Shown here: positions 1-64,000 of the stretch, one piece after another
Layout of the letters: every line of letters starts with the position of its first letter
How positions within the stretch are numbered: the stretch's first letter is position 1
Assembly (NCBI GenBank): GCA_014728225.1
Contig: WJLX01000003.1
Span: 14,815 to 78,814 of the forward strand
Direction: 5' to 3'
Length of the DNA: 64,000 nucleotides
Origin: Candidatus Coatesbacteria bacterium
GTDB taxonomy: Bacteria; RBG-13-66-14
Notes under the pieces: generated by a model
Database searches by the model: none
What the model was told of the DNA's origin: nothing
The model's input: only the letters and a program-made list of their open reading frames with translations
Program-made: the position numbers and the translations under genes

Positions 1-1353
1 GATTTCCGCCGGCGCCGTCATGTCGTTCGCCGGTGAACAGAGCCTCCAGCCGTCCACCGAGGGCGTCCAAAGGTCGCAGCTCCAGGGCCAGCTCGGCGCG
101 GTGGACGGGTTGGTGGGGCGGCGGATCGCCGGGAGCTTCGAACCACGGGGGGTTGGGCTCGGCCAGCTCGTAGCTCAGACGCAGGCGGCCGCCCCAGCCG
201 GCGGGGGGCAGGCTGTAGTCGAGGAAGACGGCGCCGGTCAACAGCTCCCGCGGCGGACCGGTCGCATACTCGAGCGCGGCGGGTTCCACCAGGGTCAACT
301 CGCGCCGCCCGTCGAAGAAGCGCAAACCGCCGCGCACACCGGCGATCGAGGTCTCGGCGAAGTGGAGGGAGTACTCGAGGTAGTAGTCCTCGCTGAGTTC
401 GCAGGCGGCGGCGTCCAGGCCGCCCAGCCCGGCGACGGCGTAATCCTCCCGGGGCGGGTCCGGGCGTTCGGCCCGCCGGACCGCCACCACGCTGATCAGC
501 GACAGCGGCCCCAGCAGCAGGCGGGCGGCGCCGTCGTAGGTCAGGTGGGGTTCGCCGTCGTGGGCCAGGCCGACACCGGCGGTAATGAACAGCACCCGGT
601 CCAGGGTGAAGGTGTTGCTGAGTTCGCAGGCCGCCAGCCCCGGCGCATCTTCAACGAGGGGCGCCAGATAGCCGGCGTCGAAACGCAGGTAGTCGTCGGA
701 GCCCAGGAACAGGCGCAGGCCGGCGTCGAGGCTCAAACTGTCGACGGCGGCGCAACGCGTGCCTGTCTGCTCCAGACCGGCCCCGCCCAGCCGGGCGTAG
801 GTGGTCAGGCGGCGGGTCGGTCGCCAGACGCCCCACAGATCGGTCCGCCAGCGTTCCTGACGTTGAGCGAAGTCCGGGTACTCGTAGCCCCAGCCGTCGT
901 AGGCGGCGTCGAGAATCAGGCGGTCGCCGGCCGCGCCCAGCCAGCCGGCCCGTAGACGGGCGCCGCCGCCGCGGCGGGGCGCGACGGCGGTTTCGGCGGC
1001 GCCGTAGTCGGCGCGCAGGCTGTAGGCGAAGGGTTCGAGCTCCAGGGCGTGAACCAGCTCGGCCCGGCCGTCGAGCTCCGTCGACAGGCCGCCGCTGACG
1101 CGCACCAGGTGGGTGCGCCGCTCGGGGAACAGGCTCTCGCCGAGGATCTCGCTCTGGGCGGCGTAGCTCTGCTCGATGAAACGGCTGCCCGTCGTCAGCA
1201 CCAGCTCGCTGAACGGTTCGGCGATTTCAGCGAACTGGGGCGGATCGCCCAGCAGCTCCGCGGTCTCGTCGAAGGCCAGCTCCTCGGCCCGGTCGGCGGC
1301 GGCGCTCAGCGCCGTCGCCAGGACGATCAACAGGCTGACGGGGGGGCGGTTGA
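1..1353 (-). CDS. Hypothetical exported protein (5' partial in window; gene continues beyond position 1)
   Basis: Manual translation of the minus strand gives an uninterrupted frame from a GTG at 1353 that overlaps the upstream TPR gene stop (GTGA). The N-terminus VINRPPVSLLIVLATALSAAADRAE is signal-peptide-like, and the protein is rich in Y/G/D with alternating hydrophobic residues. The ORF track lists only antisense shadow ORFs here. Confidence 0.4.
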
Positions 1354-3957
1354 TCACTCCAGACCGGCGAGGCGTTGGGCGGCCCGATCCTGGTAGCTTT
1401 GGGCGTAGTCGCCGTCGAGGACCTTGCGGTACTGACGACGGGCCGCCTGGGGTTGGTCGCGGCGCTCGAAGATCAGCCCGCGGCGCAGAATCGAGCGGGC
1501 GGCGTAGGAGGGATAGGCCTCGCCGTAGCTGTCGACCAGCTCCTGGAAACGGGCCAGGGCCTCGTCGAGGCGGCCGATGCCGTAGTTGAGCTCCCCGAGC
1601 CAGAACAGGGCCTGGACGGCGACGCCGGGATCGTCGGCGTTGGCGGCGGCGGCGTGATGTTCGAGGGCCCGGGATTCGTAGCCGGCCTGCTGCTCGACGA
1701 AACCGGCGAGCAAGCGGGCGCGGTAATAGAAGGCTCCGTCGTCGACGGCGGCCAGGACACGCTGCAGGGCGGCGCGGGCCGCGGCGGTCTCCTGCAGCTC
1801 GTGGTAGAGTTCGGCGGCTTCATAGTTGGCGCCGAGCCAATCGACGCTGCCCGGATACTCCAGGATGACGGCGTTGTAATGCCGCAGGGCCAGGTCGTAG
1901 TCGCCGGTCTCCCGGGCCGCCCGGGCCAGGCGGAAGTGCAGGCCGGCGCGGCCGGGTCCCGCGGGGGTTTCAGCCAGGGCCCGCCGCAGCAGCTCCAGGG
2001 CCTCGGCGGGATCGCCGCCGCGGCTGTAGGCTTCGGCCAACTCCGACGAGGCGGCGGCCAGCTCCGGCGCTTCCGGATAATCGTTGATGATCCGCCGGTA
2101 GTAGGCCACGGCGCCTTCGAGGTCGCCGGCCCGGCCGCGCTCCCGGGCCAGGTAGAGCAGCAGCTCCGGCGCCAGGTAGCTGTCCGGCCGCTGCTCCAGA
2201 TAGCTGCGGGTGGCGGCGACGACGTCGGGATACTCGCCCAGCCTCCAGGCCGCCAGCTCGGCGCCGTAGGCCGCGTCGTCGGCCACTTCGCTGAGCCGGG
2301 TGTCGGCGGCGGTCTCCTGGTAGAGGCGCCGGGCTTCACTGTACTCGCCGAGCTCGTAGCGGCAGTCGGCCAAGCGCAAGCGGGCGTAGTCGCGGTAGCG
2401 CGAGGCGGGATAGTCCTCGACGATCCGCCGGTAGACGGGCCGGGCCTCCTGGTGACGACCGGTTTCGAAGGCCGCCTGGGCGATCAGGTAGAGGGCGTCG
2501 TCGGCCAGCTCATCGGCGGGATAAGCCGCGACCAGGGCGGCGTAGTCGTTCTGGCCCAGTTGGTGCCGCCCGAGACGGACGTAGCTGCGGCCGCGGCTGA
2601 ACAGGGCCAGGGGGCGCAGCTCGCTGGCCGGGAACTCAGCCATCAACCGGCCGTAGAGTTCGACGGCCTCGGTGGTCCGGCCGGCCGCGGCGGCCAGGTC
2701 GGCCAGCTCGAGCAGGGCGTTGTCGGCCAGGGGTCCGCCGCCGTCGTAGACCGGGCGGAACAGCCCGGCGGCGCGTTGGGGTTCGCCCCGGCGCAGGACG
2801 GTCAAGGCCAGCCAGTAGCCGGCGGTGTCATCACCGGTCGGGCCGGCCACGGCGGCGAAGGCTTCTTCGGCGTCGAGAAGCGCGCCCTGGCGGAAGAGGC
2901 ACAGGCCGAGCTTGAAGCGGGCCAGACGGGCGCCTTCGCCGTAACCGGCGGCCAGCACGGCGAACTGCTCGGCGCCGACGGCGTAATCCCCGCCGCGCAG
3001 GGCGGATTCGGCCAGCAGCCAGCGCGCCGCCGTGGACCAGTCTTCGTCGTCCAGCAAGCCGGCGGCCAGGGCCTCGCCGGCGGCGTAATCCTCCTGGGCG
3101 AAGTAGGAACGCCCCAGGTAGTAGCGGGCCTCGGCGACGGCGGCGTCCTCCAGCACCTCGCTGCGGGCGGCCCGGCTCAGGCGTTCGACGGCCCCGGCGT
3201 AGTCGCCGCGCAGATAGGCCGTCAAGCCGCCCTCCAACTCCGCCCGGGCGTGGAAGGGATGGGGCCCGACGACGACGGCGGCGTCGTAGGCCGCGGCGGC
3301 CTCGGCGTAGCGGCCCTCGGCGGCCAGCACCCGGCCCAGCCAGTAATCCACCTGACCGCCGAGCTGCGGACCCGGACAGACCTCCCGGGCCCGGCGCAGG
3401 CTCTCCACGGCGGCGGCGTTGTCGCCCAACTGCACCTCGGCCTGGGCCGTGGCGAAGTACAGGCCCCACCAGACCTCGTCGAACTCGCGCTCGACGGTCC
3501 GGTAGGCCTCCAGGGCCCGGGCGTAATCCCCGGCGTCGTAGAGGCTCTCGCCGAGATTGAAGATGGCGTAGCGCCGGGTCATCGGCTTGGAGGCGATGCG
3601 CGCGGCGGAGCCGAAACGCTCGGCGGCGCGGTGGTGCAGCCCCTGAGCGGCGTAACCCTCGCCCAGCAGGAACAGGGAGCGCTCCAGGTGCCGCTGATTG
3701 GGCCGCTGGAGGATCAGCGCCTCGAGGTGGGCCGTGCCCTCGGCGGGCAGGTCGCGGGCCAGTTCGGCGGCGCCCAGCAGCCACAGCGCTTCGGGATCAT
3801 CGCGCAATAGCGCCGGCGGGGCGGCCTCGAGCTCCGCCGCCGCGAACAGGCCCTCGTCGAACAGACCCTCGGCGGGTAGGCCCGGGGCGAACAGGTCGTC
3901 CTGGGCCGCCGCAAGGACGGGCGGCAGGAGCAGCAGGACTGGAATCCATTTAGGCAT
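1354..3957 (-). CDS. Secreted tetratricopeptide-repeat (TPR) protein, 867 aa
   Basis: N-terminal signal peptide MPKWIPVLLLLPPVLAAAQ. The whole length shows many ~34-aa A/Y/L-rich TPR-like repeats (YYLGRSY, ARYYLG, AEAYSRGG). Confidence 0.75.
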   Translation of the reverse strand: MPKWIPVLLLLPPVLAAAQDDLFAPGLPAEGLFDEGLFAAAELEAAPPALLRDDPEALWLLGAAELARDLPAEGTAHLEALILQRPNQRHLERSLFLLGEGYAAQGLHHRAAERFGSAARIASKPMTRRYAIFNLGESLYDAGDYARALEAYRTVEREFDEVWWGLYFATAQAEVQLGDNAAAVESLRRAREVCPGPQLGGQVDYWLGRVLAAEGRYAEAAAAYDAAVVVGPHPFHARAELEGGLTAYLRGDYAGAVERLSRAARSEVLEDAAVAEARYYLGRSYFAQEDYAAGEALAAGLLDDEDWSTAARWLLAESALRGGDYAVGAEQFAVLAAGYGEGARLARFKLGLCLFRQGALLDAEEAFAAVAGPTGDDTAGYWLALTVLRRGEPQRAAGLFRPVYDGGGPLADNALLELADLAAAAGRTTEAVELYGRLMAEFPASELRPLALFSRGRSYVRLGRHQLGQNDYAALVAAYPADELADDALYLIAQAAFETGRHQEARPVYRRIVEDYPASRYRDYARLRLADCRYELGEYSEARRLYQETAADTRLSEVADDAAYGAELAAWRLGEYPDVVAATRSYLEQRPDSYLAPELLLYLARERGRAGDLEGAVAYYRRIINDYPEAPELAAASSELAEAYSRGGDPAEALELLRRALAETPAGPGRAGLHFRLARAARETGDYDLALRHYNAVILEYPGSVDWLGANYEAAELYHELQETAAARAALQRVLAAVDDGAFYYRARLLAGFVEQQAGYESRALEHHAAAANADDPGVAVQALFWLGELNYGIGRLDEALARFQELVDSYGEAYPSYAARSILRRGLIFERRDQPQAARRQYRKVLDGDYAQSYQDRAAQRLAGLE

Positions 3958-4321
3958 CTCGACCGCTCGAACACGGAACAGGATTAACGACTACCCGAGC
4001 CGGGAATCATACCCCGGCGAGACCGGACGGTCAACACATCGCTTTGCAACCCCGGTTAGGCCAGTAAAATCAACACGGTACAACGAACCATCCGCAACGC
4101 AACCGGCACCGGGCGATCCGGGATCGCTGCGCCTGGAACCGCTCCAGCACTTGATCTTTCCAAATCCGGTCCCCCGGGGCTCGTCCGGGGTGGATCACTT
4201 ACATTATATCACTTCGCCCGGTTCGTGTCTGGCAGAGACGACTTGTTATGCTTGCCGCGCCGTGGTAGGATACCAAGGTTTTGCGTCGCGCGAACCACGT
4301 TACGCCATTCAAGGGAGATCG

Positions 4322-5596
4322 ATGTCGACCATCGTCGTCGTGGGCGCCCAGTGGGGCGACGAAGGCAAGGGTAAAGTCGTGGACTGCCTCTCCGAGCGGG
4401 CCGATATGGTCATCCGCTTCAACGGCGGGGCCAACGCCGGCCACACCATCATCGTCGGCGACGAGGAGTACGTCCTGCACCTGGTGCCCTCGGGGGTGGT
4501 GCGCCCCCGGTCGGCCTGCGTGATCGGTAACGGCTGCGTCGTCGACGCCGACCTGCTGCTGACCGAGATCGAGGAGCTCTCGGCCCGGGGCATCGACCTC
4601 GGCCGGCGGCTGTTCGTCTCCGGCTTCGCCCACATCGTTCTGCCCCATCACAAGGCCGCCGACGGCGCCCTCGAGGACGACGCCGCCGCGCCCATCGGCA
4701 CCACCCGCCGCGGCATCGGCCCCACCTACTCCGACAAGTACGCCCGCTACGGTGTGCGGATGGAGGACCTCCTCGACGCCCGCGACCTGCGGCAGAAGCT
4801 CGAGGTCGCTTACGCCTACCGCGCCCGCTGGACCGGCTCCGGCGAGTACCCGCCCCTCGACGAGGTCTACGACCACCTGCGCTCCCTCGGACCCAAGCTG
4901 GCCCCCTACATCGTCGACACCTCCCTGCTGATCAACGATTATATCCAGCGCGGCCGGCAGGTCCTGCTCGAGGGCGCCCAGGGCACCCTCCTCGACGTCG
5001 ACTTCGGCACCTACCCCTTCGTCACCAGCTCCAACCCCGTGGCCGCCTTCGCCGCCATCGGTTCCGGCATCGGCCTGGGCCGCATCGACCGCTGCCTCGG
5101 CGTGGTCAAGGCCTACCTGACCCGCGTCGGCGAGGGGCCCTTCCCCACCGAGCAGACCAACTCCGTCGGCGACTACCTGCAGGACAAGGGTCACGAGTTC
5201 GGCCGCACCACCGGTCGCCCCCGACGCTGCGGCTGGCTCGACATGGTCCCGCTGCGCCTGGCCGCCCGGGTCAACGGCTTCGACGGCCTCGTCGTCTCCA
5301 AAATGGACGTCCTCGACGACCTCGACGAGATCCCCGTCTGCCGGGCCTACCGCGTCAAGGGCCGCGAATACGACGAGATGCCCCTACCGGTAGCCCTGCT
5401 GGAAGACGCCGAGCCCGTCTACGAGACCCTGCCCGGCTGGAAGACCGACACCTCGGGGATCACCTCCTGGGACGACCTGCCCCCCGAGGCCCGCGACTAC
5501 CTCAACTACATCTCCGCGGGCTGCGGCGTCCCCGTCACCGCCATCAGCGTGGGCCAGCGTCGTGACCAGATCATCTGGATCAAGTGGGGGATTTAG
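4322..5596 (+). CDS. purA: Adenylosuccinate synthetase
   Basis: MSTIVVVGAQWGDEGKGKVVD P-loop, followed by NGGANAGHT and other conserved PurA blocks. The true start is the ATG at 4322; the track ORF 3698..5596 carries a spurious N-terminal extension that runs through the TPR gene. Confidence 0.93.
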   Translation: MSTIVVVGAQWGDEGKGKVVDCLSERADMVIRFNGGANAGHTIIVGDEEYVLHLVPSGVVRPRSACVIGNGCVVDADLLLTEIEELSARGIDLGRRLFVSGFAHIVLPHHKAADGALEDDAAAPIGTTRRGIGPTYSDKYARYGVRMEDLLDARDLRQKLEVAYAYRARWTGSGEYPPLDEVYDHLRSLGPKLAPYIVDTSLLINDYIQRGRQVLLEGAQGTLLDVDFGTYPFVTSSNPVAAFAAIGSGIGLGRIDRCLGVVKAYLTRVGEGPFPTEQTNSVGDYLQDKGHEFGRTTGRPRRCGWLDMVPLRLAARVNGFDGLVVSKMDVLDDLDEIPVCRAYRVKGREYDEMPLPVALLEDAEPVYETLPGWKTDTSGITSWDDLPPEARDYLNYISAGCGVPVTAISVGQRRDQIIWIKWGI

Positions 5597-5627
5597 CAAA
5601 AAGTTCAGACTGCATCTCAATCATCCC

Positions 5628-5655
5628 AAGACGGACATCTTTGTCCGTCTTTTCT
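5628..5655 (+). terminator. Rho-independent terminator after purA
   Basis: 10-bp perfect stem AAGACGGACA / TGTCCGTCTT with loop TCTT, followed by TTCT, about 30 nt after the purA stop. It sits at the start of a low-GC island. Confidence 0.6.
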
Positions 5656-5730
5656 AACATAAAGATATATATTTATTATAGAGCCTTTCGTAAGCGGCGT
5701 GTTTACAGCCAAGTGCATTAGGAGGTGCTG

Positions 5731-7854
5731 ATGATTCGTATATTGTTGCTGGTTATCTGTATTGTGTCCGGTGGCAGCCTCGCCGAGGAGGCTGTGCAGA
5801 CCGACTGGTCCGGCGGCGGCGGTGGCGATGATCCCGTCGACGACTGGGGGGTCGGCTTCGAGGACGGCCAGGATGTCAGTTGGCTGGCCCTGCCCGGCGA
5901 GCTGCCCCTCTCGTCGACTCCCAAGACCCCGGTCGAGCACGCGCTGGGTTCGCCCGAGGGGCCGCTACACATCGATGTAGCCGATGTCGATGGTGACGGT
6001 GACACTGATGTGCTGGCGGCGGTCGAATGGGACGAATGCATCTGTTGGTATGAGAATGAAGACGGCTTGGGCACCAACTGGGACTGTCACGTGATCCAAT
6101 TTGAATACGTCCTGGCAAGCTGCGTTCACGCCGCCGATATCGATGGTGATGGAGACACCGACGTGTTGGGAACCTCGGCCAACAACCAGGAAATTAACTG
6201 GTGGTCGAACGATGACGGTATGGGTACGGAATGGACCGGCTATTTGATCAAGGGCGGTTTCTGGGGCGCCAGTACCGTCCATACCGCCGATCTGGACGGT
6301 GACGGTGATCTGGATATTATGGGTGGCGCGGTGACCGTCGACGACCTGATCTGGTGGGAGAACGAAGACGGCACGGGAACGGAGCTGACAGAGCATATGA
6401 TCGACGATTCCTATTGGAATCCACATTCGGTACGCGCCGCCGACATCGACGGTGACGGCGATCTGGATCTGCTGGCCGCCTCCGGAGGAGATGACGACAT
6501 CAACTGGTGGTCCAATGATGACGGTCAGGGTGGTAGTTGGACCGAGCACCTGGTCGACGGCAGCTTCGACGGCGTCTGTTCCATCAGCGTGGTCGATATT
6601 GACGGCGACGGCGATCCGGATGTCGTCGGCGCCGGTCCGAACGACGCCAACGACATCCGCTGGTCGGAGAACCTGGAGGGCACGGGGGAAACCTGGGAGC
6701 TTCACTATATCGACGATAACTTCGATGACGCTGTGTATGCCCACGCCGCCGATATTGACGGCGACGGAGACTTTGACGTTGTCGGCGCGGCACGGGGGGC
6801 CGACGAAATAACCTGGTGGTCCAACGACGGCCAGGGCGTCTCGTGGACCGAGTACAACGTCACTGGAGGGTACTCCAAAGCCTGTTGCGCCGTAACCGGT
6901 GATATCGACGGCGACGGCGATCTGGACGTTATCGGCGCCGGGTATGAAGAAAATTCGATCGATTGGTGGGAGGTCACCGAGTTCCTCTCCTCGGGCGAGC
7001 TGACCTCGACGGTGCTGGACACCGATCCAGGTGGCGACGCCAACGGCACGGGCTACGAGTGGGGTGTCATCACCTGGGAAGCCGCGGAGCCCGGTTCCAG
7101 TGAGTTGAAGGTCTACGTCCGCGCCGCCGACGATCCGGCCGGGTTGGGGGATTGGATGCTGGTGCCCGAATCCGGCGTCGACCTTTCCCCCTACGCCGGT
7201 GACGGTTGCCGCTACCTGCAGTACAAGCTGGAGCTTGACTATGGGACGGCCGAGGAATCACCCATCATGCAGGAACTGAGTGTCAACTGGGAAGTCGCCA
7301 GCGGCCTCGACGGCGTCGAGCTGGCGGCGTCGCCCGCCGATGACGGTATCCTGCTGGGCTGGACGGTCAGCGGCGACGTGCCTGCGAGTGTCCGCGTCCT
7401 GCGCGGGGGGAGCGACCCCGTCGCCGTCAGCGGCTCGCTACCCGGTGAGACCCGCCGCTGGCTGGATCGGGGCGTCGAGCCCGGCGAGAGCTACGTCTAT
7501 TGGCTGGAGGCCACGGATAACGCGGGCCAGGTGCAAAGATTCGGGCCGACGGCGGCTGTTGTCGCCCCGGAGCAAACGAACCGGCTGAGCCTGGACGAGC
7601 CCTGGCCCAATCCGGCGTCGGGAAGCGTCAGCATCGCTTTCACGCTGCCGCAGGCTCAGCGCGTCAGCCTGAGCGTCTACGACCTGGCCGGGCGCCGGGT
7701 GACCACGCTGAGCGAGGGCGAACTGCCCGCCGGGCGGCACGAGGTCGCCTGGAACTGCGCCGCCGCGGCCGCCGGGGTCTATCTGCTGCGGTTGGAGACG
7801 CAAGGCGCGGCGCTCAGCCGCCGGGTGGTCGTCGGCCGGGTCGTCGGCCGGTAG
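5731..7854 (+). CDS. Secreted FG-GAP/VCBS-repeat protein with T9SS-type C-terminal sorting domain
   Basis: AGGAGG RBS 6 nt before the ATG at 5731. Signal peptide, then at least seven repeats of [AV]DIDGDGDxDV (FG-GAP-like Ca-binding repeats). C-terminal ~85 aa (PNPASGSVSIAFTLPQAQRVSLSVYDLAGRRV...AGVYLLRLE) match the Por secretion system C-terminal sorting domain pattern. Confidence 0.75.
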   Translation: MIRILLLVICIVSGGSLAEEAVQTDWSGGGGGDDPVDDWGVGFEDGQDVSWLALPGELPLSSTPKTPVEHALGSPEGPLHIDVADVDGDGDTDVLAAVEWDECICWYENEDGLGTNWDCHVIQFEYVLASCVHAADIDGDGDTDVLGTSANNQEINWWSNDDGMGTEWTGYLIKGGFWGASTVHTADLDGDGDLDIMGGAVTVDDLIWWENEDGTGTELTEHMIDDSYWNPHSVRAADIDGDGDLDLLAASGGDDDINWWSNDDGQGGSWTEHLVDGSFDGVCSISVVDIDGDGDPDVVGAGPNDANDIRWSENLEGTGETWELHYIDDNFDDAVYAHAADIDGDGDFDVVGAARGADEITWWSNDGQGVSWTEYNVTGGYSKACCAVTGDIDGDGDLDVIGAGYEENSIDWWEVTEFLSSGELTSTVLDTDPGGDANGTGYEWGVITWEAAEPGSSELKVYVRAADDPAGLGDWMLVPESGVDLSPYAGDGCRYLQYKLELDYGTAEESPIMQELSVNWEVASGLDGVELAASPADDGILLGWTVSGDVPASVRVLRGGSDPVAVSGSLPGETRRWLDRGVEPGESYVYWLEATDNAGQVQRFGPTAAVVAPEQTNRLSLDEPWPNPASGSVSIAFTLPQAQRVSLSVYDLAGRRVTTLSEGELPAGRHEVAWNCAAAAAGVYLLRLETQGAALSRRVVVGRVVGR

Positions 7855-7876
7855 CGAGTTGTTGATATAGCATCAC

Positions 7877-8120
7877 CCGGGCGGGATTGAAATCCCGCCC
7901 CGACGGGAGCGCTTCTTAGGCCTTCGAGAAACCGCAGGGGCGGCTGTCACCAGCCGCCCCTGGCTCATGGCGTCAGGCGGGATGAAAGCGCCGAGAACGG
8001 AGGACCGGCGCGCTTGTTGCGACGACGGACCCCGGCGGGGTCCGTCGACAATGCAACAACCTGGTGCCGGTGCTGCTTCGCAGCATTGGAGTACGACGAG
8101 GTCGTAGCTCCGGCCCGGCG
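7877..8120 (+). repeat. Conserved structured non-coding module, copy A1 (second copy at 17586..17827)
   Basis: ~240-bp block alignable to 17586..17827, with a near-identical stretch GGTGCCGGTGCTGCT[TC]CGCAGCATTGGAG. It contains several hairpins; substitutions between the two copies are compensatory and include G-U wobble pairs valid only on the + strand. Confidence 0.45.
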
Positions 8121-8158
8121 AAACGCGAATACCCCGTCGGGGTGTCCGAACCCCAACT

Positions 8159-8192
8159 GAAAACCGGGCCCGCCGTTACGGTCGAGCCCGGT
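8159..8192 (-). terminator. Putative intrinsic terminator of serA
   Basis: On the minus strand the hairpin ACCGGGCTCGACCGTAACGGCGGGCCCGGT is followed by TTTCAG, immediately 3' of the serA stop. Confidence 0.4.
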
Positions 8193-8214
8193 TGTCGTCT
8201 TGCGCGACGCGAAG

Positions 8215-9123
8215 CTAGTACTGGCCCTTGGAGAATTTCTCCACCTTGTCGACCAGCTCGTAACCGATGCGGTCCTGACCTTCGACGGATGATGCGCCGA
8301 TGTGCGGGGTCAGGATGACGTTATCGAACTTGGTCAGCGGATGGTCGGGGGCCATCGGTTCTTCTTCGAAGACGTCGACGGCGGCCCGGGCCACGGTGCC
8401 GTCCTCGAGGGCCTCGACGAGAGCCTCCTCGTTGACGATCCCGCCGCGGGCGCAGTTGACCAGGGTGACGCCCTTCTTCATCTTGGCGAACTCGGGCCGC
8501 GAGATCATGTGGTGGGTTTCCTTGGTGTGCGGCAGATGGAGGGTGATGAAGTCGGAGTCCGCCAGCAGCTTGTCCAGGGAGACCATCCGGCAGTAGTCGC
8601 ACTCCTCGACGAAGGGGTCGTAGCCCACGACGTACATGTTGAGGCCCTTGGCCCGTTTGGCGACCTCGGTGCCGATGCGTCCCAGGCCGATGACGCCCAG
8701 GGTCTTGCTGCCCAGCTCGGTGCCCTTGAACTTCTTCTTCTCCCACTTGCCGGCTTTCATCGAAGCGTCGGCCCGGGCAACGTGGCGGCTGACGGCGAAC
8801 ATCAGCCCGACGGCCAGCTCGGCCACGGCGGGGCTCGAGGCCGCCGGGGTGTTCCAGACCTTGATGCCCTTCTCGCGGGTGTACTCGTGGTCGATGTTAT
8901 CGATCCCCACGCCGCCGCGCAGAACAAGCTTGAGGTTTTCGGCCAGATCGATCGTCGGCTCGCGCAGCTTGGTGGCCGAGCGGACGATGACGACCTCGTA
9001 CTCCGGGATTTCGGCGTTGAGTTCGTCGACGCTCATCCCGGTCTTGACGACCACTTCGTGGCCGTTGTCACGCATTTTCTCGATCGCCGTTTCCGCGATG
9101 GGGTCGGTGACCAGTACCTTCAT
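8215..9123 (-). CDS. serA: D-3-phosphoglycerate dehydrogenase / D-isomer-specific 2-hydroxyacid dehydrogenase
   Basis: NAD-binding GVIGLGRIGTEVAKRAKGLNMYVVGYDP Rossmann motif and RGGVGIDNID catalytic-domain motif. GGAGG RBS. Adjacent to a phosphoserine-aminotransferase-like gene. Confidence 0.75.
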   Translation of the reverse strand: MKVLVTDPIAETAIEKMRDNGHEVVVKTGMSVDELNAEIPEYEVVIVRSATKLREPTIDLAENLKLVLRGGVGIDNIDHEYTREKGIKVWNTPAASSPAVAELAVGLMFAVSRHVARADASMKAGKWEKKKFKGTELGSKTLGVIGLGRIGTEVAKRAKGLNMYVVGYDPFVEECDYCRMVSLDKLLADSDFITLHLPHTKETHHMISRPEFAKMKKGVTLVNCARGGIVNEEALVEALEDGTVARAAVDVFEEEPMAPDHPLTKFDNVILTPHIGASSVEGQDRIGYELVDKVEKFSKGQY

Positions 9124-9237
9124 CGTACCTCCTACGGGCGGTTCACGACGGCGGGTTCGGGATTGTGGCAGTCGACTTCGGCCGCCGCCGGGAAAGTGGT
9201 GGGGGAACGCTCCGGTCGCTCCCCCGGCTCGAGGGGG

Positions 9238-10311
9238 TTACCACCCCATGATGTCGTCGATATTGAGCAGCAGGTCACGCACCTCGGGCGGGGTCATCGT
9301 GCCCATGTGGGCGATGCGGAAGGTCTTCTCCTTGAGGGCGCCGTAGCCGTTGGAGAGATGATAACCGCGCTTGCCCAGCTCGGCGTTGAGCCCGGCGACG
9401 TCGATGCCCTTGGTGTTGGTCAGGCAGGTCAGCGAAAGCGATTCGTAGCCCTCTTCGGCGAAGAGCTCGAAGCCGCGGGACTCGGCCCAGTCGTGAACCA
9501 GGTCGCGCATGGTGACGTGCTTGGCCCAGTGGGCCTCGAGGTCCCGGTTGAAACGCTCGGCCTGTTTGCCGAGGGCGTGGACCAGGCTGATCGCCGGTGT
9601 CGAGGGTGTCTGGTTGGTACGCTTGCCGGCGGCGTACTTCTTGAAGTTCAGCAGATCGTAGTAGAAACCACGGTTCTCGACCTCGGCGGCGCGCTCGAAG
9701 CAGCGCTCGGAGACGACGGCCACGGCGAGACCCGGGGGCAGGCTCCAGGCCTTCTGGGTGCCGGCGAGCATGTAGTCGATGCCCCAGGCGTCGGTCTCGA
9801 CCTTGGCGGCGGCCATGCCGCTGACGGCGTCGACGGCCAGGATGACGTCGTCATGCTTGTTGACGGCCTCGACGATCTCCTTCAGCGGGCTCATCACACC
9901 GGTCGAGGTTTCGTTGAAGACCACGGTGACCAGATCGTAATCACCCTCGGCGAGCCTGGCGTCGATGTCGGCGGCCTTGGCGGCCTTGCCCCAGTCGTAC
10001 TCCAGGCGGTCGGCCGACTTGCCGTTGGCCAGGGCGATCTTGTTCCAGCGGTCCGAGAAGGCGCCTACGACGACGGAGAGGATCTTCTTGCGCGACAGGT
10101 TGCGTACGGCGGCTTCCATCAGTCCGGTGGAGGAGCAGGTGCCCACCAGGATGAACTTGTCGGTGTAGAGCACCTTCTTGACGTTCTCCACACAGTGGGC
10201 GTGGATCTTCTCGTAGTCCTTCGAGCGGTGGCCGACCATCGGCACACTCATGTCGTGGAGCGCTTCGGGGGTGACCTCGACGGGTCCGGGGATGAAGAGC
10301 TTCTTGTGCAT
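9238..10311 (-). CDS. serC: Class-V aminotransferase, phosphoserine aminotransferase-like (short archaeal/bacterial SerC type)
   Basis: MHKKLFIPGPVEVTPEALHDM N-terminus typical of class-V aminotransferases (AGXT/SerC). Size 357 aa. AGGAGG RBS. Lies directly upstream of serA in the same orientation. Confidence 0.65.
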   Translation of the reverse strand: MHKKLFIPGPVEVTPEALHDMSVPMVGHRSKDYEKIHAHCVENVKKVLYTDKFILVGTCSSTGLMEAAVRNLSRKKILSVVVGAFSDRWNKIALANGKSADRLEYDWGKAAKAADIDARLAEGDYDLVTVVFNETSTGVMSPLKEIVEAVNKHDDVILAVDAVSGMAAAKVETDAWGIDYMLAGTQKAWSLPPGLAVAVVSERCFERAAEVENRGFYYDLLNFKKYAAGKRTNQTPSTPAISLVHALGKQAERFNRDLEAHWAKHVTMRDLVHDWAESRGFELFAEEGYESLSLTCLTNTKGIDVAGLNAELGKRGYHLSNGYGALKEKTFRIAHMGTMTPPEVRDLLLNIDDIMGW

Positions 10312-10487
10312 GGCCCTCCTGAGGGTGGAGACTGGCGCGAGCCGGCGCTGGTTGGATTGCGTACTAAAACGGTTGCAATTTTACCGTTACCGCCGGGGAG
10401 TGTCAAGGCTAGTGACGAGAGTGTAAGATAAAGATAATGAAATAGTTACATCAACAGCCCCTCCGGGCGGGGAGCTTCACCCCACCC

Positions 10488-10516
10488 TTGACAAAATAGC
10501 GGTGCGTTCCTATACT
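10488..10516 (+). promoter_or_regulatory. Sigma-70-type promoter (TTGACA, 17 nt spacer, TATACT)
   Basis: Perfect -35 TTGACA at 10488-10493, 17-nt spacer, then -10 TATACT at 10511-10516. It lies in an AT-rich island about 95 nt upstream of the 10613 ORF. Confidence 0.5.
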
Positions 10517-10612
10517 GCCTTCCGGCTTTTCCCGCGGGCCGACACCTGACCCGGAATGTGAAAAACCCCACGGTCAACCGGTTCCCAGCCGGGCAGCGAC
10601 AGGGGAGGGTAG

Positions 10613-11587
10613 TTGACCGGGCTGTCGAGGTCGATCCCAGCGCTGATCTGTCTGATCGTCTCCACCGCCGCCGCCGCGACGGTCTGGGTCGCCCTACCCG
10701 AATCCGCCGCCGTCGCCGCCCTCGACGCCGAAACCGGCGCATGCCTCGTCCATCACGACTTCGCCGCCGCCCCCACCCACCTGAGCCTGTCCCCGGATGG
10801 GCGCTATCTTTATGTGGCCTGTCACGGCGACGGTCAGACCCACGTCGTCGATCCGCAAAGCGGCGCCCTCTACAAGCGGCTGCCCTACGTGGTTCCCCTC
10901 TTCGCCGCCGACGACGCCGACCATTACATCGCCCCTGGGCTGGGCGGCGTGCACCGCTACATGGTCGACGGCTTCGGCTCCGAGCAGTTGGCCTACCTGC
11001 CCGATACCCGCCACAGCTACGACTACGCCCTGACCCCGGACGGACGCTGGTTCACCTACGTCCAGCGTTACGTCTCCCGTCCCGGCCGTGAAGCCGCCGA
11101 CCCGCCGAGCTTCGCCCGGGTCGCCGTTTGCGATCTCCAGCGGCAGACGGGGGCCTATCTGGAGCTCGAGGCCCAGGCCTGCTGCACCGCCGTTTCCAGC
11201 GCGGGCTGGGGTGCGGTCGCCGCCCTGGACGGCTCGGTGACCCTGTTCGAGCTGAGCGCCGAACCCGTCGCCGCGACGATCATGCACTTCGACGAAAGCG
11301 TCTTCGAGCTGGGCTTCGACGCCCCCGGGGAGCACCTGTTCTGTCTCTGCCCCTGCGGCGTCCACCTCGTCGCCCTCGGTGACGTGACCGCGACCACGAC
11401 CCTCGAGCCCGCCGCCGAAGGCTGGGAAGCCCGACTCGTCGCTGGCGACCTGGAAGCCGAAGCCGGCCTGCTGGTGGTGGCCGACGACGCCGGAACGCTC
11501 TGGCGTACGACCATCGACCAGGGTTCGTTCAGCCGTTTCGCCGAACTCGACGAAAACCCCGTCGAGATCATGCTCATCATGGACTAG
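10613..11587 (+). CDS. Hypothetical secreted protein (possible beta-propeller-like)
   Basis: TTG start preceded by GGGGAGGG. Signal peptide SIPALICLIVSTAAAATVWVA. LSLSPDGRYLYVACHGDGQTHVVD resembles YVTN/YncE-type propeller blades. No firm family assignment. Confidence 0.45.
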   Translation: MTGLSRSIPALICLIVSTAAAATVWVALPESAAVAALDAETGACLVHHDFAAAPTHLSLSPDGRYLYVACHGDGQTHVVDPQSGALYKRLPYVVPLFAADDADHYIAPGLGGVHRYMVDGFGSEQLAYLPDTRHSYDYALTPDGRWFTYVQRYVSRPGREAADPPSFARVAVCDLQRQTGAYLELEAQACCTAVSSAGWGAVAALDGSVTLFELSAEPVAATIMHFDESVFELGFDAPGEHLFCLCPCGVHLVALGDVTATTTLEPAAEGWEARLVAGDLEAEAGLLVVADDAGTLWRTTIDQGSFSRFAELDENPVEIMLIMD

Positions 11588-11666
11588 GGCGGGCCGAAGC
11601 CCCGTTCCCATGGATCCGGCCTCGCAACGTCTCGCGCAGTATCGCTCACCATACGAGGGCTGACAG

Positions 11667-12014
11667 ATGATTGAGAAACGCGGTCCCTTCAAGCTCTCGC
11701 GGCGGCAGGTACGCCGCTTGTTCCTGTTGCTGCTGGTCGCCGCCCTCTCGCTGTCCCTGGTCGGCTGCGCCGCCGGAGACGCGGAGAAGTACAATGCCAA
11801 GGACCCCGCCAACTTCTGGGCCGGGCTCTGGCACGGTTTCATCCTCTTGTTCAGCTTCATCTTCTCGCTGTTCTCGGAGAACGTCGAGCTATACGAAGCG
11901 GCCAACGTCGGTTGGGCCTACGACCTGGGATTCCTCCTGGGCGTGATAATCTTCTGGCGGGGCAACTGCGAGATCGTTTACGTCACCCGCCGCAAGAAGA
12001 AGTGCGAGGAATAA
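11667..12014 (+). CDS. Small membrane lipoprotein, hypothetical
   Basis: Lipobox LSLVGC after a hydrophobic segment, a second TM-like segment, and a C-terminal basic tail RRKKKCEE. Confidence 0.4.
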   Translation: MIEKRGPFKLSRRQVRRLFLLLLVAALSLSLVGCAAGDAEKYNAKDPANFWAGLWHGFILLFSFIFSLFSENVELYEAANVGWAYDLGFLLGVIIFWRGNCEIVYVTRRKKKCEE

Positions 12015-12105
12015 GGGCATTTCCTCGGCAAGAGGTTTCACAGGGAAAGCAGCGCCCCCTAAAAGGTGCTGCATCATCACCCATCAACAGCCAAGGAGAA
12101 ACTCG

Positions 12106-13362
12106 ATGGCCGAAGAACTCAATCCCTTCAAGATAGCCCAGTCGCAGTTCGATCACGCCGCCGAACTGCTCGAACTCGAACAGCCCATGCGCGATTTCCT
12201 GCGCTGGCCGCGGCGCGAGTACAAGTTCACCATCCCCGTCAAGATGGATGACGGTTCGACCAAGGTTTTCCATGGCTATAGGGTCCAGTACAACGACGCC
12301 CGCGGTCCCAACAAGGGCGGCCTGCGCTGGCACCCCGACGAGACCATCGACACCGTGCGCGCCCTGGCGGCCTGGATGACCTGGAAGACCGCCGTCGTCG
12401 ACATCCCCCTGGGCGGCGGCAAGGGCGGCGTCACCTGCAACCCCAAGGAGATGAGCGAGGGCGAGAAGGAACGGCTGGCCCGCGGCTGGATGCGCGTGAT
12501 GGCCCGTGAACTCGGCGAGCATCGCGACTCTCCCGCCCCCGACGTTTACACCACCCCCCAGATCATGGCCTGGATGATGGACGAGTACGAGACCATCGTC
12601 GGCCGCTCCCACCCCGCCGTGATCACCGGCAAGCCGATCCCCGTCGGCGGCTCCCAGGGCCGTGGCGACGCCACCGCCCGCGGCGGCATCTACACCGTCC
12701 GTGAAGCCTGCAAGAAGAAGAACATCGATCCCTCCAAGGCCACCTACTCCATCCAGGGCTTCGGTAACGCCGGCCAGTTCGCCGCCACCCTCCACGAAGA
12801 GGTCCTCGGAGGCGGCAAGCTCGTCGCCGTCAGCGATTCCCGCGGCGGTATCTACGTCGAGGCCGGCATGGACCCCAGGGAAATCGTCAAGTGGAAGCTG
12901 GAAAACGGCACCGTGACGACCTTCCCCAAGGCCGACAAGAAGATCACCAACGAAGAGCTCCTCGAACTCGAAGTCGACATCCTCTACCCCTCCGCCCTGG
13001 AGAACGTCATCACCAGCAAGAACGCCGACAAGATCAAGTGCAAGATCTCTTGCGAGTTGGCCAACGGCCCCACCACCCCCGAGGCCGACCAGATCCTGCA
13101 CAAAAACGGCGTCCACGTCATCCCCGACTTCCTCGCCAACGCCGGCGGTGTGACCGTCAGCTACTTCGAGCAGGTCCAGGGTACCTACAACTACTGGTGG
13201 CCCCTCGAGGAGATCCACCGTCAGCTCGACGACAAGATGACCAAGGCCTACCACGCCGTCTACGACATGCACGAGGATAAGAACATCGATATGCGGACGG
13301 CCGCCTACCTGGTCTCGGTCAAGCGCGTCGCCGACAACGTCCGCCTGCGCGGCTGGGTCTAA
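12106..13362 (+). CDS. gdhA: NAD(P)-specific glutamate dehydrogenase
   Basis: Glu/Leu/Phe/Val dehydrogenase blocks including KGGLRWHPDET, GGGKGGV (catalytic Lys region), and a Rossmann GFGNAGQ. AAGGAG RBS. Confidence 0.9.
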   Translation: MAEELNPFKIAQSQFDHAAELLELEQPMRDFLRWPRREYKFTIPVKMDDGSTKVFHGYRVQYNDARGPNKGGLRWHPDETIDTVRALAAWMTWKTAVVDIPLGGGKGGVTCNPKEMSEGEKERLARGWMRVMARELGEHRDSPAPDVYTTPQIMAWMMDEYETIVGRSHPAVITGKPIPVGGSQGRGDATARGGIYTVREACKKKNIDPSKATYSIQGFGNAGQFAATLHEEVLGGGKLVAVSDSRGGIYVEAGMDPREIVKWKLENGTVTTFPKADKKITNEELLELEVDILYPSALENVITSKNADKIKCKISCELANGPTTPEADQILHKNGVHVIPDFLANAGGVTVSYFEQVQGTYNYWWPLEEIHRQLDDKMTKAYHAVYDMHEDKNIDMRTAAYLVSVKRVADNVRLRGWV

Positions 13363-13386
13363 ACCCGCTGCCGTTCAGCGCAACCA

Positions 13387-13415
13387 ACACAGGGCCCCCC
13401 GGGGCCCTGTGTTTT
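13387..13415 (+). terminator. Rho-independent terminator after gdhA
   Basis: ACAGGGCCCC-CCG-GGGCCCTGT hairpin followed by GTTTT, about 25 nt after the gdhA stop. Confidence 0.6.
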
Positions 13416-13488
13416 GATCAACCCGACCGCGGACGAGACCTTTGAAAAACCGCCGAGTCTGCGGCGGATGCTTAGGCCCGACGAGCGG

Positions 13489-13572
13489 CCGGAACCGGCA
13501 CGGTTTTTGCATCTCGGCGACCGTTGGAGCGAGGATAACGGTCCGCCTCCGCAAAAACCGTGCCGGTTCCGG
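13489..13572. repeat. Palindromic intergenic element, copy 1 (inner 22-bp IRs; extended imperfect palindrome about 13437..13623)
   Basis: CCGGAACCGGCACGGTTTTTGC, then core ATCTCGGCGACCGTTGGAGCGAGGATAACGGTCCGCCTCC, then GCAAAAACCGTGCCGGTTCCGG. Outer arms GACCTTTGAAAAAC ... GTTTTTTCAAAGGTC. The track mis-reads it as a small ORF. Confidence 0.85.
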
Positions 13573-13704
13573 CCGCTCATCAGCCTGAGGTTGCCGCCGG
13601 GCGCTCCGGTTTTTTCAAAGGTCTCGTCCGGGCGTTCCCTACCCGGCGCCCCCCCCTTTTGCTACAATACGGGTGAGAGAACCATCCAACAGGGAGGCAG
13701 GGCG

Positions 13705-14376
13705 ATGCGTAAGGTAACGGCGGTCCTTATCTGCCTGGCCGCGGTCTGCGGCGCCGGTTCCCGGGGCGGCGGACGGGCCGATCTGCACGACGCCGTCGTC
13801 GTATTTCTCGGCGCGTCGATCACCGAGGTCTTCTACTATCCGACGGAGGGGCAGTTCTTCCCGGACTACGACTTCCACAAGATTATCGAGTTCGGGCCGG
13901 ATAAACAGTCTGTCTTCGGGGACATCGCCGCCCTGGAGCCGGACATTGTGGTCTTCAAGGAGTGCGGGGCCTATTTCGACGAGGGCGGCGATACGGACAT
14001 GCCGGCGATACAGGGCTTCATGGAAGACATCGCCGATTTCTGCATCTCGATCGACGCCGTGCCGGTACCGGCGACAACCCTGCCCATCGATGTCGGTTAC
14101 GGCGGTCATACCCAGGCCCAGCTAGAGGACATCATCGAGTTCGATAACTGGGTGCGCGGTTGGTGCGACGCCGAGGGGTGGGCATGCATGGATTACTATA
14201 GCTGGATCGCCGACGGTGACGGTCAACTGCCGACGGCCTACCACGACGGCGACGGTCTGCACCCCAATCAGGAGGGCTACGACGTTCTCGGTCCCCACGT
14301 CATTCCCACCCTGGAGGGTGTCGCCTGGGCGGTCGTGCCGGTGAGTTTCGGCCGGATCAAGGCTCTGGGCCGCTGA
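13705..14376 (+). CDS. SGNH/GDSL-family hydrolase lipoprotein
   Basis: AGGGAGG RBS. Lipoprotein signal LAAVCG. Block I VVVFLGASIT (GDS-like Ser) and block V DGLHPNQEGY (DxxH). The track ORF 13414.. has a false N-terminal extension across the repeat. Confidence 0.7.
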   Translation: MRKVTAVLICLAAVCGAGSRGGGRADLHDAVVVFLGASITEVFYYPTEGQFFPDYDFHKIIEFGPDKQSVFGDIAALEPDIVVFKECGAYFDEGGDTDMPAIQGFMEDIADFCISIDAVPVPATTLPIDVGYGGHTQAQLEDIIEFDNWVRGWCDAEGWACMDYYSWIADGDGQLPTAYHDGDGLHPNQEGYDVLGPHVIPTLEGVAWAVVPVSFGRIKALGR

Positions 14377-14493
14377 ACACACGGTAGTGCCGCTCGTTGA
14401 CGTAACTCGTTCTAGAGCGGGGCATGGACTAGCTCGCCTCGACTGTCGAGCAGCGTGTTCGCTCAAACTATAACTTGTTTCGGAGGTGCCCCA

Positions 14494-15051
14494 ATGCCTG
14501 TTTCAATCGTCAGCGGCGCGCTCAGGCGGCGTGTCGAATCCCTGGTGTCCGAAGACGAGCTGTCAGCAGTCGAGTTGATCCAACGCTTCCTGGACCTGTT
14601 GGGTCCGGAATTGGACGTCAGCCGGGCCTGCTTCAACGTCAAGCGCAACCGTGTCTATACGACGGAGCTGGAGTGGTTGGCCGCCGGCGTCAAGAGTTCC
14701 CTGGGCGAGAAGGTCTCGGCGCGGATCATCGAGAGCTTGGTGGCCGATGACATCCGGGAGTTGAACAAGGACACGGCCAAGGAGCTGCTGCCACCGGGAC
14801 TACGGTTGATCTCGGGCTCGGTGCTGGGCATCCTCGAGGTGCTGCAGCGTCTGGTGGCCATCGTCGCCGGGCCGATCCGCTACCGCGGCGAGCTGGTGGC
14901 CGTGGTCTCCTTCGATATCTGCAAGGAGCGCAAGGCCTCGGCGGGCTGGTCGGGGCGCAAGCTCAACGCCGTCGGCGCATTGATCCAGCGCTTCAACAGC
15001 GCCTTGGAGCGCGAGAAGGATCTGCTTGGCGAACCGCCCTTCATTCAATGA
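14494..15051 (+). CDS. Hypothetical protein (possible GAF-like small-molecule-binding fold)
   Basis: GGAGGTG RBS 5 nt before the ATG at 14494 (MPVSIVSG..). No strong family motif. Confidence 0.4.
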   Translation: MPVSIVSGALRRRVESLVSEDELSAVELIQRFLDLLGPELDVSRACFNVKRNRVYTTELEWLAAGVKSSLGEKVSARIIESLVADDIRELNKDTAKELLPPGLRLISGSVLGILEVLQRLVAIVAGPIRYRGELVAVVSFDICKERKASAGWSGRKLNAVGALIQRFNSALEREKDLLGEPPFIQ

Positions 15052-15128
15052 CATGACGGAGTCGACCGCCATTGTCCCGTCCGGCGACCTTTGAAAAACA
15101 GCAGGTGCGCACCGGTGAGCCCAGGCGG

Positions 15129-15212
15129 CCGGAACCGGCACGGTTTTTGCATCTCGGCGACCGTTGAAGCGAGGATAGCGGTTCGCCTCCGCAAAAACCG
15201 TGCCGGTTCCGG
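15129..15212. repeat. Palindromic intergenic element, copy 2 (extended palindrome about 15085..15271)
   Basis: Same 22-bp inner IRs and core as copy 1 (core variant ...CGTTGAAGCGAGGATAGCGGTTCGCC...). Outer arms CGACCTTTGAAAAACA ... GTTTTTCAAAGGTCG. Confidence 0.85.
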
Positions 15213-15334
15213 CCGGTCGTTGGACCGAGCCGGCCCCCCCGCAGGGCGCTCCGGGTGTTTTTCAAAGGTCGCCGTTATCGCCAACAGGCCGGGTCGCGCG
15301 ACCCGGCCTGTTGGCGCAGTGGCAGACTCGGTGT

Positions 15335-15889
15335 TCAAGCGTCCCGCGCCGTATAGTACTCCTCGGCCAGGATGCCCATCAGGTGTTCGTCGTGCCAGGC
15401 TCCGGTGTACCAGTGGGCCCGGCGGGCCACGCCTTCGTGGACGAAGCCGCAGTCCTCGTAGACCTTGGCGGCCCCGGCGTTGTGGGCGTAGTAGCGCAGC
15501 CAGACCCGGTGCAGATTGAGCACATCGAAGGCGTAGGCCAGGGTCAGCCGGACGGCCTCGCTGCCGTAACCCTTGCGGCGCATTTGCGGCGGACCGATGA
15601 AGATGCCGAATTCGGCGTGGCGGTCGATGTCATTGACCCGGTGCAGTCCGGTGTTGCCGATGAGGGCGTCGTCGACGAGGCGGCGGACGCCGAAGACGAT
15701 GTCGCCGCGCTTGTCCAGCGTGTCCAGCCATTCCCGTTCGGCCATCGTCGTCAGCGGGCGTTGGATCATCAGGTTCTCGCGCACGCCGGGGGCGTTGAGC
15801 CAGCGGACGTACAGCTCGAGGTCGGCCTCGTCCACGGGCGAGAGAAACACCTGTTCACCGACGAGGAAGCGGGCTCGGGGTTCGTTCAT
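15335..15889 (-). CDS. GNAT-family N-acetyltransferase (RimJ/RimL-like)
   Basis: GNAT motifs: FGIFIGPPQMRRKGYGSEAV (acetyl-CoA-binding R/Q-x-x-G-x-G/A) and a C-terminal YEDCGFVHEG. Overlaps the nnr stop by 4 bp. Confidence 0.8.
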   Translation of the reverse strand: MNEPRARFLVGEQVFLSPVDEADLELYVRWLNAPGVRENLMIQRPLTTMAEREWLDTLDKRGDIVFGVRRLVDDALIGNTGLHRVNDIDRHAEFGIFIGPPQMRRKGYGSEAVRLTLAYAFDVLNLHRVWLRYYAHNAGAAKVYEDCGFVHEGVARRAHWYTGAWHDEHLMGILAEEYYTARDA

Positions 15890-17436
15890 CGGAGGGTCTC
15901 CGCGTCACGCGCCGCGGCGACGGCCGCGGGCAGGTGTTCGAGGATGTCGGTCGGGGCGACACTCCAGTCGCCGCAGCCGCCCGCGGCCAGCTCGCCGGCC
16001 AGGCCGTGGAGGTAGGCGGCGGCGACGGCGGCGGAGAACGGCTCGAGGCCCCGGGCCAGCAGAGCGCCGATGACGCCGGCCAGCACGTCGCCGGAACCGC
16101 CGACGGCCATCCGCCAGTCCCCGGTGGTGTTGAAGCAGGCCGTGCCGTCGGGGGCGGCGACGATACTGCGGTAGCCCTTGAGCAGGCAGACGGCGCCGGT
16201 GAGTTCGGCCAGCTCCCGCGCCGCGCCCAGGCGGTCGGCGTTGACCGCGGCGGCGCTGCGCCCCAGCAGTCGCCCGGCTTCCCCCGGGTGCGGTGTCAGC
16301 ACGTGGGGCGGATCGACCCGGGACAGCAGCTCGGTATCGGCGGCGTTGAGCCCGTCGGCGTCGATGACCGCCGCCACCTCGAGGTGCGGCAGGACGGCCT
16401 GCAGCAGCTTGCTGACGTTGACGTCGTTGCCCAGCCCCGGACCGACGACGGCGGCGTCGGCGGCGTTGAGCGTCCGCAGGATCACCTCCGAGGCGAAGGG
16501 CGACACCCGGCCCGCCTCGCCGGTGACCTCCGTCGAGGTCACCCCCGGCATGATCTGCTTGATCAGGTTCAGCGCCCCGGAGGTGGTGCAGAGGTTGACC
16601 AGTCCGGCGCCGGAGCGCGAGGCCGCCAGGCAGACCAGGGCCGCCGCCCCCGAATAATCCCGGCTGCCCGCCAGGGCGGCCACCCTTCCGCGCTCGCCCT
16701 TGTGGGCGTCGAGGGGCGGCGGGGCGAAGTAGGGCGCCGCGTCCCCCGGCTCGGCGTAGAACGTCCGCAGCCCGGCGAAGCGCTCCGGCAGCATCCCGAT
16801 CGGCACGGTGATGATCTCCCCGGTCAGGCGGTAGCCCGGCGGCAGGAAGAGCCCCGTCTTCGGCGCGGCGAAGGTCAGCGTCAACTCGGCATCGACGGCC
16901 AGCTCCGCCGCCCCCGTTTCCGCGTCCAGGCCCGAGGGTACATCGACGGCGATAACGTAGGCCTCGGACTCGTTGACGGCCCGGATGACCGGGGCGAACA
17001 GCCCCCGCGGCGCACCCGTCACCCCGACGCCCAGCAGGGCGTCGACCACCACGCGCGCCCCGGCCAGGGCCCGGCGCAGCTCGTCCAGATCCTCTTCGCC
17101 CTCGATCAGCCGGGCGCCGCGGTTCCCGGCCGTCCAGACCCGCCAGTTGAGCGCCGCCTCCCCGCTCAGCTCCGCCGGGTCTCCCAGTTTGAAAATCAGC
17201 GGCTCGACACCGGCGCCGGCCAGATGCCGGGCGCAAACCAGGCCGTCGCCGCCGTTATTGCCCTTGCCCACCAGGATGACGATCGCGCCCGACCGCGACT
17301 CGGGGAAGCGCTCGAGGATTGCGGCGGCAACCGCCCGGCCCGCGTTTTCCATCAACGCCGCGCCGGGCAGCCCGTCCTCTTCGATGGTCAGGCGGTCCAG
17401 CCGGCGGATCTCTTCGGTGCTCGCTACGGGTCGCAT
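15886..17436 (-). CDS. nnr: Bifunctional NAD(P)H-hydrate repair enzyme (YjeF-N epimerase / ADP-dependent dehydratase)
   Basis: N-terminal YjeF-N domain (ILVGKGNNGGDGLV) and C-terminal carbohydrate-kinase-like dehydratase domain (GGSGDVLAGVIGALLARG). GGAGGA RBS before the ATG at 17436. The track ORF extends spuriously to 17679. Confidence 0.85.
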   Translation of the reverse strand: MRPVASTEEIRRLDRLTIEEDGLPGAALMENAGRAVAAAILERFPESRSGAIVILVGKGNNGGDGLVCARHLAGAGVEPLIFKLGDPAELSGEAALNWRVWTAGNRGARLIEGEEDLDELRRALAGARVVVDALLGVGVTGAPRGLFAPVIRAVNESEAYVIAVDVPSGLDAETGAAELAVDAELTLTFAAPKTGLFLPPGYRLTGEIITVPIGMLPERFAGLRTFYAEPGDAAPYFAPPPLDAHKGERGRVAALAGSRDYSGAAALVCLAASRSGAGLVNLCTTSGALNLIKQIMPGVTSTEVTGEAGRVSPFASEVILRTLNAADAAVVGPGLGNDVNVSKLLQAVLPHLEVAAVIDADGLNAADTELLSRVDPPHVLTPHPGEAGRLLGRSAAAVNADRLGAARELAELTGAVCLLKGYRSIVAAPDGTACFNTTGDWRMAVGGSGDVLAGVIGALLARGLEPFSAAVAAAYLHGLAGELAAGGCGDWSVAPTDILEHLPAAVAAARDAETLR

Positions 17437-17585
17437 GCGTTCCTCCGACGGTTTCTCCTCGATTGTCATTTTAACAGGGCTGTCCATTCGCCGCCAGCGT
17501 TGCACTGTTTCACCGGTATCTGCGCGGCCCGTTGCGTGTAGATGACCCTGTTGGGCGGGGCGTGGGATGAATCCCCCGACCTCGT

Positions 17586-17827
17586 CGCGGGCTGGATTAC
17601 AATCCCGCCCCTGCAGGGGCGCGTCGCACGCCATCGAGAACCCCGTAGGAGCGGCTGTCCCCAGCCGCCCGGTGTTCATAACCTCAGACGGGTGCGAACC
17701 GCCGAAAACAGAGGATCGGCGCTTTTCCCGCCCGCGGTCGTCAACCGAGGACCTCGGGCGGGAAGCTGGTGCCGGTGCTGCTCCGCAGCATTGGAGTTAC
17801 GACGGCATCGTAACTCCGGCCCGGCGG
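17586..17827 (+). repeat. Conserved structured non-coding module, copy A2
   Basis: Aligns with 7877..8120 and shares the hairpins GGGC[GT]GGATT..AATCCCGCCC, [CG][AT]GG[GA]GCGGCTGTC.CCAGCCGCCC, TGCTGCT[TC]CGCAGCA and GAGT(T)ACGA...TCGTA(A)CTC. It abuts the IS1595-like remnant on its right. Confidence 0.45.
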
Positions 17828-17847
17828 CGCCGGCAGCGAAACTAGCA

Positions 17848-18396
17848 GGGAGCATCACAGGAGTTGAACATCAGCTGTTGCAGTTGGGTTCTTCCAGCGG
17901 CGTGAACGGGTCCGTCAACCCGCCAGCGACGCGGCGGGCAATGTGGCGGGGCGGAGCGGATCGCGGGAGCGGCGCGCCGAGGGACGTCAAAAGGCGAGGG
18001 TCGCGGCAAGCCGTTCAAGCGTCGTCCCCGGGGTGCCGCAACGCGCCGCCGCCGGAAAAAACGCGGCGAGACAGCCTGTCTGTTGCGCCTCGGTGTCCCG
18101 ACCGTCCGAGCCGCCGCTCGCCGGGCCGCGCTGGACCCGACCAGCTACACCGCTACGCCGACGGCCGGCGGGTCTATAAGAAACTGTAAATCAACGGCTT
18201 CCACCACGGGGCCTCAATGACGACAAGACCCCGGTCGATGGCCGGCGACGGCAAACAGCCGAGCAGAGCTTCGGCCTCTTCATCCCTGAAAGATCGTTCC
18301 GCTTCAACCCTCGAGACGCCGATAACACGCTATCCATTCTCAGGAGCAGACTTCGCGCTTGGTCATAGCTCGGTCATAGTTAGGTGATAATCCCCC
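17848..18396 (+). mobile_element. Degenerate, internally deleted IS1595-family element (miniature, non-autonomous)
   Basis: Aligns with 50272..50938. Encodes a zinc-ribbon/HTH N-terminal fragment and a frameshifted C-terminal fragment (...YADGRRVYKKL*INGFHH...ERSFRFNPRDADNTLSIL). Right end GGTGATAATCCCCC. Inserted about 30 bp from the tRNA-Asn 3' end. Confidence 0.6.
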
Positions 18397-18426
18397 GAAA
18401 AAAACGGGACCCCCGCGGGGGTCCCG

Positions 18427-18501
18427 TGGCTCCTCGGGCCGGACTCGAACCAGCAACCAATCGGTTAACAGCCGATTGCTCTACCATTGAGCTACCGAGG
18501 A
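18427..18501 (-). tRNA. tRNA-Asn (anticodon GTT)
   Basis: Minus-strand sequence TCCTCGG-TA-GCTC-AATGGTA-GAGC-A-ATCGG-CTGTTAA-CCGAT-TGGTT-GCTGG-TTCGAGT-CCGGC-CCGAGGA-G-CCA folds as a cloverleaf. Anticodon loop CTGTTAA gives GUU. CCA is encoded. Confidence 0.85.
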
Positions 18502-18581
18502 TCGTGAATTTCGCCGCCGTCGGTGACGACGGAGGAGTATTGTGCCAGAGGGCGGCGAAGCTGTCAAGGACGGGGGAGGCT

Positions 18582-19697
18582 TTACAAGGTCTCGGCCAGC
18601 TTGCCGAACAGTTTGCGTTGCTCGACGCTGAGCTTCCTGGGCAGGTGGACCTTGAGCCGGACGTAGTGGTCGCCGCGGCGGCCGCTGCGCTCGTTGTGGA
18701 TACCCTTGTTCTTCAGCCGCAGCTTGGCGCCGGGCTGGGTGCCGGCGGGGACCTTGGCGCAGACCTCGCCGTGGAGGGTGGCGGTGCAGACCTCGCCGCC
18801 GAGGACGGCGGTGGTCAGCGGGATCTCCTCGGTGGTGTAGACGTCGACACCCCGACGCTCGAAGCGTGGATGGGGCTTGACGCGGACCTTGATATAGAGG
18901 TCGCCGGCGGGACCGCCGTTGCGGCCGGGCCGGCCCCGTCCGGGAAGGCGGATCTTCTGGTCCTCGCTGATACCGGCGGGGATCTTGACCGCCACGGCGG
19001 TGTCCGAGGGCGCCCGGCCGGTGCCGTTGCATTTGGGGCAGGTCTCGGTGGGCACGACGCCGCGACCGAGGCAGCGTGGGCAGGTGCGGCTGATGCCGAA
19101 ACCGCCCTGGCCCGAGGTCAAGCGGCCGCTGCCGTTGCACTGAGGGCAGTCGCCCCAGTCGGTGCCGGGTTTGCCGCCGGAGCCCTTGCACATGGGACAC
19201 TGGCCGCCCGCGGGGACCTTGACGCGGATCTTGCCCCCCCTGGCCGCCAGCTCGAAGTCCACGCTGACGGTCAGGGTCAGGTCCTCGCCGGTGGTGCTGC
19301 GCGGTTGGGCGCGGTTTCGTCCGGCGGAGCGACCGAAGCCGAACATCTCGCCCAGCAGATCGCCCAGTCCGCCGGCGCCGAAGCCGCCCCGGCCGCCGAA
19401 GTCCCTGGTCCAGGTGAAGCCGCCGTGGCCCTGTCCGCCCCGGGCTCCGCCGGAACCGCCCGTCCGCGGGTCCCAATTCCCGCCGTAACGGCGGATGGTG
19501 TCGTACTGCTTGCGTTTCTCCGGGTCCTTGAGGACGTCGTAGGCCTCGCCGACCTCCTTGAAGCGGCGCTCGGCGTCGGCGTCGCCCTTGTTACGGTCGG
19601 GATGGTACTTCTTGGCCAGCTCGCGGTAGGCGCGCTTGACGTCCTCCGTCGAGGCGTCCTCGGGAATGCCCAGAATCTGGTAGTAGTCCTTACTCAT
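18582..19697 (-). CDS. dnaJ: Molecular chaperone DnaJ
   Basis: J domain ([12 protein letters not shown]...[16 protein letters not shown]), G/F-rich linker, four CxxCxGxG zinc-finger repeats, and a C-terminal domain. The true start is MSKDYY at 19697; the track N-terminal extension is spurious. Confidence 0.9.
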
Positions 19698-20256
19698 CGG
19701 CGTGGGTCGGGTTTTCGTCGCTTTGCTGGGCGATGACCACCTTGGCCGGGCGCAGCAACACATCGCCCAGGCGGTAGCCGTCGGCGAAGACGGCGGTCAC
19801 GGTACCCGGCTCCGCGTCGGTCTGGTCGTCGGTGGCCAGGCATTCGTGAAGCTGGGGATCGAAGTCCTCGCCGAGAGGTTTCAGCCGTTCGACACCCAGG
19901 TTGGCCAGAGCGTGGTCCAGCTTGTCGATGACGGCGTGAAGGCCCGCGCGGAAGGTCTCGGCGTCTTGGGCCTCGTGCTCGACGGCGCGGTGCAGATCGT
20001 CGACGGCGGGCAGGACGCTTTCCAGCAGCTCGCGGAAGGCGCTCAGCCGTTGCTGGCGATCGCGGTCGGCGCGGCGCTTGCGGTAGTTGTCGAACTCGGC
20101 GGCCAGGCGCAGGTAGCGGTCGTTAAGCTCGGCCAACTTCTCGGCCAGCTCGGCGGCTTCGGCGGAGCCTGCGGTTTCCTGATCGGCGCCGCTTTGTTCC
20201 ACCGACTCGTCGGCGGCGGCCGCGGGACGCTCTTCGTTGGTGCGTTCATCGCTCAT
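19690..20256 (-). CDS. grpE: Nucleotide exchange factor GrpE
   Basis: Coiled-coil [25 protein letters not shown] followed by a GrpE beta-domain. GGAGAGG RBS. Overlaps the dnaJ start by 8 bp. The track ORF 19690..20787 fuses it with upstream sequence. Confidence 0.85.
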
Positions 20257-20264
20257 CGCTGGGG

Positions 20265-20741
20265 TTACCTCTCCAGTAAGGGTTTCAGGTCGTCGTCCAG
20301 GCGCTTGAGGGCCAGCCGGGCCTGGCCGAGGTTGCCGTCGCGGTCGAGGCCGAGGCCGACGACGTAGTGTTCGGCCAGGTGATGGATCAACAGCCGGGCG
20401 CTGGAGGTTTCGATGATCAACTGCTGGACGTCGCCGGTGCCCGCTTCGTCGCTGGCCCGGCGGGCGACGCGCAGGGCCTCGACGAAGGCGTCGGCGGCGG
20501 TGTCGGGGCGGAAGCCCCGCGCCTCCGTCCAGGCGCCGACCATGATCCCGCTGTCCTCGAACAGGGCGGCGGCGAAACCGCCCCGGACGCTCTTGACGCT
20601 GTGACGCAGTATTTGTGCGAGCCGTTCGTCGATGGCTGCCTCCGGGGGACAGATTGACGGTACGACGGTGGCAGGTCTGCCTAATCGGCACACCCGGGCG
20701 GCGTATCCGGCCCCAACGGGGCGCCCCATTTTTATGTGCAA
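20265..20741 (-). CDS. Roadblock/LC7 (MglB-like) domain protein
   Basis: ...DSGIMVGAWTEARGF...IIETSSARLLIHHLAEHYVVGLGLDRDGNLGQARLAL matches the Roadblock/LC7 fold pattern. Exact start uncertain. Confidence 0.5.
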   Translation of the reverse strand: MHIKMGRPVGAGYAARVCRLGRPATVVPSICPPEAAIDERLAQILRHSVKSVRGGFAAALFEDSGIMVGAWTEARGFRPDTAADAFVEALRVARRASDEAGTGDVQQLIIETSSARLLIHHLAEHYVVGLGLDRDGNLGQARLALKRLDDDLKPLLER

Positions 20742-22357
20742 GAATCGTGCCGAACTGGTCGATCCGCTGGGGCGGGTTGCAGAACACGGCCGCCGAGGCG
20801 TCGCCCGAAGGCCCGGTCGTGGCTGATGTAGAGCAGGCTGCCCTCGTAGGCGTCCAGGGCCTTCTCCAGGGCCTCGATGCTCTTCAAGTCCAGGTGGGCG
20901 GTGGGCTCGTCGAGGAGCAGCAGATTGGCCCCGCCGAGGCAGATCAGCGCCAGAAACAGCCGGGCCCGCTCACCCCCGGAGAGTTCGCTGACCGGGGTGT
21001 GGATGCTCTCACCGGTGAACAGCAGGCGGGCCAGCAGGTGCCGGATCTCCCGCCGCTCGGCCGTCGTTCTAGCGCGGACGGTCTGCCAGACCGTGCCGTC
21101 GGTGGGCAGGCCGAGGGTCCGCTGATCGGCGTGGAAGGCCTGGACATTGGCGCCCAGGCCGCACTCGCCGCCGGTGGGCTGGAGCTCGCCGGTCAGCAGG
21201 CGCAGCAGGGTGCTCTTGCCGCTGCCGTTGGGACCGGCGAGGCGCAGCCGGCGGCCCCGGTAGAGGGTGAAGTCCAGACCGGCGAAGAGTTCGGGGCCGC
21301 CGGGGTGGGCGAAGCGCAGGTCGCGGGCGTAGGCCGCGACCTCGCCCGAGCGGGCCGCCGGACCCAGGGGCGGGCGGATGTGCAGGGTGTAGGACTTGGG
21401 CGGGGTCAAGCGTTCCTGTTCGATCTCGGCGATGCGGCGCTGGACGACCTTGACCGTCTTGCTCAGCTTGGCGGCCTTGCGGTCGTAGTACATCGAGCCG
21501 CGGCGGTTGGCGTGAGCCGTGCCGGCGAAGCCGCCGCCCTGGCCCTCGATGGTGCGCACGATGCCCAGGCGGCGGTTCATCCCCGCCAGGAGCTTCCGCC
21601 GCTCGCGCTTGGCCTGGTGGAAGTCCTCCCAGGCGGCGGCCAGCTCGGCGTCCCGTCGCTCGCGGTAGGCGCTGTAGCCACCGTGGTAGCGCCGCAGTCC
21701 GCCGTCTTCCAGCTCCAGGGTTTCGTCGGCCACGGTGTCGAGGAAGTCCCGATCGTGGCTGACCACGATGAAGGCTGCGTCGAGTTCGGCCAGCAGGGCT
21801 TCGGCCTGGCGCAGGCCCTCGAGGTCGAGGTGGTTGGTCGGTTCATCGAGCAGCAACAGGTCGGGTTCGGCGGCCAGCAGGACGGCCAGGTCGAAACGGG
21901 CCAGCTCTCCGCCGGAGAGCTCCAGCGCCGGGGCGTCGAGGCGCTTCTCGGGCAGACCCAGCCGCCCGGCCAGGCGGATCAGCCGCTCGGCGCGCTCATA
22001 ACCCCGACGGTTGACCAGTTCGTCGACGGCGGCGGTGTCGCCCTCCAGACCGCGCAGCCATAAACGGCCCAAGCCGGGTTGCAGGCGCTCGAGGCCGCGG
22101 ATCAGCAGCCGGCGATCGTCGGGCGCTTCCTCGGCGAAGGCCCCCTGTTCCAGCAGGGCGATCCGCACGTCGGCGGCCCGATGGATGGTGCCGGCGTCGG
22201 GTTCCAGGCGCTCGCTGATAATTTTGAGTAGGGTCGATTTGCCGCCGCCGTTCTCGCCGATCAAGGCCAGGTGGTCCCGGCGGCCGACCTCCAGCTCCAG
22301 GTCGTCGAGCACGAGACGGTGGCCGAAGCTCTTGGATATCCCTTGCAGTTTCAGCAT
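20732..22357 (-). CDS. ABC-F family ATPase (two ABC domains, no transmembrane domain)
   Basis: Two Walker A motifs (GENGGGKST, GPNGSGKST), two LSGGE signatures and Walker B motifs (LLLLDEP), with a linker between the ABC domains. The true start MLKLQGISKSF is at 22357 with an AAGGAG RBS; the track ORF to 22618 is over-extended. Confidence 0.85.
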   Translation of the reverse strand: MLKLQGISKSFGHRLVLDDLELEVGRRDHLALIGENGGGKSTLLKIISERLEPDAGTIHRAADVRIALLEQGAFAEEAPDDRRLLIRGLERLQPGLGRLWLRGLEGDTAAVDELVNRRGYERAERLIRLAGRLGLPEKRLDAPALELSGGELARFDLAVLLAAEPDLLLLDEPTNHLDLEGLRQAEALLAELDAAFIVVSHDRDFLDTVADETLELEDGGLRRYHGGYSAYRERRDAELAAAWEDFHQAKRERRKLLAGMNRRLGIVRTIEGQGGGFAGTAHANRRGSMYYDRKAAKLSKTVKVVQRRIAEIEQERLTPPKSYTLHIRPPLGPAARSGEVAAYARDLRFAHPGGPELFAGLDFTLYRGRRLRLAGPNGSGKSTLLRLLTGELQPTGGECGLGANVQAFHADQRTLGLPTDGTVWQTVRARTTAERREIRHLLARLLFTGESIHTPVSELSGGERARLFLALICLGGANLLLLDEPTAHLDLKSIEALEKALDAYEGSLLYISHDRAFGRRLGGRVLQPAPADRPVRHDSCT

Positions 22358-22927
22358 CCGCACTCCTTTCTCCTTTTCCGGGGTTGCGCTGAGCGCCGGG
22401 CTCCCCCCGGGGCCGTCACAGTTATTGCAGGCCGGCCGACCCGGCGGGGCCGGGTCGGCGGCGCAATAACCTGCGCCGGCCCCTGCGGTTTTTTTGTTTA
22501 CCACCCCATGCCGCATCGTCGGCGCCGGGATGGAAAAAAGCCGTCGGTGCGCGTGGCGCGGACCGACGGATACCCATCCCGTTGCTGCTCGATTGTGGTT
22601 GAAGCTCGCGCAGGCCAACCCGCCCGCTGGTTTACGGGCGGTGGATGCGGTGGGTGGCCTGGTGGTTTTGGGTCGGCCCGTTACAGCGACCCCTCATCCA
22701 GCCCACCCTCCGTCGGTTGGGCTACGCGTTGAACATGTAGGGCGGCTCCCGTTGGGGTTTTGTTACTTTTCCGTGGCGACGTCTCCGCGGCGACTTCGTT
22801 GGTGCGCGTCGGGGTTGGGGTGTCGCGAACGGCTGATCTTGATGTGGACAATATAGCAGGAAGCCGGAGGTATGGCAAGGGGGCGGTGGATTGCCGCTGT
22901 GCGGAATAAAGATGGGGATCGTCTACC

Positions 22928-23646
22928 GTGTTCGGACCGCTACCTGTCTGTAACCTGCTGTTAACATCCGGGATGGGCTGTGATATTCTGCCACGAAAAG
23001 GCGATCAACAAGTGGCGGAAAACCGAGCAACCGACCGGCCCAGTTGTTGCCCAAAATGTAACCATAGAACGCACTATAAGTTGGCCGACGGCAGATGTAA
23101 ATGCAAGAATTACGGAAAGAATTATGCCCATCGACCAAGATATGCAAAGCTATCTTGCAAACCTATCTCAAGAGAAGCAAAAAGAGATAGCTCGCTTATT
23201 ATGGCTGCGCGTTCCGACGGCCGCCGCGGCCAGGGCGGTCGGCGTATCCGCTAAAACAGCAGCCAAAGGTGCAATCGACTTACAATCGACTTACAATCGA
23301 CTTACAATCGACCAAGGGAGCGCCGCGCCGCCCCTCGCCAGGCCGCGCTCGACCCGACCGTCTACCCCGCTATGCCGACGGCCGGCGGGCCTGGACGAAA
23401 CTGTCGCTCAACGGTTTACACCACAAGCGGATCAAGCATGACAAGACACGGGTTGACGGCAAGCAACGGCCTCGAGAGCTCCCGGGGCTACGCCAAACGA
23501 CGGCTAAAGGCCGCTCACGGCGGCTTAAAGGCAACTTCAGGCGCTGTATCAGAGAAGGGTCGTTCCGCTTCAAGCATCGTGACGACGAAAACGCGCTCGA
23601 CTACCCGCAGGATGCACTGCTCAATTGGTCCGCTCAGGTTACATGA
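22928..23646 (+). mobile_element. Low-GC IS1595-family transposase remnant (frameshifted N-terminal zinc ribbon/HTH plus C-terminal DDE tail); boundaries approximate
   Basis: CPKCNHRTHYKLADGRCKCKNYGKNY zinc ribbon, then frameshift, then LRVPTAAAARAVGVSAKTA HTH, then 11-bp tandem repeats, then YADGRRAWTKLSLNGLHHKRI...FRFKHRDDENALDYPQDALLNW. GC content is markedly lower than surrounding genes. Confidence 0.6.
23273..23312. repeat. Tandem repeat, about 3.5 copies of the 11-bp unit ATCGACTTACA
   Basis: CAATCGACTTACAATCGACTTACAATCGACTTACAATCGACC sits at the junction between the N- and C-terminal transposase fragments. Confidence 0.7.
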
Positions 23647-23683
23647 TGCCTAAGGATTATACTCGGCCTTTAGGGAGGTAACG

Positions 23684-24265
23684 GTGCTGAGTGTTTTCGA
23701 GATCGCGGCCCTGGCGGTGGCGCTGGCGATGGACGCCCTGGCGGTGGCCGTCGCCGCCGGGGTGACCCTGCGGCGGGTCGATTGCCGCCAGACCTTCCGC
23801 CTGGGCTGGCATTTTGGTTTCTTCCAGGCCCTGATGACCATCGTCGGCTGGGCCGTCGGGCTGGCCGTCTACCGCCTGATCGCCGCCCTCGACCACTGGG
23901 TGGCTTTTGGCTTGCTGTTGCTGATCGGCGGCAAGATGATCGTCGAGTCCCGGCGCGGCGGCGCGGCCGACGGAGAGCGTTGGGATTATGAACCAACCCG
24001 GGGCTGGTCCCTGGTGCTGTTGTCGCTGGCCACCAGCATCGACGCCCTGGCGGCGGGCCTGAGTCTGTCGCTGCTCGGGGTGAGTATCTGGCTGCCGGCG
24101 CTGGTCATCGGGCTCGTCGCCGGTCTGTTCACCGTCGGGGGCCTTCACCTGGGGGCGCTGATCGGCCGGAAGACAGATCTGGGCCGCTGGGCCGAACTGG
24201 CCGGCGGCATCGTGCTGGTCTTGATCGGGGTCTGGGTGCTCTATCGGCACGGGGTGTTCTGCTGA
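23684..24265 (+). CDS. mntP: Manganese efflux pump MntP (DUF204 family)
   Basis: Six TM segments with two DUF204 half-repeats (ALAMDALAVAVAAG... / ATSIDALAAGLSLS). AGGGAGG RBS and GTG start at 23684. Confidence 0.75.
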   Translation: MLSVFEIAALAVALAMDALAVAVAAGVTLRRVDCRQTFRLGWHFGFFQALMTIVGWAVGLAVYRLIAALDHWVAFGLLLLIGGKMIVESRRGGAADGERWDYEPTRGWSLVLLSLATSIDALAAGLSLSLLGVSIWLPALVIGLVAGLFTVGGLHLGALIGRKTDLGRWAELAGGIVLVLIGVWVLYRHGVFC

Positions 24266-24821
24266 TGTTTATCACGGAGGGCCATCCACCGGGCCGGCAT
24301 GCTTCTTGCATTCCGCGGGCCTTCCTTCCCGGAAGGCCCGCGGGCAACAAGCCCGCCGGCCCTCTATGACTCGTCGCTGCCCCCACCGCTGGTCGCCGTA
24401 TGGAGACGTTGCGGGGAGGCGTTGCGGGATAGCGGCTTGAGGACAAGCAGGGAGGCATCTCGCCGCTTCTGGACCATAGCGCCGGGAGTGGAGACCGTTG
24501 TTTCAAATCGCGGGGAGGGCTGCTGGGGGACGTCGTCGTCGTCGGTTTTACCGACGGCTTTCGACAGCGGGCGATTATCAGTTCTAACTGGTTGGTGTTG
24601 AGTGGTATAGGGCTAGATGCTCGCTGATGGGATCAGCAGTGCCGGCAGTCGAGCATACAGGTCCGGGTTGTTGGGTTCGGTTTGACGACATTGACGCCCC
24701 TCGAGCTCTGCCGCAACAACACAAATCAAGGGGCTTGACCGGTTTGCTTCCGGCTGCCTTTCTAGGAACGGATCATAGAACTGGATTGGCCCGTTGCCGT
24801 TACGTGATCCCATAAAGAGAA

Positions 24822-24845
24822 GGGCCGACGGCTGTCGGCCCGTAA
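24822..24845 (-). terminator. Putative intrinsic terminator of the phosphodiesterase gene
   Basis: GGGCCGAC-GGCT-GTCGGCCC hairpin about 30 nt 3' of the stop at 24870, followed on the minus strand by TTCTCTTTAT. Confidence 0.45.
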
Positions 24846-24869
24846 TCGTTCGTAGTAGTTGATTGCGGT

Positions 24870-27077
24870 TCAGGGACCGGCGGAAACCAGGCTCCTGCCG
24901 TCCATCGCCTCGGGCACTTCGAGGCCCAGGTAGTCGAGGATCGTCGGCGCCAGGTCGATCAGCCGGGGCCGGCCGGCGGAGAGGTCGAGTTCGCGGTTGC
25001 AGAACAGGATCGAGGTGACCACGTCGGGGGCGACGCCGCAATGGTCGGCGCTCCAGCGCTTGACCTGGTCGCTGAGGGTGTACTGCTCCAGACCGCCCAG
25101 GCAGGATTGCCAACTGACGCGGTAGCCCTCGTTGAAGCCGACGATCAGGTCGGGGGCGTACTCCATGGCGTCGCCGTGGTAGATTTCGTCACCGCGGTAG
25201 ACATCGACGAAGACGGGTACGGGTTCCGGGGCCTCGGGGTCGTCGACGGCGTAGACGACGTCGCCCTCGCTGGTCGGTCGGGGTCCGACGGGGGGGTTGG
25301 TGTCGTGGAGGTCGAGCATGTCGCGGCGGATGCTGTCGACGACGGCGTCGTAGTCCTCGGGGCTGACGGAGCCCTGGGTCTCGCGACCCTCGAGGTTGAC
25401 GTAGATGCCGCTGAGGCCGAGGGAGTAGGCCTGGGTCCTGGACCAGTCGACGCCGGGGAAGAAGAAGCCCTGGCCGCCGAAGAGGTCCTCGAGGTTGAAC
25501 TCCTCGCCGAAGCCGAAGCCTTCCTTGAGTACCATGTAGCCGTTCTCGACCAGCCAGGTGTTGAGGTTGACGCTGCGGCGGAAGGAGGCGAAGCCGTGAT
25601 CGCTGAGCACCATCAGGACGTCGTCATCCTCCAGGCGCTCGCGGAACCAGCCGACTACCTCGTCCATAAAGGCGTAGACCTCGAGGATGGCGTCCTCGAA
25701 CTCAGCGGCCAACTCGGCGTCGTACATCGGATGGTTGGGGTCGATGAAGCGCCACATCATGTGCTGGACACGGTCGGTGCATTGGAAGACGGCCAGCATC
25801 AGCTCGGGTTCCTTTTCCTCGAAGAGGTACCGGGCGTTGGCCAGCCGCTGGTCGGCGGCGTCCCAGAGGTTTTCCATGAAGGTGGCCTCGTCGATGCGGT
25901 TCTCGGAGAGGCTGAAGGTGTCGATGGCCCAGCCCTGGGTGTAGTAGAGGCCGGCCTCCTCGGCGACTTCGCGGGAGAGCTCGCCCGGACAACTGATGTC
26001 GACGAGGGGGTCGCGGGGATCGAAGGTGATCGGGTGCAGGTAGATGCGCAGCGGGTCGGCGGAGAGGACCTTGAGTTTGCTGATACCGTGGACGGTGATC
26101 AGGGCGTTGGCCTCGAAGTCGAACTCCAGCCAGTCGCTCCATTCGTTCTCGCCCAGGGTCAGTTGCTGGTCGTCGATCTCCAGGGTGATGCGGCCGTCGT
26201 CCAGACGGCGCCCGGAGGCCTCGATGATGATATCGGGGTTCTGTTCGAGATACTCTAGCTCTTCGGCGGTCAGGGCGCGGAACTGCTGATCGTGCAGCAG
26301 CTCGCGCTGGCGATCGAGGACCACGGGGTTGGGGGTGCCCGGAATACGGAAGTCGAAGGAGCCGTCGCGCTCCAGCTTGAGCTTGGCCAGGATGCCGCCG
26401 AACTCGGTGTTGGCCTCGACGTTGGGCGGCAGGTCCTCGGCCCAGTAGTAGAAGGTGCCCTGGGTTTTGCGCACGTCGGGCACGCCGAGACCGGAGAGGC
26501 TTTCGCCGGCGATCTGGGGCGAGGGGAAGGTCACCGGGAGCTGCATCAGCGCCTGATGGACCCCGGCCTCATCGGCGACGTCGTAGAACTTGACGCCGCG
26601 CTGGCGGCACTCGACCTTGGGCATCTGGATGGGGATCAGTCCCCAGAGGAACTCGGCTTCGGCGATCTCCTCGACCATCGAATAGAAGGGGGTATAGGTC
26701 TGGGGATCGCGCAGGAGGAAGTCGTAGATGCCGTGCTTGCCGGGGTTGGAGCCCGTAGTGAAGCTGGACCAGCAGACCGGGCTCTGGGAGGGTGCGGGGG
26801 GCAGCGTTGGGCTGTAGCTGCCCTCGCGGCGCAGGGCCCAGAGGTTGGGGAAGCGCTCGGGATGCTCCTCCATGTAGCGTTCGAGCAGGTCGGAATCGAC
26901 GCCGTCGAAACCCAGCACCACCACCCGGCTGTCGAAATCGCGGAAGTGCGGGATGCCCTGCAGCTCGGCGGCGGCAAAGAAGATCACCACCACCAGGCCG
27001 ACGACGGCCAGGCGGATCAGCCAGCGCAGGGGGAGGATCAGGCGGTTGTTGTCTTGGCGCGGTTTGTCCTCAGGCAT
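24870..27077 (-). CDS. Membrane-anchored type I phosphodiesterase / nucleotide pyrophosphatase (alkaline-phosphatase superfamily)
   Basis: N-terminal TM helix. VVLGFDGVDSD metal-site motif, TTGSNPGKHGIYDF (TGxxPxxHGI hallmark of the NPP family), and VLSDHGF. Confidence 0.7.
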   Translation of the reverse strand: MPEDKPRQDNNRLILPLRWLIRLAVVGLVVVIFFAAAELQGIPHFRDFDSRVVVLGFDGVDSDLLERYMEEHPERFPNLWALRREGSYSPTLPPAPSQSPVCWSSFTTGSNPGKHGIYDFLLRDPQTYTPFYSMVEEIAEAEFLWGLIPIQMPKVECRQRGVKFYDVADEAGVHQALMQLPVTFPSPQIAGESLSGLGVPDVRKTQGTFYYWAEDLPPNVEANTEFGGILAKLKLERDGSFDFRIPGTPNPVVLDRQRELLHDQQFRALTAEELEYLEQNPDIIIEASGRRLDDGRITLEIDDQQLTLGENEWSDWLEFDFEANALITVHGISKLKVLSADPLRIYLHPITFDPRDPLVDISCPGELSREVAEEAGLYYTQGWAIDTFSLSENRIDEATFMENLWDAADQRLANARYLFEEKEPELMLAVFQCTDRVQHMMWRFIDPNHPMYDAELAAEFEDAILEVYAFMDEVVGWFRERLEDDDVLMVLSDHGFASFRRSVNLNTWLVENGYMVLKEGFGFGEEFNLEDLFGGQGFFFPGVDWSRTQAYSLGLSGIYVNLEGRETQGSVSPEDYDAVVDSIRRDMLDLHDTNPPVGPRPTSEGDVVYAVDDPEAPEPVPVFVDVYRGDEIYHGDAMEYAPDLIVGFNEGYRVSWQSCLGGLEQYTLSDQVKRWSADHCGVAPDVVTSILFCNRELDLSAGRPRLIDLAPTILDYLGLEVPEAMDGRSLVSAGP

Positions 27078-27096
27078 CGTCTGCTCCCGATTGCTG

Positions 27097-29895
27097 TCAT
27101 TCGTTGCCGTAGCGAAGGTAGAGGTGGGGCTGGGCGAAGAGCTCGGCGGCGAACTCCATCAGCTCGTCGGCCTCCAGCTCCTCGATCTCGTCGATGTAGT
27201 CGCTGTCGAAGTCATAGCCGACGCCGAGGAGCTCGTTGACCGCGGCCTGCTGCAGGCGGGCCGCCGCCGTCGACAGATCGTAGACGTAGCGCGAGACGGT
27301 CAGCATGCTCTTGCCGCGCTCGAGCTCGTCGTCGGGTACGGGCTCGGTGCTGATGCGCTCGAGTTCGCGATCGACGATCTCTCGAGCCTCGGCGACCTTG
27401 CCGGGCTCCGTGCCCAGGTAGAGGGCGAAGGCCGCCGGGACCCTTCCGGCCAGGGGGAAGGCGTGGACGGCGTAGACCAGTCCGGCGCCGCGCAGGGCGA
27501 AGTGCAGCCGGCCGTTGGGCAGGTAGATGCCCGACAGCACGGCGTCCAGCAGGTCCTGCTCGAAGCGGCGGGGATCGTCGAGTTCCAGCCCGGGCCAGAG
27601 CCAGTAGAGGACGGTCTGCTCCCGCTCGGTGGGCAGGGCCGTCTCGCCGTCCCGGGCCGGGAAGTTAGGCGCTCCGGGGAGCTCCAGCCCCAGGTAGCCC
27701 TTGGGGATCCCATCCCACAGTCCCGCGACGAGTTCGCGGACCTCGTCGGCCTCGACGGCGCCGGCGACGGTCAACACGACGTTCTCCGGACGCACACTCT
27801 GTTGATGGTACTCCATCAGGCGCTCCCGGCTCAAGGTATCGATGGATTCGAGGTTGCCGCTCTGGTGGTGGGCGTAGGGGTGCTCGCCGAAGAAGGCGGC
27901 CTTGGCCTCGCGGTAGGCCTGGGTGAAGGGACTGTCGGCCTCGGCGGCCAACTCGTCGAGGAGGTTGAGGCGCAGGTTTTCCACCTTGTCGACGGGGAAG
28001 GTCGGCTCGAGGAGGACCCCGCTGACCAGCTCCAGGGCCAGGGGCAGGTCCCGGGCCAGCACCTTGGCGCTGACCGAGCCGTAGTCCCGGTAGCTGCCGG
28101 CGCCGATGAAGCCGCCGCGCTGCTCCAGGACCAGGTTGAGCTCCTCGGCCGTGTAGTCGGCGGTACCCTTGAGCAGGGCGCGCATCATGAAGTTGAAGGC
28201 CCCCTCCTCGTCGGGTTGCTCGACGGCGTAGCCGCCGCCGACCAGGGCGCCCACCGTGGCGCTGCCGACGCTGGAGTCCTCCAGGACCAACAGGCGCAGG
28301 CCGTTGTCGAACTCGAACAGCTCGAGCTCGCCGACGTCGCCTTCACCGCCGAGATCGATTTCGTAACGCGGCGGGTAATCCCGCGCCAGGTCGTTGACGG
28401 CCGAATAGTCGGTTTCCAGGGGTAGCTGCTCGGCCGGGCCGCGCTCGCGATAGACGAAGTAGGTGTCGGCTTGTCCAGGCACGACCTCGCCGCGGCCCTC
28501 CAGCGAAGCCTCCAGGCCGTGGACCTCGGCCACCGGGGCGCTCTCCACCAGCTCCAGCCGCTCGGGGTCGGCCAGCAGGGAGAGGTCGAACTCACCGGCC
28601 TCGACGGGCCAGTTGACGGCCAGGTAGAGATTGTCGGGACGGAAGTAGCGCCGGGCCGCTTCGCGCAGCTCCTCGGCGGTCACCGCCCGGCAGCCCGCGA
28701 TGTAACCCTCGCTGAACTCCAGATCGCCCAGCAGGGCGTCGTAGCCCAGGCGGGAGGCCTGGCTGGTCAGCTCCTCGCCGGCGAAGACGTAGTCGGCCAG
28801 GAAACCGTTCTTGACCCGCTCCAGCTCCTCCTCGTCCACCAACTCCTCGGTCAGGCGCAGTACCTCGGCGTAGGCCGTGTTGTAGGCCTCGAGGATGCGA
28901 TCGGCTTCGCCGGCGAGGCTGATGGTGAACTGGCCGGCGTCGTAGGTCGGGGTGTAGCTGGAGACGGAGAAGGAGGACACCAGGGAGCGTTGCTCCTTGA
29001 GGGCCTGATACAAGCGGCTGGAACGGCCGCGCTCCAGCAGGTTCATCAGCACGTCGAGGGCGTAGAGATCCTCGGCCCACAGGGGTACCGTGCGGAAGCC
29101 GAAGCTGAGGTAGGCCTCGTTGAAGGTGGTGTACTCGACGGCGTAACGCGGGGCGGAGAGCTGCTCCGGCCTGGGGACCCCGGGCAAAGGAACGCCCGAA
29201 GCCGCGGCGTCGCCGAACTCCGCCGCCACCTTGTCCACCATCCGCTCCAGGGGCAGATCGCCGCCGACGACGATGACCATCTTGTCCGGGGTGTAGCGCT
29301 CGGCGTAATACTCGCGCAGATCCTCCTCGGTCACCGCCCGGAAGAGGTCCGGGTAGCCCAGGATCGGGTCCGACGCGGGGGAGTCGCCGAAGATGGTGTG
29401 CTGGAAGCGGTACCAGTTGCGGGTGTCCGCCTCGTCGTTGTTCATGTTGATCTCTTTGAGGATGATCCCGCGCTGGCTGGCGATGATCTCCTCGTTGAAG
29501 TCCTGACGCAGCAGGGTCTCGGCCATCAACTCCACCAGGCTGTCGAAGCTGTCCGTCGTCGTGGTCTGGTGGTAGCAGGTGTGGGTGCGCGAGGTGTAGG
29601 CGTTAGAGGCCCCGCCGAGGGATTCGTCCCAGGTATCGATCTCGGCCTTGCTGCGCCCCGTGGTGGCGTCGCCGTGGAGATGTTCGTAGAAGTGGCTGAT
29701 GCCGGCGCCCTGGAAGCGTCCCTCATAAACACCGCCGGTCTTGACGTAGACCCGCATGGTCACCGTCGGGTTGAGCTCGTTCTCGAAGGCCACGATGGTC
29801 AGGCCGTTGTCCAGCTCGACCCGGACGGCCTCGCGGGCCAGCACCGGCGTGGTGATCAGCAAAGCCAGAATCAGTACGCTCAAAGTCTTGCGCAT
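27097..29895 (-). CDS. Secreted M16-family zinc peptidase (tandem insulinase-like units, 932 aa)
   Basis: Signal peptide. HFYEHLHGD contains the inverted zinc-binding HxxEH motif. The second half is a degenerate M16 unit (NFMMRALLKGTADYT). Confidence 0.8.
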   Translation of the reverse strand: MRKTLSVLILALLITTPVLAREAVRVELDNGLTIVAFENELNPTVTMRVYVKTGGVYEGRFQGAGISHFYEHLHGDATTGRSKAEIDTWDESLGGASNAYTSRTHTCYHQTTTTDSFDSLVELMAETLLRQDFNEEIIASQRGIILKEINMNNDEADTRNWYRFQHTIFGDSPASDPILGYPDLFRAVTEEDLREYYAERYTPDKMVIVVGGDLPLERMVDKVAAEFGDAAASGVPLPGVPRPEQLSAPRYAVEYTTFNEAYLSFGFRTVPLWAEDLYALDVLMNLLERGRSSRLYQALKEQRSLVSSFSVSSYTPTYDAGQFTISLAGEADRILEAYNTAYAEVLRLTEELVDEEELERVKNGFLADYVFAGEELTSQASRLGYDALLGDLEFSEGYIAGCRAVTAEELREAARRYFRPDNLYLAVNWPVEAGEFDLSLLADPERLELVESAPVAEVHGLEASLEGRGEVVPGQADTYFVYRERGPAEQLPLETDYSAVNDLARDYPPRYEIDLGGEGDVGELELFEFDNGLRLLVLEDSSVGSATVGALVGGGYAVEQPDEEGAFNFMMRALLKGTADYTAEELNLVLEQRGGFIGAGSYRDYGSVSAKVLARDLPLALELVSGVLLEPTFPVDKVENLRLNLLDELAAEADSPFTQAYREAKAAFFGEHPYAHHQSGNLESIDTLSRERLMEYHQQSVRPENVVLTVAGAVEADEVRELVAGLWDGIPKGYLGLELPGAPNFPARDGETALPTEREQTVLYWLWPGLELDDPRRFEQDLLDAVLSGIYLPNGRLHFALRGAGLVYAVHAFPLAGRVPAAFALYLGTEPGKVAEAREIVDRELERISTEPVPDDELERGKSMLTVSRYVYDLSTAAARLQQAAVNELLGVGYDFDSDYIDEIEELEADELMEFAAELFAQPHLYLRYGNE

Positions 29896-30066
29896 GCGTT
29901 TACCCCGTTGACAGGTGAGGCCGCCACCGTCGACGGCGGCCGGTTTATCGCTGGACGATTAGTTCCCCGGTATTATACCGTATTTTTACCCTTTTTGTTT
30001 CCATCGCCGCCGCCGTCCGTCAACACGACCCACCCGCAGGTCCGGGCGGCCCGAGCCGCCGCGCCG

Positions 30067-30151
30067 CCGGAACCGGCACGGTTGTTGCATCTCGGCGCCC
30101 GTGACGGATACTGCTAACGGTCCGCCTCCGCAACAACCGTGCCGGTTCCGG
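30067..30151. repeat. Palindromic intergenic element, copy 3 (variant; extended palindrome about 30011..30218)
   Basis: Inner IRs CCGGAACCGGCACGGTTGTTGC ... GCAACAACCGTGCCGGTTCCGG, with a symmetric T/A change on both arms. Outer arms CCGCCGTCCGTCAACACGACCC / GGGTCGTGTTGACGGACGGCGG are unrelated to the other copies but still self-complementary. Confidence 0.8.
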
Positions 30152-30265
30152 CGGCGTGTTTCCCGGTCCGTGGTTGGTGAGGTGACGGGATTGCGGGGTC
30201 GTGTTGACGGACGGCGGGGTCGCTGGACCCCGCCGTGTTTAGCTGTTGTTCGGGCGTGCTGGGGA

Positions 30266-31300
30266 TCAGTTGTTTCCCGTTTCGGCGCTTTCGCTGATAT
30301 CGGCCTCGCGCAGGTATTTGGCGGCGTCTTCGGGTTTGGTGGGGTTGATGTAGAAGCCGGTGCCCCATTCGAAGCCGGCGACCTTGGTCAGCTTGGGCAT
30401 GATTTCGATGTGCCAGTGGTAGGCCAGCAGGTCGGTGCCGCGGCAGTTGACCGGCGAGTTGTGGATGAGGAAGTTGTAGGGTGGGCTGGAGAGGGTCACC
30501 GAGAGGCGCTTGAGGGTTTCGCGCAGCAGGGCGGAGAGCATGGCCAGGTCGTTGTCGCGCTCGAAGAAGGGGCGATGGTCCTTGGGCAGCAGCCAGGTTT
30601 CGAAGGGGAAGCGCGGGGCGAAGGGGGCCAGGGAGATGAATTTTTCATTCTCGCAGATGACCCGTTGGCCCTGGTTGAGTTCCTGCTTGATGATGTCGCA
30701 GAAGACGCAGCGTTCCTTCCAGCCGTAGTAGATCTTGGATCCCTCCAGCTCTTCGGTGACGCGCTTGGGGATGATCGGCGTGGAGATGAGCTGGGAGTGG
30801 GAGTGGGAGAGTGAGGCTCCGGCGGCGCTGCCCTCGTTCTTGAAGACCAGGATGTAGCGGAAGCGGGAATCCCGGGTCAGGTCGACGATCCGCTGGCGGT
30901 AGGCGGTGACCACGTGCTGGACCAGCTCGGGCGGCAGGTCGTGGAGCCGCTGGGCGTGGTCGGGCGTTTCGATGATCACTTCGTGGGCGCCGATGCCGTT
31001 CATCATGTCGAACATGCCGACGCCCCGGCGGTCGAGTTCTCCCTCGATGCGCAGGGCGGGGAACTTGTTGGGCACCACGCGGACCTGCCAGCCCGGGGTG
31101 TTGGGTTGGCGTTCGTCGTTGCCCGGCTGGTTGACGGTGAAGATCTCGGGCGGGGTCTTGCCCTCGTTGCCCTCGCAGAAGGGGCAGCCCTTTGCGCTGG
31201 ACTCTTCGGGTTCGGTGGCGAAATCGCTGGGGCGTTTCCCCCGCTCGGAAGAGATGATCACCCAGCGACCGATAATCGGATCACGGCGGAGCTCAGGCAC
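30266..31300 (-). CDS. galT: Galactose-1-phosphate uridylyltransferase (HIT superfamily)
   Basis: CPFCEGNE zinc motif and SHSHSQLIS (HxHxQ nucleotidyl-histidine) motif. Confidence 0.85.
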   Translation of the reverse strand: MPELRRDPIIGRWVIISSERGKRPSDFATEPEESSAKGCPFCEGNEGKTPPEIFTVNQPGNDERQPNTPGWQVRVVPNKFPALRIEGELDRRGVGMFDMMNGIGAHEVIIETPDHAQRLHDLPPELVQHVVTAYRQRIVDLTRDSRFRYILVFKNEGSAAGASLSHSHSQLISTPIIPKRVTEELEGSKIYYGWKERCVFCDIIKQELNQGQRVICENEKFISLAPFAPRFPFETWLLPKDHRPFFERDNDLAMLSALLRETLKRLSVTLSSPPYNFLIHNSPVNCRGTDLLAYHWHIEIMPKLTKVAGFEWGTGFYINPTKPEDAAKYLREADISESAETGNN

Positions 31301-31584
31301 TGCAGCCTCCTGTGATAAAGCTCTAAAGCTTCTTTTAACAATGGCTTAGGACGTGTCTTCGGCACGCCGCTCCGTTCATCTTTAGTATAGCATAGGAGCT
31401 GCGGGGGCGCGCCGTCAACCGTCAAGCGCTGTCTTTTTGACTAAGACTGCGGCCTTCTCGGGGGGACAATCGTCGGGCCGCGGGGTCGAAGCCGAGCGTT
31501 GGCAAGCGGGGGAGGCGCTAAGCCTCCCCCGGGTCGGGCAGTCGGTTCAGGCGGTCGGATCGGCGGGCTGCTCGGCAGCGGCCG

Positions 31585-32583
31585 TTAACCCTCGTCCCCG
31601 GTTTCGTTCTCGTCGGGATTCTGGTCGTCAGAGCCGTCCGGGGTGACGGGAGCCTCGGTTTCGCCGCCGGCATCGAGCAGGCCGAAGTCCAGCTCTTCGA
31701 GTCCGGCCAGGTCCTCGGTGCTGAGCTCACCGGGCAGCTCATCGACGGCTTCGTCGGCGGTGTCGGTCGCGATGGGCTCAATGGGGATCAGGTCGACCAG
31801 GGAGGTCAGGTACTCGCCGGTATCGAGGATGTGTTGAGCCCGGCGGACGAAGGGGTCGTCCTCTTCGCCCTCGTCGACGACGCTCTGCAGCAGCTCCTCG
31901 GCCTCGCCGTTCTCGCCCTGGAGGGCCAGGATGCGGGCCTGCTCGATCTTGGCCGCGGGGGCGAGGTAGCTGTCGCCGGCGGCCAGCTCGCGGTAGATCT
32001 CCAGGGCCGGCGCGAACTGCTCGCGCTCGAGATGGACGGAGCCCAGGGTGAAGCGGGCCTGGAGGGCCAGGGGCTCGAAGGCGCTCTGGCTGACCTGTTC
32101 GAGTTTCTGCCGGGCCTCGTCGAGGTTGCCGCGGTGCAGGGCGCAGAGGCCGATATAGAGGGTGGCCGTGTCGCGATCGAAGTCGGAGCCCGGATCCTCG
32201 GCGACGCGGTTGAACAGCACCAGGGCGTCGGCCAGGTGTTTGTCGCGCTCCGCGGGTGTCGGCTCGACGCGTTGGGGTTGGCCGTCGACCTGCTTTACCT
32301 CGCCCTCGAAGGCCATGCCGTAGATCTGGATGCCCCGGCCGAGGACCTCGGCGGTCTCGGAGACGGGCTCCTCGCCGGCGAAGACGAAGAGGTAGACGAT
32401 GGCGGCCACCAGCAGGATACCGGCGATCAGGCCCCAGACGACGATCCGGCGCCGCCGCTTGTCCAGCAGGTCGGCCTCTTCGTAGTAATGCCCGATGTCG
32501 TCGCCTTTGGGGGCGCCGTCGGCCTGGAGTTCCCTGATGCTGTCGTCGGCCTTGATGTGCTTGGCTTTGCGTCGCTTGGCCAT
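31585..32583 (-). CDS. Membrane-anchored TPR-like protein (YfgM-like architecture) with acidic C-terminal tail
   Basis: Basic N-terminus and a single TM helix (VVWGLIAGILLVAAIVYLFVF), followed by TPR-like helical repeats and a D/E-rich tail. Confidence 0.5.
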   Translation of the reverse strand: MAKRRKAKHIKADDSIRELQADGAPKGDDIGHYYEEADLLDKRRRRIVVWGLIAGILLVAAIVYLFVFAGEEPVSETAEVLGRGIQIYGMAFEGEVKQVDGQPQRVEPTPAERDKHLADALVLFNRVAEDPGSDFDRDTATLYIGLCALHRGNLDEARQKLEQVSQSAFEPLALQARFTLGSVHLEREQFAPALEIYRELAAGDSYLAPAAKIEQARILALQGENGEAEELLQSVVDEGEEDDPFVRRAQHILDTGEYLTSLVDLIPIEPIATDTADEAVDELPGELSTEDLAGLEELDFGLLDAGGETEAPVTPDGSDDQNPDENETGDEG

Positions 32584-32620
32584 TTGATCTCCCGCGCCCC
32601 GCCGGGGCGCTCGTGGCTCT

Positions 32621-33130
32621 TTAGGGGGTCAGGTAGCTGCGGGCCAACTCGATGTAGCCCTGGGCGTGTTGACGCTGCCCCTCGATCTCTTCCGGGGACA
32701 GCTTGCGCACGACCTTGCCGGGGACGCCCATCACCATCGAGCCGGCGGGGATCTTCTTGCGCGGCGGGATCAGACTCCCGGCGGCGATCAGGCAGCCCGC
32801 GCCGATCTCGGCGTGGTCGAGGATGATCGCTCCCATGCCGATCAGGCTGCCGTCGCCGACGCGGCAGGCGTGCAGTACGGCGCGGTGACCGATGGTCACG
32901 TCGCGGCCGATGATCGTCGCAGCGTCCTTGTCGACGTGGACGACGGTCAGGTCCTGGACGTTGGAGTTGGCTCCGATGACGATGGGCGCCAGGTCGGCGC
33001 GCAGAACGCAGCCGTGCCAGACGCTGACCTCGGGACCCAGCTCGACGTCGCCGATGATGTCGGCCGACGGGGCCACGTAGAGGCAGCCCTGGTCGAGGGG
33101 ACTGTTGCCGTTATGCTGATAGAAGGGCAT
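32621..33130 (-). CDS. Gamma-class carbonic anhydrase-like / hexapeptide-repeat protein (YrdA/PaaY family)
   Basis: Left-handed beta-helix hexapeptide repeats with the conserved His pattern (VWHGCVLRAD, IGHRAVLHAC). Confidence 0.8.
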   Translation of the reverse strand: MPFYQHNGNSPLDQGCLYVAPSADIIGDVELGPEVSVWHGCVLRADLAPIVIGANSNVQDLTVVHVDKDAATIIGRDVTIGHRAVLHACRVGDGSLIGMGAIILDHAEIGAGCLIAAGSLIPPRKKIPAGSMVMGVPGKVVRKLSPEEIEGQRQHAQGYIELARSYLTP

Positions 33131-33201
33131 CGTTTCTCCCTTGGTCGAGGGGGGCGATTGTACTAACCGGCGCGGCGCAGTGTCAACCGGACCGCGACCA
33201 C

Positions 33202-33978
33202 TCAGCCGCCGCCGGTTCCGCCGCCCCGGCGCTCGAAGCGGCGCAGGCCCTTGCCGGCGCCGCGCAGTTCCTCACGCAGCCGCTTGACTTCGCCCGGCGA
33301 CAGCCTGCGCCAGCGGCCCGGCTCCAGGTCCTTGAGCTCCAGGGTGCCGAACTTGATCCGCTTGAGCCGCAGCACCCGGTAGCCCAGGTGCTCGCACATC
33401 CGGCGGATCTGGCGGTTGCGGCCCTCGTAAAGGTCGATGTAGAAACGGGTCTTGTCGCCGGCGCGCTCCAGCAGCTTGACCCCGGCGGGCAGGGTGCGGC
33501 CGTCCTCCAGCTCGACCCCGGCGGCCAACTCGCGCAGATGCTTGTTGGTCACCCGGCCGCGTGTCGTCACCAGATACCGCTTGATCACGTGGTAGCGCGG
33601 GTGGAGCAACCGGGCGGCCAGGGTGCCGTCGTCGGTCAGCAGCAGCAGGCCCTCGCTGTCCCGGTCCAGCCGCCCCACCGGGAAGACCCGGCGCGGGTAG
33701 CTCTTCAGCAGGTCGCCGATGTCGCGCCGGCCCTTCTCGTCCTCCAGGCTGGTGATGATCCCCCGGGGCTTGTAGAAGACCAGGTAGTGGTAATCCTCGG
33801 GCAGTTCGAGGGGTTTGCCGTCCAGTTCGATGGTCTGGGTCTCCGGGTCCGCCTTATCGCCCAGGCTCGCCGGAACGCCGTCGACGCTCACCCGGCCGGC
33901 CTCGATGAGCTTCTCGGCGGCTCGGCGGCTGCAGACCCCGGCGCGGGCGATCAGCTTCTGTAGGCGCTCCTGCGGCAT
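33202..33978 (-). CDS. rluB: 23S rRNA pseudouridine synthase, RluB/RsuA family
   Basis: S4 domain (LQKLIARAGVCSRRAAEKLIEAGRVSVDG) and catalytic block with the conserved Asp (RVFPVGRLDRDSEGLLLLTDDG). R/G-rich C-terminal tail. Confidence 0.85.
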   Translation of the reverse strand: MPQERLQKLIARAGVCSRRAAEKLIEAGRVSVDGVPASLGDKADPETQTIELDGKPLELPEDYHYLVFYKPRGIITSLEDEKGRRDIGDLLKSYPRRVFPVGRLDRDSEGLLLLTDDGTLAARLLHPRYHVIKRYLVTTRGRVTNKHLRELAAGVELEDGRTLPAGVKLLERAGDKTRFYIDLYEGRNRQIRRMCEHLGYRVLRLKRIKFGTLELKDLEPGRWRRLSPGEVKRLREELRGAGKGLRRFERRGGGTGGG

Positions 33979-34066
33979 GGGTAAAAGTATAACAGAGTTG
34001 CCGGGTTATCGTCTTCGGGCGGGAGACCTTTGCCGAACACCCCGCACGCTCCACAGCCGCCGGCCC

Positions 34067-34150
34067 CCGGAACTGGCACGGTTTTTGCATCTCGGCGACC
34101 GTTAGCACGGCTGTAACGGTCCGCCTCCGCAAAAACCGTGCCAGTTCCGG
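34067..34150. repeat. Palindromic intergenic element, copy 4 (extended palindrome about 34017..34212)
   Basis: IRs CCGGAACTGGCACGGTTTTTGC / GCAAAAACCGTGCCAGTTCCGG with a symmetric C-to-T/G-to-A change. Outer arms GGGAGACCTTTGCCGAA / TCGCGCAAAGGTCTCCC. Lies in the divergent rluB-crcB intergenic region. Confidence 0.8.
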
Positions 34151-34337
34151 GGGCCGGGGCGGGGCTGGTTGACGGCCGCGGGCGAGTCGCGCAAAGGTCT
34201 CCCGCCCGGGGCGAAACCGCGGGATGGATTGGTCTGGGTATCGCCTTGCCCCGTGGTCGACGGCGATGCTATAGTCGCCGGAAACCCGCCAAGGCTTGCC
34301 GGTGGTTTGCGTATTCCGTTTGACGAGGAGCATATCT

Positions 34338-34724
34338 TTGACCCTGCTGAAGAAAGTCCTGCTCCTCTTCGCCTCAGGCGGCGCGGGCACTCTGGGCCGC
34401 TTCGGCCTGCTGCTGGCCCTGCGCCGGCTGCCTGCGGGCCGTTTCACCTGGCCGACGATCATCGTCAACTTCCTCGGCTGTTTCCTCGTAGGTTTAGTGG
34501 TGGAATTGGCGGCCGAGCGCTGGCAGTGGGACGCTCATACTTCGAGCATCATTCTGATCGGTTTCTTCGGCGCCTTCACCACCTTCTCGGCGGTGATCCT
34601 GGAGGCACTGCGTTTGGGTCAGAGCGGGGATTGGCTCTGGGCGGCGGGGTACATCGTGGTCCAGAACGTCCTGGGCTTGGGTGGTATCATCGGCGGTGTC
34701 AATCTGGGCCGGGTCTTGGCCTGA
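34338..34724 (+). CDS. crcB: Fluoride ion channel CrcB/FluC
   Basis: GAGGAG RBS and TTG start. Motifs GGAGTLGRF, TIIVNFLGCFLVG and GFFGAFTTFS are typical of CrcB. Confidence 0.85.
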   Translation: MTLLKKVLLLFASGGAGTLGRFGLLLALRRLPAGRFTWPTIIVNFLGCFLVGLVVELAAERWQWDAHTSSIILIGFFGAFTTFSAVILEALRLGQSGDWLWAAGYIVVQNVLGLGGIIGGVNLGRVLA

Positions 34725-34790
34725 GGCCAACTTGTCTCGGCCCCGTCGAGGGGTTATCATGAACTACGAATCCAGCTTCAGCGGAGCACC

Positions 34791-36695
34791 GTGAGCGAGC
34801 TGACCCTCAAGCGTGTGGAAGGACGCGGCCTGGCCGTCCCCTGGCGGCTCTACGGCTACATCCTGCGCGAGCACATCGGCCCCTTCCTTTTCGCCCTGGT
34901 GGTGGCCACCCTGGTGCTGATCCTGGGCCAGGTGTTCCGCATGATGGAGCTGATCCTCAACAAGGGCGTGCCGGCCCAGTTCGCCCTGGAGCTATTCGTT
35001 CTCTACCTGCCGGCCGTGCTGGCCTACGACGTGCCGATGGCCCTGATGGTCGGGACGTTGATGGCCTTCGGTCGCTTGTCGGCGGATTCGGAGATTACGG
35101 CGATGAAGGCCACGGGGACCAGCTTCCTCTCGCTGATGGTCCCCAGCCTGGCCCTGGCCGTGGTCTTCGCCGTGGGGATGTTCTTCTTCAACGATCGCGT
35201 GCTGCCCGAGGCCAACCACGACTTCAAGAACCTGCTCTACGACATCCAGAACAAGCGTCCGGACATCAACCTGCGTGAGGGTGTGTTCATCAACGACTTC
35301 CCGGGTTACCTGATCTACATCGAGCAGTTGGACGATCGCTCGATGGAGATGGCGGGGGTGCGGATCAACATGCCCCGGGGCGGGCGACTGGAGAAGATCG
35401 TCACCGCGGCCCGGGGACGCATCGAGACGGGCGAGGGCGGCTATATCCGGCTGTACCTCGAGGAAGGCGAGATCCAGATCAAGCCGATGGGTTCCGACGC
35501 CTTCCGGATTCTGCACTTCGACGACTACACCATCGACATCGACGCCGACACGGAGCTCAAGCGCGAGGAGCGTCTGCTGCGTTCGGATCGTGAGATGACC
35601 GTGGCGATGATGGAGGCCAAGGTCAACGAGTTCGATCTGGACCGGGCGATGCTGGCGCGGGCGGCGCAGATCCGCAAGCGGCAGATGCTGGCCGGGGAGG
35701 AGTTGACCCCGCGCCACGAGCTGCTGCAGAATCTGACCCTGGCCGCCGGGGGCTACACCCCGAGCGAGATCCGCCAGATATACAACATCCGCGAGCCCCT
35801 CGAGCAGCGCGAGATGACCCCGGGTTCGGCCAAACACGGCGACAAGCCGGGACCGGAGAAGATCGATTTCGCCGACCGTACGCCCCTGGCCGAGCTCAGC
35901 CTGCCGGGGAGCCTGGAGGAGGGGCGCGAGGCCGAGATCGGCGCGACGTTCGAGGACGCCCCCGCGGCCGAAGATGACGACGGCCGAGCTCCACCTCCGG
36001 GGACCGGCCTCTACATCGACCCCTTGGAGCAGCACCTGGCGATGCAGCGCTCCGGCACCGACAAACCGCCGATCGAGCTGTTCGAGGATAACGGCGAGAA
36101 AGCTGAAGCTGGCGAGGCGGAGGAGGAGGCCGCAACCGCCGGGATCGTCCGACCCGAGGCGATCATCGACCGCTCGCACTCGCCGGAGGGGATCACCGCC
36201 ACCCTGACCGTCGCCGAGCGCCTGGCCCGGGAGGAGCGCTACCTGGCGACGCGCTATCGGACACTGCGCAGCCAGATGGATAAATACGAACTCGAGATCG
36301 CCAAGAAGTACTCCATCTCCTTCGCCTGCATCAGCTTCGTCCTCCTCGGCGCGCCGCTGGGGGTGATGATCCGCCGCAAGGGCAAGGGTATCGGTTTCGT
36401 GACGTCGATCGGTTTCTTCTTTTTCTACTGGGTCTGCCTGGTGGGCGGCGAGGCGTTGGGCGACGGCGGCGACCTCAACCCCTGGCTGGCGATGTGGCTG
36501 CCCAATATCATCTTCCTCGGGCTGGCGTCGATCTTCATCTACCGCGCCGTCAACGATATCGGCATAACCTCCCGCGGCGTGGTCTCGGCGGTGCTGCGTT
36601 TCTTCACCCGGGAAGGCCCCATCGGCCGCTGGCTGGACAGGCGCAAGCGGCGGCGCATCGAGCGCGAACGCGGCTCATCGGCTTCGGCGCCTTGA
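34791..36695 (+). CDS. LptF/LptG-family (YjgP/YjgQ) permease with a large acidic periplasmic insertion
   Basis: N-terminal block RLYGYILREHIGPFLFALVVATLVLILGQVF is typical of LptF/G, plus a C-terminal TM bundle. Carries a ~250-aa insert not seen in canonical ~360-aa LptF/G. Confidence 0.65.
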   Translation: MSELTLKRVEGRGLAVPWRLYGYILREHIGPFLFALVVATLVLILGQVFRMMELILNKGVPAQFALELFVLYLPAVLAYDVPMALMVGTLMAFGRLSADSEITAMKATGTSFLSLMVPSLALAVVFAVGMFFFNDRVLPEANHDFKNLLYDIQNKRPDINLREGVFINDFPGYLIYIEQLDDRSMEMAGVRINMPRGGRLEKIVTAARGRIETGEGGYIRLYLEEGEIQIKPMGSDAFRILHFDDYTIDIDADTELKREERLLRSDREMTVAMMEAKVNEFDLDRAMLARAAQIRKRQMLAGEELTPRHELLQNLTLAAGGYTPSEIRQIYNIREPLEQREMTPGSAKHGDKPGPEKIDFADRTPLAELSLPGSLEEGREAEIGATFEDAPAAEDDDGRAPPPGTGLYIDPLEQHLAMQRSGTDKPPIELFEDNGEKAEAGEAEEEAATAGIVRPEAIIDRSHSPEGITATLTVAERLAREERYLATRYRTLRSQMDKYELEIAKKYSISFACISFVLLGAPLGVMIRRKGKGIGFVTSIGFFFFYWVCLVGGEALGDGGDLNPWLAMWLPNIIFLGLASIFIYRAVNDIGITSRGVVSAVLRFFTREGPIGRWLDRRKRRRIERERGSSASAP

Positions 36696-36792
36696 CCCGC
36701 GGGGCCTTTGCCGATATAGTTGAAGTGTTATCGGTTTCGCAGAGAAGAGGCAGAGAAGAGAAAGATAAGAGAACTAATCGAGGAGCGACTTC

Positions 36793-37035
36793 GTGGCAGA
36801 AGCCCAGACCGCTGACGAAGCCCGGCAGTTGGCCGAGAAGCTGATCGAGGAGCTGCTGGAGGCCGCCGATCCCGAGCAGCTCGAGCAGGCGCGGCAGATG
36901 GGTATGGTGTTGTCCCTGTTCGCCGGCCAGGTCGAGGAGGCCCGGGAGAAGTACAACACGGCGACGGCCGCAGACCTCGAGGACCGCGACGACATTTTCG
37001 AGAACGTGGTGACGCACAAGCTGCGTGATGCTTAA
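36793..37035 (+). CDS. Small acidic hypothetical protein (80 aa)
   Basis: GAGGAG RBS 7 nt before GTG. Predicted helical and acidic. No homology recognised. Confidence 0.3.
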   Translation: MAEAQTADEARQLAEKLIEELLEAADPEQLEQARQMGMVLSLFAGQVEEAREKYNTATAADLEDRDDIFENVVTHKLRDA

Positions 37036-37127
37036 GCTTTAGAGTCTGTTTCAGCGGGAGTCCACTCCGACGGATCGGCTCCGGGGTGAAGGCGGCGCAT
37101 GGTTGGAGAGTTTTACGGCAATCGAAC

Positions 37128-37157
37128 CAGCCGGGCCCCGGGGCCCGGCTGGTTGGC
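37128..37157. repeat. Perfect 30-bp palindrome AACCAGCCGGGCCCCGGGGCCCGGCTGGTT
   Basis: 13-bp perfect arms around CCGG, intergenic. Confidence 0.6.
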
Positions 37158-37249
37158 GGTAGGGTGCGTCGTTGCTGCGGCAAACGGCGGCAATTGTGCG
37201 CCGTCCCGTCCACCGCGCCGACCCCGTGGGTAGTCAACCCGTTGCTGCC

Positions 37250-37279
37250 AAAACGGACCCTGCGGGGTCCGTTCTTTAT
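37250..37279. terminator. Bidirectional intrinsic terminator (3' of the hybrid signalling gene)
   Basis: ACGGACCC-TGC-GGGGTCCGT hairpin with TTTT on the minus strand and TCTTT on the plus strand, immediately after the stop at 37276. Confidence 0.5.
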
Positions 37280-39060
37280 GACCGTTTTGCTCCCGGCGGC
37301 GGATCCTCAGCCGCGCTCTCCCCGGAGGCGCCGAGGACTTCGAGGATCTTGTCCCGGACGACCCGGGGTTCGAAGGGCTTGAACAGCACGGCCTTGAGTC
37401 CGTCCTGGCGCGCCTTGAGCAGGGAATGGGTCGGATCGTAGCCAAAGCCCGTCATCAGGATCACTCGGGTTTCGGGATGCTTCTCGGTGACCTCGGCGTA
37501 GACCTCGTAGCCCGTCTTCTTGGGCATCATGATGTCGGAGACGACGACGTCGAAGGGCGGGTCCTGGGCGGCCATCTCGACGACCTCCTGCCCGTCGGCG
37601 GCGGTCTCGACGTAGAAGCCCTCGCCGGTCAGATACTCGCCGAGGAGTTGACGGATGTTGGGTTCGTCGTCGGCGATCAACACCCGCGGCTTGTGCGGCA
37701 CGGGGCAGTACTCCCCCGCCGGCTCCTTGCGCTCCCGGCTGCCGGCGAAATCGACCATGGTGACCTCGCCGGCGACCTCGCGCACCCGGTAGCCGCTGCC
37801 GTAGGCCAGCTTGTTGAAGTCCTGGACCAGCTCGGAAATCCGCCGGGCGGATTGCAGGGCGATGTCCAGTTTGTCCTCGAGCAGTTCAGGGTCGAAATCG
37901 TCGCCCTCCAGGTTCTCCAGGGCCAGGGAACAGGCCGACAGCACGCTCTCCAGGGGGTTGTTGATCTCGTGGCTGACGCCGACGGCGGTCTGGGCCAGGG
38001 TCTTCTGTTTCTCGGCGGCGATCAGCTTGCGCTCCATCGCCAGATGCTCGCGCAGGTCCTTGGAGACGCCCTCGGTGCCGATCAGCGCGCCCTCGTCGTC
38101 GAGAAGAACGTTGGCCGAGAGGGAGATGGGGATCTCCTCGCCGTCCTTGGACTGAGCCACGGTCCGCAGGCCCGAGATCGAGCCCTCCTCCTTGAGGGCC
38201 CGGATGATCTTGCGGTAATCCTCTACGCGGGAGTAAAGCTTGTCGGCCGGTTGGCCGATGATCTCGTCGGCCTCGTAGCCCAGGATGCGCTCGGCGGCAT
38301 GGTTGAAAACCACGATTCGGCCCTGGGCGTCGGTGGCCACGATGATGTCGGCGGAGTTGTCGACCAGGTTGGTCAGGTAGCGCCGGGCGGCCTCGCGCTC
38401 CAGGTAGAGGCGGTGGCTGGCCACGGTGGCGGCGGCGATGTTGGCGAACAGCTCGACGACGCGCAGCGAGCGCTTGGTCGGCCGACGACCGTCGAAGGGA
38501 TCGTCGACGGACAGGGTGCCCACCAGCCGGCCACGGGGTCCATAGAGGGGGACGAACAGCAGGTCCCGGGGATGCCAGTTGACGAACTCCTCGACATCAT
38601 GATGACTCTCGACGCCCACCTCGCGCTCGAAGATCTGTTCGGATTCCGGGTAGGGGATGAAGTATGAATTGCGGATGCGGAAGCGCTCGTCGAAGATGCG
38701 CCGCCGTTCCTCCGGGCGCAGGGGATCGGCGCTCTTGAGCTTGGAGACCTCGGTGTGCGAGAGTCCGGCCCAGCCATAGCCCAGCACCTCGAGATCGTCG
38801 TCGAGAAGGGTGATCACCGCCCGCCGGTAAGCCCGGATGTCGATAATCACCTGGCAAATCAGATTCAGCTCATCGGACAGGTTCTCCGTGGCCTGCAGAC
38901 GGGCGCTCATCTTGAGCAGGGTGCGCAAACGCGCCGCCGCGTCCTGGTACTTGTTCAGACGCGACTTGAGCTTGGTGATCGTCGCTAACACCTGGCGACG
39001 CAGCGCCCGATCGTCGACCAGCAGTTCCTGCAGAGTCTCGCGCAACTCTTCGTAACGCAC
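37276..39060 (-). CDS. GAF-PAS-HisKA-REC signalling protein lacking a recognisable HATPase_c domain
   Basis: GAF-like N-terminal half, PAS (VATDAQGRIVVFNHAAERILGY), H-box VGVSHEINNPLESV, then a C-terminal receiver (VLIADDEPNIRQ...VVVSDIMMPKKTG...ILMTGFG). No N/G1/G2 ATP-binding boxes appear between the H-box and REC. Confidence 0.7.
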   Translation of the reverse strand: MRYEELRETLQELLVDDRALRRQVLATITKLKSRLNKYQDAAARLRTLLKMSARLQATENLSDELNLICQVIIDIRAYRRAVITLLDDDLEVLGYGWAGLSHTEVSKLKSADPLRPEERRRIFDERFRIRNSYFIPYPESEQIFEREVGVESHHDVEEFVNWHPRDLLFVPLYGPRGRLVGTLSVDDPFDGRRPTKRSLRVVELFANIAAATVASHRLYLEREAARRYLTNLVDNSADIIVATDAQGRIVVFNHAAERILGYEADEIIGQPADKLYSRVEDYRKIIRALKEEGSISGLRTVAQSKDGEEIPISLSANVLLDDEGALIGTEGVSKDLREHLAMERKLIAAEKQKTLAQTAVGVSHEINNPLESVLSACSLALENLEGDDFDPELLEDKLDIALQSARRISELVQDFNKLAYGSGYRVREVAGEVTMVDFAGSRERKEPAGEYCPVPHKPRVLIADDEPNIRQLLGEYLTGEGFYVETAADGQEVVEMAAQDPPFDVVVSDIMMPKKTGYEVYAEVTEKHPETRVILMTGFGYDPTHSLLKARQDGLKAVLFKPFEPRVVRDKILEVLGASGESAAEDPPPGAKRS

Positions 39061-39229
39061 GGCACCTCATCCTCGGCTGGCGGACATTTTGAACAGTGTA
39101 GCATCGCCGCCGGCCCGCGGCAACCCCCGTTCACAGGCTTCGATCACTCCGCTTACTCGACACCGGCACCCACGTCGGCCCCTGGAAAAACAGCCCTCGC
39201 CAACCGCGACGAGGACCGCCGCCCTGCGG

Positions 39230-39313
39230 CCGGAACTGGCACGTTTTTTGCAGCTCCTCACCCGCACGGCCGACGGTAACCTTACGCTATCGCAAAAAAC
39301 GTGCCAGTTCCGG
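39230..39313. repeat. Palindromic intergenic element, copy 5 (divergent core; outer IRs 39179..39357)
   Basis: IRs CCGGAACTGGCACGTTTTTTGC / GCAAAAAACGTGCCAGTTCCGG with a different core. Perfect outer IR CCCCTGGAAAAACAGCC / GGCTGTTTTTCCAGGGG. Confidence 0.8.
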
Positions 39314-39381
39314 CCGCGCGGGTCCGCCGGGGTGGTGCAAAGGCTGTTTTTCCAGGGGAAGTGGAGCCGCCGCACAATCGG

Positions 39382-40230
39382 TCATTCCCGGTGCAGCGCC
39401 TTGAGTTCGGCGATCAGCCGTCGGCTGTGCTCCTTGTTCTCGCCGGTTTTCTCCAGGATCATCGCGCAGTGCTCGAGCCGCTCGTCGTTGACCAGTTCGC
39501 GGAAGGCCTCCAGACCGATGTTGCCCTCGCCGAGGTAGGCATGGCGGTCGGTGCGGGAGTCGAGTTCCTTGAGCGAATCGTTGAGGTGGAAACAGTGCAG
39601 CCGATCCAGGCCGATGGTCTCGTGGAAATCGTCGATGACGGCCCGGGTGCTCCGCCGGCTGGATAGATCGTACCCGGCGCCCCACAGGTGGGCGGTGTCC
39701 AGACAGATGCCGACTCGGCGGCCGCGTTCTTCCAGACCCTCGAGCAGGGCCTGCAGTTCGGTGAAGTCCACCCCGAGGGCCGTTCCCGAACCTTCGGAGT
39801 TCTCCAGCAGCAGCAAGGGGTGGGTGTCGTCGAGGGTAGCCAGGACCTCGTCCAGGCCCTGGATGATCAGCTCCAGCCCCTTCCGGCGTCCCCGGCCGGT
39901 GTGTTTGCCCGGGTGGAGCACCAGGTAGTCGGCGCCGACGAGGGCGGCTTTGGCGAATTCCTTCGCCAGCGCCGTCTTGCCCTTGTCGATGGTTTCGTTT
40001 TTGGCGCTGGCCAGGTTGATCAGGTAACCGGTATGGACCACCAGGGGGCCCTGATCGAGTTCGGCTCGGCGCTCGCGGAAGGCGGCGGCTTCGTCGGGGT
40101 CGTAATCGCCGTAGCTCCAGGTCGAGGGGCTGTCGACGAAGATCTGGTAGCTCTCGGCGCCGATGTCGGCGGCGTAGTCGGCCAGCTTCTTCAGCCCCGG
40201 GGCCGTCGAGACGTGCATGCCGAAGCGCAT
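39382..40230 (-). CDS. nfo: Endonuclease IV (AP endonuclease family 2)
   Basis: TIM-barrel AP-endonuclease-2 motifs HTGYLINLAS, LLLENSEGSG, CLDTAHL and FHLNDS. Confidence 0.85.
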   Translation of the reverse strand: MRFGMHVSTAPGLKKLADYAADIGAESYQIFVDSPSTWSYGDYDPDEAAAFRERRAELDQGPLVVHTGYLINLASAKNETIDKGKTALAKEFAKAALVGADYLVLHPGKHTGRGRRKGLELIIQGLDEVLATLDDTHPLLLLENSEGSGTALGVDFTELQALLEGLEERGRRVGICLDTAHLWGAGYDLSSRRSTRAVIDDFHETIGLDRLHCFHLNDSLKELDSRTDRHAYLGEGNIGLEAFRELVNDERLEHCAMILEKTGENKEHSRRLIAELKALHRE

Positions 40231-40416
40231 CCCTGTCCTCCGCTTGAGTTTTTCCTCTCCCAGTTTAGTCCATCGGCCGTGTCTTGGCCAGGATAACCCG
40301 CGTCGGCGATGGGACGATTGAAACCGGCCGGTCTATCGGATAAAATGAGGGCGTATCATGGACGACGATGACGCGGTCCGGGTGTTTTCCGCCGGCCGGC
40401 ATAACGGAGGTTGTCG

Positions 40417-41853
40417 ATGTACTTCTGCAAGAACTGCGGCGCCGAGTTCGACGAGCCCCTCCACGGCACCTGTCCGGCCTGCGGAGCCGCGCGGCGCCAG
40501 CTGGAGCGCTACGAGGAAGAGGTCCCGTCGGATTCCGGGGCGCCGATCTACGGTCCACCGCCCGGCGACGCCGGTTACCGGCGCGACGAGCCCGCCGAAT
40601 CTGCCCCCTACACCAGCGGCCGCAAGCCCTCCGGCGGCGGTTCCGCGGGTGTCTACGGTCCGCCCAAGCACAGCGGCCCCAGCGCTTCCAGCCGGGGCCT
40701 GCGCAGTCGATCCACCGGCTGCGGTCCGCTGATCATCGGCCTGATCCTGCTGGTCGTCATCGGTGGCGGCGTTGCCGCGGTGTTCTATTTCGTCGACGAC
40801 TGCGACATGTCGAACGGAGATTACACCTACACCGAGAGCGTCGACACCTCGGAACCCCTGTTCCGCAACCGGGCGGCGGAGATGGAGGACGCGGGTTACG
40901 AGCCCGTGCCCGACATGGCGCCGGACCTCTGGCCCGTGGCCGATCACACCCTGTGGTTCATCGACGGCGCCACGGGCGAGCTGTGGTACAACACCCTGAA
41001 CGTCCCCAGCGCCAACAAGGTGCCCCTCTCGCCCGCCCCCGACTACCTGGGCGACATCCATCCCCTGCCCGACGGCTCCGGGGTGCTGGCGGTGATGGAT
41101 TACAATGGCGAATACGGGGTCTACGCCGTTTCGCCGGCCGGTCAGACCGCCCTGTTGACCTCGGCCGCCGAGCTGGCCGAGCTGTTGCTGGAGCTCAAGT
41201 ACATGCCCGAGGAGTTCTATGCGGGTGTGCGCACGGCCCTGGAGAGCCGCGAGCTGCTCGGCGAACCCCGGATGAAGGCCGACGGCTCCCTGATGGCCGT
41301 CGGTGCGGGTCCCGTCGGCGACACCCGGGTCCTCGTCATCCCGGCGGGCGGCCAGTCCTACGTCCTCGACCGCTACATCAAGAACGCCGTTCCCTGCAGC
41401 TTCGTCGGCAGTCAGCTCTTTATCGAGTACAACCCCGGCGGCACACCGATGGTCAAGAGGTACGACCTCGAATCGGACACCGACGAGTTCGTCTCGCTGA
41501 CCTTCTACGACGGCGGCTTCGTCAGCGACGGCATCCGGATGGCCTACCTCTCCAACGACGGCGGTCGACCCGTGATCCGCTACGGCGCCCTGGAAACCCC
41601 CTACGACGCCGAGCTGCTGGTGCTGCCCGGCGGACAGGGCGAGACCGTCTCCCTCGCCGCCGGGCAGATAGTCTGCGCCGTGGCACCCACCGAGGGGCAG
41701 GACGGTTTCTACTTCCGCCACTTCGATAATCCGGAGCCCGAGGACCTCTACCCGATCACCTTCACCAAGACCCTGGACCTCGAATCGGCCTATTTTGGCC
41801 CACCGCTGAGCCAGCCCGTCGAGGAAGAGCCATCGCCGCCCCTCTCCAGCTAA
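40417..41853 (+). CDS. Zinc-ribbon membrane protein, hypothetical (N-terminal CxxC..CxxC, Pro-rich linker, one TM, large extracytoplasmic domain)
   Basis: GGAGG RBS. MYFCKNCGAEFDEPLHGTCPACG zinc ribbon. TM helix LIIGLILLVVIGGGVAAVFYF. ~370-aa C-terminal domain of unknown fold. Confidence 0.5.
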   Translation: MYFCKNCGAEFDEPLHGTCPACGAARRQLERYEEEVPSDSGAPIYGPPPGDAGYRRDEPAESAPYTSGRKPSGGGSAGVYGPPKHSGPSASSRGLRSRSTGCGPLIIGLILLVVIGGGVAAVFYFVDDCDMSNGDYTYTESVDTSEPLFRNRAAEMEDAGYEPVPDMAPDLWPVADHTLWFIDGATGELWYNTLNVPSANKVPLSPAPDYLGDIHPLPDGSGVLAVMDYNGEYGVYAVSPAGQTALLTSAAELAELLLELKYMPEEFYAGVRTALESRELLGEPRMKADGSLMAVGAGPVGDTRVLVIPAGGQSYVLDRYIKNAVPCSFVGSQLFIEYNPGGTPMVKRYDLESDTDEFVSLTFYDGGFVSDGIRMAYLSNDGGRPVIRYGALETPYDAELLVLPGGQGETVSLAAGQIVCAVAPTEGQDGFYFRHFDNPEPEDLYPITFTKTLDLESAYFGPPLSQPVEEEPSPPLSS

Positions 41854-41867
41854 CCCGAAAGGCAACC

Positions 41868-43169
41868 TTGACCAAACCCGTACTGGCCCAGCTCGTCCGT
41901 CAGGATTTCGACAGCCTCTGGGAAAACGAAACCCTGGATACCGAGGCCGGGGTCGCCGAGTTGATCCTGGCCCAGTCGATCGAAGGTCACGCCCACACCG
42001 GCGCCGGCAGCTTCCATAAACGCCGTTACCCCGAACTGACCACCCACCAGGTGGTCGAGCTGCTCGGCTGGCCGGTGCTCGAATGCCGCCGCGCCCGCCA
42101 GGCCCTGATCGACGAGGTCTTCGAGTGGGTCGAGGCCTACGCCGATAAGGATGAGCGCACCAGTCTGGTCGACGCCGCCGGTCATCCCCTGCTGCGGATC
42201 CCCTGGCTGGCCAACCGCCGCGTCGAACCCCTCGAGGTGCTGCGCGGCATGTACGTCGGCGGTCTGCGGGACGACGAGGCCGTGCGCGCCGGAGCCGAAG
42301 AAAACTACGGCGTGGTCATCGGCGGCGGCCGCTGCCACGTCGTCGACACCCGGGTGATGGAGGAGCTCGGTGAAACCGCCGACTCCCTGGCCCACGAGGC
42401 CCACGACGCCGACGAGCTGGACCGCTACCGCGACAGCGGGATGATCGTCTCCCCCGACAAGATCGAAGCCGCCGACATCGACCAGGGACCCTACGAGTTC
42501 TACTACATCCGCTACCGCATCGGTCCCGGCCACTCCGACGACGCCGCCATCGTCGGCGCCGGCTTGCTCTACGGCACCGACGCCGCCCTGGGCGCCTGGC
42601 TGACCGACGCCGTCGACACCCTGGAGAAATTCTCCCTCCACTTCACCGACCAGGACGGCGAGCTCTCCCGCCTGGTGGGCGAGCGGGTGCCCGAGGCCCG
42701 TATCCCCGACGACGACCTCCAGCTCTACGTCACCCTCTGCGCCATCGCCCTCGGCAAGGAGGAGAAGGTCCCCGATTCCAGCACCCGCCACCTGCTGGCC
42801 GTCGATGAGAAGACGGACCGCAGCCTGCTGCGCGCCCACCTCGATTTCATCGAAGGCGTCAAGGGACCCGACCAGTCCATGGCCCACGGCAAGACCACCA
42901 CCCACACATTCTACGCCTACCTCCTCCAGCGCCTGGCCGAGCTGCGCCGCCGACCCAGCGTCGCCCCCCGGACCAAAACCGCCGGCCTGCTCAGCACCGA
43001 CTTCGCCGTCGCCGGCGCCGACGTCGAGCCCCGGGAGCTGGTCGAGCTGTTCAACAATCCCGACGTCTCGCTGGTCATCGTCACCGGCACCGACGGTCAC
43101 CCCAAGGGTTACATCAAACCCGCCGATCTGCTGCGCCTGGTCCACGACCCCCCCGCCGAGGGCGAATAG
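41868..43169 (+). CDS. Hypothetical protein, co-transcribed with the zinc-ribbon membrane protein; possible C-terminal CBS-like motif
   Basis: 14-bp gap after the upstream gene. No family motif apart from a CBS-like VSLVIVTGTDGHPKGYIKPADLLRLV at the C-terminus. Confidence 0.45.
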   Translation: MTKPVLAQLVRQDFDSLWENETLDTEAGVAELILAQSIEGHAHTGAGSFHKRRYPELTTHQVVELLGWPVLECRRARQALIDEVFEWVEAYADKDERTSLVDAAGHPLLRIPWLANRRVEPLEVLRGMYVGGLRDDEAVRAGAEENYGVVIGGGRCHVVDTRVMEELGETADSLAHEAHDADELDRYRDSGMIVSPDKIEAADIDQGPYEFYYIRYRIGPGHSDDAAIVGAGLLYGTDAALGAWLTDAVDTLEKFSLHFTDQDGELSRLVGERVPEARIPDDDLQLYVTLCAIALGKEEKVPDSSTRHLLAVDEKTDRSLLRAHLDFIEGVKGPDQSMAHGKTTTHTFYAYLLQRLAELRRRPSVAPRTKTAGLLSTDFAVAGADVEPRELVELFNNPDVSLVIVTGTDGHPKGYIKPADLLRLVHDPPAEGE

Positions 43170-43283
43170 GCCCCGCGGCTTTCCCGCTCCGACCAAACCC
43201 GTCGCCGGGGCGCAAAAACGCCGCTCCGGGAGACCGTTGAAACCCCTGCGGCGCTGATCACCCGCACCGGATAACCACGCCCG

Positions 43284-43367
43284 CCGGAACCGGCACGGTT
43301 TTTGCATCTCGGCAACCGTTGGAGTAAAGATAACGGTTCGCCTCCGCAAAAACCGTGCCGGTTCCGG
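43284..43367. repeat. Palindromic intergenic element, copy 6
   Basis: Canonical IRs. Core shows a compensatory A/T pair (GGCAACCGTT ... AACGGTTCGCC). Outer arms GGGAGACCGTTGAAACCCCT / AGGGGTTTCAACGGTCTCCC. Confidence 0.85.
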
Positions 43368-43574
43368 CGGGCAGGTTGCTGGGTCGTTGTCGGGAGGGGT
43401 TTCAACGGTCTCCCGGAGGGTGTGTGAAGCCCGGTGCGAGGCGGATTAACAACCGCGCAGGCTGGGCCGCTATTCCAGACTAGTCGCCGATGGCGGGTTT
43501 GAAGCCCCCGATGCTGGGCGATATGGGAAAACAGCGGCCCGCGGGCCGCTGTTTACTGTTGTGCACGATCGAGG

Positions 43575-44345
43575 TTACTCGAGGGGTTCGACGAGGACGT
43601 TGTCGAATGAGACCCCGGGCTGGCGGTAGCACATCAGGCCGATCTGGCCGTTGGGCAGTTCATCCCACTCTTCGCCGCCGTTCCATTCGAGCACCAGGTT
43701 TTCCAGGTTGCCGTTGTAGACCTTGATCTCGTGGCCCCGGGCCTCGACGATGACTTTGAAGGTTTCGCCGACGGTGTAGCCCTGGCCGTCGTTGCGGACC
43801 AGCCAGTTGGAGACGGTGGGTCCGCGGCGGTCCAGGCGCCAGTAGGGTCCGCCGTATTCGTTGGACTGCATGATGAAGACACGGTAGTAGTAGCGGCCGC
43901 TGTCGCCGAAGTAGCTCAGCCGGAACATGACACCGACACCGTTGGGGTGTTCCGGGGTGATCTCTACACTGAAGCGGTAGTCGGTCCAGTTTTCGTCGCC
44001 GGCGGCCAGGACTGTGCCGTTCTGCCAGTAGGGATAGGGATCTTCGCTGCCGCCCCAGGCGTCGGCGTCCTGGTAGAGGGCCCCGTTTTTGACGTACCAG
44101 TTACCGGAGGGGCTGGTGTCGTCGAGGCCGTAGTCACGTTGGGTCCAGCCGTCGGGGAAGGAGCCTTCGTCGTCGTTGGCGAAGTCGTCGCTGAAGAGGG
44201 GTTCCGTCGTCTCGCTGGAGGTGGTGCCGTCGCAACCCGCCGCCGGCAGCAGGCCGCAGACCGTCAGGAGCGCGGCCAGCGTAGCCGCGAGTGCGGTGTT
44301 GCGGAGAAGTGACGGCGCACGTCGGCGATTAAGGGGAGTGCTCAT
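43575..44345 (-). CDS. Secreted lipoprotein with concanavalin-A-like/LamG (DUF1080-like) jelly-roll domain
   Basis: Lipobox LTVCG. Motif pattern LFSDDF...GW...W.V.NGAL...WTDY.F.VEI......GVMFR...YY.....KVYNG..........GQIGL.......FDNVLV matches DUF1080-type domains. Confidence 0.45.
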   Translation of the reverse strand: MSTPLNRRRAPSLLRNTALAATLAALLTVCGLLPAAGCDGTTSSETTEPLFSDDFANDDEGSFPDGWTQRDYGLDDTSPSGNWYVKNGALYQDADAWGGSEDPYPYWQNGTVLAAGDENWTDYRFSVEITPEHPNGVGVMFRLSYFGDSGRYYYRVFIMQSNEYGGPYWRLDRRGPTVSNWLVRNDGQGYTVGETFKVIVEARGHEIKVYNGNLENLVLEWNGGEEWDELPNGQIGLMCYRQPGVSFDNVLVEPLE

Positions 44346-44764
44346 CTCGGGCGCCCTTTCGGTGGTTCGGCGGGGAAACGGGAACCGGAAGCCGCACAGC
44401 GGCGTATCTTCCCAATTCCCCTTTTATGGGAGTATAGCAAACGGGTCGTCCGTGGTAAACCGTCAGCCGTCGGCTCACTCGGGGCGGTGCATAATGAGCG
44501 CCCGGCGTCATCAAGCTTGTCAATCTGACGTAAAAGCCCTGTAAAGACAGGTGTTTACGAAAGTCAACACTCGATCCGTGGTCAGTTGTATGAAAAAGTT
44601 AACGCTCAACCAGCCATCGGCGGGACACGGAAAAAAAGTGATCGTTGCAACACAATGAATCTGGACGACCTACGAAATGACTAGTGACGATTATCACTGG
44701 TTGGCACGATTGTTGCAGTGTTATAACCGTGGGTCGAACACATCAACATCGGAGGTTTCAGGGT

Positions 44765-45586
44765 ATGAGGTACAGCAATCGAGACAACAAGAGCTTGAAA
44801 ACATATCTCGATCAGGCCGGTAATCACCGCGTGCTGTCACGCACGGAACTGATCGAGTTGATGGAAGTTGCCGAGAACACACGCAACGCAATTATTTCCA
44901 ACAACCTGCGTTTGGTCATCTCCATCGCCAAACGCTACATGGATCGCGGCCTGCCGCTCCAGGACCTGATCCAGGAAGGCAACATCGGTCTGATCCGGGC
45001 CGCCGAGGGTTACGATCCCGACAAGGGCACCTGTTTCAGCACCTACGCCACCTGGTGGATCCGCCAGGCCATCGAGCGCGCCATCGTCAACAAGCGGCGC
45101 ACCGTGCGCATCCCCTTCGACAAGGACCGCCAGATCAAGAAGATCATCCGGGCCCGCGAGGAGCTGATCGCCGAAAGCGGCGACGAACCCGACGCCAAGC
45201 AGATCGCCCAGCGGTTGCGCATGCCCGTGGAAAAGGTCGAGAAGCTGCTGCGCCTCTCCCACGGCACCTTGTCCCTGGACAGCACCTACGGCAACTACAC
45301 CAACCCGCTGATGGACACCATCAGCGACGACGAGTTGATGGCTCCCGACGACATCTGGCACGATTACCTGCTCAAAACCGCCGTCCGGCGGGCCATGGAC
45401 GAACTGACCGAACGCGAGAAGCGGGTGTTGCAGTACCGCTTCGGTTTCCTCGACGGCGAGAAGCACTCCCTGGCCGATACCGGCAATCGCCTGGGTTACT
45501 CCACGGAGACCATCCGCCAGGTCGAGCTGACAGCCCTGCGCAAGCTGCGCTCCACTCATCACGAGCTGGCCGAGCTGCTCAATTGA
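44765..45586 (+). CDS. RNA polymerase sigma factor, sigma-70 family (regions 2-4; alternative sigma)
   Basis: GGAGG RBS. Region 2 NLRLVISIAKRY...DLIQEGNIGLIRAAEGYDP..G.FSTYATWWIRQAI, and region 4 HTH near the C-terminus (SLADTGNRLGYSTETIRQVELTALRKLR). 273 aa. Confidence 0.8.
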   Translation: MRYSNRDNKSLKTYLDQAGNHRVLSRTELIELMEVAENTRNAIISNNLRLVISIAKRYMDRGLPLQDLIQEGNIGLIRAAEGYDPDKGTCFSTYATWWIRQAIERAIVNKRRTVRIPFDKDRQIKKIIRAREELIAESGDEPDAKQIAQRLRMPVEKVEKLLRLSHGTLSLDSTYGNYTNPLMDTISDDELMAPDDIWHDYLLKTAVRRAMDELTEREKRVLQYRFGFLDGEKHSLADTGNRLGYSTETIRQVELTALRKLRSTHHELAELLN

Positions 45587-45645
45587 GCTCACCCTCACCC
45601 ATATACGTGGAACGGACCCTCGAGGGTCCGTTCCTTGTTTGAAGA

Positions 45646-46179
45646 TTAAATCTCGTCGGCGCCGGAGCCCGCCGGTTGTTCCTCCCGGGCCCGTTCCAGG
45701 AGTTCGTCGGTGGTGTAGATCGGCGCCTCCATCCGCAGCGCCAGGGCGGTGGCGTCGGAGGGTCGGCAGTCGATGGCCCGCAGTTCGTCGTCGGCCCGCA
45801 GTTCCAGGCGGGCGTAAAAGGCCTCTTCGTGGACGTCGTCGATTATCACCCGCTCCAACCCGGCGTTCAGGGTCAGGATGATCCTGACCAACAGGTCGTG
45901 GGTCAGGGGGCGGCCGAAGTCATAATCGTCCAGGGCGATGGCGATGGAGACGGCCTCGGCCTGACCGATGCCCATGGCCAGGTGGCGGTCCCCGTCGCGT
46001 TCGGTAAAGACCAACAGATAGTCGCCCGTTTCGGGATCCTGCCACACGGCCCGGACGTCGAGACGGATGAGGTCGGCCTCGTCGTAGCCGTGATCGGCGG
46101 TCTGGGCCGCTGCGCCGAGCGCCGTCGTCAAGACCACCAGCGTCCAAAGCAGGGGTCCGGGGCGCGGGATGCCGTTCAC
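45646..46179 (-). CDS. Bifunctional nuclease (BFN/DUF151) domain protein with signal peptide
   Basis: LLVFTERDGDRHLAMGIGQAEAVSIAIAL...RPLTHDLL...IDCRPSDATALALRMEAPIY matches the BFN domain. Confidence 0.65.
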   Translation of the reverse strand: MNGIPRPGPLLWTLVVLTTALGAAAQTADHGYDEADLIRLDVRAVWQDPETGDYLLVFTERDGDRHLAMGIGQAEAVSIAIALDDYDFGRPLTHDLLVRIILTLNAGLERVIIDDVHEEAFYARLELRADDELRAIDCRPSDATALALRMEAPIYTTDELLERAREEQPAGSGADEI

Positions 46180-46327
46180 CTTACCTCCCGGGGTGCGTCG
46201 TTACGCAACCATCCTATAACCTTTTTTCCCCGCGGGCAAACTTTTCTCTTCTCCAAACAGGCGGGCGGCCTTGTCAATCAACCGTCGAAGACGTAAACTA
46301 CTATTAGGATTACAGCGGGAGGAAACC

Positions 46328-47143
46328 ATGCGACGTCTAGTGTATTTGTGTTTGAGCGCTGGTCTGGCGCTGGCCCTGTCGGCCTGCTCCTCAAACGGCG
46401 ACGAGACCGACTCCGCCGTCGACGGCGGTACCGCGGAAGTGGAGGCCGTCGAGCTGGAACCGCCGGCGGAACCCCCGGAGCCCGTTTGGGGCGGTGAGAC
46501 GACCTATCTGCGTTCCGGCGACGGCACGCCCGTGGCCGCCGAGTGGCTCAGTGTGGAAGGCGCCGAGCCCCGGGGCACCGTGATCCTCATCCATATGCTG
46601 GGGCAGGAGCGCAGCGATTGGTCTCCCCTCGTCCAGCCCCTGGTGGAGAGCGGCTTCGATGTCGTGGGCGTCGATCTGCGCGGCCACGGACAATCGAAAC
46701 TCAACGGCAGCTACGCCGACTTCACCCAGGAACAGTGGCGGGCGGCCCGCGCCGACGTCCGCGCCGCCCTGGATTATGCCATTCCCGACAAGCCCGATCC
46801 CTACTTCGTTTGCGGGGCCAGCATCGGCGCCAACCTGGCCTTTCTCGAGGTCGCCGGCGACAACCGATCCGCCGGGGTGATCCTGCTGAGCCCCGGTAAG
46901 GATTACCGCGGGGTCCGGCCCGCCGAGGGCCTCGAGGAATACGACGACCGCCCCGCCCTGCTGGTCGCCGCCGAGGACGACGCCTTCAGCGCCCAGACCG
47001 TCCGCGAGCTGGCCGCCGATTTGACCAACGCCCGCGTCGAGGTCTATCCCGACGGCGGTCATGGCACCCGGCTGTTGTCCAGCCGACCCGAGGTCCGCGA
47101 GCTGATCATCGACTGGCTCGTCCAGCGGCTGGCGGAGCGTTAG
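46328..47143 (+). CDS. Alpha/beta-hydrolase-fold lipoprotein
   Basis: Lipobox LALSAC. GxSxG-like nucleophile elbow VCGASIGAN and HGQS. Confidence 0.6.
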   Translation: MRRLVYLCLSAGLALALSACSSNGDETDSAVDGGTAEVEAVELEPPAEPPEPVWGGETTYLRSGDGTPVAAEWLSVEGAEPRGTVILIHMLGQERSDWSPLVQPLVESGFDVVGVDLRGHGQSKLNGSYADFTQEQWRAARADVRAALDYAIPDKPDPYFVCGASIGANLAFLEVAGDNRSAGVILLSPGKDYRGVRPAEGLEEYDDRPALLVAAEDDAFSAQTVRELAADLTNARVEVYPDGGHGTRLLSSRPEVRELIIDWLVQRLAER

Positions 47144-48004
47144 TTGGAAGTCGCAGCGCTCCAGCGTTTGCAGGTCCTCTACCGCTGTCCCGTCTGCGGT
47201 CGGCCCGGTCACGGCAACCTCCTCGGCGGCGCCGTCCATTGCACCCACTGCGGCGCGGCCTTCGTCAGCTTCTCCCGCGGCGAGGGCGCCTTCGTCGTCC
47301 TCGGCAACCTCAACTCCGGCGAGGCCGTGCTCAAGGCCCGCCGGATCGTCAAGGACTCCGGCTATCGGGGTCGCCTGCGGATCGAATCCGAGGAGCGCCT
47401 CCTGGTTCCCTGGAGGTTGACGGTCACCGAGCGCCTGATCGACGACGGTGAACCCCGCCGCGAGGAGACGGCGACCCTGCGAGTGGTACACGATCCGGAG
47501 CGTCTGCTGCTGCCCGAGCTGGATCCCCTTACGCTCCGGCTGGAGGGGGTCCAGGCCGCCGGATTGACCCTGGAACCCCTCGAGGAGGAGCGGTTGTCGA
47601 CGGGCGACCTGTTGTTACCAGCCGAATCCCGGCAACAGCCCGGAGCGCAGTCGCCCGAATCGCTAGACCCCGGCATCGTTTCCCTACGCAGCGTCCTGCT
47701 CTACTATCCTTTCTGGCGCATCGTCTTCACCGCCGGCGACGACGGTCCCGATTGGCCCCTGGTGCTCGACGGCCTCGCCGGGCACCTGGTCGCGGGTGAT
47801 CCGCCCCGGGGACAACGCACGATCCCCGCTTTCTGGATCGGCGTTCCCGCCCTGGGAGCCTACGCCCTCGGTTGTCTGGTCAATCTGTTCACCGGCGGCC
47901 TGTCCGGCTTCGAATGGCTGAGTCTCGTCGGCGCCCTGGCCGGCGTCGGCGGCCTGTTCTACCTCAAGGGGCGACGGGCCGAGCAGAACCTGCGACGGGA
48001 TTAG
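47144..48004 (+). CDS. Hypothetical protein with N-terminal zinc ribbon and C-terminal TM segments
   Basis: TTG start abutting the upstream stop. CPVCG...CTHCG zinc ribbon. Two C-terminal hydrophobic helices. Confidence 0.4.
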   Translation: MEVAALQRLQVLYRCPVCGRPGHGNLLGGAVHCTHCGAAFVSFSRGEGAFVVLGNLNSGEAVLKARRIVKDSGYRGRLRIESEERLLVPWRLTVTERLIDDGEPRREETATLRVVHDPERLLLPELDPLTLRLEGVQAAGLTLEPLEEERLSTGDLLLPAESRQQPGAQSPESLDPGIVSLRSVLLYYPFWRIVFTAGDDGPDWPLVLDGLAGHLVAGDPPRGQRTIPAFWIGVPALGAYALGCLVNLFTGGLSGFEWLSLVGALAGVGGLFYLKGRRAEQNLRRD

Positions 48005-48073
48005 TTGGGGTGGTCCGCCACGGTGGCCGACCTCTGAAAAACGGCCGGCGACGACTGCTGGACCCCGCCCGCG

Positions 48074-48157
48074 CCGAAACCGGCACGGTTTTTGCATCTC
48101 GGCGACCGTTGGAGCTGGTATAACGGTCGGCCTCCGCAAAAACCGTGCCGGTTTCGG
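48074..48157. repeat. Palindromic intergenic element, copy 7
   Basis: IRs CCGAAACCGGCACGGTTTTTGC / GCAAAAACCGTGCCGGTTTCGG with a symmetric G-to-A/C-to-T change. Outer arms GACCTCTGAAAAACGGCC / GGCCGTTTTTCAGAGGTC. Confidence 0.85.
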
Positions 48158-48286
48158 CGCGGGCTATCCGGCTCTTGCGCCGGGTCGGCAGGGCCGTTTT
48201 TCAGAGGTCGGCTTGCGGCGTCGGAATAATAGAACGGACGGGTCCGGCGGACCCGTCCGTTGCGTTCAGGTGTTTCAGCGATTTGA

Positions 48287-50104
48287 TCAGCGATCGACGA
48301 CCAGGCGGCTGGTGGCGTTGACCGCGTCGGTCCGCAGTCGGATCAGGTAGAGACCGGCGGGCAGTGGGGCGGCGTCGAGGCCGATGACGTGGCGTCCGGC
48401 GGCCAGGTTGCCGCTGTGCAGGATGGTGATGCGGCGTCCGGCCAGGTCGTAGAGGGCGAGTTCGGCGGGGCCGCTGTCGGCCAGCTCGACGGTCACGGCG
48501 CTCCAGCCGCTGCTGGGGCTGGGATTGACGCCGACGATCCGGGTCACTGTGTCGCTGATACCGCCGAGGTCGCATTCGACGGGGCCGAAGCTGGTGCTCT
48601 GGCCGCCGGGTTCGATTACCTCGAGTCGGTAGGCCGTCGGACCGGCGGCTTCGCGGTCGAGGAAACGGCCGCGGGCGGGCTCGAGGGGGCTCTCGTTGAG
48701 TTTGATGCCTGCGCCGTCGGCGACGAAGGTGGTGTCGTCGATGCGGTAGAGGTTGCAGACGGCGTCGTCGGCTTCAACGTCCCAGGAGATCAGGGCGCCC
48801 TCGGCGGTGGGTTCGGCGGTCAGGTCGACGAGTAGGACCTCGGTGTTGTCACTGGGGAGCATGGTCGGATCGCCGATCAGGGTCATGCCGTAGAACCAGC
48901 CGCGGGCGGTCGGCCGGTCGGCCCAGCCGTAGCCCTCGGCGACCAGGGCGAACCAGGTCTGGAAGGCCTCGCCCCAGGTGTCCCCGGCGGCGACCTCGGA
49001 GTAGAACTCATTGAAGAAGAGCATCGAGCCGGTCTTGGTCGAGCCGATGGTGAGCAGCCCCTGGCCGTCGTTATCCAGGACATAGACGGCGCCCATGTTG
49101 TTGTCGGTGGTGTAGCGGGCGTTGGAGCAGGCGAACAGGTTGTGGACCAGCCACTCGTGGTCGGTGGAGTTGACGTAGTAGTTGTTGACGGAGGGCCCGT
49201 CGTGGAAGGCGTGAATGGCCGGGCTGGAGTGGCAGCACATCAGGATGTGCTCGTACTGGTTGTCGTTGAGCCTGTTCTGATAGCCGGTGCCGTCGACGTT
49301 GGGCCAGACGTTCTGCTCGTTGTTGGCGTAGACCTGGGCCACGGCGGCGCTCCAGGAGTTGCCGGAGCTCTGCCAGTCGTGGTCCACGTAGGTCATCGAG
49401 CTGCGCGGCACCGTACAGGCGTCGTTGCGGTAGTCGATCATCCGCTCCAGCCAGGCGTTGACCAGGTCGGCTTCGCCGTTGAACATGGTGAGGTTGTGCG
49501 CCGGCAGGCGGCCGAGGTAGATGTCGGTTTCGATGTCGCCGGAGCCGGCCTCGTGGTAGTCGTAGATGCCGTCGGGGTTGGGCGCGCCGGAGGAGTCCTC
49601 GTTATCCTGCCAATCGCCGTTCAGGTCCGTCAGGAACAGGTCGCAGGGGAACTCCTCGTAGCCGATGTCGGGCCAGAAAACGCCCTGGAACCAGGCCGAG
49701 TCGTAGTCGCCGATCAGGATCAAACCGTCGAGGCCGTCGTTCTCCCACCAGTCGACGATCCAGCTCTTGAGAACCTCGGGGCTGGAGGGCACGCCGGAGG
49801 TGTAGGCGTTGACGCCGTAGCCCAGACCGGCCAACTGGTTGGCGTAGGTGGTGAAGCTGCTCTCGATCAAGGGGTAGAGATCCTCGTTGACCAGGATGAA
49901 CAGCTCGTCGCCGGGGCCGTTGCCGGCGGAGTACACCGGGACCGGTTCCGGGCTGGAAGCCGGGTAGGGTGTCCGGCGGGCCAGGTATTCGGCGTACGTC
50001 TCCAGGGGTTCGGCGCCGTCGAACAGCTGGGTGACGACGACCTCGCCGCTCTGGGCGAGCAGGACGGAGGCGAGAAGCAGCAGGATCAAGGCGCTTTTAC
50101 ACAT
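48287..50104 (-). CDS. Secreted peptidase C25 (gingipain)-like protein with T9SS-type C-terminal sorting domain
   Basis: Signal peptide. CCHSS ... LFACSNARY spaced like the gingipain His/Cys dyad (GHGS / ACVNGDF). C-terminal ~85 aa (GVNPSPSSGWSAVTVELADSGPAELALYDLAGRRI...AGLYLIRL) match the same CTD pattern as the FG-GAP protein. Confidence 0.55.
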   Translation of the reverse strand: MCKSALILLLLASVLLAQSGEVVVTQLFDGAEPLETYAEYLARRTPYPASSPEPVPVYSAGNGPGDELFILVNEDLYPLIESSFTTYANQLAGLGYGVNAYTSGVPSSPEVLKSWIVDWWENDGLDGLILIGDYDSAWFQGVFWPDIGYEEFPCDLFLTDLNGDWQDNEDSSGAPNPDGIYDYHEAGSGDIETDIYLGRLPAHNLTMFNGEADLVNAWLERMIDYRNDACTVPRSSMTYVDHDWQSSGNSWSAAVAQVYANNEQNVWPNVDGTGYQNRLNDNQYEHILMCCHSSPAIHAFHDGPSVNNYYVNSTDHEWLVHNLFACSNARYTTDNNMGAVYVLDNDGQGLLTIGSTKTGSMLFFNEFYSEVAAGDTWGEAFQTWFALVAEGYGWADRPTARGWFYGMTLIGDPTMLPSDNTEVLLVDLTAEPTAEGALISWDVEADDAVCNLYRIDDTTFVADGAGIKLNESPLEPARGRFLDREAAGPTAYRLEVIEPGGQSTSFGPVECDLGGISDTVTRIVGVNPSPSSGWSAVTVELADSGPAELALYDLAGRRITILHSGNLAAGRHVIGLDAAPLPAGLYLIRLRTDAVNATSRLVVDR

Positions 50105-50271
50105 CGGGTGTTCCTTTGCTGTTGGTCGGCCGATATTGCTGACGGTGATTTACCTTTCGGGCATATTAGCCCAGCACTTCTGGTGTGTCAAGGCGGGGGC
50201 AATAGCGAACACCGGCGGCCCCAATCCCGCCGTCCGGAACGGTTCCGGTGACAAGGAAGACGAAGGTTGTT

Positions 50272-50938
50272 GGGGATTAAGGAAGGGATCATCACAGGAG
50301 ATGAACATCAGCTATTGCAGTGGGGTTCTTTAGCGGTGTGAACGGGTCTGTCAGCCCGCCACCGACGAGGGGGGCAATGTGGCGGGGAAGAGCGGGACGG
50401 GGGAGCGGCACGTCAGGTGTCCAAGATGCAATTACCGCTGCGGCAAGCTGTTCAAGCGTCATCCCCGGGGGCGTCGCAACGCGCCGCCGTCGGCAAAACG
50501 CGGCGAGACAGCGCGTCTGTTCCGGCTCGGCGTCCCGACCGTCCGAGCCGCCGGGGATTTGGGCAGCCGGCGCAATACGGCATATCGCTACTAGAAGCTA
50601 ATCCGCCGGCGCCGCACCGCCGCTCGACAAGCCGCGCTGGACTCGATCGTCTACACCGACGGCTGTAAGGCCTATAAGCAACTGTCACTCAACGGCTTCC
50701 ACCACAAACGCATCGACAACCAACAGGATTTCGCCGATGGACGGACACATAGCAACGGGATCGAGAACTTCCGGGGCGACGCCAAGCGCCGCCTAAAAGC
50801 CACCTGGAGGATTCAGGCTTAACTTCAGACTCTTGATCACTGAAAGGACGTTCAGCTTCAGCCATCGAGACGGCGAAAACGTGCTAAACCACCTCGGGAG
50901 CATACTGCGCGCTTGTTCATAATCAGGTGATAATCCCC
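50272..50938 (+). mobile_element. Miniature, internally deleted IS1595-family element with terminal inverted repeats GGGGATTA ... TAATCCCC
   Basis: Encodes the zinc-ribbon/HTH N-terminus CPRCNYRCGKLFKRHPRGRRNAPPSAKRGETARLFRLGVPTVRAAGDLG. This is followed almost directly by the C-terminal ...YTDGCKAYKQLSLNGFHHKRIDNQQDFADGRTHSNGIENFRGDAKRRL..., then a frameshift, then ERTFSFSHRDGENVLNHLGSILRA. About 90 aa carrying the first catalytic D are missing. Confidence 0.7.
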
Positions 50939-51013
50939 TAAGGAAAAGGGGCGACTGAGGACAGTCGTCCCTGTGGTTGGGTTTCCTTCACCGCCAAAGC
51001 GCCGGCGGCCGGG

Positions 51014-52936
51014 CTAGAAGGCGAGCTCGACCCCCAGAACGAAGCGGCGCGGTCGGCGCGGGTAGTTACGGTCGGCGTAGTCGTTGCCGAAGGCGGCGGG
51101 GACATCGGAATCGGTCAGGTTTTCCAGGGCGCCGAAGATGGTCAGGTGCTCGCCGAAGGCGTAATCCAGCAGGACGTCGACGTCGTAGGCCGCCGGGAGT
51201 CGCTTGGTGAGCATGCCGACGACGGGATATTCGCTGTAGTCGGGGTAGTAGGCCCGGCGCTCGGCGGTCCAGTTCAACTCCAGGTCGACGAAGGAGCAGA
51301 CGGCCAGGCGGGCCTGGAGTTGGTGCCGAGGTACGAAGGCCGCGCGGCGTTCGACGACTTGGAAGACGTCGCCGCTCTCCCAGTCGGAATAGACCAGCTC
51401 GCTGTGACGCTGGACGGCGTCGGTGTAGGTGTAGAACAGGCGCAGGGAGCTCCACCGCACTCCGGCGGTGGCGCCGAGGACGACCTGCTCGTTGACATTG
51501 ACCGGTCGCCAGCGGCCGTCGGTGTCGGGTTGCCAGGCGATGAGGTCCGTCGTCTCGCGGTAGAAACCGCCCAGGGTCAGAGCCGCGCCGCCGCCCAGCT
51601 CGGGCAGGTCGACGGTCAGGTCGAGCTGGCGGGCCGTTTCCGGTTCCAGCTCGGGATTGCCGGCGTCGGGCCAGTAGAGGTCGTTGAGGGTCGGAGCGGC
51701 GAAGCTCAGCCCGCCGGCCAGGGCCGCCTCTAACCAGTCGCCCGTGTAGCGCAGCACGACGCCCGGTGACCAGTGCAGGCCGAAGTCGGTGTGTCTGTCC
51801 AGGCGCAGGGCGGCCTCGAGGGCTACGGGAGACCAGTCCGCCCTGACGCGCAGCCGGCCGCCGAGGTTATCCACCGCGGGTCGCCAGGTGGTGATCGTGG
51901 TGGTGCCGGCGCCCCCGGGATCGAAGGGTTCGCTCCAGCGCGTACTCTCGAGCTCGGCCTCGAGGTCGTCGGTGCGGTAGTCGAGAGCGCCCGAGACGCT
52001 CAACCAGTCCGTCGCCCGCCAGCTCGCACCCAGGGAGCCGAAGTAGGTCGTGGTGAGGTAGCGGCTTTCGTCGTGATAAATGCCACCGAACTCGTACCAC
52101 TGGAGGTAGTCCAGCTCCAGTTCGCTCCAGCGGAAATCAAGGCTCAGCTCCAGCCTCCCCAGCTCCAGCCCGGCGTGAATACCGATATAGGTCTCGTGCT
52201 CCTCCTGGCGGTCGAGCAGGCTGCTGACCTCGTCGTCACCGAAGGTCGGGATGTCGTCGACGGCCGGTCGCGGTCCGGGAACACCCTGGTCCAAGCCGCG
52301 CATCCCCACCAGACCGCGCAGCAGCAAACCGCCGTCCTCGTATTCCAGGCCGACCCGACCACCCGGGCGCTCACAGTCGGAATTGGGCCGCCGGCCGGCG
52401 TACTCCTCCAGCCAGGCGTCGACGATCAGGTTCGGCTCGCCGGTGCGTTCGCTGAAACCGAAGTGCTGTTCGCCGTTTTCACCGACGGCCGCCGAGAACG
52501 AGGTCCGCTCCGAGTTGGTGACGATGTTGATTACCCCACCGACGGCGGCGCCGCCGGCCAGGTTGCCCGCCGCGCCCCGACTGATCTCGATCCGCTCGAC
52601 TATCCTCAAGGGGACGGCGTTGAGGTCGACGGTGCCGTTGACGGCGGAATTCAGCGGCACGCCGTCGAGGAGTACGCGCACCTGGCGGCTGGGCGCGCCG
52701 CGCAGGCTGACCGTGGCCAGACCCCCGGCGACGCCGGTTCGCTGGATCAGGACGCCGGGAACGCCTTCCAGCACGTCGGTCAACTCCCGGGCCCCGGCGG
52801 CGGCGAGCTCGTCGCCTTCGATGACGAACCAGTCCAGCTCCTCGAGGCCACCGAGGTAGCGGGTGCTGACCTCGAGAGCCGCAGCGGCCGTCGTCAGCGT
52901 GATCAACAACAGGATGAGGGCTGGACGGTTGCGCAC
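51014..52936 (-). CDS. btuB: TonB-dependent outer-membrane receptor, BtuB-like (vitamin B12 transporter)
   Basis: Signal peptide, plug domain (DVLEGVPGVLIQRTGVAGGLATVSLRGA) and a C-terminal beta-barrel ending in F. A cobalamin riboswitch lies in its leader. Confidence 0.7.
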   Translation of the reverse strand: MRNRPALILLLITLTTAAAALEVSTRYLGGLEELDWFVIEGDELAAAGARELTDVLEGVPGVLIQRTGVAGGLATVSLRGAPSRQVRVLLDGVPLNSAVNGTVDLNAVPLRIVERIEISRGAAGNLAGGAAVGGVINIVTNSERTSFSAAVGENGEQHFGFSERTGEPNLIVDAWLEEYAGRRPNSDCERPGGRVGLEYEDGGLLLRGLVGMRGLDQGVPGPRPAVDDIPTFGDDEVSSLLDRQEEHETYIGIHAGLELGRLELSLDFRWSELELDYLQWYEFGGIYHDESRYLTTTYFGSLGASWRATDWLSVSGALDYRTDDLEAELESTRWSEPFDPGGAGTTTITTWRPAVDNLGGRLRVRADWSPVALEAALRLDRHTDFGLHWSPGVVLRYTGDWLEAALAGGLSFAAPTLNDLYWPDAGNPELEPETARQLDLTVDLPELGGGAALTLGGFYRETTDLIAWQPDTDGRWRPVNVNEQVVLGATAGVRWSSLRLFYTYTDAVQRHSELVYSDWESGDVFQVVERRAAFVPRHQLQARLAVCSFVDLELNWTAERRAYYPDYSEYPVVGMLTKRLPAAYDVDVLLDYAFGEHLTIFGALENLTDSDVPAAFGNDYADRNYPRRPRRFVLGVELAF

Positions 52937-53119
52937 GGCGATCCTCCCCTTTGTCGGTCCTGGATGCTATAATTCACCGTTGAGACACAGCAAACCCCGC
53001 CCGTGGGGCCCGTTGGACGGCGTGATCGTTCACACCGGCCGGACGCGGGGCGGGGGGAGGATCGGGGTAACATGATACCGGTCATGCCAACCTCCTCGGA
53101 TCGCGAAGGGGGTGGGGAC

Positions 53120-53280
53120 CGGAGCCGGGTATCCTGGCTGACGACGCGGCGTCGTTGACGCCCCGGAACGGGCGCCTTCCCGGAAGCGAAGCTCCAGTGG
53201 CGTCTGCCCGTTCCTCGTCGAACACAGTGGCGCGACCGCGGCGGATTCTAACCGCCTTCCCCGGGTCGGCTTAGGCCGAC
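53120..53280 (-). ncRNA. Cobalamin (B12) riboswitch
   Basis: Minus-strand read: CCGGGGAAGGCGGUUAGAAUCCGCCGCGGUCGCGCCACUGU ... GCCACUGGAGCUUCGCUUCCGGGAAGGCG ... GUCAGCCAGGAUACCCGGC. This matches the cobalamin riboswitch core (GGGAA..GGUG.AA.UCC..GCGGUC.CGCCACUGU) and the B12-box (AGYCAGGAnAC). It lies about 190 nt upstream of the btuB-like start. Confidence 0.75.
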
Positions 53281-53356
53281 CATCCGGTCAGATATGGGAG
53301 ACCATTATCCCACCGCGGTCAATCATCGTCAAGGCCCCCCTGCAGAAGGAGGATCA

Positions 53357-54169
53357 GTGAAGCAACAGTTGGAGGAAGCCGTCGACCTGTTCGAGGAGCG
53401 CCTGACCGTCGCCCCCCGGGCGGCCCTGATCCTGGGTTCCGGGCTGTCCGAGGTCGTCGAAGCCCTGCGGGACGCCGTCGCCGTGCCCTTCGACGAGATA
53501 CCGGGTATGCCCTCCGGCACCGTCAGCGGCCACCGGCACCAGGTCGTCGCCGGTGTGCTGGGTAACGTGCCCGTCATCTGTTTCGCCGGCCGGCTGCACC
53601 ATTACGAGGGCTACGACATGTGGCGCGTGACCTATCCCGTGCGCCTGGCCGCCGAACTCGGCGCCCACACCCTGCTCGTCACCAACGCCTCGGGCAGCCT
53701 GCGCGAAGAGCTGCTCCCCGGCACCTTCGTCATCCTCACCGATCACCTCCACCTGATGGGAGCCAACCCGCTGCGCGGCGATCCCGCGGCGGGCCGTCCG
53801 CACAGTTTCACCCCCACCGCCGGGGCCTACGACGCCGCCCTGCGCAAGCTGGCCGCCGAGGAGGCCGCCAAGCTCAATCTCCAGGTCGCCGAGGGCGTCT
53901 ACGTCGGCGTCGGCGGCCCGACCTACGAGACCGAAGCCGAGGTCCGCGCCTACCGCACCCTCGGCGGCGATATCATCGGCATGTCCACCACCCCCGAAGT
54001 GATCATGGCCCGGGCCCTCGAACTGCGGGTGCTGGCGCTCTCCGCGGTCACCAATCGGGCCGGACAGCGCTACAACGAGGGTCATGCCGAGGTCCTGCGC
54101 ACGGCGCGCGAGATGACCGACGGCTTCGTCAACTGGCTGCGCGCCGTGGTCGCCCGCCTCGAGCTCTAA
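53357..54169 (+). CDS. punA: Purine nucleoside phosphorylase (PNP/MTAP family)
   Basis: AAGGAGG RBS and GTG start. Motifs VICFAGRLHHYEG, LVTNASGSL, and GPTYETEAEVRAYRTLGGDIIGMSTTPE are diagnostic of PNP family 2. Confidence 0.8.
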   Translation: MKQQLEEAVDLFEERLTVAPRAALILGSGLSEVVEALRDAVAVPFDEIPGMPSGTVSGHRHQVVAGVLGNVPVICFAGRLHHYEGYDMWRVTYPVRLAAELGAHTLLVTNASGSLREELLPGTFVILTDHLHLMGANPLRGDPAAGRPHSFTPTAGAYDAALRKLAAEEAAKLNLQVAEGVYVGVGGPTYETEAEVRAYRTLGGDIIGMSTTPEVIMARALELRVLALSAVTNRAGQRYNEGHAEVLRTAREMTDGFVNWLRAVVARLEL

Positions 54170-54244
54170 CGACACGCGCCGTCCGCGCCACGCCGCGACC
54201 CCGGCCGGAGAACGGCCGAGGCGCCGCCTGTGCAGTTTCGCGCC

Positions 54245-54329
54245 CCGGAACCGGCACGGTTTTTGCATCTCGGCGACCGTTTGGACGGCTGAAAACGGTC
54301 GGCCTCCGCAAAAACCGTGCCGGTTCCGG
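54245..54329. repeat. Palindromic intergenic element, copy 8
   Basis: Canonical 22-bp IRs. Core ATCTCGGCGACCGTTTGGACGGCTGAAAACGGTCGGCCTCC. Confidence 0.85.
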
Positions 54330-54484
54330 GGCGTGGTCGGTCGAGGGGGGGACGGGTCGTGGTGCTGTGGCCGGGGTCGCGGCGGGCCGAGCTGTGGGTC
54401 TGGATCGGCGAAATGGCGACGGATTGTGGATAAACCGACCGGGGAGCCGCGGCTCCCCGGTCGGTTCGTTGGGTAACGGTGGGT

Positions 54485-56710
54485 TTACTTGGTCTGGACC
54501 TTGCTGTAGTGGCTGCGGTCGACGAGCTTCTTGGGCAGGAACCTGCCCCAGTCGCGGTCCTCGAGGGGCGGGATCGGCTCCTCGGGATCGGCGGCGGCGA
54601 GGGCGTAGCGGTCGTCGTCGTCGACGGCCAGCCCCAGGGCGGCCCCGCAGCGCGGGCAGTAGACGCCGTCGACGTCGCCCTTGCCCCCGGTGCGCAGCTC
54701 GACGTCGCGGAATTCGGCCCGCAGGGTCTTGTTCCAGTCGGTCTTGTGGCCGCATTTCTCGCAGGCCACCTCGTGCTGGGGTTTCTTGCGTTTCTTCTTG
54801 TCGGACTTGGCGGCCTCGGCTTCGGCGACGCTCCTGCCGCGCACGCGGGCGGGCTTTTCCTTCTCGCTCTTGGCTGGAGCGGCGTCACTGATGCCGTGCT
54901 CCTTCTGGTAGACCTTGAGTAGCCAGTACTGCTGGGCCACGGTCAACAGGGAGTTGAACAGCCAGTAGAGCACCAGGCCCGAGGGCATCTGGTAGAACAG
55001 CACGCCGAAGATGATCGGCATGAACTTAGTGAAGCCGGTGGTCTTGCCGCCGCGCTTGGCCGTCATCCGGCCCTGATACCACATCACGGCGACCATCAGC
55101 AGGGGCAGCAGGTTGAAGTTGGGGCCGATGAGGGGGATGTTGACGCCCCAACTGAACAGGGCGTCGGGCAGGGTCAGGTCGCTGATCCAGAGGAAGGCGG
55201 CCCCGCGTAGCTCGACGGCGTTGCGCAGCGCGCCGAACAGGGCGATGAAGACGGGCATCTGCAGCAGCAGGGGCAGGCAGCCCCCCAGGGGCGAGACTTT
55301 GTTCTTCTTATAGAGGGCCATGATCTCTTCGTTGGCCCGCTGCTGGTCGTTGGCGTAACGCTCCTTGATGGCCTCGATCTTGGGCTGCAGCATCTGCATG
55401 GCGATCGAGGAGCGGAAGCTCTTGTTGGTCAAGGGCATCAGCACCAGCTTGATGGCGATGGTCATCAGGATGATCGCCAGGCCGTAATTGCCGAGGAAGC
55501 TGTAGAACAGCTTCAGCAGCTTGAGCAAGCCGATGGAAACCGGAGCGAGGAAGTTCCAGCCGAAGTCGGCGACCTCGCCCATCCCCAGGGCGTCGAGGGC
55601 GTCGTGGTACTTGGGACCGATGTAGGTCAGGAAGCGCCGACGGAACAGGCCGCCGTCGGAGGCTTGAGCGGTGAGGGTGGTGCGGGCGATCTTCGGCGGC
55701 GCGGTCATCTCACGCAGGGCCACGCTGCCGAAGAAGGGCCCCTCGCCGGTCGGTTTGAGCGCCAGGGTGAAGTGGTTGTCGTTGACGGCGATGTGGCCGA
55801 TCTTGTCGGCGTCCTCGCTCTCGTCGTCGTTGTCGCCGGCGGACTCCTCGAACTTGTCACCGCCGACGTCGGCGATGGTGGTCAACTGGCCGCGGACGGC
55901 GTTGGTCATGTCGCCCTGGCGGTCCAGACCCGTACCCAGCTCGAGGACCACGTTGCGCGCCGTGGCCGGGACGCCGGCGACGGAAACGTCGAGGTAGCCG
56001 ACGTAGGAGTCGCCGCGGAAGGTGAAGCGCTTGGTGACGGTGACCTGGCCCGCCGTGGCCGTGTAGGTGATCGTCAGCTCGTCGTCACCGGAGACCCGGT
56101 ACTCGCCCGGCGGCCGGTCGGCGTTATACTCGGTCCAGGCTGTGAAGCCCTCGACGGTGATCATCCCCGGGTAGTACTCGCCGGGGATCTTGTTGAACAG
56201 GGTCAGGTGGCTGCCGTCGTAATCCTTGTGCTCGAGCAGGGTGACGCTCTTGTAGGCGCCGCCGAGATCGGACAGGCGGATGACCGCCAGGTCCGTGCGC
56301 ACGGTGACCAGGTCCTCGGATTCCTCGGCCAGTTGCCCGTAGCCGGCGGAGGCGGCCGCCGTCTCGAGCCGCTGGGGCTCCCCGCCGGCGTCGGCGGGAG
56401 CTGCGTCCGCGCCGGGTTCGGCGGTGTCGGCTGATTCTGTGGGCTCGGCGGCGGGGGCCGCGGCCCCTCCGGCTTCGGCCTCGGCGGCCAACTGGACGTC
56501 CTCGCCCTCGACGATCTCCTCCTCGTCGTCGGAGAAGATCAACTGCACCACGACCAGGGCCACGATGGCCAGCACGCCGACGATGATCAACCGCCAGGTA
56601 GATTTCTTGTCACTGTCCGAATTGGCGGGTTCCAACGGCACTCCCTCGGCTGGGGTTAACAACAACGTATTCTCGGCTGGCATTTTACCGACCCCGTCGG
56701 GGCCTGTCAA
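54485..56710 (-). CDS. yidC: Membrane protein insertase YidC with extended N-terminal region and a C-terminal zinc-ribbon tail
   Basis: Conserved YidC/Oxa1 core (LMPLTNKSFRSSIAMQMLQPKIEAIKERY...YKKNKVSPLGGCLPLLLQMPVFIALF). C-terminal ~110 aa contain CEKCGH...CPRCG. Start is either TTG 56710 or ATG 56683. Confidence 0.8.
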   Translation of the reverse strand: MTGPDGVGKMPAENTLLLTPAEGVPLEPANSDSDKKSTWRLIIVGVLAIVALVVVQLIFSDDEEEIVEGEDVQLAAEAEAGGAAAPAAEPTESADTAEPGADAAPADAGGEPQRLETAAASAGYGQLAEESEDLVTVRTDLAVIRLSDLGGAYKSVTLLEHKDYDGSHLTLFNKIPGEYYPGMITVEGFTAWTEYNADRPPGEYRVSGDDELTITYTATAGQVTVTKRFTFRGDSYVGYLDVSVAGVPATARNVVLELGTGLDRQGDMTNAVRGQLTTIADVGGDKFEESAGDNDDESEDADKIGHIAVNDNHFTLALKPTGEGPFFGSVALREMTAPPKIARTTLTAQASDGGLFRRRFLTYIGPKYHDALDALGMGEVADFGWNFLAPVSIGLLKLLKLFYSFLGNYGLAIILMTIAIKLVLMPLTNKSFRSSIAMQMLQPKIEAIKERYANDQQRANEEIMALYKKNKVSPLGGCLPLLLQMPVFIALFGALRNAVELRGAAFLWISDLTLPDALFSWGVNIPLIGPNFNLLPLLMVAVMWYQGRMTAKRGGKTTGFTKFMPIIFGVLFYQMPSGLVLYWLFNSLLTVAQQYWLLKVYQKEHGISDAAPAKSEKEKPARVRGRSVAEAEAAKSDKKKRKKPQHEVACEKCGHKTDWNKTLRAEFRDVELRTGGKGDVDGVYCPRCGAALGLAVDDDDRYALAAADPEEPIPPLEDRDWGRFLPKKLVDRSHYSKVQTK

Positions 56711-56797
56711 CTCGTGGGCCGCCGAACCGCAGACAAAGGCCCGACGGGGATGTTATGATGGACTCGAACAAACGACAACCCCCCAAGGGAGACCACC

Positions 56798-57421
56798 GTG
56801 GCCCGCCCCCGCGTCATCGTCGTCGGACCGCTGCAGATGAACTGCTACCTCTGGCCCTGCGCTCCGGACAAGTGTTTGGTCGTCGATCCCGGCGCCGAGC
56901 CCGGACGGATCGTCGACGAGCTCGAAGGACTCGGCCTGACCCCGGCGGCCGTCGCCCTGACCCACGGCCACCCCGACCACCTGGGCGCCGCCGGGGAGCT
57001 GGCCCGCCGCTACGGCGTTCCCGTCTACCTCCAGCCCGACGACAACCTGTGGATCGAGCTGCTCAAGAGCGACTGGATGCCCGATTTCGGCCCGCGGCCC
57101 GACTACTGGCCGGAATTCACCGCCTACACCGACCTGCTCGACTATCCGGAGTTGAAACTGCAGATCCTGCCCCTGCCCGGACACTCCCCCGGCTCCGTGG
57201 TGCTCTACAGCGTCCGGGACGCCTGCGCCTGCGTCGGCGACGTCCTCTTCGCCGGCGGGATCGGGCGCACCGACCTGCCCGGCGGCGACGAGGAGCAGCT
57301 CTTCCGCGGCCTGCGGGAGACCCTCTTCGAGCTGCCGCCGTCGACGGAGATCCTCCCCGGCCACGGACCCGCGACCAACCTGGCCCGGGAACGGGCCGTC
57401 AACCCCTTTGTTACGTGGTGA
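56798..57421 (+). CDS. MBL-fold metallo-hydrolase (glyoxalase II-like)
   Basis: LTHGHPDH (HxHxDH) motif, a later LPGHSPGS, and C-terminal PGHGP. Confidence 0.75.
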   Translation: MARPRVIVVGPLQMNCYLWPCAPDKCLVVDPGAEPGRIVDELEGLGLTPAAVALTHGHPDHLGAAGELARRYGVPVYLQPDDNLWIELLKSDWMPDFGPRPDYWPEFTAYTDLLDYPELKLQILPLPGHSPGSVVLYSVRDACACVGDVLFAGGIGRTDLPGGDEEQLFRGLRETLFELPPSTEILPGHGPATNLARERAVNPFVTW

Positions 57422-58245
57422 GAGGGCTACCGCTAATCGCCGTGCTTCTGGCCGCTCTCCTCGTCGGTTGCGCCGAGCGTCGACCGGCGCCTCCGGTCGG
57501 CTGCGAGTTCGTCAAGAGCCTGCCCAGCGAGGATTGGCTCGCCCTGGCCCTGCGTCTCTACGCCGATCCCCACCGGGCGGGGGAGTTGGCCGCCCTCAAC
57601 GCCGCTGAGACCGACCATTCACCGCCGCTCCTGATCATCGCTCGCCGGGGCGTTACTCTGCAGCAGCCACCTCTCCACGAGCGCCTCGATGCTCCGGCCG
57701 CTACCGCCCTGGAAAACGCGGTTCTGCGCCTCTGGGCCCGCGACGACACCGCCGGCGCCCAGAACCTGCTGCGCGCCGCCCTGGAGCGCGAGCCCCTCGA
57801 CCCCCACGGGCGCTACCTGCTGGGCCTGGTGCACGCCCGCCGCGGTGAACTGCATCGCGCCGTCGCCGAGCTGGAAAGCGCCCGCTACCTGGCCCCGACG
57901 GACGCCCGCCCCCACGCCACTCTGGCCCTCGTCAACGCCGAACTCGGCCGCTTCGCCCAAGCCCGCCGCTACGCCATTTCGGCTCTTCAGCTCGACTGGT
58001 ACGACTGGCGGTCGCACTACCTGATGGGTCTGCTCACCGCCGGCGACGACGAGCACCGCCTCGCCGAGGCCCACCTGTTCCAGGCCCTGGAGCTGGGACC
58101 GAGCTACGGCCCGGAGCGCGAGCGCATCCTCGAGCTGCTGTACCTGTTGCAGAGCGGCCACGAGCCCCTCGATCCCGCCTGGCTCTCCGGACGCCTGCCG
58201 CGACCCGATCCGCGCGGCGACGATTTCTACGATATCCGTCGTTGA
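57417..58245 (+). CDS. TPR-repeat lipoprotein
   Basis: GTG start overlapping the MBL stop (GTGA). Lipoprotein signal MRGLPLIAVLLAALLVGC. TPR-like helical repeats. The track ORF 56755..58245 is a long antisense-extended artefact. Confidence 0.5.
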
Positions 58246-58305
58246 CGCCGATTCGCCAATAGACGACACCGGCCCCGGGGCCGGTGTCGTCTTATCCCGA
58301 TGGTC

Positions 58306-58392
58306 TGGTGCCGAGAGCCGGACTCGAACCGGCACGGGGGTCAGCCCGGCGGATTTTAAGTCCGCTGCGTCTACCAATTCCGCCATCCCGGC
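58306..58392 (-). tRNA. tRNA-Leu (anticodon TAA)
   Basis: GCCGGGA-TG-GCGG-AATTGGTAG-ACGC...GCGGA-CTTAAAA-TCCGC, long variable arm, TTCGAGT T-loop, and encoded ACCA end. Anticodon loop CTTAAAA. Confidence 0.85.
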
Positions 58393-58488
58393 AGGTGGTG
58401 GCATTATAGTACCGGCGACGCTCCCGGCGCAAGCCGCCGCGACCGCCGCCCCGCCCGCCCGATCACCCGGATCGGGTCGAGACGGACC

Positions 58489-58572
58489 CCGGAACCGGCA
58501 CGGTTTTTGCGGAGGCCGACCGTTACAATCGCTCCAACGGTCGCCGAGATGCAAAAACCGTGCCGGTTCCGG
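58489..58572. repeat. Palindromic intergenic element, copy 9 (core in inverted orientation)
   Basis: Same IRs. Core is the reverse complement (GGAGGCCGACCGTTACAATCGCTCCAACGGTCGCCGAGAT). Confidence 0.85.
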
Positions 58573-58710
58573 GGTCCGGGAGGCCGGCGTTATGGAGCCG
58601 CGGGGCGGCGGTCGGGGGCGGCGGGACGGTCCCGGAGGGTGGAGGAGCTCCAGCCGAAACTAGGGGGGGACGGTTGATCTAGGCACGGATAAAGCGCGGC
58701 CATGAGATAA

Positions 58711-58926
58711 ACCGGGCGGGGGCCCGATCCGGCCCCTTGCCGGTGGAGGCGGCCGTCGATAGCGCAACGTATAACGAGAAGCCGCGGCAGAAAAACTGGG
58801 CGGGGGTCTGATCCAGCCCCTTGCCGGTGGAGGCGGCCGTCGACAGCTCAACGTATAACGAGAAGCCGCGGCAGAAAAAATGGGCGGGGGTCTGATCCAG
58901 CCCTCCCCCCCGCCCGTGGAGGCGGC
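58711..58926. repeat. Three tandem ~85-bp repeats, each ending in the last 10 nt of tRNA-Cys (TGGAGGCGGC); the third unit is continuous with the tRNA
   Basis: Units start about 58711, 58796 and 58881. Shared GGGCGGGGGTCTGATCCAGCCCCTTGCCGGTGGAGGCGGCCGTCGA[TC]AGC[GT]CAACGTATAACGAGAAGCCGCGGCAGAAAAA. Confidence 0.65.
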
Positions 58927-58992
58927 ACCCGGACTCGAACCGGGGAATGGAGGATTTGCAATCCTCTGCCTTAGCCGCTTGGCTATGCCGCC
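58917..58992 (-). tRNA. tRNA-Cys (anticodon GCA)
   Basis: GGCGGCA-TA-GCC-AAGCGGCTAA-GGC-A-GAGGA-TTGCAAA-TCCTC-CATTC-CCCGG-TTCGAGT-CCGGG-TGCCGCC-T-CCA. Confidence 0.85.
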
Positions 58993-59115
58993 TGCGCAGG
59001 TGGGAATGATACACCAGGGCGCGGCGAAGGGTCAAGGTGCCTTGCCGGGTGGCGGAGCGAATCATATAATCGTCACCTGGTCGCGCAGTTGTTTCTCAAT
59101 CGCTGGAGGTGCGAG

Positions 59116-60870
59116 GTGGCTGTTTTCAGTGGCTTCATGGGTTTGATGACGGCGCTGGTTCCCCTGGCCGCGCCGGTGGACGTTACCGAGGACACCTGGC
59201 TGGCCGAGGCGCCCGGCGACGCGTTAGTGGCGGTGTATATGCCGGGCTTCGAGATCGATTGGGCGGTCCTCGAGGACAACCCGATGATCGCCATGCTGGT
59301 AGAAGACGGATGGCCGCCCGAGGAGGATGATTTCCCCGAGGTCCTGCGGCAGTACAGCCTGGAGGAGCTGATGGGGATGATCAAGGGCGAGCTGCTCATC
59401 CTCGGGATGCCCGTCGATGAACAGGACGCCTGGGAGGATGATCTGGGCTTCTACGCCGCTTTCCGTTCCGTCGACGCGAACGCCAACGAACTCATCGTCG
59501 AGGTGTTGCGCGGCAGCGAGGAGCTGGAGCCGGTGGAGCTGCCCTTCAATCCCGGCGGTCTGGAGGCCTTCGCCGTCCCGGACGATAACAACTCGCCGCT
59601 GTTGGCCTTCGACGGCGAGGTTCTGCACGTCGCCGACGACGCCGAGCTGCTGGGACGGGTGCTGGGTTGGACCGGTGGCACCCTGGCTGACGATGACGAC
59701 TTCCAGGAGGCTCTCCGGGAGCTGGAGGACGAGGCCCTGATCGCCGCCTACATCGACCTGGCCGAGCTGCTGGCCCGCGAGCGTGCCCGGGATGCCGAAG
59801 AGTGGGCCGAGATCGATCCGGAATACGCCCCGGAACCGCCCTCGGAGTTCGAGCTGTCCCTCAACGCCCTGGGCGGGGTGCTGGATCGGGACGGCTTGCT
59901 GCGGGCCAAGCTGACCTGGCTCGAGGGCGGCGTCGCCGAAGACCCCGTCTACCGCACCCTGGTGGATGATCGGGGGCGGATGGGGCTGGCCGCAAAGGTG
60001 CCGGAGCCCTGCCTGATCTTCGCCGAAGCCCGGGTCGGCGGCTTGGTTCCCCTCCTGGTCGAGCTGATCGAGGAGGAGGACGGCGAGGAAGCCCCGGCGA
60101 TGATCCACGCCCTGGTCGAGGTGCTGGAGGAGGGCTTCAGCGGCCGACTGGGGTTCTCGCTCCATGGCCTGCCCGGCGAGCCGCAGAACGAGGATATCGA
60201 GGAGACCCTCGATGAAATCGATCTGGAGCTGGACTATGCCGATCCGCGCCTGGTCGTCTACCTGGAAACGCCGGACGCCGACGGCTTCCTGGAGAACCTC
60301 GAGGACACGTTGAGCGATTTCGACACGCCGTACCAGACGCCGACCCTGGGTGGGCGGCGCAGCGTCCGCATCCAGCCGGAGGAGGAAGACCTTCCGGTCT
60401 ATCTGTTGGTGCTCGATGAAGAACTGGTGGCCCTATGCACCGACAAGACCTCGGCGGAATGGATCGTCGGCCAGTACGGTGGCGCAGGCAATCTGGGCGA
60501 GAGCGAAGCCTTCACCGCGACGGCGGCGGCGAACACGCGCGAGGGCAGCCTGGTCCTCTACGCCGACACCACGGGCTTGATCACGGCCGCCGAAGGGCCG
60601 GAGTTCGCCGCGATGATGGGCGGCGGAAGCGATATCTTCAGCGGTATCGAAGCGCTGGGTTTGTTCGCCGAAGCCCGCGAGGAATGCATCTACCTGGAGA
60701 CGGATTACCAGAGTCTGCAGGACCTGATGGTCATCTTTCTCGGCTTCGCCTTCACGGCCTTCGACGAGCCGGTGATGATCGACGAGCAGGGCGCCCAGAC
60801 GGCCCCGGCGACCAACAAGGATCAAGCGAGTGTCGAGACCCAGGCCGAGAGCGCCCCGGCACAGGAGTAA
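59116..60870 (+). CDS. Hypothetical acidic exported protein (~585 aa)
   Basis: GGAGGTG RBS. N-terminal hydrophobic segment FSGFMGLMTALVPLAAP. Strongly acidic with no recognisable domain. Confidence 0.45.
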   Translation: MAVFSGFMGLMTALVPLAAPVDVTEDTWLAEAPGDALVAVYMPGFEIDWAVLEDNPMIAMLVEDGWPPEEDDFPEVLRQYSLEELMGMIKGELLILGMPVDEQDAWEDDLGFYAAFRSVDANANELIVEVLRGSEELEPVELPFNPGGLEAFAVPDDNNSPLLAFDGEVLHVADDAELLGRVLGWTGGTLADDDDFQEALRELEDEALIAAYIDLAELLARERARDAEEWAEIDPEYAPEPPSEFELSLNALGGVLDRDGLLRAKLTWLEGGVAEDPVYRTLVDDRGRMGLAAKVPEPCLIFAEARVGGLVPLLVELIEEEDGEEAPAMIHALVEVLEEGFSGRLGFSLHGLPGEPQNEDIEETLDEIDLELDYADPRLVVYLETPDADGFLENLEDTLSDFDTPYQTPTLGGRRSVRIQPEEEDLPVYLLVLDEELVALCTDKTSAEWIVGQYGGAGNLGESEAFTATAAANTREGSLVLYADTTGLITAAEGPEFAAMMGGGSDIFSGIEALGLFAEAREECIYLETDYQSLQDLMVIFLGFAFTAFDEPVMIDEQGAQTAPATNKDQASVETQAESAPAQE

Positions 60871-60873
60871 TCG

Positions 60874-61731
60874 ATGGAGATCTTCCGCCAGACCGGACCC
60901 CAGCGACGCTGGTCGCAGGAGCGGCGCTGCTCCGGCGAGGAACTGGCCCTGGTGCCGACGATGGGCAGCCTCCACGAGGGTCATCTTTCCCTGGTGCGCG
61001 AGGCCAAGCGCCGCTCCGACGTGGTCGCTGTCAGCATCTACGTCAATCCGACCCAGTTCGGTCCCGGCAGAGACTTCGAGCTTTATCCCCGCGACGAGGA
61101 GCGCGACCTCGAGTTGCTCGCCGAGCTGGACGTCGATTGCGTCTTCATTCCGCAATCCATGTATCCCGAGGGGGATGTGACCAGGGTCGAGGTCCGCAGC
61201 AAGCTGACCGAAGTGCTCTGCGGTGCCCGGCGTCACGGCCATTTCGCCGGCGTGGCCCGCATAGTGACCAAGCTGTTCATTATCGTCCGACCAGACCTGG
61301 CCGTCTTCGGCCGTAAGGACTACCAGCAACTGCTGGTCATCCGCCGGCTGGTGCGTGATCTGCACCTGGGCGTCCGGATCTTCGACGCCCCCATCGTCCG
61401 CGAGGACGACGGCCTGGCCTTTTCCAGCCGCAATCGCCGTCTCGACGCCGCCCAGCGACGCCAGGCTCCGGCGCTCTACGGGGCTCTCAAGGCCGTCGAG
61501 GAGGCCTGGAAGGCCGGCGAGGACAGTGTCAAGAAGCTGATCTCCGTGGGTCACCGTCACCTGCGTGAACAGGCTCCCGACGCCCGCTTGGAGTACCTCG
61601 AACTGCGCCATCCGGCGACCCTGGAGGGTTTGGACTTCGTCGGCTGGGACGGCGCCCTGGTCGCCCTGGCCGTTCGCTTCGGCGACATCCGACTGATCGA
61701 CAACATCGTGTTGGAGCGCGGCGACTTGTGA
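60874..61731 (+). CDS. panC: Pantoate--beta-alanine ligase
   Basis: Motifs PTMGSLHEGHLSL (HIGH-like), VSIYVNPTQF, and GHFAGVARIVTKLF. Confidence 0.9.
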   Translation: MEIFRQTGPQRRWSQERRCSGEELALVPTMGSLHEGHLSLVREAKRRSDVVAVSIYVNPTQFGPGRDFELYPRDEERDLELLAELDVDCVFIPQSMYPEGDVTRVEVRSKLTEVLCGARRHGHFAGVARIVTKLFIIVRPDLAVFGRKDYQQLLVIRRLVRDLHLGVRIFDAPIVREDDGLAFSSRNRRLDAAQRRQAPALYGALKAVEEAWKAGEDSVKKLISVGHRHLREQAPDARLEYLELRHPATLEGLDFVGWDGALVALAVRFGDIRLIDNIVLERGDL

Positions 61732-61830
61732 GACGGCGTTCCGCTGTGCTACAATGCCCCTCCATATCCGACCACGAAGCTCAAGGGCGCCTTCGCGCCG
61801 CGGGGCCGGGCCCCGGGAGGTAGAACCGCC

Positions 61831-63876
61831 ATGGTCATGCGCAAGATGCGCGAGAACATGAAGCCCATCCTCTGGATCGCCATCATCGGCTTCCTGGGCA
61901 CCATCGTCTTCGCCTGGGGGATGAGCTACTCCTCCTCCGGCGGCGGCTGCGAGGCCGAGACCGTCGTGCTCGTCGTCAACGGCGAGGAGGTCCCGGCCTA
62001 CGAGTACGATCAGCTCTTCCGCAGCATCTACGATCAGGAGGTCCGGCAGGCTCAGCAGCAGTACGGCCCCCTCTACCACCCGGCCCTCAACGACCAGATC
62101 GCCCAGCAGGTCTCCGACGAGGTCATCGAGGCGTTGATCCAGGAATACGTCGTGCGCCAGCGCGCCGCCGAATGGGGCCTGACGGTGACCGACGGCGAGA
62201 TCGATGAAGTCATCATGGCCACGCCCTACTTCCAGGACGAGAAGGGCACCTTCTCCCCGGAGGCCTACCGCGACCAGCTCGACCGCATCGGCACCACCGA
62301 CGAGGAGTACCGTCGCAGCCTGCGGCGCGACATGCTGGTGCGCAAGGTCTACTCGATCATCACCGACACCGTCTTCCCGCCCGAACCCATGGTGCGGATG
62401 GAGTACCTGCGCAGCGCCCAGCAGGCGGACTGCGACGTCGTCGTCATCCCCGCCGGCGACTTCCAGCAGACCGTCGAGGTCGGCGACGCCGCGGTCAAAG
62501 AGTATTACGAGGAGCACGCCGACGACTTCATGGCCCCCGCCGAGGCGACCGTCGATTATCTGGCCCTGGAGTTCGACAAACTCTACGACGAGATCGAGCT
62601 GACCGAGGACCACCTGCGCCAGCTCTACGACAGGCGCAAAGACGATTACATCCACGCCCGGCACATCCTGTTCAAAGTCCCCGCCGAGGCCGACGAAGCC
62701 GCCGTCGAGGAGGCCCGCCAACGAGCCGTCGCGGCCGTCGCCCGTCTCGATGACGGCGCCGACTTCGCCGAGCTGGCCGTCGAGCTCTCCGAGGGCCCCT
62801 CGGCCCCCGAGGGCGGAGATCTGGGCTTCTTCCGCCGCAGCGCCGATCCCCAGCTCGAAGGACCGGCCGGCCGCCAGATGGTCGAGGAGTTCACCAACGC
62901 CGCCTTCACCCTCGATCCCGGTTCCTACACCAGCGAGCCCGTGCGCACCGAGTTCGGTTGGCACATCATCCTGCGCGAGCCCGACGAGGTGGCCTTCGAG
63001 GATATCGCCAACGCGCTGGAGCACGAGCTGCGGATGGATCAGACCCTGACAGCCATCGACGAGTACGTCGAGATGATGTCCAAGGACCTCGAACGCGGCC
63101 GCGGCCTGGAGGAGATCGCCGAGACCATACCCACCGCCGAGGTCAAGCGCGTTGAAAACCTCTCCGAGGACGCCATGGTCATCAACGAAGAGTTGGGAAC
63201 CTTCATCGGCTTCCGCGCCGCCGCCTTCGGCCTCGAGGAGCCCGGCGAGCTGAGCGGGATCATCGCCCGGGACTACCGGGGGCTCGACCAGCAGTCGACC
63301 TCGCTCAAACGGGACTACTTCATCCTGCGCCTCGTCGAGCGCACCGAGGCCGCTCCCGCACCCCTCGAGGACGTCCGGGCCCGCGTCGAGACCGCCGTGT
63401 TGCGCGAGAAGGCCGCCGAGGCGGCCCGGGAAGCCGCCGAGGAGCTGCTGGCCGCCGCCGAACAGAGCGACCTCGAGACCGCCGCCGCCGCAGCCGGCTT
63501 CGCCGTTCAACGCGTGGCCGGAGCCACCCGCTCCGGCAGCCTCCCCGGCATCGGCAGCGCCCCCAAGGCCGCCAAACTGGCCTTCGAACTCGACAACGGC
63601 GAACTCTCCAACGTCGTCGAGGACGGCGAAAACTTCTACATCGTTCGCGGCGTCGGCGTCGGCGAGCCCTCACCCGAGGGCTACGGCGCCGAGCTGGACG
63701 CCGTCCGTAAGCGGCTGATGCTCTCCCAGCGCAACCCCTTCTTCCAAGCCTGGGTCGAGGAACTCGTCACCGCCGCCGAGATCGAAAACCGGCTGCCCGA
63801 GCTGATGGCCGAAGCCGCCGAACGCCGGGCCGAGATGCGGGCCGCCGAGCTCCAGGACGACGAAGAACAGGGCTAA
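61831..63876 (+). CDS. ppiD: Periplasmic chaperone PpiD-like (N-terminal TM anchor, SurA-N-like domain, parvulin PPIase domain)
   Basis: TM helix ILWIAIIGFLGTIVFAW. Parvulin block HARHILFKV ... GGDLGFF ... FGWHIILRE. Acidic C-terminus. Confidence 0.7.
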   Translation: MVMRKMRENMKPILWIAIIGFLGTIVFAWGMSYSSSGGGCEAETVVLVVNGEEVPAYEYDQLFRSIYDQEVRQAQQQYGPLYHPALNDQIAQQVSDEVIEALIQEYVVRQRAAEWGLTVTDGEIDEVIMATPYFQDEKGTFSPEAYRDQLDRIGTTDEEYRRSLRRDMLVRKVYSIITDTVFPPEPMVRMEYLRSAQQADCDVVVIPAGDFQQTVEVGDAAVKEYYEEHADDFMAPAEATVDYLALEFDKLYDEIELTEDHLRQLYDRRKDDYIHARHILFKVPAEADEAAVEEARQRAVAAVARLDDGADFAELAVELSEGPSAPEGGDLGFFRRSADPQLEGPAGRQMVEEFTNAAFTLDPGSYTSEPVRTEFGWHIILREPDEVAFEDIANALEHELRMDQTLTAIDEYVEMMSKDLERGRGLEEIAETIPTAEVKRVENLSEDAMVINEELGTFIGFRAAAFGLEEPGELSGIIARDYRGLDQQSTSLKRDYFILRLVERTEAAPAPLEDVRARVETAVLREKAAEAAREAAEELLAAAEQSDLETAAAAAGFAVQRVAGATRSGSLPGIGSAPKAAKLAFELDNGELSNVVEDGENFYIVRGVGVGEPSPEGYGAELDAVRKRLMLSQRNPFFQAWVEELVTAAEIENRLPELMAEAAERRAEMRAAELQDDEEQG

Positions 63877-63924
63877 ACGCCCCGGCTTCCGCCAACGTCG
63901 GAACGGGGCCGCCGCCGGCCCCGT

Positions 63925-64000
63925 TTCCTTACCCGCCGGAACCGGCCCGGCGACCTTTGAAAACCCCGGGCGACACCGTGAATACCACCGAACCCCAGCG
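63925..64000. repeat. Partial or variant copy of the palindromic element at the window edge
   Basis: CCGGAACCGGCCCGGCGACCTTTGAAAACCCCGGGCG combines the inner-IR and outer-arm (GACCTTTGAAAAC) motifs. Truncated by the window end. Confidence 0.4.

Follow-up and report, generated by a model that had tools for sequence, protein, structure and literature searches.

A duplicated intergenic hairpin module of Candidatus Coatesbacteria and its resemblance to REP, BIME and REPIN sequences

MITE-like repeats (ERIC/IRU, Correia/NEMIS, RUP and BOX) are intergenic elements of 100-200 nt that form long hairpins and are co-transcribed with their neighbours. They differ in presence and absence among related genomes, as does one palindrome family of the DNA described here, the P family. 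REPINs combine inverted conserved repeats with a spacer, form hairpins in single-stranded DNA or mRNA and commonly carry compensatory changes (PMC3116915). BIMEs are mosaics, the composition and linkers of which differ by locus and strain (PMC3333891).

The DNA analysed here (the window) is a stretch of 64,000 nucleotides from a Candidatus Coatesbacteria contig (WJLX01000003.1). Its G+C content is 66.5%, and the SerA protein that it encodes is 83%, 82% and 76% identical to the SerA proteins of three Candidatus Coatesbacteria MAGs; an NCBI protein with 100% identity to it carries a Coatesbacteria annotation. The window contains two copies, A1 and A2, of a module in which four short GC-rich hairpins (a-d) flank one long two-tier central hairpin. 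The module is most likely an ordinary yet undescribed case, in a candidate phylum without cultured members, of a known class, the palindromic or mosaic repeats between genes. The more specific reading, by which intergenic palindromic repeat units make up a lineage-specific mosaic similar to REP, BIME and REPIN sequences, is preferred here by a narrow balance of probability.

Architecture and conservation of the module

A preliminary description of this DNA reported a non-coding module of ~240 bp that occurs twice, and the present analysis agrees; the best bounds are those given for A1 and A2 in the table. The copies can be aligned throughout, as had been stated (BLAST E = 5.7e-34, ~73% identity across 244 columns), and the similarity is recovered over the same spans by MAFFT. 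The 31-mer CTGGTGCCGGTGCTGCTYCGCAGCATTGGAG is found exactly in both copies and at no third site in the window, with 0 matches expected from shuffles. Hairpins a, b, c and d are all present in A1 and in A2, together with the long central hairpin. These are the only two full-module copies within the 64 kb, and hairpins a and b do not recur independently elsewhere in the window, which counts against the palindromic-mosaic reading.

A protein-coding reading of the module was rejected. The peptide stretch WCRCC.AALE is common to A1 and A2 by hand reading and lies in A2 within the ORF 17542-18189. The 1-nt indel in hairpin d shifts the frame, so A1 and A2 cannot encode a shared protein, and the central part contains indels and is unalignable. 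A tRNA-like T-arm reading of GGGATTGAAATCCC was likewise rejected, with no tRNA or tmRNA call at either copy.

The Rfam comparison proposed in the preliminary description returned no family for the module at gathering thresholds or at E<=10, where A1 and A2 gave chance sub-threshold matches only and one P element gave nothing relevant. At gathering thresholds, the whole window yielded only three tRNAs and a cobalamin riboswitch. The riboswitch (53112-53295, minus strand, 71 bits) is located upstream of the gene for a TonB-dependent receptor (51014-52936, minus strand). BLAST searches of plasmid and phage collections found nothing similar to the module. The exact module motif has 0 matches in genome_contigs and 2 chance matches within coding sequence in metagenome_contigs, a scan that misses a JGI contig (L092, Ga0401366_0111394) in which the motif is present. 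In viral_contigs, 0 matches were obtained for the module motif and 0 for the P motif. The negatives of all these motif scans are weak, and that of metagenome_contigs does not demonstrate absence from JGI data.

Conservation between A1 and A2 is concentrated in the short stems. The stems of hairpins a-d are changed at 4 of 67 positions (6%) and their loops at 7 of 16 (44%), with 27 of 93 positions changed in the linkers and 29 of 68 in the central hairpin. The difference between stems (4/67) and loops plus linkers (34/109) has a Fisher p value of 5e-5 and shows the stems to be constrained. The account of a repeated, non-coding, hairpin-structured module is supported. Hairpins c and d are almost identical across A1, A2 and L092; the loop of hairpin d reads GAG, CGGCA or TTC in these three copies, and its stem is kept. 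Since the stem sequence, and not pairing alone, is conserved at an overall divergence of 27%, a sequence-specific constraint is suggested. Such a constraint would also be compatible with an RNA or a site of protein binding and counts against the palindromic-mosaic reading.

Table. Positions of the module copies, their hairpins and related or neighbouring features in the window
Feature	Position	Strand	Remarks
Module copy A1	7877-8125	.	alignment with 17586-17842; flank shared with L001 from 8112 onward
Hairpin a of A1	7879-7900	.	GGGCGGGAT-TGAA-ATCCCGCCC; in the window at A1 and A2 only
Hairpin b of A1	7935-7962	.	CAGGGGCGGCTG-TCAC-CAGCCGCCCCTG; perfect 12-bp stem
Conserved linker	7985-8011	.	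AAAGCGCCGAGAACGGAGGACCGGCGC; kept in A2, more loosely in L001, L002 and L092
Central hairpin of A1	8005-8072	.	outer arms CCGGCGCGCTTGTTGC / GCAACAACCTGGTGCCGG; perfect inner hairpin and 3-nt AAT bulge
Hairpin c of A1	8067-8089	.	core TGCTGC-TTC-GCAGCA (8071-8085); optional outer pairs include two G.T
Hairpin d of A1	8089-8110	.	GAG-TACGAC-GAG-GTCGTA-G-CTC
serA intrinsic-terminator-like hairpin	8155-8200	-	T run on the minus strand; also in L001
Module copy A2	17586-17842	.	alignment with A1; orthologous IS-free locus in L092
Hairpin a of A2	17589-17610	.	GGGCTGGAT-TACA-ATCCCGCCC; internal T.C mismatch
Hairpin b of A2	17648-17670	.	GGAGCGGCTG-TCCC-CAGCCGCCC; A.C mismatch or bulged A
Central hairpin of A2	17715-17775	.	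arms 17725-17742 and 17747-17764; sequence unlike A1, same fold
Hairpin c of A2	17772-17794	.	
Hairpin d of A2	17794-17816	.	
IS1595 copy	17843-18400	+	degraded, frameshifted; inserted between module and tRNA-Asn terminator, outside the module
IS1595 remnant	~23000-23650		degraded, frameshifted; no module beside it
IS1595 remnant	50284-50950		degraded, frameshifted; no module beside it
Diverged two-tier hairpin	22402-22494		P model 30.6 bits
Diverged two-tier hairpin	24291-24362		P model 26.1 bits
P copy	13435-13625		
P copy	15084-15272		
P copy	~30010-30210		
P copy	~34023-34215		
P copy	~39175-39370		
P copy	43230-43412		
P copy	48027-48211		
P copy	~54190-54390		
P copy	~58435-58630		core inverted
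P copy, probable tenth	from 63950		

Relatives of the module and the P family

Other Coatesbacteria MAGs have related forms of the module at serA and at the tRNA-Asn/nnr locus. The set of hairpins depends on the locus and the genome, and the loci have evidently exchanged sequence. The order in A1 and A2 is a-b-linker-centre-c-d. L092 has b'-linker-centre-c-d and lacks hairpin a, L001 has X-b'-linker-centre, and L002 and L089 have linker-centre, where b' denotes hairpins akin to b that are preceded by GTAG or GCAG and are found in L001 and L092. L001 shares the FG-GAP/serA arrangement of the A1 locus, and its flank is identical with the window from 8112. The spacer of L001 aligns over a GTAG-preceded b-like hairpin, the linker and the central two-tier hairpin and contains neither c nor d. 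In L002 and L089-L091, the linker and central hairpin alone stand directly after serA, again with c and d missing. Hairpin c is confined to A1, A2 and L092 and is missing from L001, L002 and L089.

L092 carries its copy at the nnr/tRNA-Asn locus, the locus of A2. Its Nnr is 96% identical to that of the window, as is its tRNA-side flank. At this locus, b', the linker, the central hairpin, c, d and the tail run straight into the tRNA terminator. The 5' part of the L092 copy shares 57% identity with A2, which is its positional orthologue, and 68% with the serA copy of L001; for the same 5' part, the identity of A1 and A2 is 67%. The region upstream of nnr in L001's own genome contains no module. 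More distant Coatesbacteria, with SerA 76-77% identical, have other synteny beside serA and are uninformative.

Identical SerA proteins are encoded by L089-L091 and L001, and the downstream genes differ. In L089-L091, serA is followed directly by convergent lpxC, and in L001 the two genes are separated by an FG-GAP/T9SS gene and a short Por_Secre_tail ORF. The FG-GAP/T9SS gene, being missing between serA and lpxC in L089-L091, is thus variable among close strains.

A small hairpin, X (GGGGCGTGGGATGAATCCCC), is located at 17553-17581, just upstream of A2, and a similar one lies in the serA spacer of L001 (~5249-5285). With its core GGGAT(T)GAA(A)TCCC, X is similar to hairpin a, a hint that units have been duplicated. 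It is on these X- and b'-like relatives in L001 and L092 that the view of hairpins a and b as repeat units is based.

The central hairpin of the module follows the arm pattern CCGGCxCGxTTxTTGC ... GCAAxAACCxxGxCGG. A1, A2, L092, L001 and L002 retain these arms and the fold, and their inner hairpins are completely different. On the minus strand, the A1 centre reads ACCGGCACCAGGTTGTTGCAT, similar to AACCGGCACGGTTGTTGCAT in the P copy at 30073. A covariance model built from 9 P cores scores the nine P copies at 72-114 bits, the A1 centre at 19.9 bits (E 0.04-0.15) and the A2 centre at 15.9 bits (E 0.28). The hairpins beside serA score 30.1 bits in L089, 26.2 bits in L001 and 24.9 bits in L002, and L002 also contains a true P element at 3947-4051 (59.7 bits). 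Membership of the module centre in a P superfamily is plausible but not strong. The link is statistically weak for A1 and absent for A2, and this counts against the palindromic-mosaic reading.

The same model also identifies the two diverged two-tier hairpins of the table, in which perfect inner hairpins are enclosed by P-like arms (CCGTCACAGTTATTGC... and CCGGCATGCTTCTTGC..., respectively). The first has a T run after it on the + strand, though without a preceding + strand gene, and the second stands directly after an MntP-like gene.

The P family is a more striking feature of the window than the module. It comprises nine full imperfect palindromes of ~190 nt and the start of a tenth, all intergenic, at a density of ~1 per 7 kb. 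The inner arms (CCGGAACCGGCACGGTTTTTGC and its complement) are conserved, and the outer arms (GAGACCTTTGAAAAAC) are conserved and inverted. The core is asymmetric, with the same orientation in eight copies and the inverse orientation in one. The mid-arm segments are copy-specific yet self-complementary, and each variant of the outer arm is mirrored in the two arms of the copy that carries it. The minimum free energies of the P elements range from -128 to -164 kcal/mol.

In the alignment of the nine P cores, 95% of cells are paired and 13 of the 40 pairs change on both sides, a level reached by 0 of 500 shuffles. In the main helix, all variable pairs change two-sidedly and none on one side only, a strand-symmetric pattern. 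Two-sided change of this kind is expected of a DNA palindrome, unlike typical RNA evolution via G.U intermediates. Mismatches in the outer 75 nt of the arms are mostly transversions (G.T 22, A.C 11, other 94), and a wobble-type bias sought in these counts was not convincing. An orientation argument from GC skew was also dropped, the skew being flat and uninformative. In two more distant relatives (L083 and L085), the gdh-lipase spacer lacks the P copy that the window has at 13435-13625.

Beside the inverted P element, two tandem 84-nt units of 92% identity occupy 58705-58872. They sit between the genes for tRNA-Leu (58306-58392, minus strand) and tRNA-Cys (58917-58992, minus strand).

Strand, genomic setting and alternative explanations

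The preliminary description had read G-U wobble and compensatory changes in hairpins a-d as marks of a + strand RNA. This claim is unsupported, in that the strands fold equally well and the reading of two of the four cases was wrong. In hairpin a, the supposed U-G pair is T17593 opposite C17606 in A2, a U.C mismatch on both strands. The A.C of hairpin b in A2, if taken as a wobble, equals G.U on the minus strand. The two G-U pairs of hairpin c are identical in both copies and therefore carry no comparative information, and they require that pairing to be chosen over a competing outer stem of the central hairpin. The change in hairpin d, described as fully compensatory, consists of one inserted T and one G/A substitution, by which A2 gains a T-A pair (one extra pair) where A1 has a bulged G.

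Each copy folds better than its shuffles on either strand, with z scores of -5.2 (+) and -7.0 (-) for A1 and of -5.5 (+) and -4.7 (-) for A2. RNAalifold of A1 and A2 gives -92.4 kcal/mol on the + strand (covariation term -4.6) and -91.1 kcal/mol on the minus strand (covariation term -5.0), and the consensus fold of five sequences that include relatives is almost strand-neutral (-47.7 versus -47.2). The consensus fold of A1, A2 and L092 gives -86.2 on the + strand versus -79.3 on the minus strand; this edge of ~7 kcal/mol to the + strand with three sequences counts against the palindromic-mosaic reading. No sigma-70-like promoter or canonical terminator frames A1 or A2, although the sigma-70 pattern may not be that of this phylum. 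There is no good evidence for the module as a dedicated + strand RNA gene.

These observations bear on the possibility that A1 and A2 are paralogous copies of a genuine gene for a small non-coding RNA, or of an sRNA derived from a 3' UTR, with hairpins a-d and the centre as its functional fold. Such an RNA would agree with stems much more conserved than loops and linkers, with the strong folding of both copies relative to shuffles, with the near identity of c and d in three copies and with the slight + strand edge, and likewise with a sequence that is non-coding and matches nothing in Rfam. It is nevertheless unlikely. The loops are the least conserved parts, which is unusual since sRNAs act via loops or single-stranded seeds, and long, perfect GC stems are characteristic of hairpins of the REP or terminator kind. 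Moreover, the hairpin set shifts among loci and genomes, to the extent that two thirds of the length differ in the positional orthologue from a close relative. The lack of framing promoter-like or terminator-like sites, the equal folding of the strands and the failure of the wobble arguments on inspection weigh on the same side.

The genomic setting of A1 is as first described, with an FG-GAP/Por_Secre_tail gene (secreted; T9SS tail; stop at 7854) on one side and convergent serA on the other. On the serA side lies the terminator region that belongs to the convergent genes serA-serC. A2 is situated upstream of nnr (minus strand), between the nnr upstream region and an IS1595 remnant that it adjoins, as had been noted, with the end of A2 meeting the start of the IS at 17843. 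Past this remnant come a terminator hairpin and then tRNA-Asn (minus strand). Each copy comes straight after a minus-strand terminator, that of serA for A1 and that of tRNA-Asn for A2, and A1 in addition follows the FG-GAP gene of the + strand.

The second copy could also be a passive one, a functionless product of segmental duplication or gene conversion of the terminator-rich serA spacer, with the likeness of A1 and A2 reflecting common descent of ordinary terminator hairpins. The serA locus indeed looks ancestral, since linker and centre lie beside serA in at least four relatives. The window is rich in GC-rich hairpins after gene ends (low-scoring P-model matches), and both copies lie just past a minus-strand terminator. 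Passive copying is improbable all the same. The same type of module is kept at nnr/tRNA-Asn in a second genome, L092, and the stems are selectively conserved. The presence of c and d at both loci, and their absence from the serA copies of other species, argue for exchange between loci and not for a single duplication.

The three IS1595-family copies of the window keep traces of a Zn-ribbon and of the DDE_Tnp_IS1595 domain. The tie to this mobile element raised in the preliminary description, whereby the module would be part of or carried by IS1595 (an IS end, a passenger or an IS-associated guide or antisense RNA), is very improbable despite the exact junction at A2, because no IS lies beside A1, the remnants at 50284 and 23000 have no module and, contradicting this reading, the module of L092 occupies the A2 locus without an IS and directly next to the tRNA terminator. 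The module is thus neither inside IS1595 nor always with it; the IS inserted later, and the module is independent of it. Neither Y1_Tnp/RAYT nor any other intact transposase is encoded among the ~50 ORFs of the window, which counts against the palindromic-mosaic reading.

Taken together, the P-like central arms, the mosaic content, the stem/loop pattern and the strand neutrality make REP/BIME-like repeats a better fit than a dedicated sRNA. For such repeats, the core of the module would be a long two-tier hairpin with arms related to the P family. Hairpins a and b would join this core at one end and c and d at the opposite end, and with the linker they would form locus- and genome-specific combinations. 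The copies may spread or homogenise through inter-copy recombination or through a trans-acting enzyme that works on hairpin DNA. Transcribed as tails of neighbouring genes, the hairpins would act as 3'-end structures, which could serve as back-up terminators, insulators or exonuclease barriers. The role of the module, if it has any, is probably that of 3'-end hairpins on transcripts of neighbours that run past the adjacent terminators. It is doubtful that the module and the P palindromes form an undescribed self-propagating REPIN-like system of Coatesbacteria with nested two-tier hairpins, or that the c-d module is a + strand structured RNA at convergent gene ends.

If the palindromic-repeat reading is true, the module warns against taking hairpins and seemingly compensatory changes in a duplicated spacer as sufficient evidence of an RNA gene. 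It would then also be a marker for strain typing and for assembly problems in Coatesbacteria MAGs, and it would direct attention to the denser P family, the maintaining enzyme of which would merit a search. If a discrete transcript exists, the module would be a new clade-specific sRNA.

Comparison with described repeat and RNA systems

With multi-stem-loop sRNAs such as the 6S and Rsm families in Rfam, the module shares a length of ~250 nt and several hairpins conserved between copies. Unlike 6S and Rsm-type sRNAs, it has no Rfam match, conserved loop motif, promoter, terminator or strand signal. MITE-like repeats differ in another respect, as the module has no known parent IS, and neither terminal inverted repeats nor a target-site duplication is seen at the A1 and A2 boundaries by reading of the sequence.

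REPINs are the REP doublets of Bertels and Rainey (2011). The P family and the module centre both consist of two inverted conserved arms of ~16-22 nt and a less conserved spacer, and each folds as one long hairpin with frequent compensatory changes. The P elements depart from REPINs in a second, outer pair of conserved arms ~60 nt further out, which brings their total length to ~190 nt, and the module centre matches the P arms in part only.

The differences from the REP and BIME sequences of enterobacteria and pseudomonads (REP/RAYT) concern size, number and enzyme. The module is ~250 nt long with five hairpins and has two full copies in the 64 kb, where a and b are not separately repeated, and no RAYT gene is found among the window ORFs. 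Per 64 kb, hairpins a-d have 2 copies and the P-type hairpin 9-10, all of them extragenic. The 5' GTAG of REP/BIME sequences precedes hairpin b in A2 and b' in L001, with GCAG in A1 and L092, and hairpins a, c and d have no such motif. Other features agree. The module is intergenic, and such repeats often lie between convergent genes or after gene ends, as A1 and A2 do. Differences between copies retain complementarity. Short GC-rich imperfect palindromes are joined with variable linkers into mosaics, the unit content of which differs by locus and strain in the module as it does in BIMEs (PMC3333891).

Follow-up and report, generated by a model that had tools for sequence, protein, structure and literature searches.

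Several described systems resemble the repeats reported here. The Correia elements of Neisseria and the ERIC elements of enterobacteria are MITEs, short non-coding intergenic sequences with terminal inverted repeats whose transcripts can form hairpins and which can carry promoter-like or protein-binding sequences. IS1397 and ISKpn1 use the loops of REP palindromic units as insertion sites, and there are also elements that target terminators. Template switching at quasipalindromes introduces mirrored changes that complete the symmetry of an inverted repeat in a single step, and it inverts loops between short stems. REPINs have conserved inverted ends, a hairpin spacer of conserved length, compensatory changes, and vertical persistence (PMC3116915, PMC3337134). 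The sigma-54 promoter consensus is tGGcacg/tTGCt (PMC4641369), and sigma-54 holoenzyme occupies sites inactively, many of the bound sites being neither classical promoters nor upstream of genes (PMC4591121).

Analysis of a 64,000-nucleotide stretch of an uncultured Candidatus Coatesbacteria genome (the window) showed a lineage-specific family of nested intergenic palindromes, with a density in this genome of about one unit per 6 kb. At exactly the coordinates given in the initial annotation, nine inner units of 84 to 85 bp carry perfect 22-bp inverted ends, where 0 are expected by chance. A search with the arm CCGGAACCGGCACGGTTTTTGC at ≤3 mismatches returned 18 matches, which form 9 inverted pairs, and none in 100 shuffles. 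The inner units are as follows.

13489 to 13572, plus strand: copy 1 (arms 13489-13510 on the left and 13551-13572 on the right, core 13511-13550); both arms are inward sigma-54-type -24/-12 motifs, and the orthologous sister-species site (L212, 9772-9856) is occupied.
15129 to 15212, plus strand: copy 2; not present in the sister species; core and 8-nt right flank most similar to those of the neighboring copy 1.
30067 to 30151, plus strand: copy 3; arms with GTTGTTGC, mirrored; in the sister species both arms carry the canonical GTTTTTGC.
34067 to 34150, plus strand: copy 4, in a divergent intergenic region; CTGG in the arms gives a perfect TGGCACG.
39230 to 39313, plus strand: copy 5; arms CTGGCACGTTTTTTGC, core divergent.
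43284 to 43367, plus strand: copy 6; in the sister species this site has an inverted, non-orthologous core.
48074 to 48157, plus strand: copy 7; mirrored arms CCGAAACC, common to the sister species.
54245 to 54329, plus strand: copy 8; 41-bp core; the sister-species unit is identical.
58489 to 58572, minus strand: copy 9, between tRNA-Leu and tRNA-Cys; core reverse-complemented; absent from the sister species.

Each inner unit consists of two identical inverted 22-bp ends around a spacer that forms its own hairpin and has a fixed length of 39 to 41 bp (40 or 41 bp between the arms of the nine copies in the window). The core hairpin, GCGACCGTT/AACGGTC(C)GC, had been assigned to every copy but holds for eight of the nine, the core of copy 5 being divergent; the G-C to A-T covariation noted in the copy 6 stem is real, as are the mirrored arm changes in copies 3, 4, 5, and 7. 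One side always has TTGC-A and the other TTGC-G. What was previously listed as a partial copy at 63925 does not represent an arm (a look-alike of 11 nt lies at 63936-63946). There is, however, a genuine tenth copy, whose outer left arm is at 63950-63965 and whose inner unit starts at 64001, one base beyond the window end; this unit is visible in strain contig L015 at 5549-5632. Eight of the ten cores share one chromosomal orientation, those of copies 9 and 10 being inverted. Four copies lie between convergent genes, five between tandem genes (the tRNA pair included), and one between divergent genes, so that the earlier "mostly convergent" was too strong.

In every copy, a copy-specific palindrome reaches 3 to 7 bp past the 22-bp arms, and outer arms that vary by copy, as had been noted, lie 135 to 165 bp apart. 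The left/right symmetry score was 16 to 27 within a copy compared to 6.4 ± 3.9 between copies. The inner unit sits in the apex of a larger, older hairpin, which is often a bidirectional intrinsic terminator with conserved GACCTTTGAAAAAC arms. The outer modules, to which no strand is assigned, are as follows.

13430 to 13630: copy 1; arms 13430-13449 and 13611-13630 (CGGACGAGACCTTTGAAAAA), 100% complementary; each side has a local hairpin and T-run reading outward.
15082 to 15274: copy 2; arms 15082-15110 and 15246-15274.
30000 to 30227: copy 3; arms 30000-30031 and 30196-30227, of non-canonical sequence CCGCCGTCCGTCAACACGACCC.
34017 to 34207: copy 4; arms 34017-34033 and 34191-34207; relative to the sister species, T/C and A/G changes mirror each other at 34031/34193.
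39179 to 39358: copy 5; arms 39179-39200 and 39337-39358; differs from the sister species by a mirrored change at 39192/39345.
43224 to 43418: copy 6; arms 43224-43247 and 43395-43418, 24 nt, 100% complementary.
48026 to 48212: copy 7; arms 48026-48046 and 48192-48212; TCT/AGA at 48034/48204 where the sister species has TTT/AAA, a mirrored change.
54186 to 54389: copy 8; arms 54186-54213 and 54362-54389, 82% complementary, lacking A/T runs.
58440 to 58614: copy 9; arms CGACCGCCGCCCCGC and GCGGGGCGGCGGTCG.
63950 to 64000: copy 10, left outer arm GCGACCTTTGAAAACC (63950-63965) and left linker.

The terminator-like outer hairpins have the order A-run, GC hairpin, T-run; T-runs are not present in copies 3, 8, and 9. 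The sister species has the outer module of copy 2 by itself, as such a bidirectional terminator, and its empty site for copy 9 is a 13-bp stem with a 44-nt loop. Some flanking genes, GDH and SurA among them, have strong terminators of their own upstream of the unit. Therefore, the bidirectional terminator role proposed in the initial annotation suits the outer hairpin but not the inner unit.

Comparison with the sister species (9 to 16% intergenic divergence) revealed several trends. First, eight of ten sites are common to both species, and the two empty ones (copies 2 and 9) are pre-existing hairpins in the sister species. The presence/absence indels are asymmetric and about 105 to 107 bp long, and neither of the two filled/empty pairs shows a clean target-site duplication. 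Second, the arms diverged by 1.4%, compared to 17.7% for the linkers and 11.5% for other intergenic DNA. Third, core orientation was retained at seven of the eight shared sites; at site 6 the core was both inverted and replaced. Finally, pairing is maintained. There are six mirrored double substitutions between the species, two of them transversions, which have no wobble intermediate. A hairpin loop nearby is inverted (GAGAAC to GTTCTC). Among 17 copies, the arms were paired at 22 of 22 positions in every case, flank positions -1 to -5 were paired in 71 to 100% of copies by several pair types, and the observed covariation was reached by 0 of 500 shuffles. The forward strand carries nine G.T mismatches and no A.C. 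The earlier description of a dispersed, REP-like intergenic palindromic family under strong pairing constraint is thus borne out: with mostly shared sites, rare gain, conserved ends, and mirrored changes, the units behave like REPINs, that is, as old, mostly vertical, hairpin-forming, and rarely copied elements.

What the initial annotation overlooked is that the conserved 22-mer is, judging from its sequence, a sigma-54 promoter consensus, the sole part kept across sister families. Each end, C[C/T]GGCACGGTTTTTGC(A), fits the -24/-12 consensus at the exact spacing and points inward. The unit is therefore a face-to-face pair of sigma-54-type promoters around a 40-bp hairpin core, with predicted starts about 16 bp apart. 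All 18 arms match TGGCACG-N4-TTGC with ≤1 mismatch, and the window holds 20 such sites compared to 1.24 expected. The two others are solo. One of them, TTGGCACGATTGTTGCA at 44701-44717, is kept in the sister species; a sigma-70-family gene with a GGAGG ribosome site starts 50 nt downstream of it. The seven variable arm positions among the 17 copies all fall outside GGCACG and TTGC (calculated chance, ∼0.005). Sister families, which related species carry, have ends that share only the sigma-54 positions with the main family. Examples are L001 6945-7045 (end ...GTTGGCACGTTTCTTGC), L222 5250-5362 (GGCTTTGGCACGTTTCTTGC, 73-nt core), and GGCCGGCAYNNTTCTTGC at 24291-24362 and 8002-8073 of the window and at L003 5940-6020. 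A clade relative (L216) has a gene for an NtrC-type activator that combines Response_reg, Sigma54_activat, and HTH_8 domains.

From the anatomy, the consensus match, the conserved ends, the mirrored substitutions, the empty sites, and the core inversion, we infer, at roughly even odds, that these are REPIN-like repeats whose ends dock sigma-54 RNA polymerase and whose symmetry is kept by hairpin-templated copying. The polymerase would bind the ends stably and fire only with an enhancer-binding protein. Transcripts started in a unit would be stopped within ∼100 nt by the flanking hairpin and T-run; this would leave neighboring genes undisturbed and may be why units persist in terminator hairpins. 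Mirror symmetry would arise when one arm is copied from the other on folded single-stranded DNA, a template switch that could also invert or replace the core, and rare new copies would form when ∼105 bp is copy-pasted into the loop of another hairpin. Facing sigma-54 promoters as conserved ends are previously undescribed for this type of repeat.

A number of observations count against a role for sigma-54. No rpoN gene was seen, and searches for the RpoN box and the GAFTGA motif were empty in the first ∼200 kb of loci and later in sister-species and relative loci; the activator evidence comes solely from a more distant relative, which lacks the elements. Most arms have C at position -26, where the consensus has T. 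Just one of the copies is placed in a divergent promoter region, the cores are oriented independently of the neighboring genes, and a conserved site for an upstream activator was not identified. At about one unit per 6 kb, the genome would hold many hundreds of strong sites and titrate the factor, unless titration is the function. The arm palindrome is perfect over the full 22 bp plus flank, beyond what sigma-54 binding needs, and conversion between copies, rather than selection on each copy, could be the source of the high arm identity. The transcripts predicted to start from these promoters show no better folding than shuffled sequence does (z, 0 to 0.45), and T-runs are missing from copies 3, 8, and 9.

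The sigma-54 likeness may instead be meaningless, and the units ordinary REPINs or MITEs whose 22-bp ends are the sites of a transposase encoded elsewhere (RAYT/TnpA_REP or another hairpin-recognizing enzyme), a reading that we consider doubtful though still plausible. It fits the published REPIN picture of inverted ends, hairpin spacer of kept length, compensatory changes, asymmetric excised units, and vertical persistence. The presence/absence differences with their asymmetric indels and the insertion into hairpin loops agree with it, as does the shared orientation of most cores, and the excess of G.T over A.C mismatches suits folding of one particular single strand. However, GGCACG-N4-TTGC at exact spacing within a 22-mer has an estimated chance of ∼1e-5, and diverged sister families retain exactly the sigma-54 positions and little else. 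Moreover, unlike REP sequences, the arms of families B and B′ contain no short internal palindrome, clean target-site duplications are absent, and a transposase or TnpA_REP gene occurs neither in ∼75 kb of this genome nor in the syntenic contigs of the sister species.

It is unlikely that the units act through RNA of their own, each encoding a convergent pair of sigma-54-dependent small RNAs of ∼90 to 100 nt that start ∼12 nt inside the core and end at the outer hairpin and T-run. Such RNAs exist in other bacteria (Qrr, GlmY/Z), and the geometry of an inward promoter followed by a far-side local hairpin and GTTTTTC is suitable; both copy 1 terminators were called by a terminator scanner, and a similar hairpin and T-run can be read in about half of the unit halves. 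However, the transcribed part is unconserved between families and also in copy 5, L001, L007, and L009, the predicted transcripts do not exceed shuffled sequence in stability, and copies 3, 8, and 9 lack the T-runs. The arm-pairing constraint could not act in these RNAs because each contains one arm only.

We judge it quite improbable that the units are selected as RNA, with read-through transcripts folding for 3′-end stabilization, termination, or RNase III cleavage. Strong covariation with tolerated G.U-type mismatches, the position in terminator hairpins (8 of 10 copies 3′ of a gene), and the folding of the outer module as a bidirectional terminator would agree with this. However, the 22-mer sequence itself is kept beyond pairing (1.4% versus 11 to 18% divergence), GDH and SurA terminate upstream of the unit, and the terminator hairpin is present and retained where the inner unit is missing. 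The asymmetric core agrees with gene direction in two tandem cases and disagrees in three, and no transcript reads into the copy between divergent genes. The suggested mRNA stabilizer is disfavored by this disregard of core orientation for flanking genes and by the copies in the divergent region and between tRNAs. Lastly, an invertible switch, in which recombination between the 22-bp ends flips the core so that the TTGCA end (the better -12 region) sets the firing direction, would explain the constant TTGC-A and TTGC-G sides and the inverted cores of copies 9 and 10 and, between the sister species, of site 6, but is very improbable, as the site 6 core was replaced rather than merely flipped, orientation is otherwise kept at shared sites, no recombinase gene is nearby, and 40 bp is too short for known recombinase-mediated inversion.

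Among known systems, the units share with REPINs conserved inverted ends around a less conserved spacer whose length and hairpin capacity are kept, compensatory two-sided changes, a dispersed extragenic distribution of about one per several kilobases, mostly vertical inheritance with rare gain or loss, and an apparently asymmetric moving unit. They differ in that their ends are a sigma-54 promoter consensus, that sister-family ends have no short palindrome of their own, that no GTAG-type 5′ tetranucleotide was noted here and no RAYT seen in ∼75 kb, and that a second, larger hairpin systematically carries them at its apex. The ends match sigma-54 (RpoN) -24/-12 promoters as YTGGCACG-N4-TTGCW at exact spacing (PMC4641369). 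Unlike ordinary sigma-54 sites, they are repeated (about two per 6 kb), always form convergent pairs 40 bp apart, and are perfect palindromes, non-consensus positions included, within a repeat element. Like Correia and ERIC elements, the units are short, non-coding, and intergenic with terminal inverted repeats, but they show no target-site duplication, their flanks form inverted and not direct repeats, since a hairpin is the target, and the copies do not stem from a recent burst but are old, their loops being saturated and their ends near-invariant. Landing in the loop or center of a pre-existing palindrome, which generates nested palindromes, recalls IS1397 and ISKpn1, although those are full insertion sequences with a transposase gene whereas the insert here is 84 to 105 bp and non-coding. 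The mirrored substitutions and the GAGAAC loop inversion resemble quasipalindrome template switching, which is a mutational process rather than an element and is invoked here solely for the upkeep of symmetry.

A search of the window with the 22-mer CCGGAACCGGCACGGTTTTTGC at three or fewer mismatches returned 18 matches, which form nine inverted pairs (compared to 0 in 100 shuffles) and fall exactly where the initial annotation had placed nine copies, with units starting at 13489, 15129, 30067, 34067, 39230, 43284, 48074, 54245, and 58489 (copies 1 to 9). The paired arms are 40 or 41 bp apart. The core in seven of the nine copies reads ATCTCGGCGACCGTT, a variable loop of 10 to 13 nt, and then AACGGTCSGCCTCC; copy 3 shows two changes in the 5′ part (GCGCCCGTG), the core of copy 5 is different from those of the other copies, and that of copy 9 is present as the reverse complement. 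Arm variants described as mirrored in copies 3, 4, 5, and 7 were indeed found on both arms. The palindrome continues 3 to 7 bp past the 22-mer in every copy, with a copy-specific extension sequence, and a second arm pair, 135 to 165 bp apart, bears out the claim of a longer enclosing palindrome whose outer arms differ between copies. The left/right flank symmetry score was 16 to 27 within window copies compared to 6.4 ± 3.9 between copies. A tenth copy, predicted as a partial at 63925, is real, but the string reported for it is an 11-nt look-alike at 63936-63946; the unit starts at 64001, and only its left outer arm (63950-63965) lies inside the window. The same DNA was recovered in independent NCBI, JGI, ENA, and Logan assemblies, and therefore the repeats are not an assembly artifact. 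A scan of the genome collection, in which (as in the metagenome collection) the source genome is not represented, gave only two loci, each single-copy. The window has a G+C content of 66.5%, and NCBI lists its glutamate dehydrogenase under a Candidatus Coatesbacteria MAG. The sites lie between convergent genes in four cases, tandem genes in five, and divergent genes in one. Core orientation is 8:2 among the ten copies, a bias that is not significant; a replication-strand bias was rejected as an account because window GC skew tracks gene orientation and is uninformative.

The arm, C[C/T]GGCACGGTTTTTGC followed by A, fits the sigma-54 consensus in both its -24 and -12 elements, with the exact GG-N10-GC spacing. 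The published promoter consensus is tGGcacg at -24 and tTGCt at -12 (PMC4641369). Tested against TGGCACG-N4-TTGCW, with GG and GC exactly 10 bp apart, 18 of 18 arms passed at one mismatch or fewer, four of them without any mismatch. TGGCACG-N4-TTGC at one mismatch or fewer occurs at 20 window sites compared to 1.24 expected, and 18 of these 20 are arms. Because both arms aim inward to the core, each unit has the form of a face-to-face pair of sigma-54-type promoters. Seven arm positions vary among 17 aligned copies, all of them outside GGCACG and TTGC, a placement with a chance of C(12,7)/C(22,7) = 0.005 by our own calculation, in an alignment whose metagenome copies were picked by exact arm pattern and whose unbiased part is the window and sister copies only. 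We estimate the chance of a random 22-mer bearing the GGCACG-N4-TTGC motif at about 1e-5. Two solo sites were also found in the window.

44701-44717, plus strand: textbook solo sigma-54 site TTGGCACGATTGTTGCA, ahead of a sigma-70-family factor gene whose ATG (44766) is 50 nt downstream
20752-20738, minus strand: second solo sigma-54-type site

The gene at 44766 carries regions 2, 3, and 4 and a GGAGG ribosome site, and the solo site ahead of it, identical in the sister species, suggests a cascade from sigma-54 to an alternative sigma factor. Searches for rpoN or activator genes with the RpoN box and GAFTGA motifs returned nothing in the DNA examined. A relative (contig L216) has an NtrC-type activator gene with a Sigma54_activat domain, and from this gene and the solo promoter we infer a sigma-54 system in the source genome. 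The units themselves do not show the placement of a sigma-54 promoter upstream of a gene or operon, their orientation is unrelated to genes, and no conserved upstream activator site was identified near them.

Units with different arms were found on other contigs, along with a smaller second family.

L001 6945-7045: 27-bp perfect repeat CCGCGGCGGCGTTGGCACGTTTCTTGC, 43-nt core, outer arms GCCGACCTTCGCC / GGCGAAGGTCGGC
L222 5250-5362: arms GGCTTTGGCACGTTTCTTGC, 73-nt core, enclosed by 17-bp outer arms
Window 24291-24362 and 8002-8073, strain contig L003 5940-6020: smaller, partly degenerate pairs

Contig L018, from the same sample as L222, terminates within the same kind of arm. All of these families nest their palindromes in the same way and have GGCAC(G)-N4-TTGC in common; they differ in the core, in the upstream portion of the arm, and in the spacer bases. 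It is mainly because the diverged families keep just this motif and layout that we take the sigma-54 resemblance as meaningful. In a REPIN, each conserved end holds a REP, itself a short imperfect palindrome. The arms of the window's family hold AACCG-GCA-CGGTT, a 5-bp stem that is broken in copy 5; those of sister families B and B′ (TTGGCACGTTTCTTGC) have no short palindrome of their own. The smaller pairs have arms GGGCCGGCAYNNTTCTTGC with a degenerate sigma-54-like motif, and these enclose a GC-rich hairpin, perfectly paired and about 30 nt long. We also considered a general architecture of convergent sigma-54 pairs and dropped it as support: the viral contigs gave 35 convergent, 38 divergent, and at least 120 tandem loci compared to 1 for the scrambled motif, and since all three layouts are enriched, the convergent one is not special. 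Sigma-54 motifs cluster in some phage contigs, and some IMG/VR contigs (for example, L022 3218-3290, L031 3662-3735, and L028 277-339) carry TTGGCACG-N4-TTGC arrays whose motifs alternate in orientation or run in tandem at distances of a few to tens of nucleotides, with pairs at 35 to at least 120 loci against the single scrambled-control locus.

The structural constraint proposed for the element was upheld by the pairing statistics. Across the 17-copy alignment, with spacers of 39 to 41 bp, the arms are 100% paired: all 22 arm pairs are paired in every copy, and seven of the seven variable pairs are altered on both sides, save one U.G. At flank positions -1 to -5, 71 to 100% of copies show pairing, and as many as five pair types occur. 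The observed covariation was reached by 0 of 500 shuffles in these 17 copies, and slid controls were only 32 to 45% paired. Between the window and the sister species, six double substitutions are mirrored, two of them transversions without a wobble intermediate.

Mirrored double substitutions, window versus sister species
13485/13576: copy 1, flank
30084/30134: copy 3, arms
34031/34193: copy 4, outer arms
39192/39345: copy 5, outer arms
48034/48204: copy 7, outer arms
Copy 10: core stem

By our own estimate, four of these mirrored pairs compare with about 0.1 expected under independent change. A small hairpin adjoining copy 8 (~54208-54213, stem GGCCG/CGGCC) has the loop GAGAAC in the window compared to GTTCTC in the sister species, a difference that reads as a hairpin-loop flip. 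The mirrored changes and the loop flip would be explained by one-step template switching on a folded single strand rather than by slow compensation. Mismatches in well-paired regions number nine G.T versus zero A.C on the strand reading TTGCA-TCTCGG, a small count, with a core that can flip, that hints at folding of one particular strand.

The sister contigs L212, L218, L220, and L224 show complete synteny with the window and 9 to 16% divergence in intergenic DNA. Copies 1, 3, 4, 5, 6, 7, 8, and 10 are at orthologous sites in the sister species, and copies 2 and 9 are absent from it. At empty site 2, the outer module stands alone as GGCGACCTTGGAAAAAC, a GC-rich hairpin, and GGGGGTTTTTCAAAGGTC; either strand of it (L212) folds into a single hairpin in which the A-run is paired to the U-run (z of -2.4 and -2.3). 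It is a bidirectional intrinsic terminator, and the genes on its two sides converge. The outer modules of copies 1, 2, 5, 7, and 10 have A/T runs, which are weak in 6 and absent in 3, 4, 8, and 9. Empty site 9 has a 13-bp stem and a 44-nt loop. No outer arm without an inner unit was found inside the window; all the empty modules come from the sister species. Since the hairpin stands without the inner unit at the empty sites, the unit occupies the apex of a separate hairpin, and this is why its flanks are inverted repeats. The filled/empty indels are about 105 to 107 bp (84 bp plus about 21 nt); the extra nucleotides are all on the right at site 2, bounded by CGG/CGG, and divided 8 + 14 at site 9. 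Neither comparison showed a clean target-site duplication, with at most CGG microhomology at ambiguous junctions; circular permutation (84 plus about 21 nt) is noted as an idea based on these two events only, and as both sites were compared without an outgroup, gain and loss read alike from the indels. The core of copy 2 is nearest to that of copy 1, 1.6 kb away, and the first 8 nt of its right flank (CCGGTCGT) equal the flank of the sister's copy 1; this likeness of core and flank suggests a copy-paste origin. At site 6 in the sister, the core is inverted and nearest to the sister's copy 1, not the window's copy 6, and so was replaced.

Divergence between window and sister species, by region
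Arms: 1.4%
Outer arms: 4.5%
Flank extension: 7.4%
Conserved core parts: 7.8%
Core loop: 13%
Linkers: 17.7%
Other intergenic DNA: 11.5%

This gradient means that the copies are old, with a near-invariant 22-mer and drift in the unconstrained parts. Strains 99.3 to 99.8% identical to the window show no changes within copies 1 and 2. The comparison also offers unusually clean cases of one-step mirrored substitution, hairpin-loop inversion, and insertion into a terminator hairpin.

Other intergenic repeats were seen in the same DNA. The patch at 7842-8112 is wholly different in strains L003 and L005, otherwise 99.3 to 99.8% identical, with an identical right side; in the window it is 73% similar to 17588-17826, and is therefore probably a recombination hotspot among dispersed repeats. 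Stretches 17588-18408, 23021-23470, and 50284-50951 are mosaic noncoding repeats of 71 to 82% mutual identity in long gene-poor gaps, with several sigma-70-like promoter matches, and L001 2144-2494 is similar. A tandem duplication at 58705-58926 (period about 84 to 89 bp, 88% identity) adjoins tRNA-Cys and varies in copy number among the window, strain L015, and the sister species. Short intergenic DDE_Tnp_IS1595 transposase fragments lie in the sister at L212 18526-18753 and L224 371-592, in gaps corresponding to the window's repeat-rich gaps. Perfect palindromes of 30 to 34 bp near gene or tRNA ends (37125-37154, 54433-54466, and 58261-58292) are probably terminators. The exact arm 20-mer GGAACTGGCACGGTTTTTGC occurs once, unpaired, at 1479-1500 of L011, a metagenome contig of low GC content, where a putative flgJ/rod-binding-like open reading frame begins just downstream. 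This match probably represents an ordinary sigma-54 promoter of a flagellar gene, although one match by chance is also possible given the size of the collection searched.

Our leading reading, at about even odds, is that the arm ends dock sigma-54 polymerase; the units are probably tolerated in terminator hairpins because any transcript started there would be halted within about 100 nt. It is a more tentative and on the whole doubtful proposal that the repeats form a genome-wide array of sigma-54 RNA polymerase docking sites, in which hundreds of sites, perfect and paired, would persist in terminator hairpins because their role is to bind the holoenzyme. Such an array could set the amount of free sigma-54 by acting as a sponge, could separate transcription units as paired roadblocks or insulators, or could be a repeat that needs a recruited host sigma factor to persist or be copied; if true, a sigma-factor site, not a transposase site, would define the family.

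We consider it unlikely that the family is a plain transposase-driven REPIN with an incidental sigma-54 resemblance. The inner unit resembles REPINs in architecture and dynamics (PMC3116915, PMC3337134): two conserved inverted ends, a spacer whose length and hairpin capacity matter and which is less conserved than the ends, compensatory changes (here the six mirrored substitutions), asymmetry of the unit that moves, and vertical inheritance over long periods. The defining partner of REPINs is a cognate RAYT (Y1 HUH transposase) gene, present in single copy and typically with REPs on both sides. No Y1_Tnp was among the Pfam matches in about 75 kb of source-genome sequence and about 58 kb of sister sequence. 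Given that the RAYT search covered these stretches only and that the sister-family ends have no palindrome of their own, we do not claim REPIN membership.

RNA-based and switch readings together take the remaining probability. We do not favor a role as RNA within read-through transcripts, because sequence is kept and not pairing alone, and because core orientation opposes the genes in three of five tandem cases. Rfam at the gathering score yields only tRNAs and a cobalamin riboswitch in the window (53112-53295, minus strand, 71 bits, upstream of the TonB-dependent receptor gene at 51014-52936, minus strand) and no family for the unit; a permissive search of the unit gave only subthreshold generic long-hairpin (miRNA-precursor) matches. 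Small-RNA genes were rejected: a conserved product is unlikely since the transcribed part varies among families and the predicted transcripts fold like shuffled sequence, and a simple terminator scan called copy 1 only. The bidirectional terminator role suggested by the initial annotation fails for the inner unit, as the terminator hairpin exists without it in the sister species and the flanking GDH and SurA genes each end in a strong terminator of their own ahead of the element.

The earlier description as a REP/MITE-like element holds for the REPIN-like architecture and dynamics. The units share inverted repeats with MITEs, but their flanks are inverted and not direct, and without a direct target duplication the family is not a classical MITE. 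Judged on sequence, what is new relative to known repeats is that the ends read as the sigma-54 promoter consensus in convergent pairs. Sigma-54 holoenzyme rests inactive on its sites, and many of the sites it occupies are not promoters of the classical kind (PMC4591121). If sigma-54 polymerase binds the units, a selfish-looking repeat family would be tied to the transcription machinery, a large share of the cell's sigma-54 would sit on repeats, and there would be a concrete test of whether repeats are insulators, sponges, or promoters. REP/REPIN-type repeats are common, and selection on their conserved ends is still debated; here those ends are readable: they follow the consensus for sites of a known host protein, and they are the sole part kept on family divergence.

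Follow-up and report, generated by a model that had tools for sequence, protein, structure and literature searches.

The closest named relatives of the elements described here are ISAba36 and ISEc69 of the IS1595 family, with which the lineage shares a DDE_Tnp_IS1595/NF033547 transposase with an N-terminal zinc ribbon and HTH, short terminal inverted repeats starting GGG, 8-bp target duplications and a length of ~0.9 kb. It differs from them in that full-length relatives of our copies show ~46% protein identity over residues 37–252, and in that the copies in the window (the whole 64-kb stretch of DNA analysed) are dead and have no first catalytic Asp. The N-terminal zinc ribbon and HTH of the full-length relatives resemble IS1 InsA (NF033558 positions 1–103, up to 44.5 bits), which fits the relationship between IS1595 and IS1 reportedly described by Siguier et al. 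in 2009, but this score does not reach the 100 bits set as cut-off for IS1, the catalytic domain belongs to the IS1595 type and the frameshifted two-ORF organisation is absent.

IS-derived MITEs are thought to be internal-deletion products mobilised in trans (PMC3852290, Background), and one associated with ISHwa6, of the IS1595 family, has been described in Haloquadratum walsbyi (165 bp, 25-bp IR, 8-bp DR; PMC3852290, Table 4). The window copies resemble such elements in being non-autonomous, with intact IS ends, 8-bp direct repeats and no functional transposase, but at 547, 653 and 736 bp they amount to 60–80% of an 892-bp parent and retain recognisable transposase codons, whereas miniatures are roughly <300–400 bp and free of coding remnants. 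The term that fits them is deletion derivative (‘delta-IS’) rather than true miniature. One related MAG does contain a genuine MITE of ~190 bp that shares their ends, nested within L031 and L038. The copies, here named c17, c22 and c50, are:

17848–18394, + strand: c17, 547-bp deletion derivative with subfamily-1 ends GGGAGCATCAC...GGTGATAATCCC
22915–23650, + strand: c22, 736-bp deletion derivative with subfamily-2 ends GGGATCGTCTACCGTGTTCGGACC...CAGGTTACATGATGCC
50285–50937, + strand: c50, 653-bp deletion derivative with subfamily-1 ends GGGATCATCAC...GGTGATAATCCC

All three are mutually homologous at 72–82% identity (blastn), which marks them as old, and nhmmer returned E-values of 1e-128, 2e-72 and 2e-55 for the window copies. 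The sequence-only reading had counted three or four remnants; three stand approximately where it had placed them, and tblastn, terminal-module blast and nhmmer found no fourth in the 64-kb window. Its assignment to IS1595-family transposases is borne out by c50, whose stitched translation matches the C-terminal half of the DDE domain, covering only PF12762 positions 74–137 of 153 (36.4 bits, cut-off 27) and NF033547 positions 130–213 of 215 (40.3 bits, under the cut-off of 75 because half of the domain is absent); for c17 and c22 the family assignment comes from DNA-level homology with c50 and with full-length elements. The core of that reading holds, in that all three copies are non-autonomous, internally deleted IS1595-family derivatives with a deletion junction in common. 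Our preferred explanation, to which we give a rough probability of 0.68, is that they are fossils of a small IS1595-family IS that arose by one internal deletion, spread in trans, recombined and decayed.

The parent is a ~890-bp IS1595-family IS, with 11–14-bp terminal inverted repeats GGGAT(C/A)ATCAC and a transposase of ~260 aa comprising zinc ribbon, HTH and DDE domain, as seen in the intact reference elements L050 (1659–2550, 892 bp) and L051 (121–1010). Four full-length relatives (P0001, P0002, P0005 and P0007) score 145–164 bits against NF033547, whose cut-off is 75, and match PF12762 over positions 1–153; HTH_23 is above cut-off in P0001, and P0007 reaches 19.5 bits on the zinc-ribbon profile PF12760 (cut-off 25.4). 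The nearest intact transposases in the database are ~63–64% identical, and neither the window nor ~15 kb of a sister genome nor the closest of the database proteins yielded an autonomous master.

Termini and target-site duplications (TSDs) were defined by comparing ~30 copies. Subfamily-1 ends (GGGATCATCAC...GGTGATAATCCC) are common to c50 and c17, the c50 termini being GGGATCATCAC / GTGATAATCCC, while c22 has a different pair (GGGATCGTCTACC...ACATGATGCC), so the three elements are not copies of one uniform element. The inverted-repeat pair first proposed for c50 (GGGGATTA/TAATCCCC) had to be replaced, as the true left end lies 13 bp further in; GGGGATTA is flank plus TSD, and the length, first put at ~667 bp, is corrected to 653 bp by the same multi-copy comparison. 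The flanking repeats are:

50277–50284: c50 left TSD, TTAAGGAA
50938–50945: c50 right TSD, CTAAGGAA, 7/8 match
22907–22914: c22 left TSD, TAAAGATG
23651–23658: c22 right TSD, TAAGGATT, 6/8 match
17837–17844: c17 left TSD remnant, CGAAACTA, 3 nt (GCA) before the element
18396–18403: c17 right TSD remnant, CGAAAAAA, the duplication being degenerate

The 8-bp duplications suggested as a check are therefore nearly complete at c50 (7/8), weaker at c22 (6/8) and degenerate at c17, and the imperfection of the last two counts against our explanation. Ten relatives (L018, L026, L028, L029, L031, L033, L034, L047, L048 and L052) carry 8/8 duplications. A TSD is silent on whether a deletion preceded or followed insertion.

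In the DNA alignment, c17, c22 and c50 share one junction, J1, reading GCCGCGCT[G/C]GAC (motif positions 18125–18136, 23342–23353 and 50631–50642, respectively), where unrelated breakpoints had been named as the finding that would overturn a common architecture. The deletion at J1 takes the first catalytic Asp (EVDES, D111 of P0001), as had been proposed, but it is smaller than the ~90 aa then estimated, comprising 195 bp or 65 codons, in-frame. J1 is also present in L052 and L054 of MAG GCA_054921935.1, giving five copies seen in total, three in the 64-kb window and two in that MAG. A 25-bp tract upstream of J1 carries shared derived substitutions in c50, c22, L052 and L054 (RRRRxAARQA vs RERIAADREA), of which no more than the 3' part survives in c17, the remainder having gone with its private HTH deletion; a GAG>GCG change at J1, within the repeat, is found in four of the five, and a 7-bp insertion just 3' of J1 is common to c17 and c22. 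All J1 copies lie in high-GC genomes of one host lineage, so some of the GC-increasing ‘shared derived’ substitutions could be parallel amelioration.

The undeleted copy L001 has a 9-bp direct repeat, CGAGCTGGA, at both breakpoints, with the J1 breakpoint inside it, and direct repeats of 9, 7 and 5 bp in all. In our preferred explanation, slippage or illegitimate recombination between the two CGAGCTGGA copies in the transposase gene would have removed the 195 bp, after which the deleted element, still possessing both ends, would have been inserted by a full-length transposase acting in trans into AT-rich 8-bp intergenic targets. Alternatively, full-length insertions may each have lost the same 195 bp bracketed by CGAGCTGGA, in which case the architecture would be convergent and would involve no non-autonomous movement. 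The direct repeats at the L001 breakpoints agree with this, as do the existence of at least two junction registers in the clade (J1, 195 bp; J2/J3, 180 bp and likewise in-frame) beside three further deletion classes, the unlike ends of c22 and c50/c17, and the private microhomology deletions in every copy. With at least two independent deletions at one direct-repeat hotspot, a recurrent architecture is not proof of amplification, and that this hotspot demonstrably gave a second, independent deletion (J2/J3) weighs against our own explanation. Convergence nevertheless leaves unexplained the common upstream substitutions, the 7-bp insertion in c17 and c22 and the GAG>GCG change within the repeat, and no full-length copy was seen in the window’s host lineage. 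Together with the behaviour of a sister deletion class described below, this makes repeated independent loss unlikely.

Related genomes show that derivatives of this kind can multiply. Several deletion classes are represented among the dozens of relatives found in two MAGs, and the related-loci alignment took in nine sequences. Deletion class B of MAG CAZOOP01 has at least 13 complete copies, 85–94% identical, with one junction and many perfect TSDs, from which it follows that deletion derivatives of this IS clade do amplify; they have clearly multiplied in related genomes with 8-bp TSDs. The suggestion that amplification rather than independent decay underlies the window copies thus gains from the shared junction and from this sister class, and loses from the large share of damage that is private to each copy. 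Against our explanation, just five J1 copies were seen, and at 72–84% identity they give no sign of a recent burst; nor did any full-length element of the J1 lineage turn up among the relatives examined. A DNA-pattern scan of metagenomes for the J1 lineage gave six GC-rich chance matches with no homology past the pattern.

The history of the copies also appears to include recombination. The 3' halves of the J1 copies are 75–81% identical to everything without a joint cluster, and on the 3' side c50 is closest to L009, a copy of the 180-bp class; that they seem not to group together is a further point against our explanation. A supposed fourth junction in the L061 element (‘ELEKHMLDS’) was rejected, as this element is collinear with L009 and 86.6% identical to it, differing by point substitutions. 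Mosaics are common among the relatives, end types being mixed in L030, L039 and L054, and in c22 itself a 5' half that is low in GC and of subfamily 2 is joined to a GC-rich junction and 3' region resembling those of c17; c22 probably carries J1 only as part of a mosaic. Such mosaics would also arise if the deletion had spread from one resident copy into inserted full-length copies by ectopic recombination, through gene conversion or homogenisation and not transposition. This we consider very unlikely, since overall identities of just 72–82% argue that homogenisation has not been strong, in another genome L052, a J1 copy, is flanked by a perfect 8-bp TSD and occupies a locus with no relation to those of the window copies, and sister genomes have no insertion at the c17 site. 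We infer instead a single origin of J1 followed by mobilisation in trans, with inter-copy recombination that would have placed the J1 region on the second end type, giving c22.

Decay in place would then have affected all copies through private deletions, frameshifts and base substitutions. The D..D..E triad is incomplete in all three window copies, which lack the first Asp and, in c17, the Glu as well, and the frameshifts already noticed from the sequence are confirmed, with stops, in each. A zinc-ribbon/HTH region had been attributed to every copy; this applies to the ribbon of c22, whose CPKC-x12-CKC codons are intact (PF12760 E=0.2), and to the HTH of c50, but c17 lacks the CPxC part of its ribbon and 66 bp of the HTH, and the c50 ribbon is disrupted by a private 42-bp deletion. 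Similarly, the catalytic residues left in c50 are the second Asp (in VYTDG) and the Glu (in NGIENF), within a reading frame that a frameshift and one or more stop codons interrupt, whereas private deletions, one of 32 bp and one of 25 bp, have cost c17 the NGIENF attributed to it, and the ‘YADG’ of c17 and c22 is a frame-shifted reading caused by their shared 7-bp insertion. An 11-bp duplication is present near the right end of c17 and an 11-bp tandem repeat (×3) at 23276–23308 in c22. The low G+C reported for c22 is confirmed at 56%, with 51.5% in its 5' half and a local minimum of 37%, against 66.5% for the window. The frameshifts and the private losses in the zinc ribbon, in the HTH and around NGIENF reflect independent decay after insertion, and the window copies today encode nothing functional.

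More speculatively, the built-in imperfect repeats CTGGAGAAGCTCGAG and TTGGAGAACGTCGAG, with the overlapping CGAGCTGGA, which bracket the first Asp, could make this IS a self-renewing source of end-competent non-autonomous derivatives through in-frame losses of 180 or 195 bp, spread among members of a mat community with re-use of the same 8-bp targets. We hold this to be decidedly unlikely. The in-frame truncated zinc-ribbon/HTH protein might initially have acted as a transposition inhibitor. As they stand, the copies are a tidy example, from an uncultured microbial-mat lineage, of how microhomology deletion turns a small IS into non-autonomous elements that persist as fossils, and they leave current understanding of IS and MITE biology unchallenged.

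The elements are fossil non-autonomous transposon derivatives of an ordinary type, lying between housekeeping genes, and their neighbours include tRNA-Asn, mntP and a btuB-like receptor. The position of one copy beside tRNA-Asn is upheld, the right end of c17 being 32 bp away:

18427–18501, − strand: tRNA-Asn(GTT), 32 bp from the right end of c17; context, not part of the element
18404–18427: tRNA-Asn terminator hairpin, between the tRNA and the right end of c17

An exact-protein look-up of the genes near c50 at 48287–50104 and 53294–54169 returned no record. Comparison of the window with L061 and L062 from sister genomes, where flanks are 94–96% identical, directly reveals an empty c17 site (GGCGGCGAAACTAAAACGGGA). 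The short elements could be functional, either encoding a truncated zinc-ribbon/HTH regulator of transposition or acting as regulatory insertions by tRNA-Asn, mntP and the btuB-like receptor; J1, J2 and J3 are all in-frame, ORFs of 110–190 aa are called in many relatives, and an end of c22 lies 33 bp upstream of mntP. This is extremely improbable, as those ORFs vary in extent and frame, the zinc ribbon or HTH has been separately deleted in window copies that all have stops and frameshifts, and in a sister genome there is nothing at the c17 site and a different element at the c22 site. With no Rfam family match within the elements, a functional small protein or RNA was ruled out along with these private deletions, stops and frameshifts. 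In annotation the copies should not appear as genes but as pseudogenes or repeat regions, labelled deletion derivatives of the IS1595 family and given the ends and TSDs corrected here. Repeats of this kind break metagenome assemblies: many of the related copies are found at the ends of contigs, and three assemblies terminate within c22.

The window holds three deletion derivatives of an IS1595-family insertion sequence (IS), and a profile built from related elements matched these three places only (E 1e-128, 2e-72 and 2e-55), so that three of the "three or four" remnants proposed in the sequence-only reading stand and no fourth copy was found in the window by this search.

Deletion derivatives in the window, with target-site duplications (TSDs), common deletion junction (J1) and adjoining tRNA gene
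17848-18394 (+), c17; left TSD CGAAACTA, right TSD CGAAAAAA, degenerate and offset; J1 at 18125-18136
18427-18501 (-), tRNA-Asn, 32 bp from the right end of c17
22915-23650 (+), c22; left TSD TAAAGATG, right TSD TAAGGATT, 6/8 matching; J1 at 23342-23353
50285-50937 (+), c50; left TSD TTAAGGAA, right TSD CTAAGGAA, 7/8 matching; J1 at 50631-50642

In a whole-window blastn comparison, c50 is 82% identical to c17 over 274 bp, with two more blocks at 76-78%, and shares 72% identity with c22 over 298 bp; c17 and c22 share 78% over 148 bp. The reported proximity of one copy to tRNA-Asn and the low G+C content of the 22.9-kb copy were both borne out, c22 having 56% G+C as a whole, with 51.5% over the 5' half and a dip to 37-43% around 23095-23215, against 66.5% for the window. 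Family assignment also held: a translation of c50 stitched across frames matches Pfam DDE_Tnp_IS1595 above cut-off (36.4 bits, cut-off 27), with the match confined to profile positions 74-137 of 153, and its match to NCBIfam IS1595 covers positions 130-213 of 215. When proteins were searched with c50, many short MAG ORFs came up together with four intact relatives (P0001, P0002, P0005 and P0007; 258-277 aa), which score 145-164 bits on NF033547 (cut-off 75), cover PF12762 from position 1 to 153 and have a detectable HTH. Their N-terminus is similar to IS1 InsA, and among named ISs ISAba36 and ISEc69 come closest (~46% protein identity). DNA was also obtained for two intact elements, L050 (1659-2550, 892 bp, terminal inverted repeats GGGATAATCACCTA / TAGGTGATAATCCC) and L051 (121-1010); a direct duplication of ~22 bp, instead of a simple 8-bp TSD, flanks the latter (L051 97-1058).

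Comparison with intact P0001 by tblastn, and DNA alignment with intact elements, revealed one junction common to c50, c17 and c22, reading ...GCC GCG CT(G/C) GAC..., at which REAEL is fused straight to DSIVY. The loss corresponds to P0001 residues E102-L166 and includes the first catalytic Asp (in EVDES), as had been proposed, at 65 codons (195 bp) rather than the ~90 aa first estimated. In the undeleted copy L001, a 9-bp repeat, CGAGCTGGA, lies at both breakpoints. J1 also occurs in two copies (L052 and L054) of the microbial-mat MAG GCA_054921935.1 (67-68% G+C), of which L052 has a perfect TSD, AAATCTAG.

Characters flanking the junction are shared among these copies. Just upstream, c50, c22, L052 and L054 have common substitutions (RRRRxAARQA vs RERIAADREA), of which just the last few codons survive in c17, a private HTH deletion having taken the rest; GAG>GCG within the repeat is found in four of the five J1 copies, and a 7-bp insertion just downstream is common to c17 and c22. 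Such sharing speaks for a common origin of this segment and against the main rival, a hotspot that made J1 separately in each copy, which we consider unlikely even though the 3' halves of J1 copies do not cluster, every J1 copy sits in one high-GC host lineage and an intact J1-lineage element is not known. We prefer a single origin of the J1 derivatives, with a probability of about two in three. A small IS1595-family IS would have lost 195 bp through recombination between short direct repeats, and trans-mobilisation may have carried the deleted element, its ends intact, into AT-rich intergenic 8-mers; segments would have been exchanged among copies, all of which would have decayed afterwards.

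Other deletion classes exist in the clade. Class B lacks P0001 residues about 72-143; CAZOOP01 contains at least 13 complete copies of it, with 85-94% identity (median 88%) and, in many cases, perfect TSDs. Deletion derivatives of this IS therefore do multiply. The 180-bp class has the junctions ELEN|VELD and ELEK|LELD, and stems from a 15-bp imperfect repeat (CTGGAGAAGCTCGAG / TTGGAGAACGTCGAG) that overlaps the J1 repeat; in two more classes the missing residues are about 100-138 and about 45-89. It also follows that deletions have removed the surroundings of the first Asp at least twice independently.

Beyond J1, each copy also has private damage. Within the zinc ribbon, c50 has lost 42 bp and c17 a different segment that includes CPxC, so each holds the segment lost by the other and both go back to an otherwise intact J1 ancestor. 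In c17, an HTH deletion between CCGCCG repeats has taken a further 66 bp, 32 + 25 bp are missing around NGIENF, and an 11-bp duplication has been gained close to the right end. The CPKC-x12-CKC codons survive in c22, which has several frameshifts and, at 23276-23308, a tandem repeat of 11 bp x3. The sequence-only reading had each copy retaining the zinc ribbon and NGIENF: the former is kept in c22, without 42 bp in c50 and without CPxC in c17, and the latter fails in c17; the frameshifts that it noted are present. Its choice of amplification over independent decay is probably right for the junction, but not for the later damage.

When one genome per species was scanned, 49 loci came up, almost all of them within two MAGs (>30 in the uncultured bacterium CAZOOP01 and ~13 in Candidatus Coatesbacteria Bin_537, WJMB01). 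With element ends set where similarity among copies starts and stops, two end types were distinguished, GGGATCATCAC...GGTGATAATCCC (subfamily 1) and GGGATCGTATACCGTGTTCGGACC...CAGGTTACATGATGCC (subfamily 2, which includes c22), and L030, L039 and L054 are chimeras of the two. The left "TIR" first assigned to c50, GGGGATTA, proved to be flank plus TSD. Perfect 8-bp TSDs bound ten copies (L018, L026, L028, L029, L031, L033, L034, L047, L048 and L052), and several others match at 7/8; the 8-bp TSDs sought around the window copies are recognisable for c50 and c22 and degenerate for c17. A long direct duplication of ~26 bp (AATGGAATACAATGGCGCTGTTTTTTT), with no simple 8-bp TSD, flanks the copy at L054/L053 2800-3530.

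MITEs and IS deletion derivatives are already well known, and an IS1595-family MITE with 8-bp direct repeats has been described in Haloquadratum (PMC3852290). Unlike that MITE, the window elements keep 60-80% of the parent, so the "miniature" label does not apply and "internally deleted IS derivatives" describes them best. A true MITE of ~190 bp, with ends GGGATCATCAC...GTGATAATCCC and without a transposase remnant, lies at about 2790-2990 of L031 and at the same position in L038, nested in two deletion derivatives and adjoining a TAATACGGCTTG x3 repeat.

The host, an uncultured bacterium from a mat, has a DnaJ <50% identical to that of any named taxon. The DnaJ gene next to c17 encodes a protein 97% identical to one on JGI and Logan contigs, which share 93-96% DNA identity with the window. 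In these sister genomes the c17 site is empty, reading GGCGGCGAAACTAAAACGGGA, and window 17527-17848 gave no megablast alignment with them. Intergenic DNA is far more diverged than genes, so that elements inserted after the split had time to decay. At the c22 site (window 22907-23658, compared with L061 3073-3808), within flanks ~93-94% identical to the window, L061 carries a different element of 712 bp, with subfamily-1 ends, opposite orientation and a 180-bp-class deletion; from end to end it shares 86.6% identity with L009 from a Coatesbacteria MAG. Its perfect TSD, TAAGGATT, coincides with the 8-bp target of c22 upstream of mntP, which suggests a target hotspot or element replacement, plus transfer between genomes. 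That two different elements have used a single 8-bp target in sister genomes is one of two mildly unusual points, the other being the repeat-bracketed deletion hotspot. Many related MAG copies lie at contig ends, and these repeats break up metagenome assemblies; in L070, L071 and L072, independent Logan assemblies of strains that are nearly identical, the break is at position 1 (window about 23622), in the last 29 bp of c22.

Other repeats and neighbours were also noted. A short repeat with hairpin-forming segments occurs at 8058-8120 and 17763-17826 (89% identical), the latter copy directly flanking c17 and being present at the L062 empty site. c50 lies directly downstream of a TonB-dependent receptor gene (51014-52936, -), upstream of which is a cobalamin riboswitch (53112-53295, -; 71 bits). 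A palindromic intergenic repeat of ~86-95 bp (core CCGGCACGGTTTTTGC...GCAAAAACCGTGCCGG; at least nine copies, 85-93% identical) is REP- or MITE-like, much commoner than the IS1595 remnants, and also found in related genomes (L052, L061).

Copies of the palindromic repeat in the window
13488-13573
15128-15213
30065-30153
34057-34150
39213-39256
43274-43369
48067-48164
54241-54333
58489-58572
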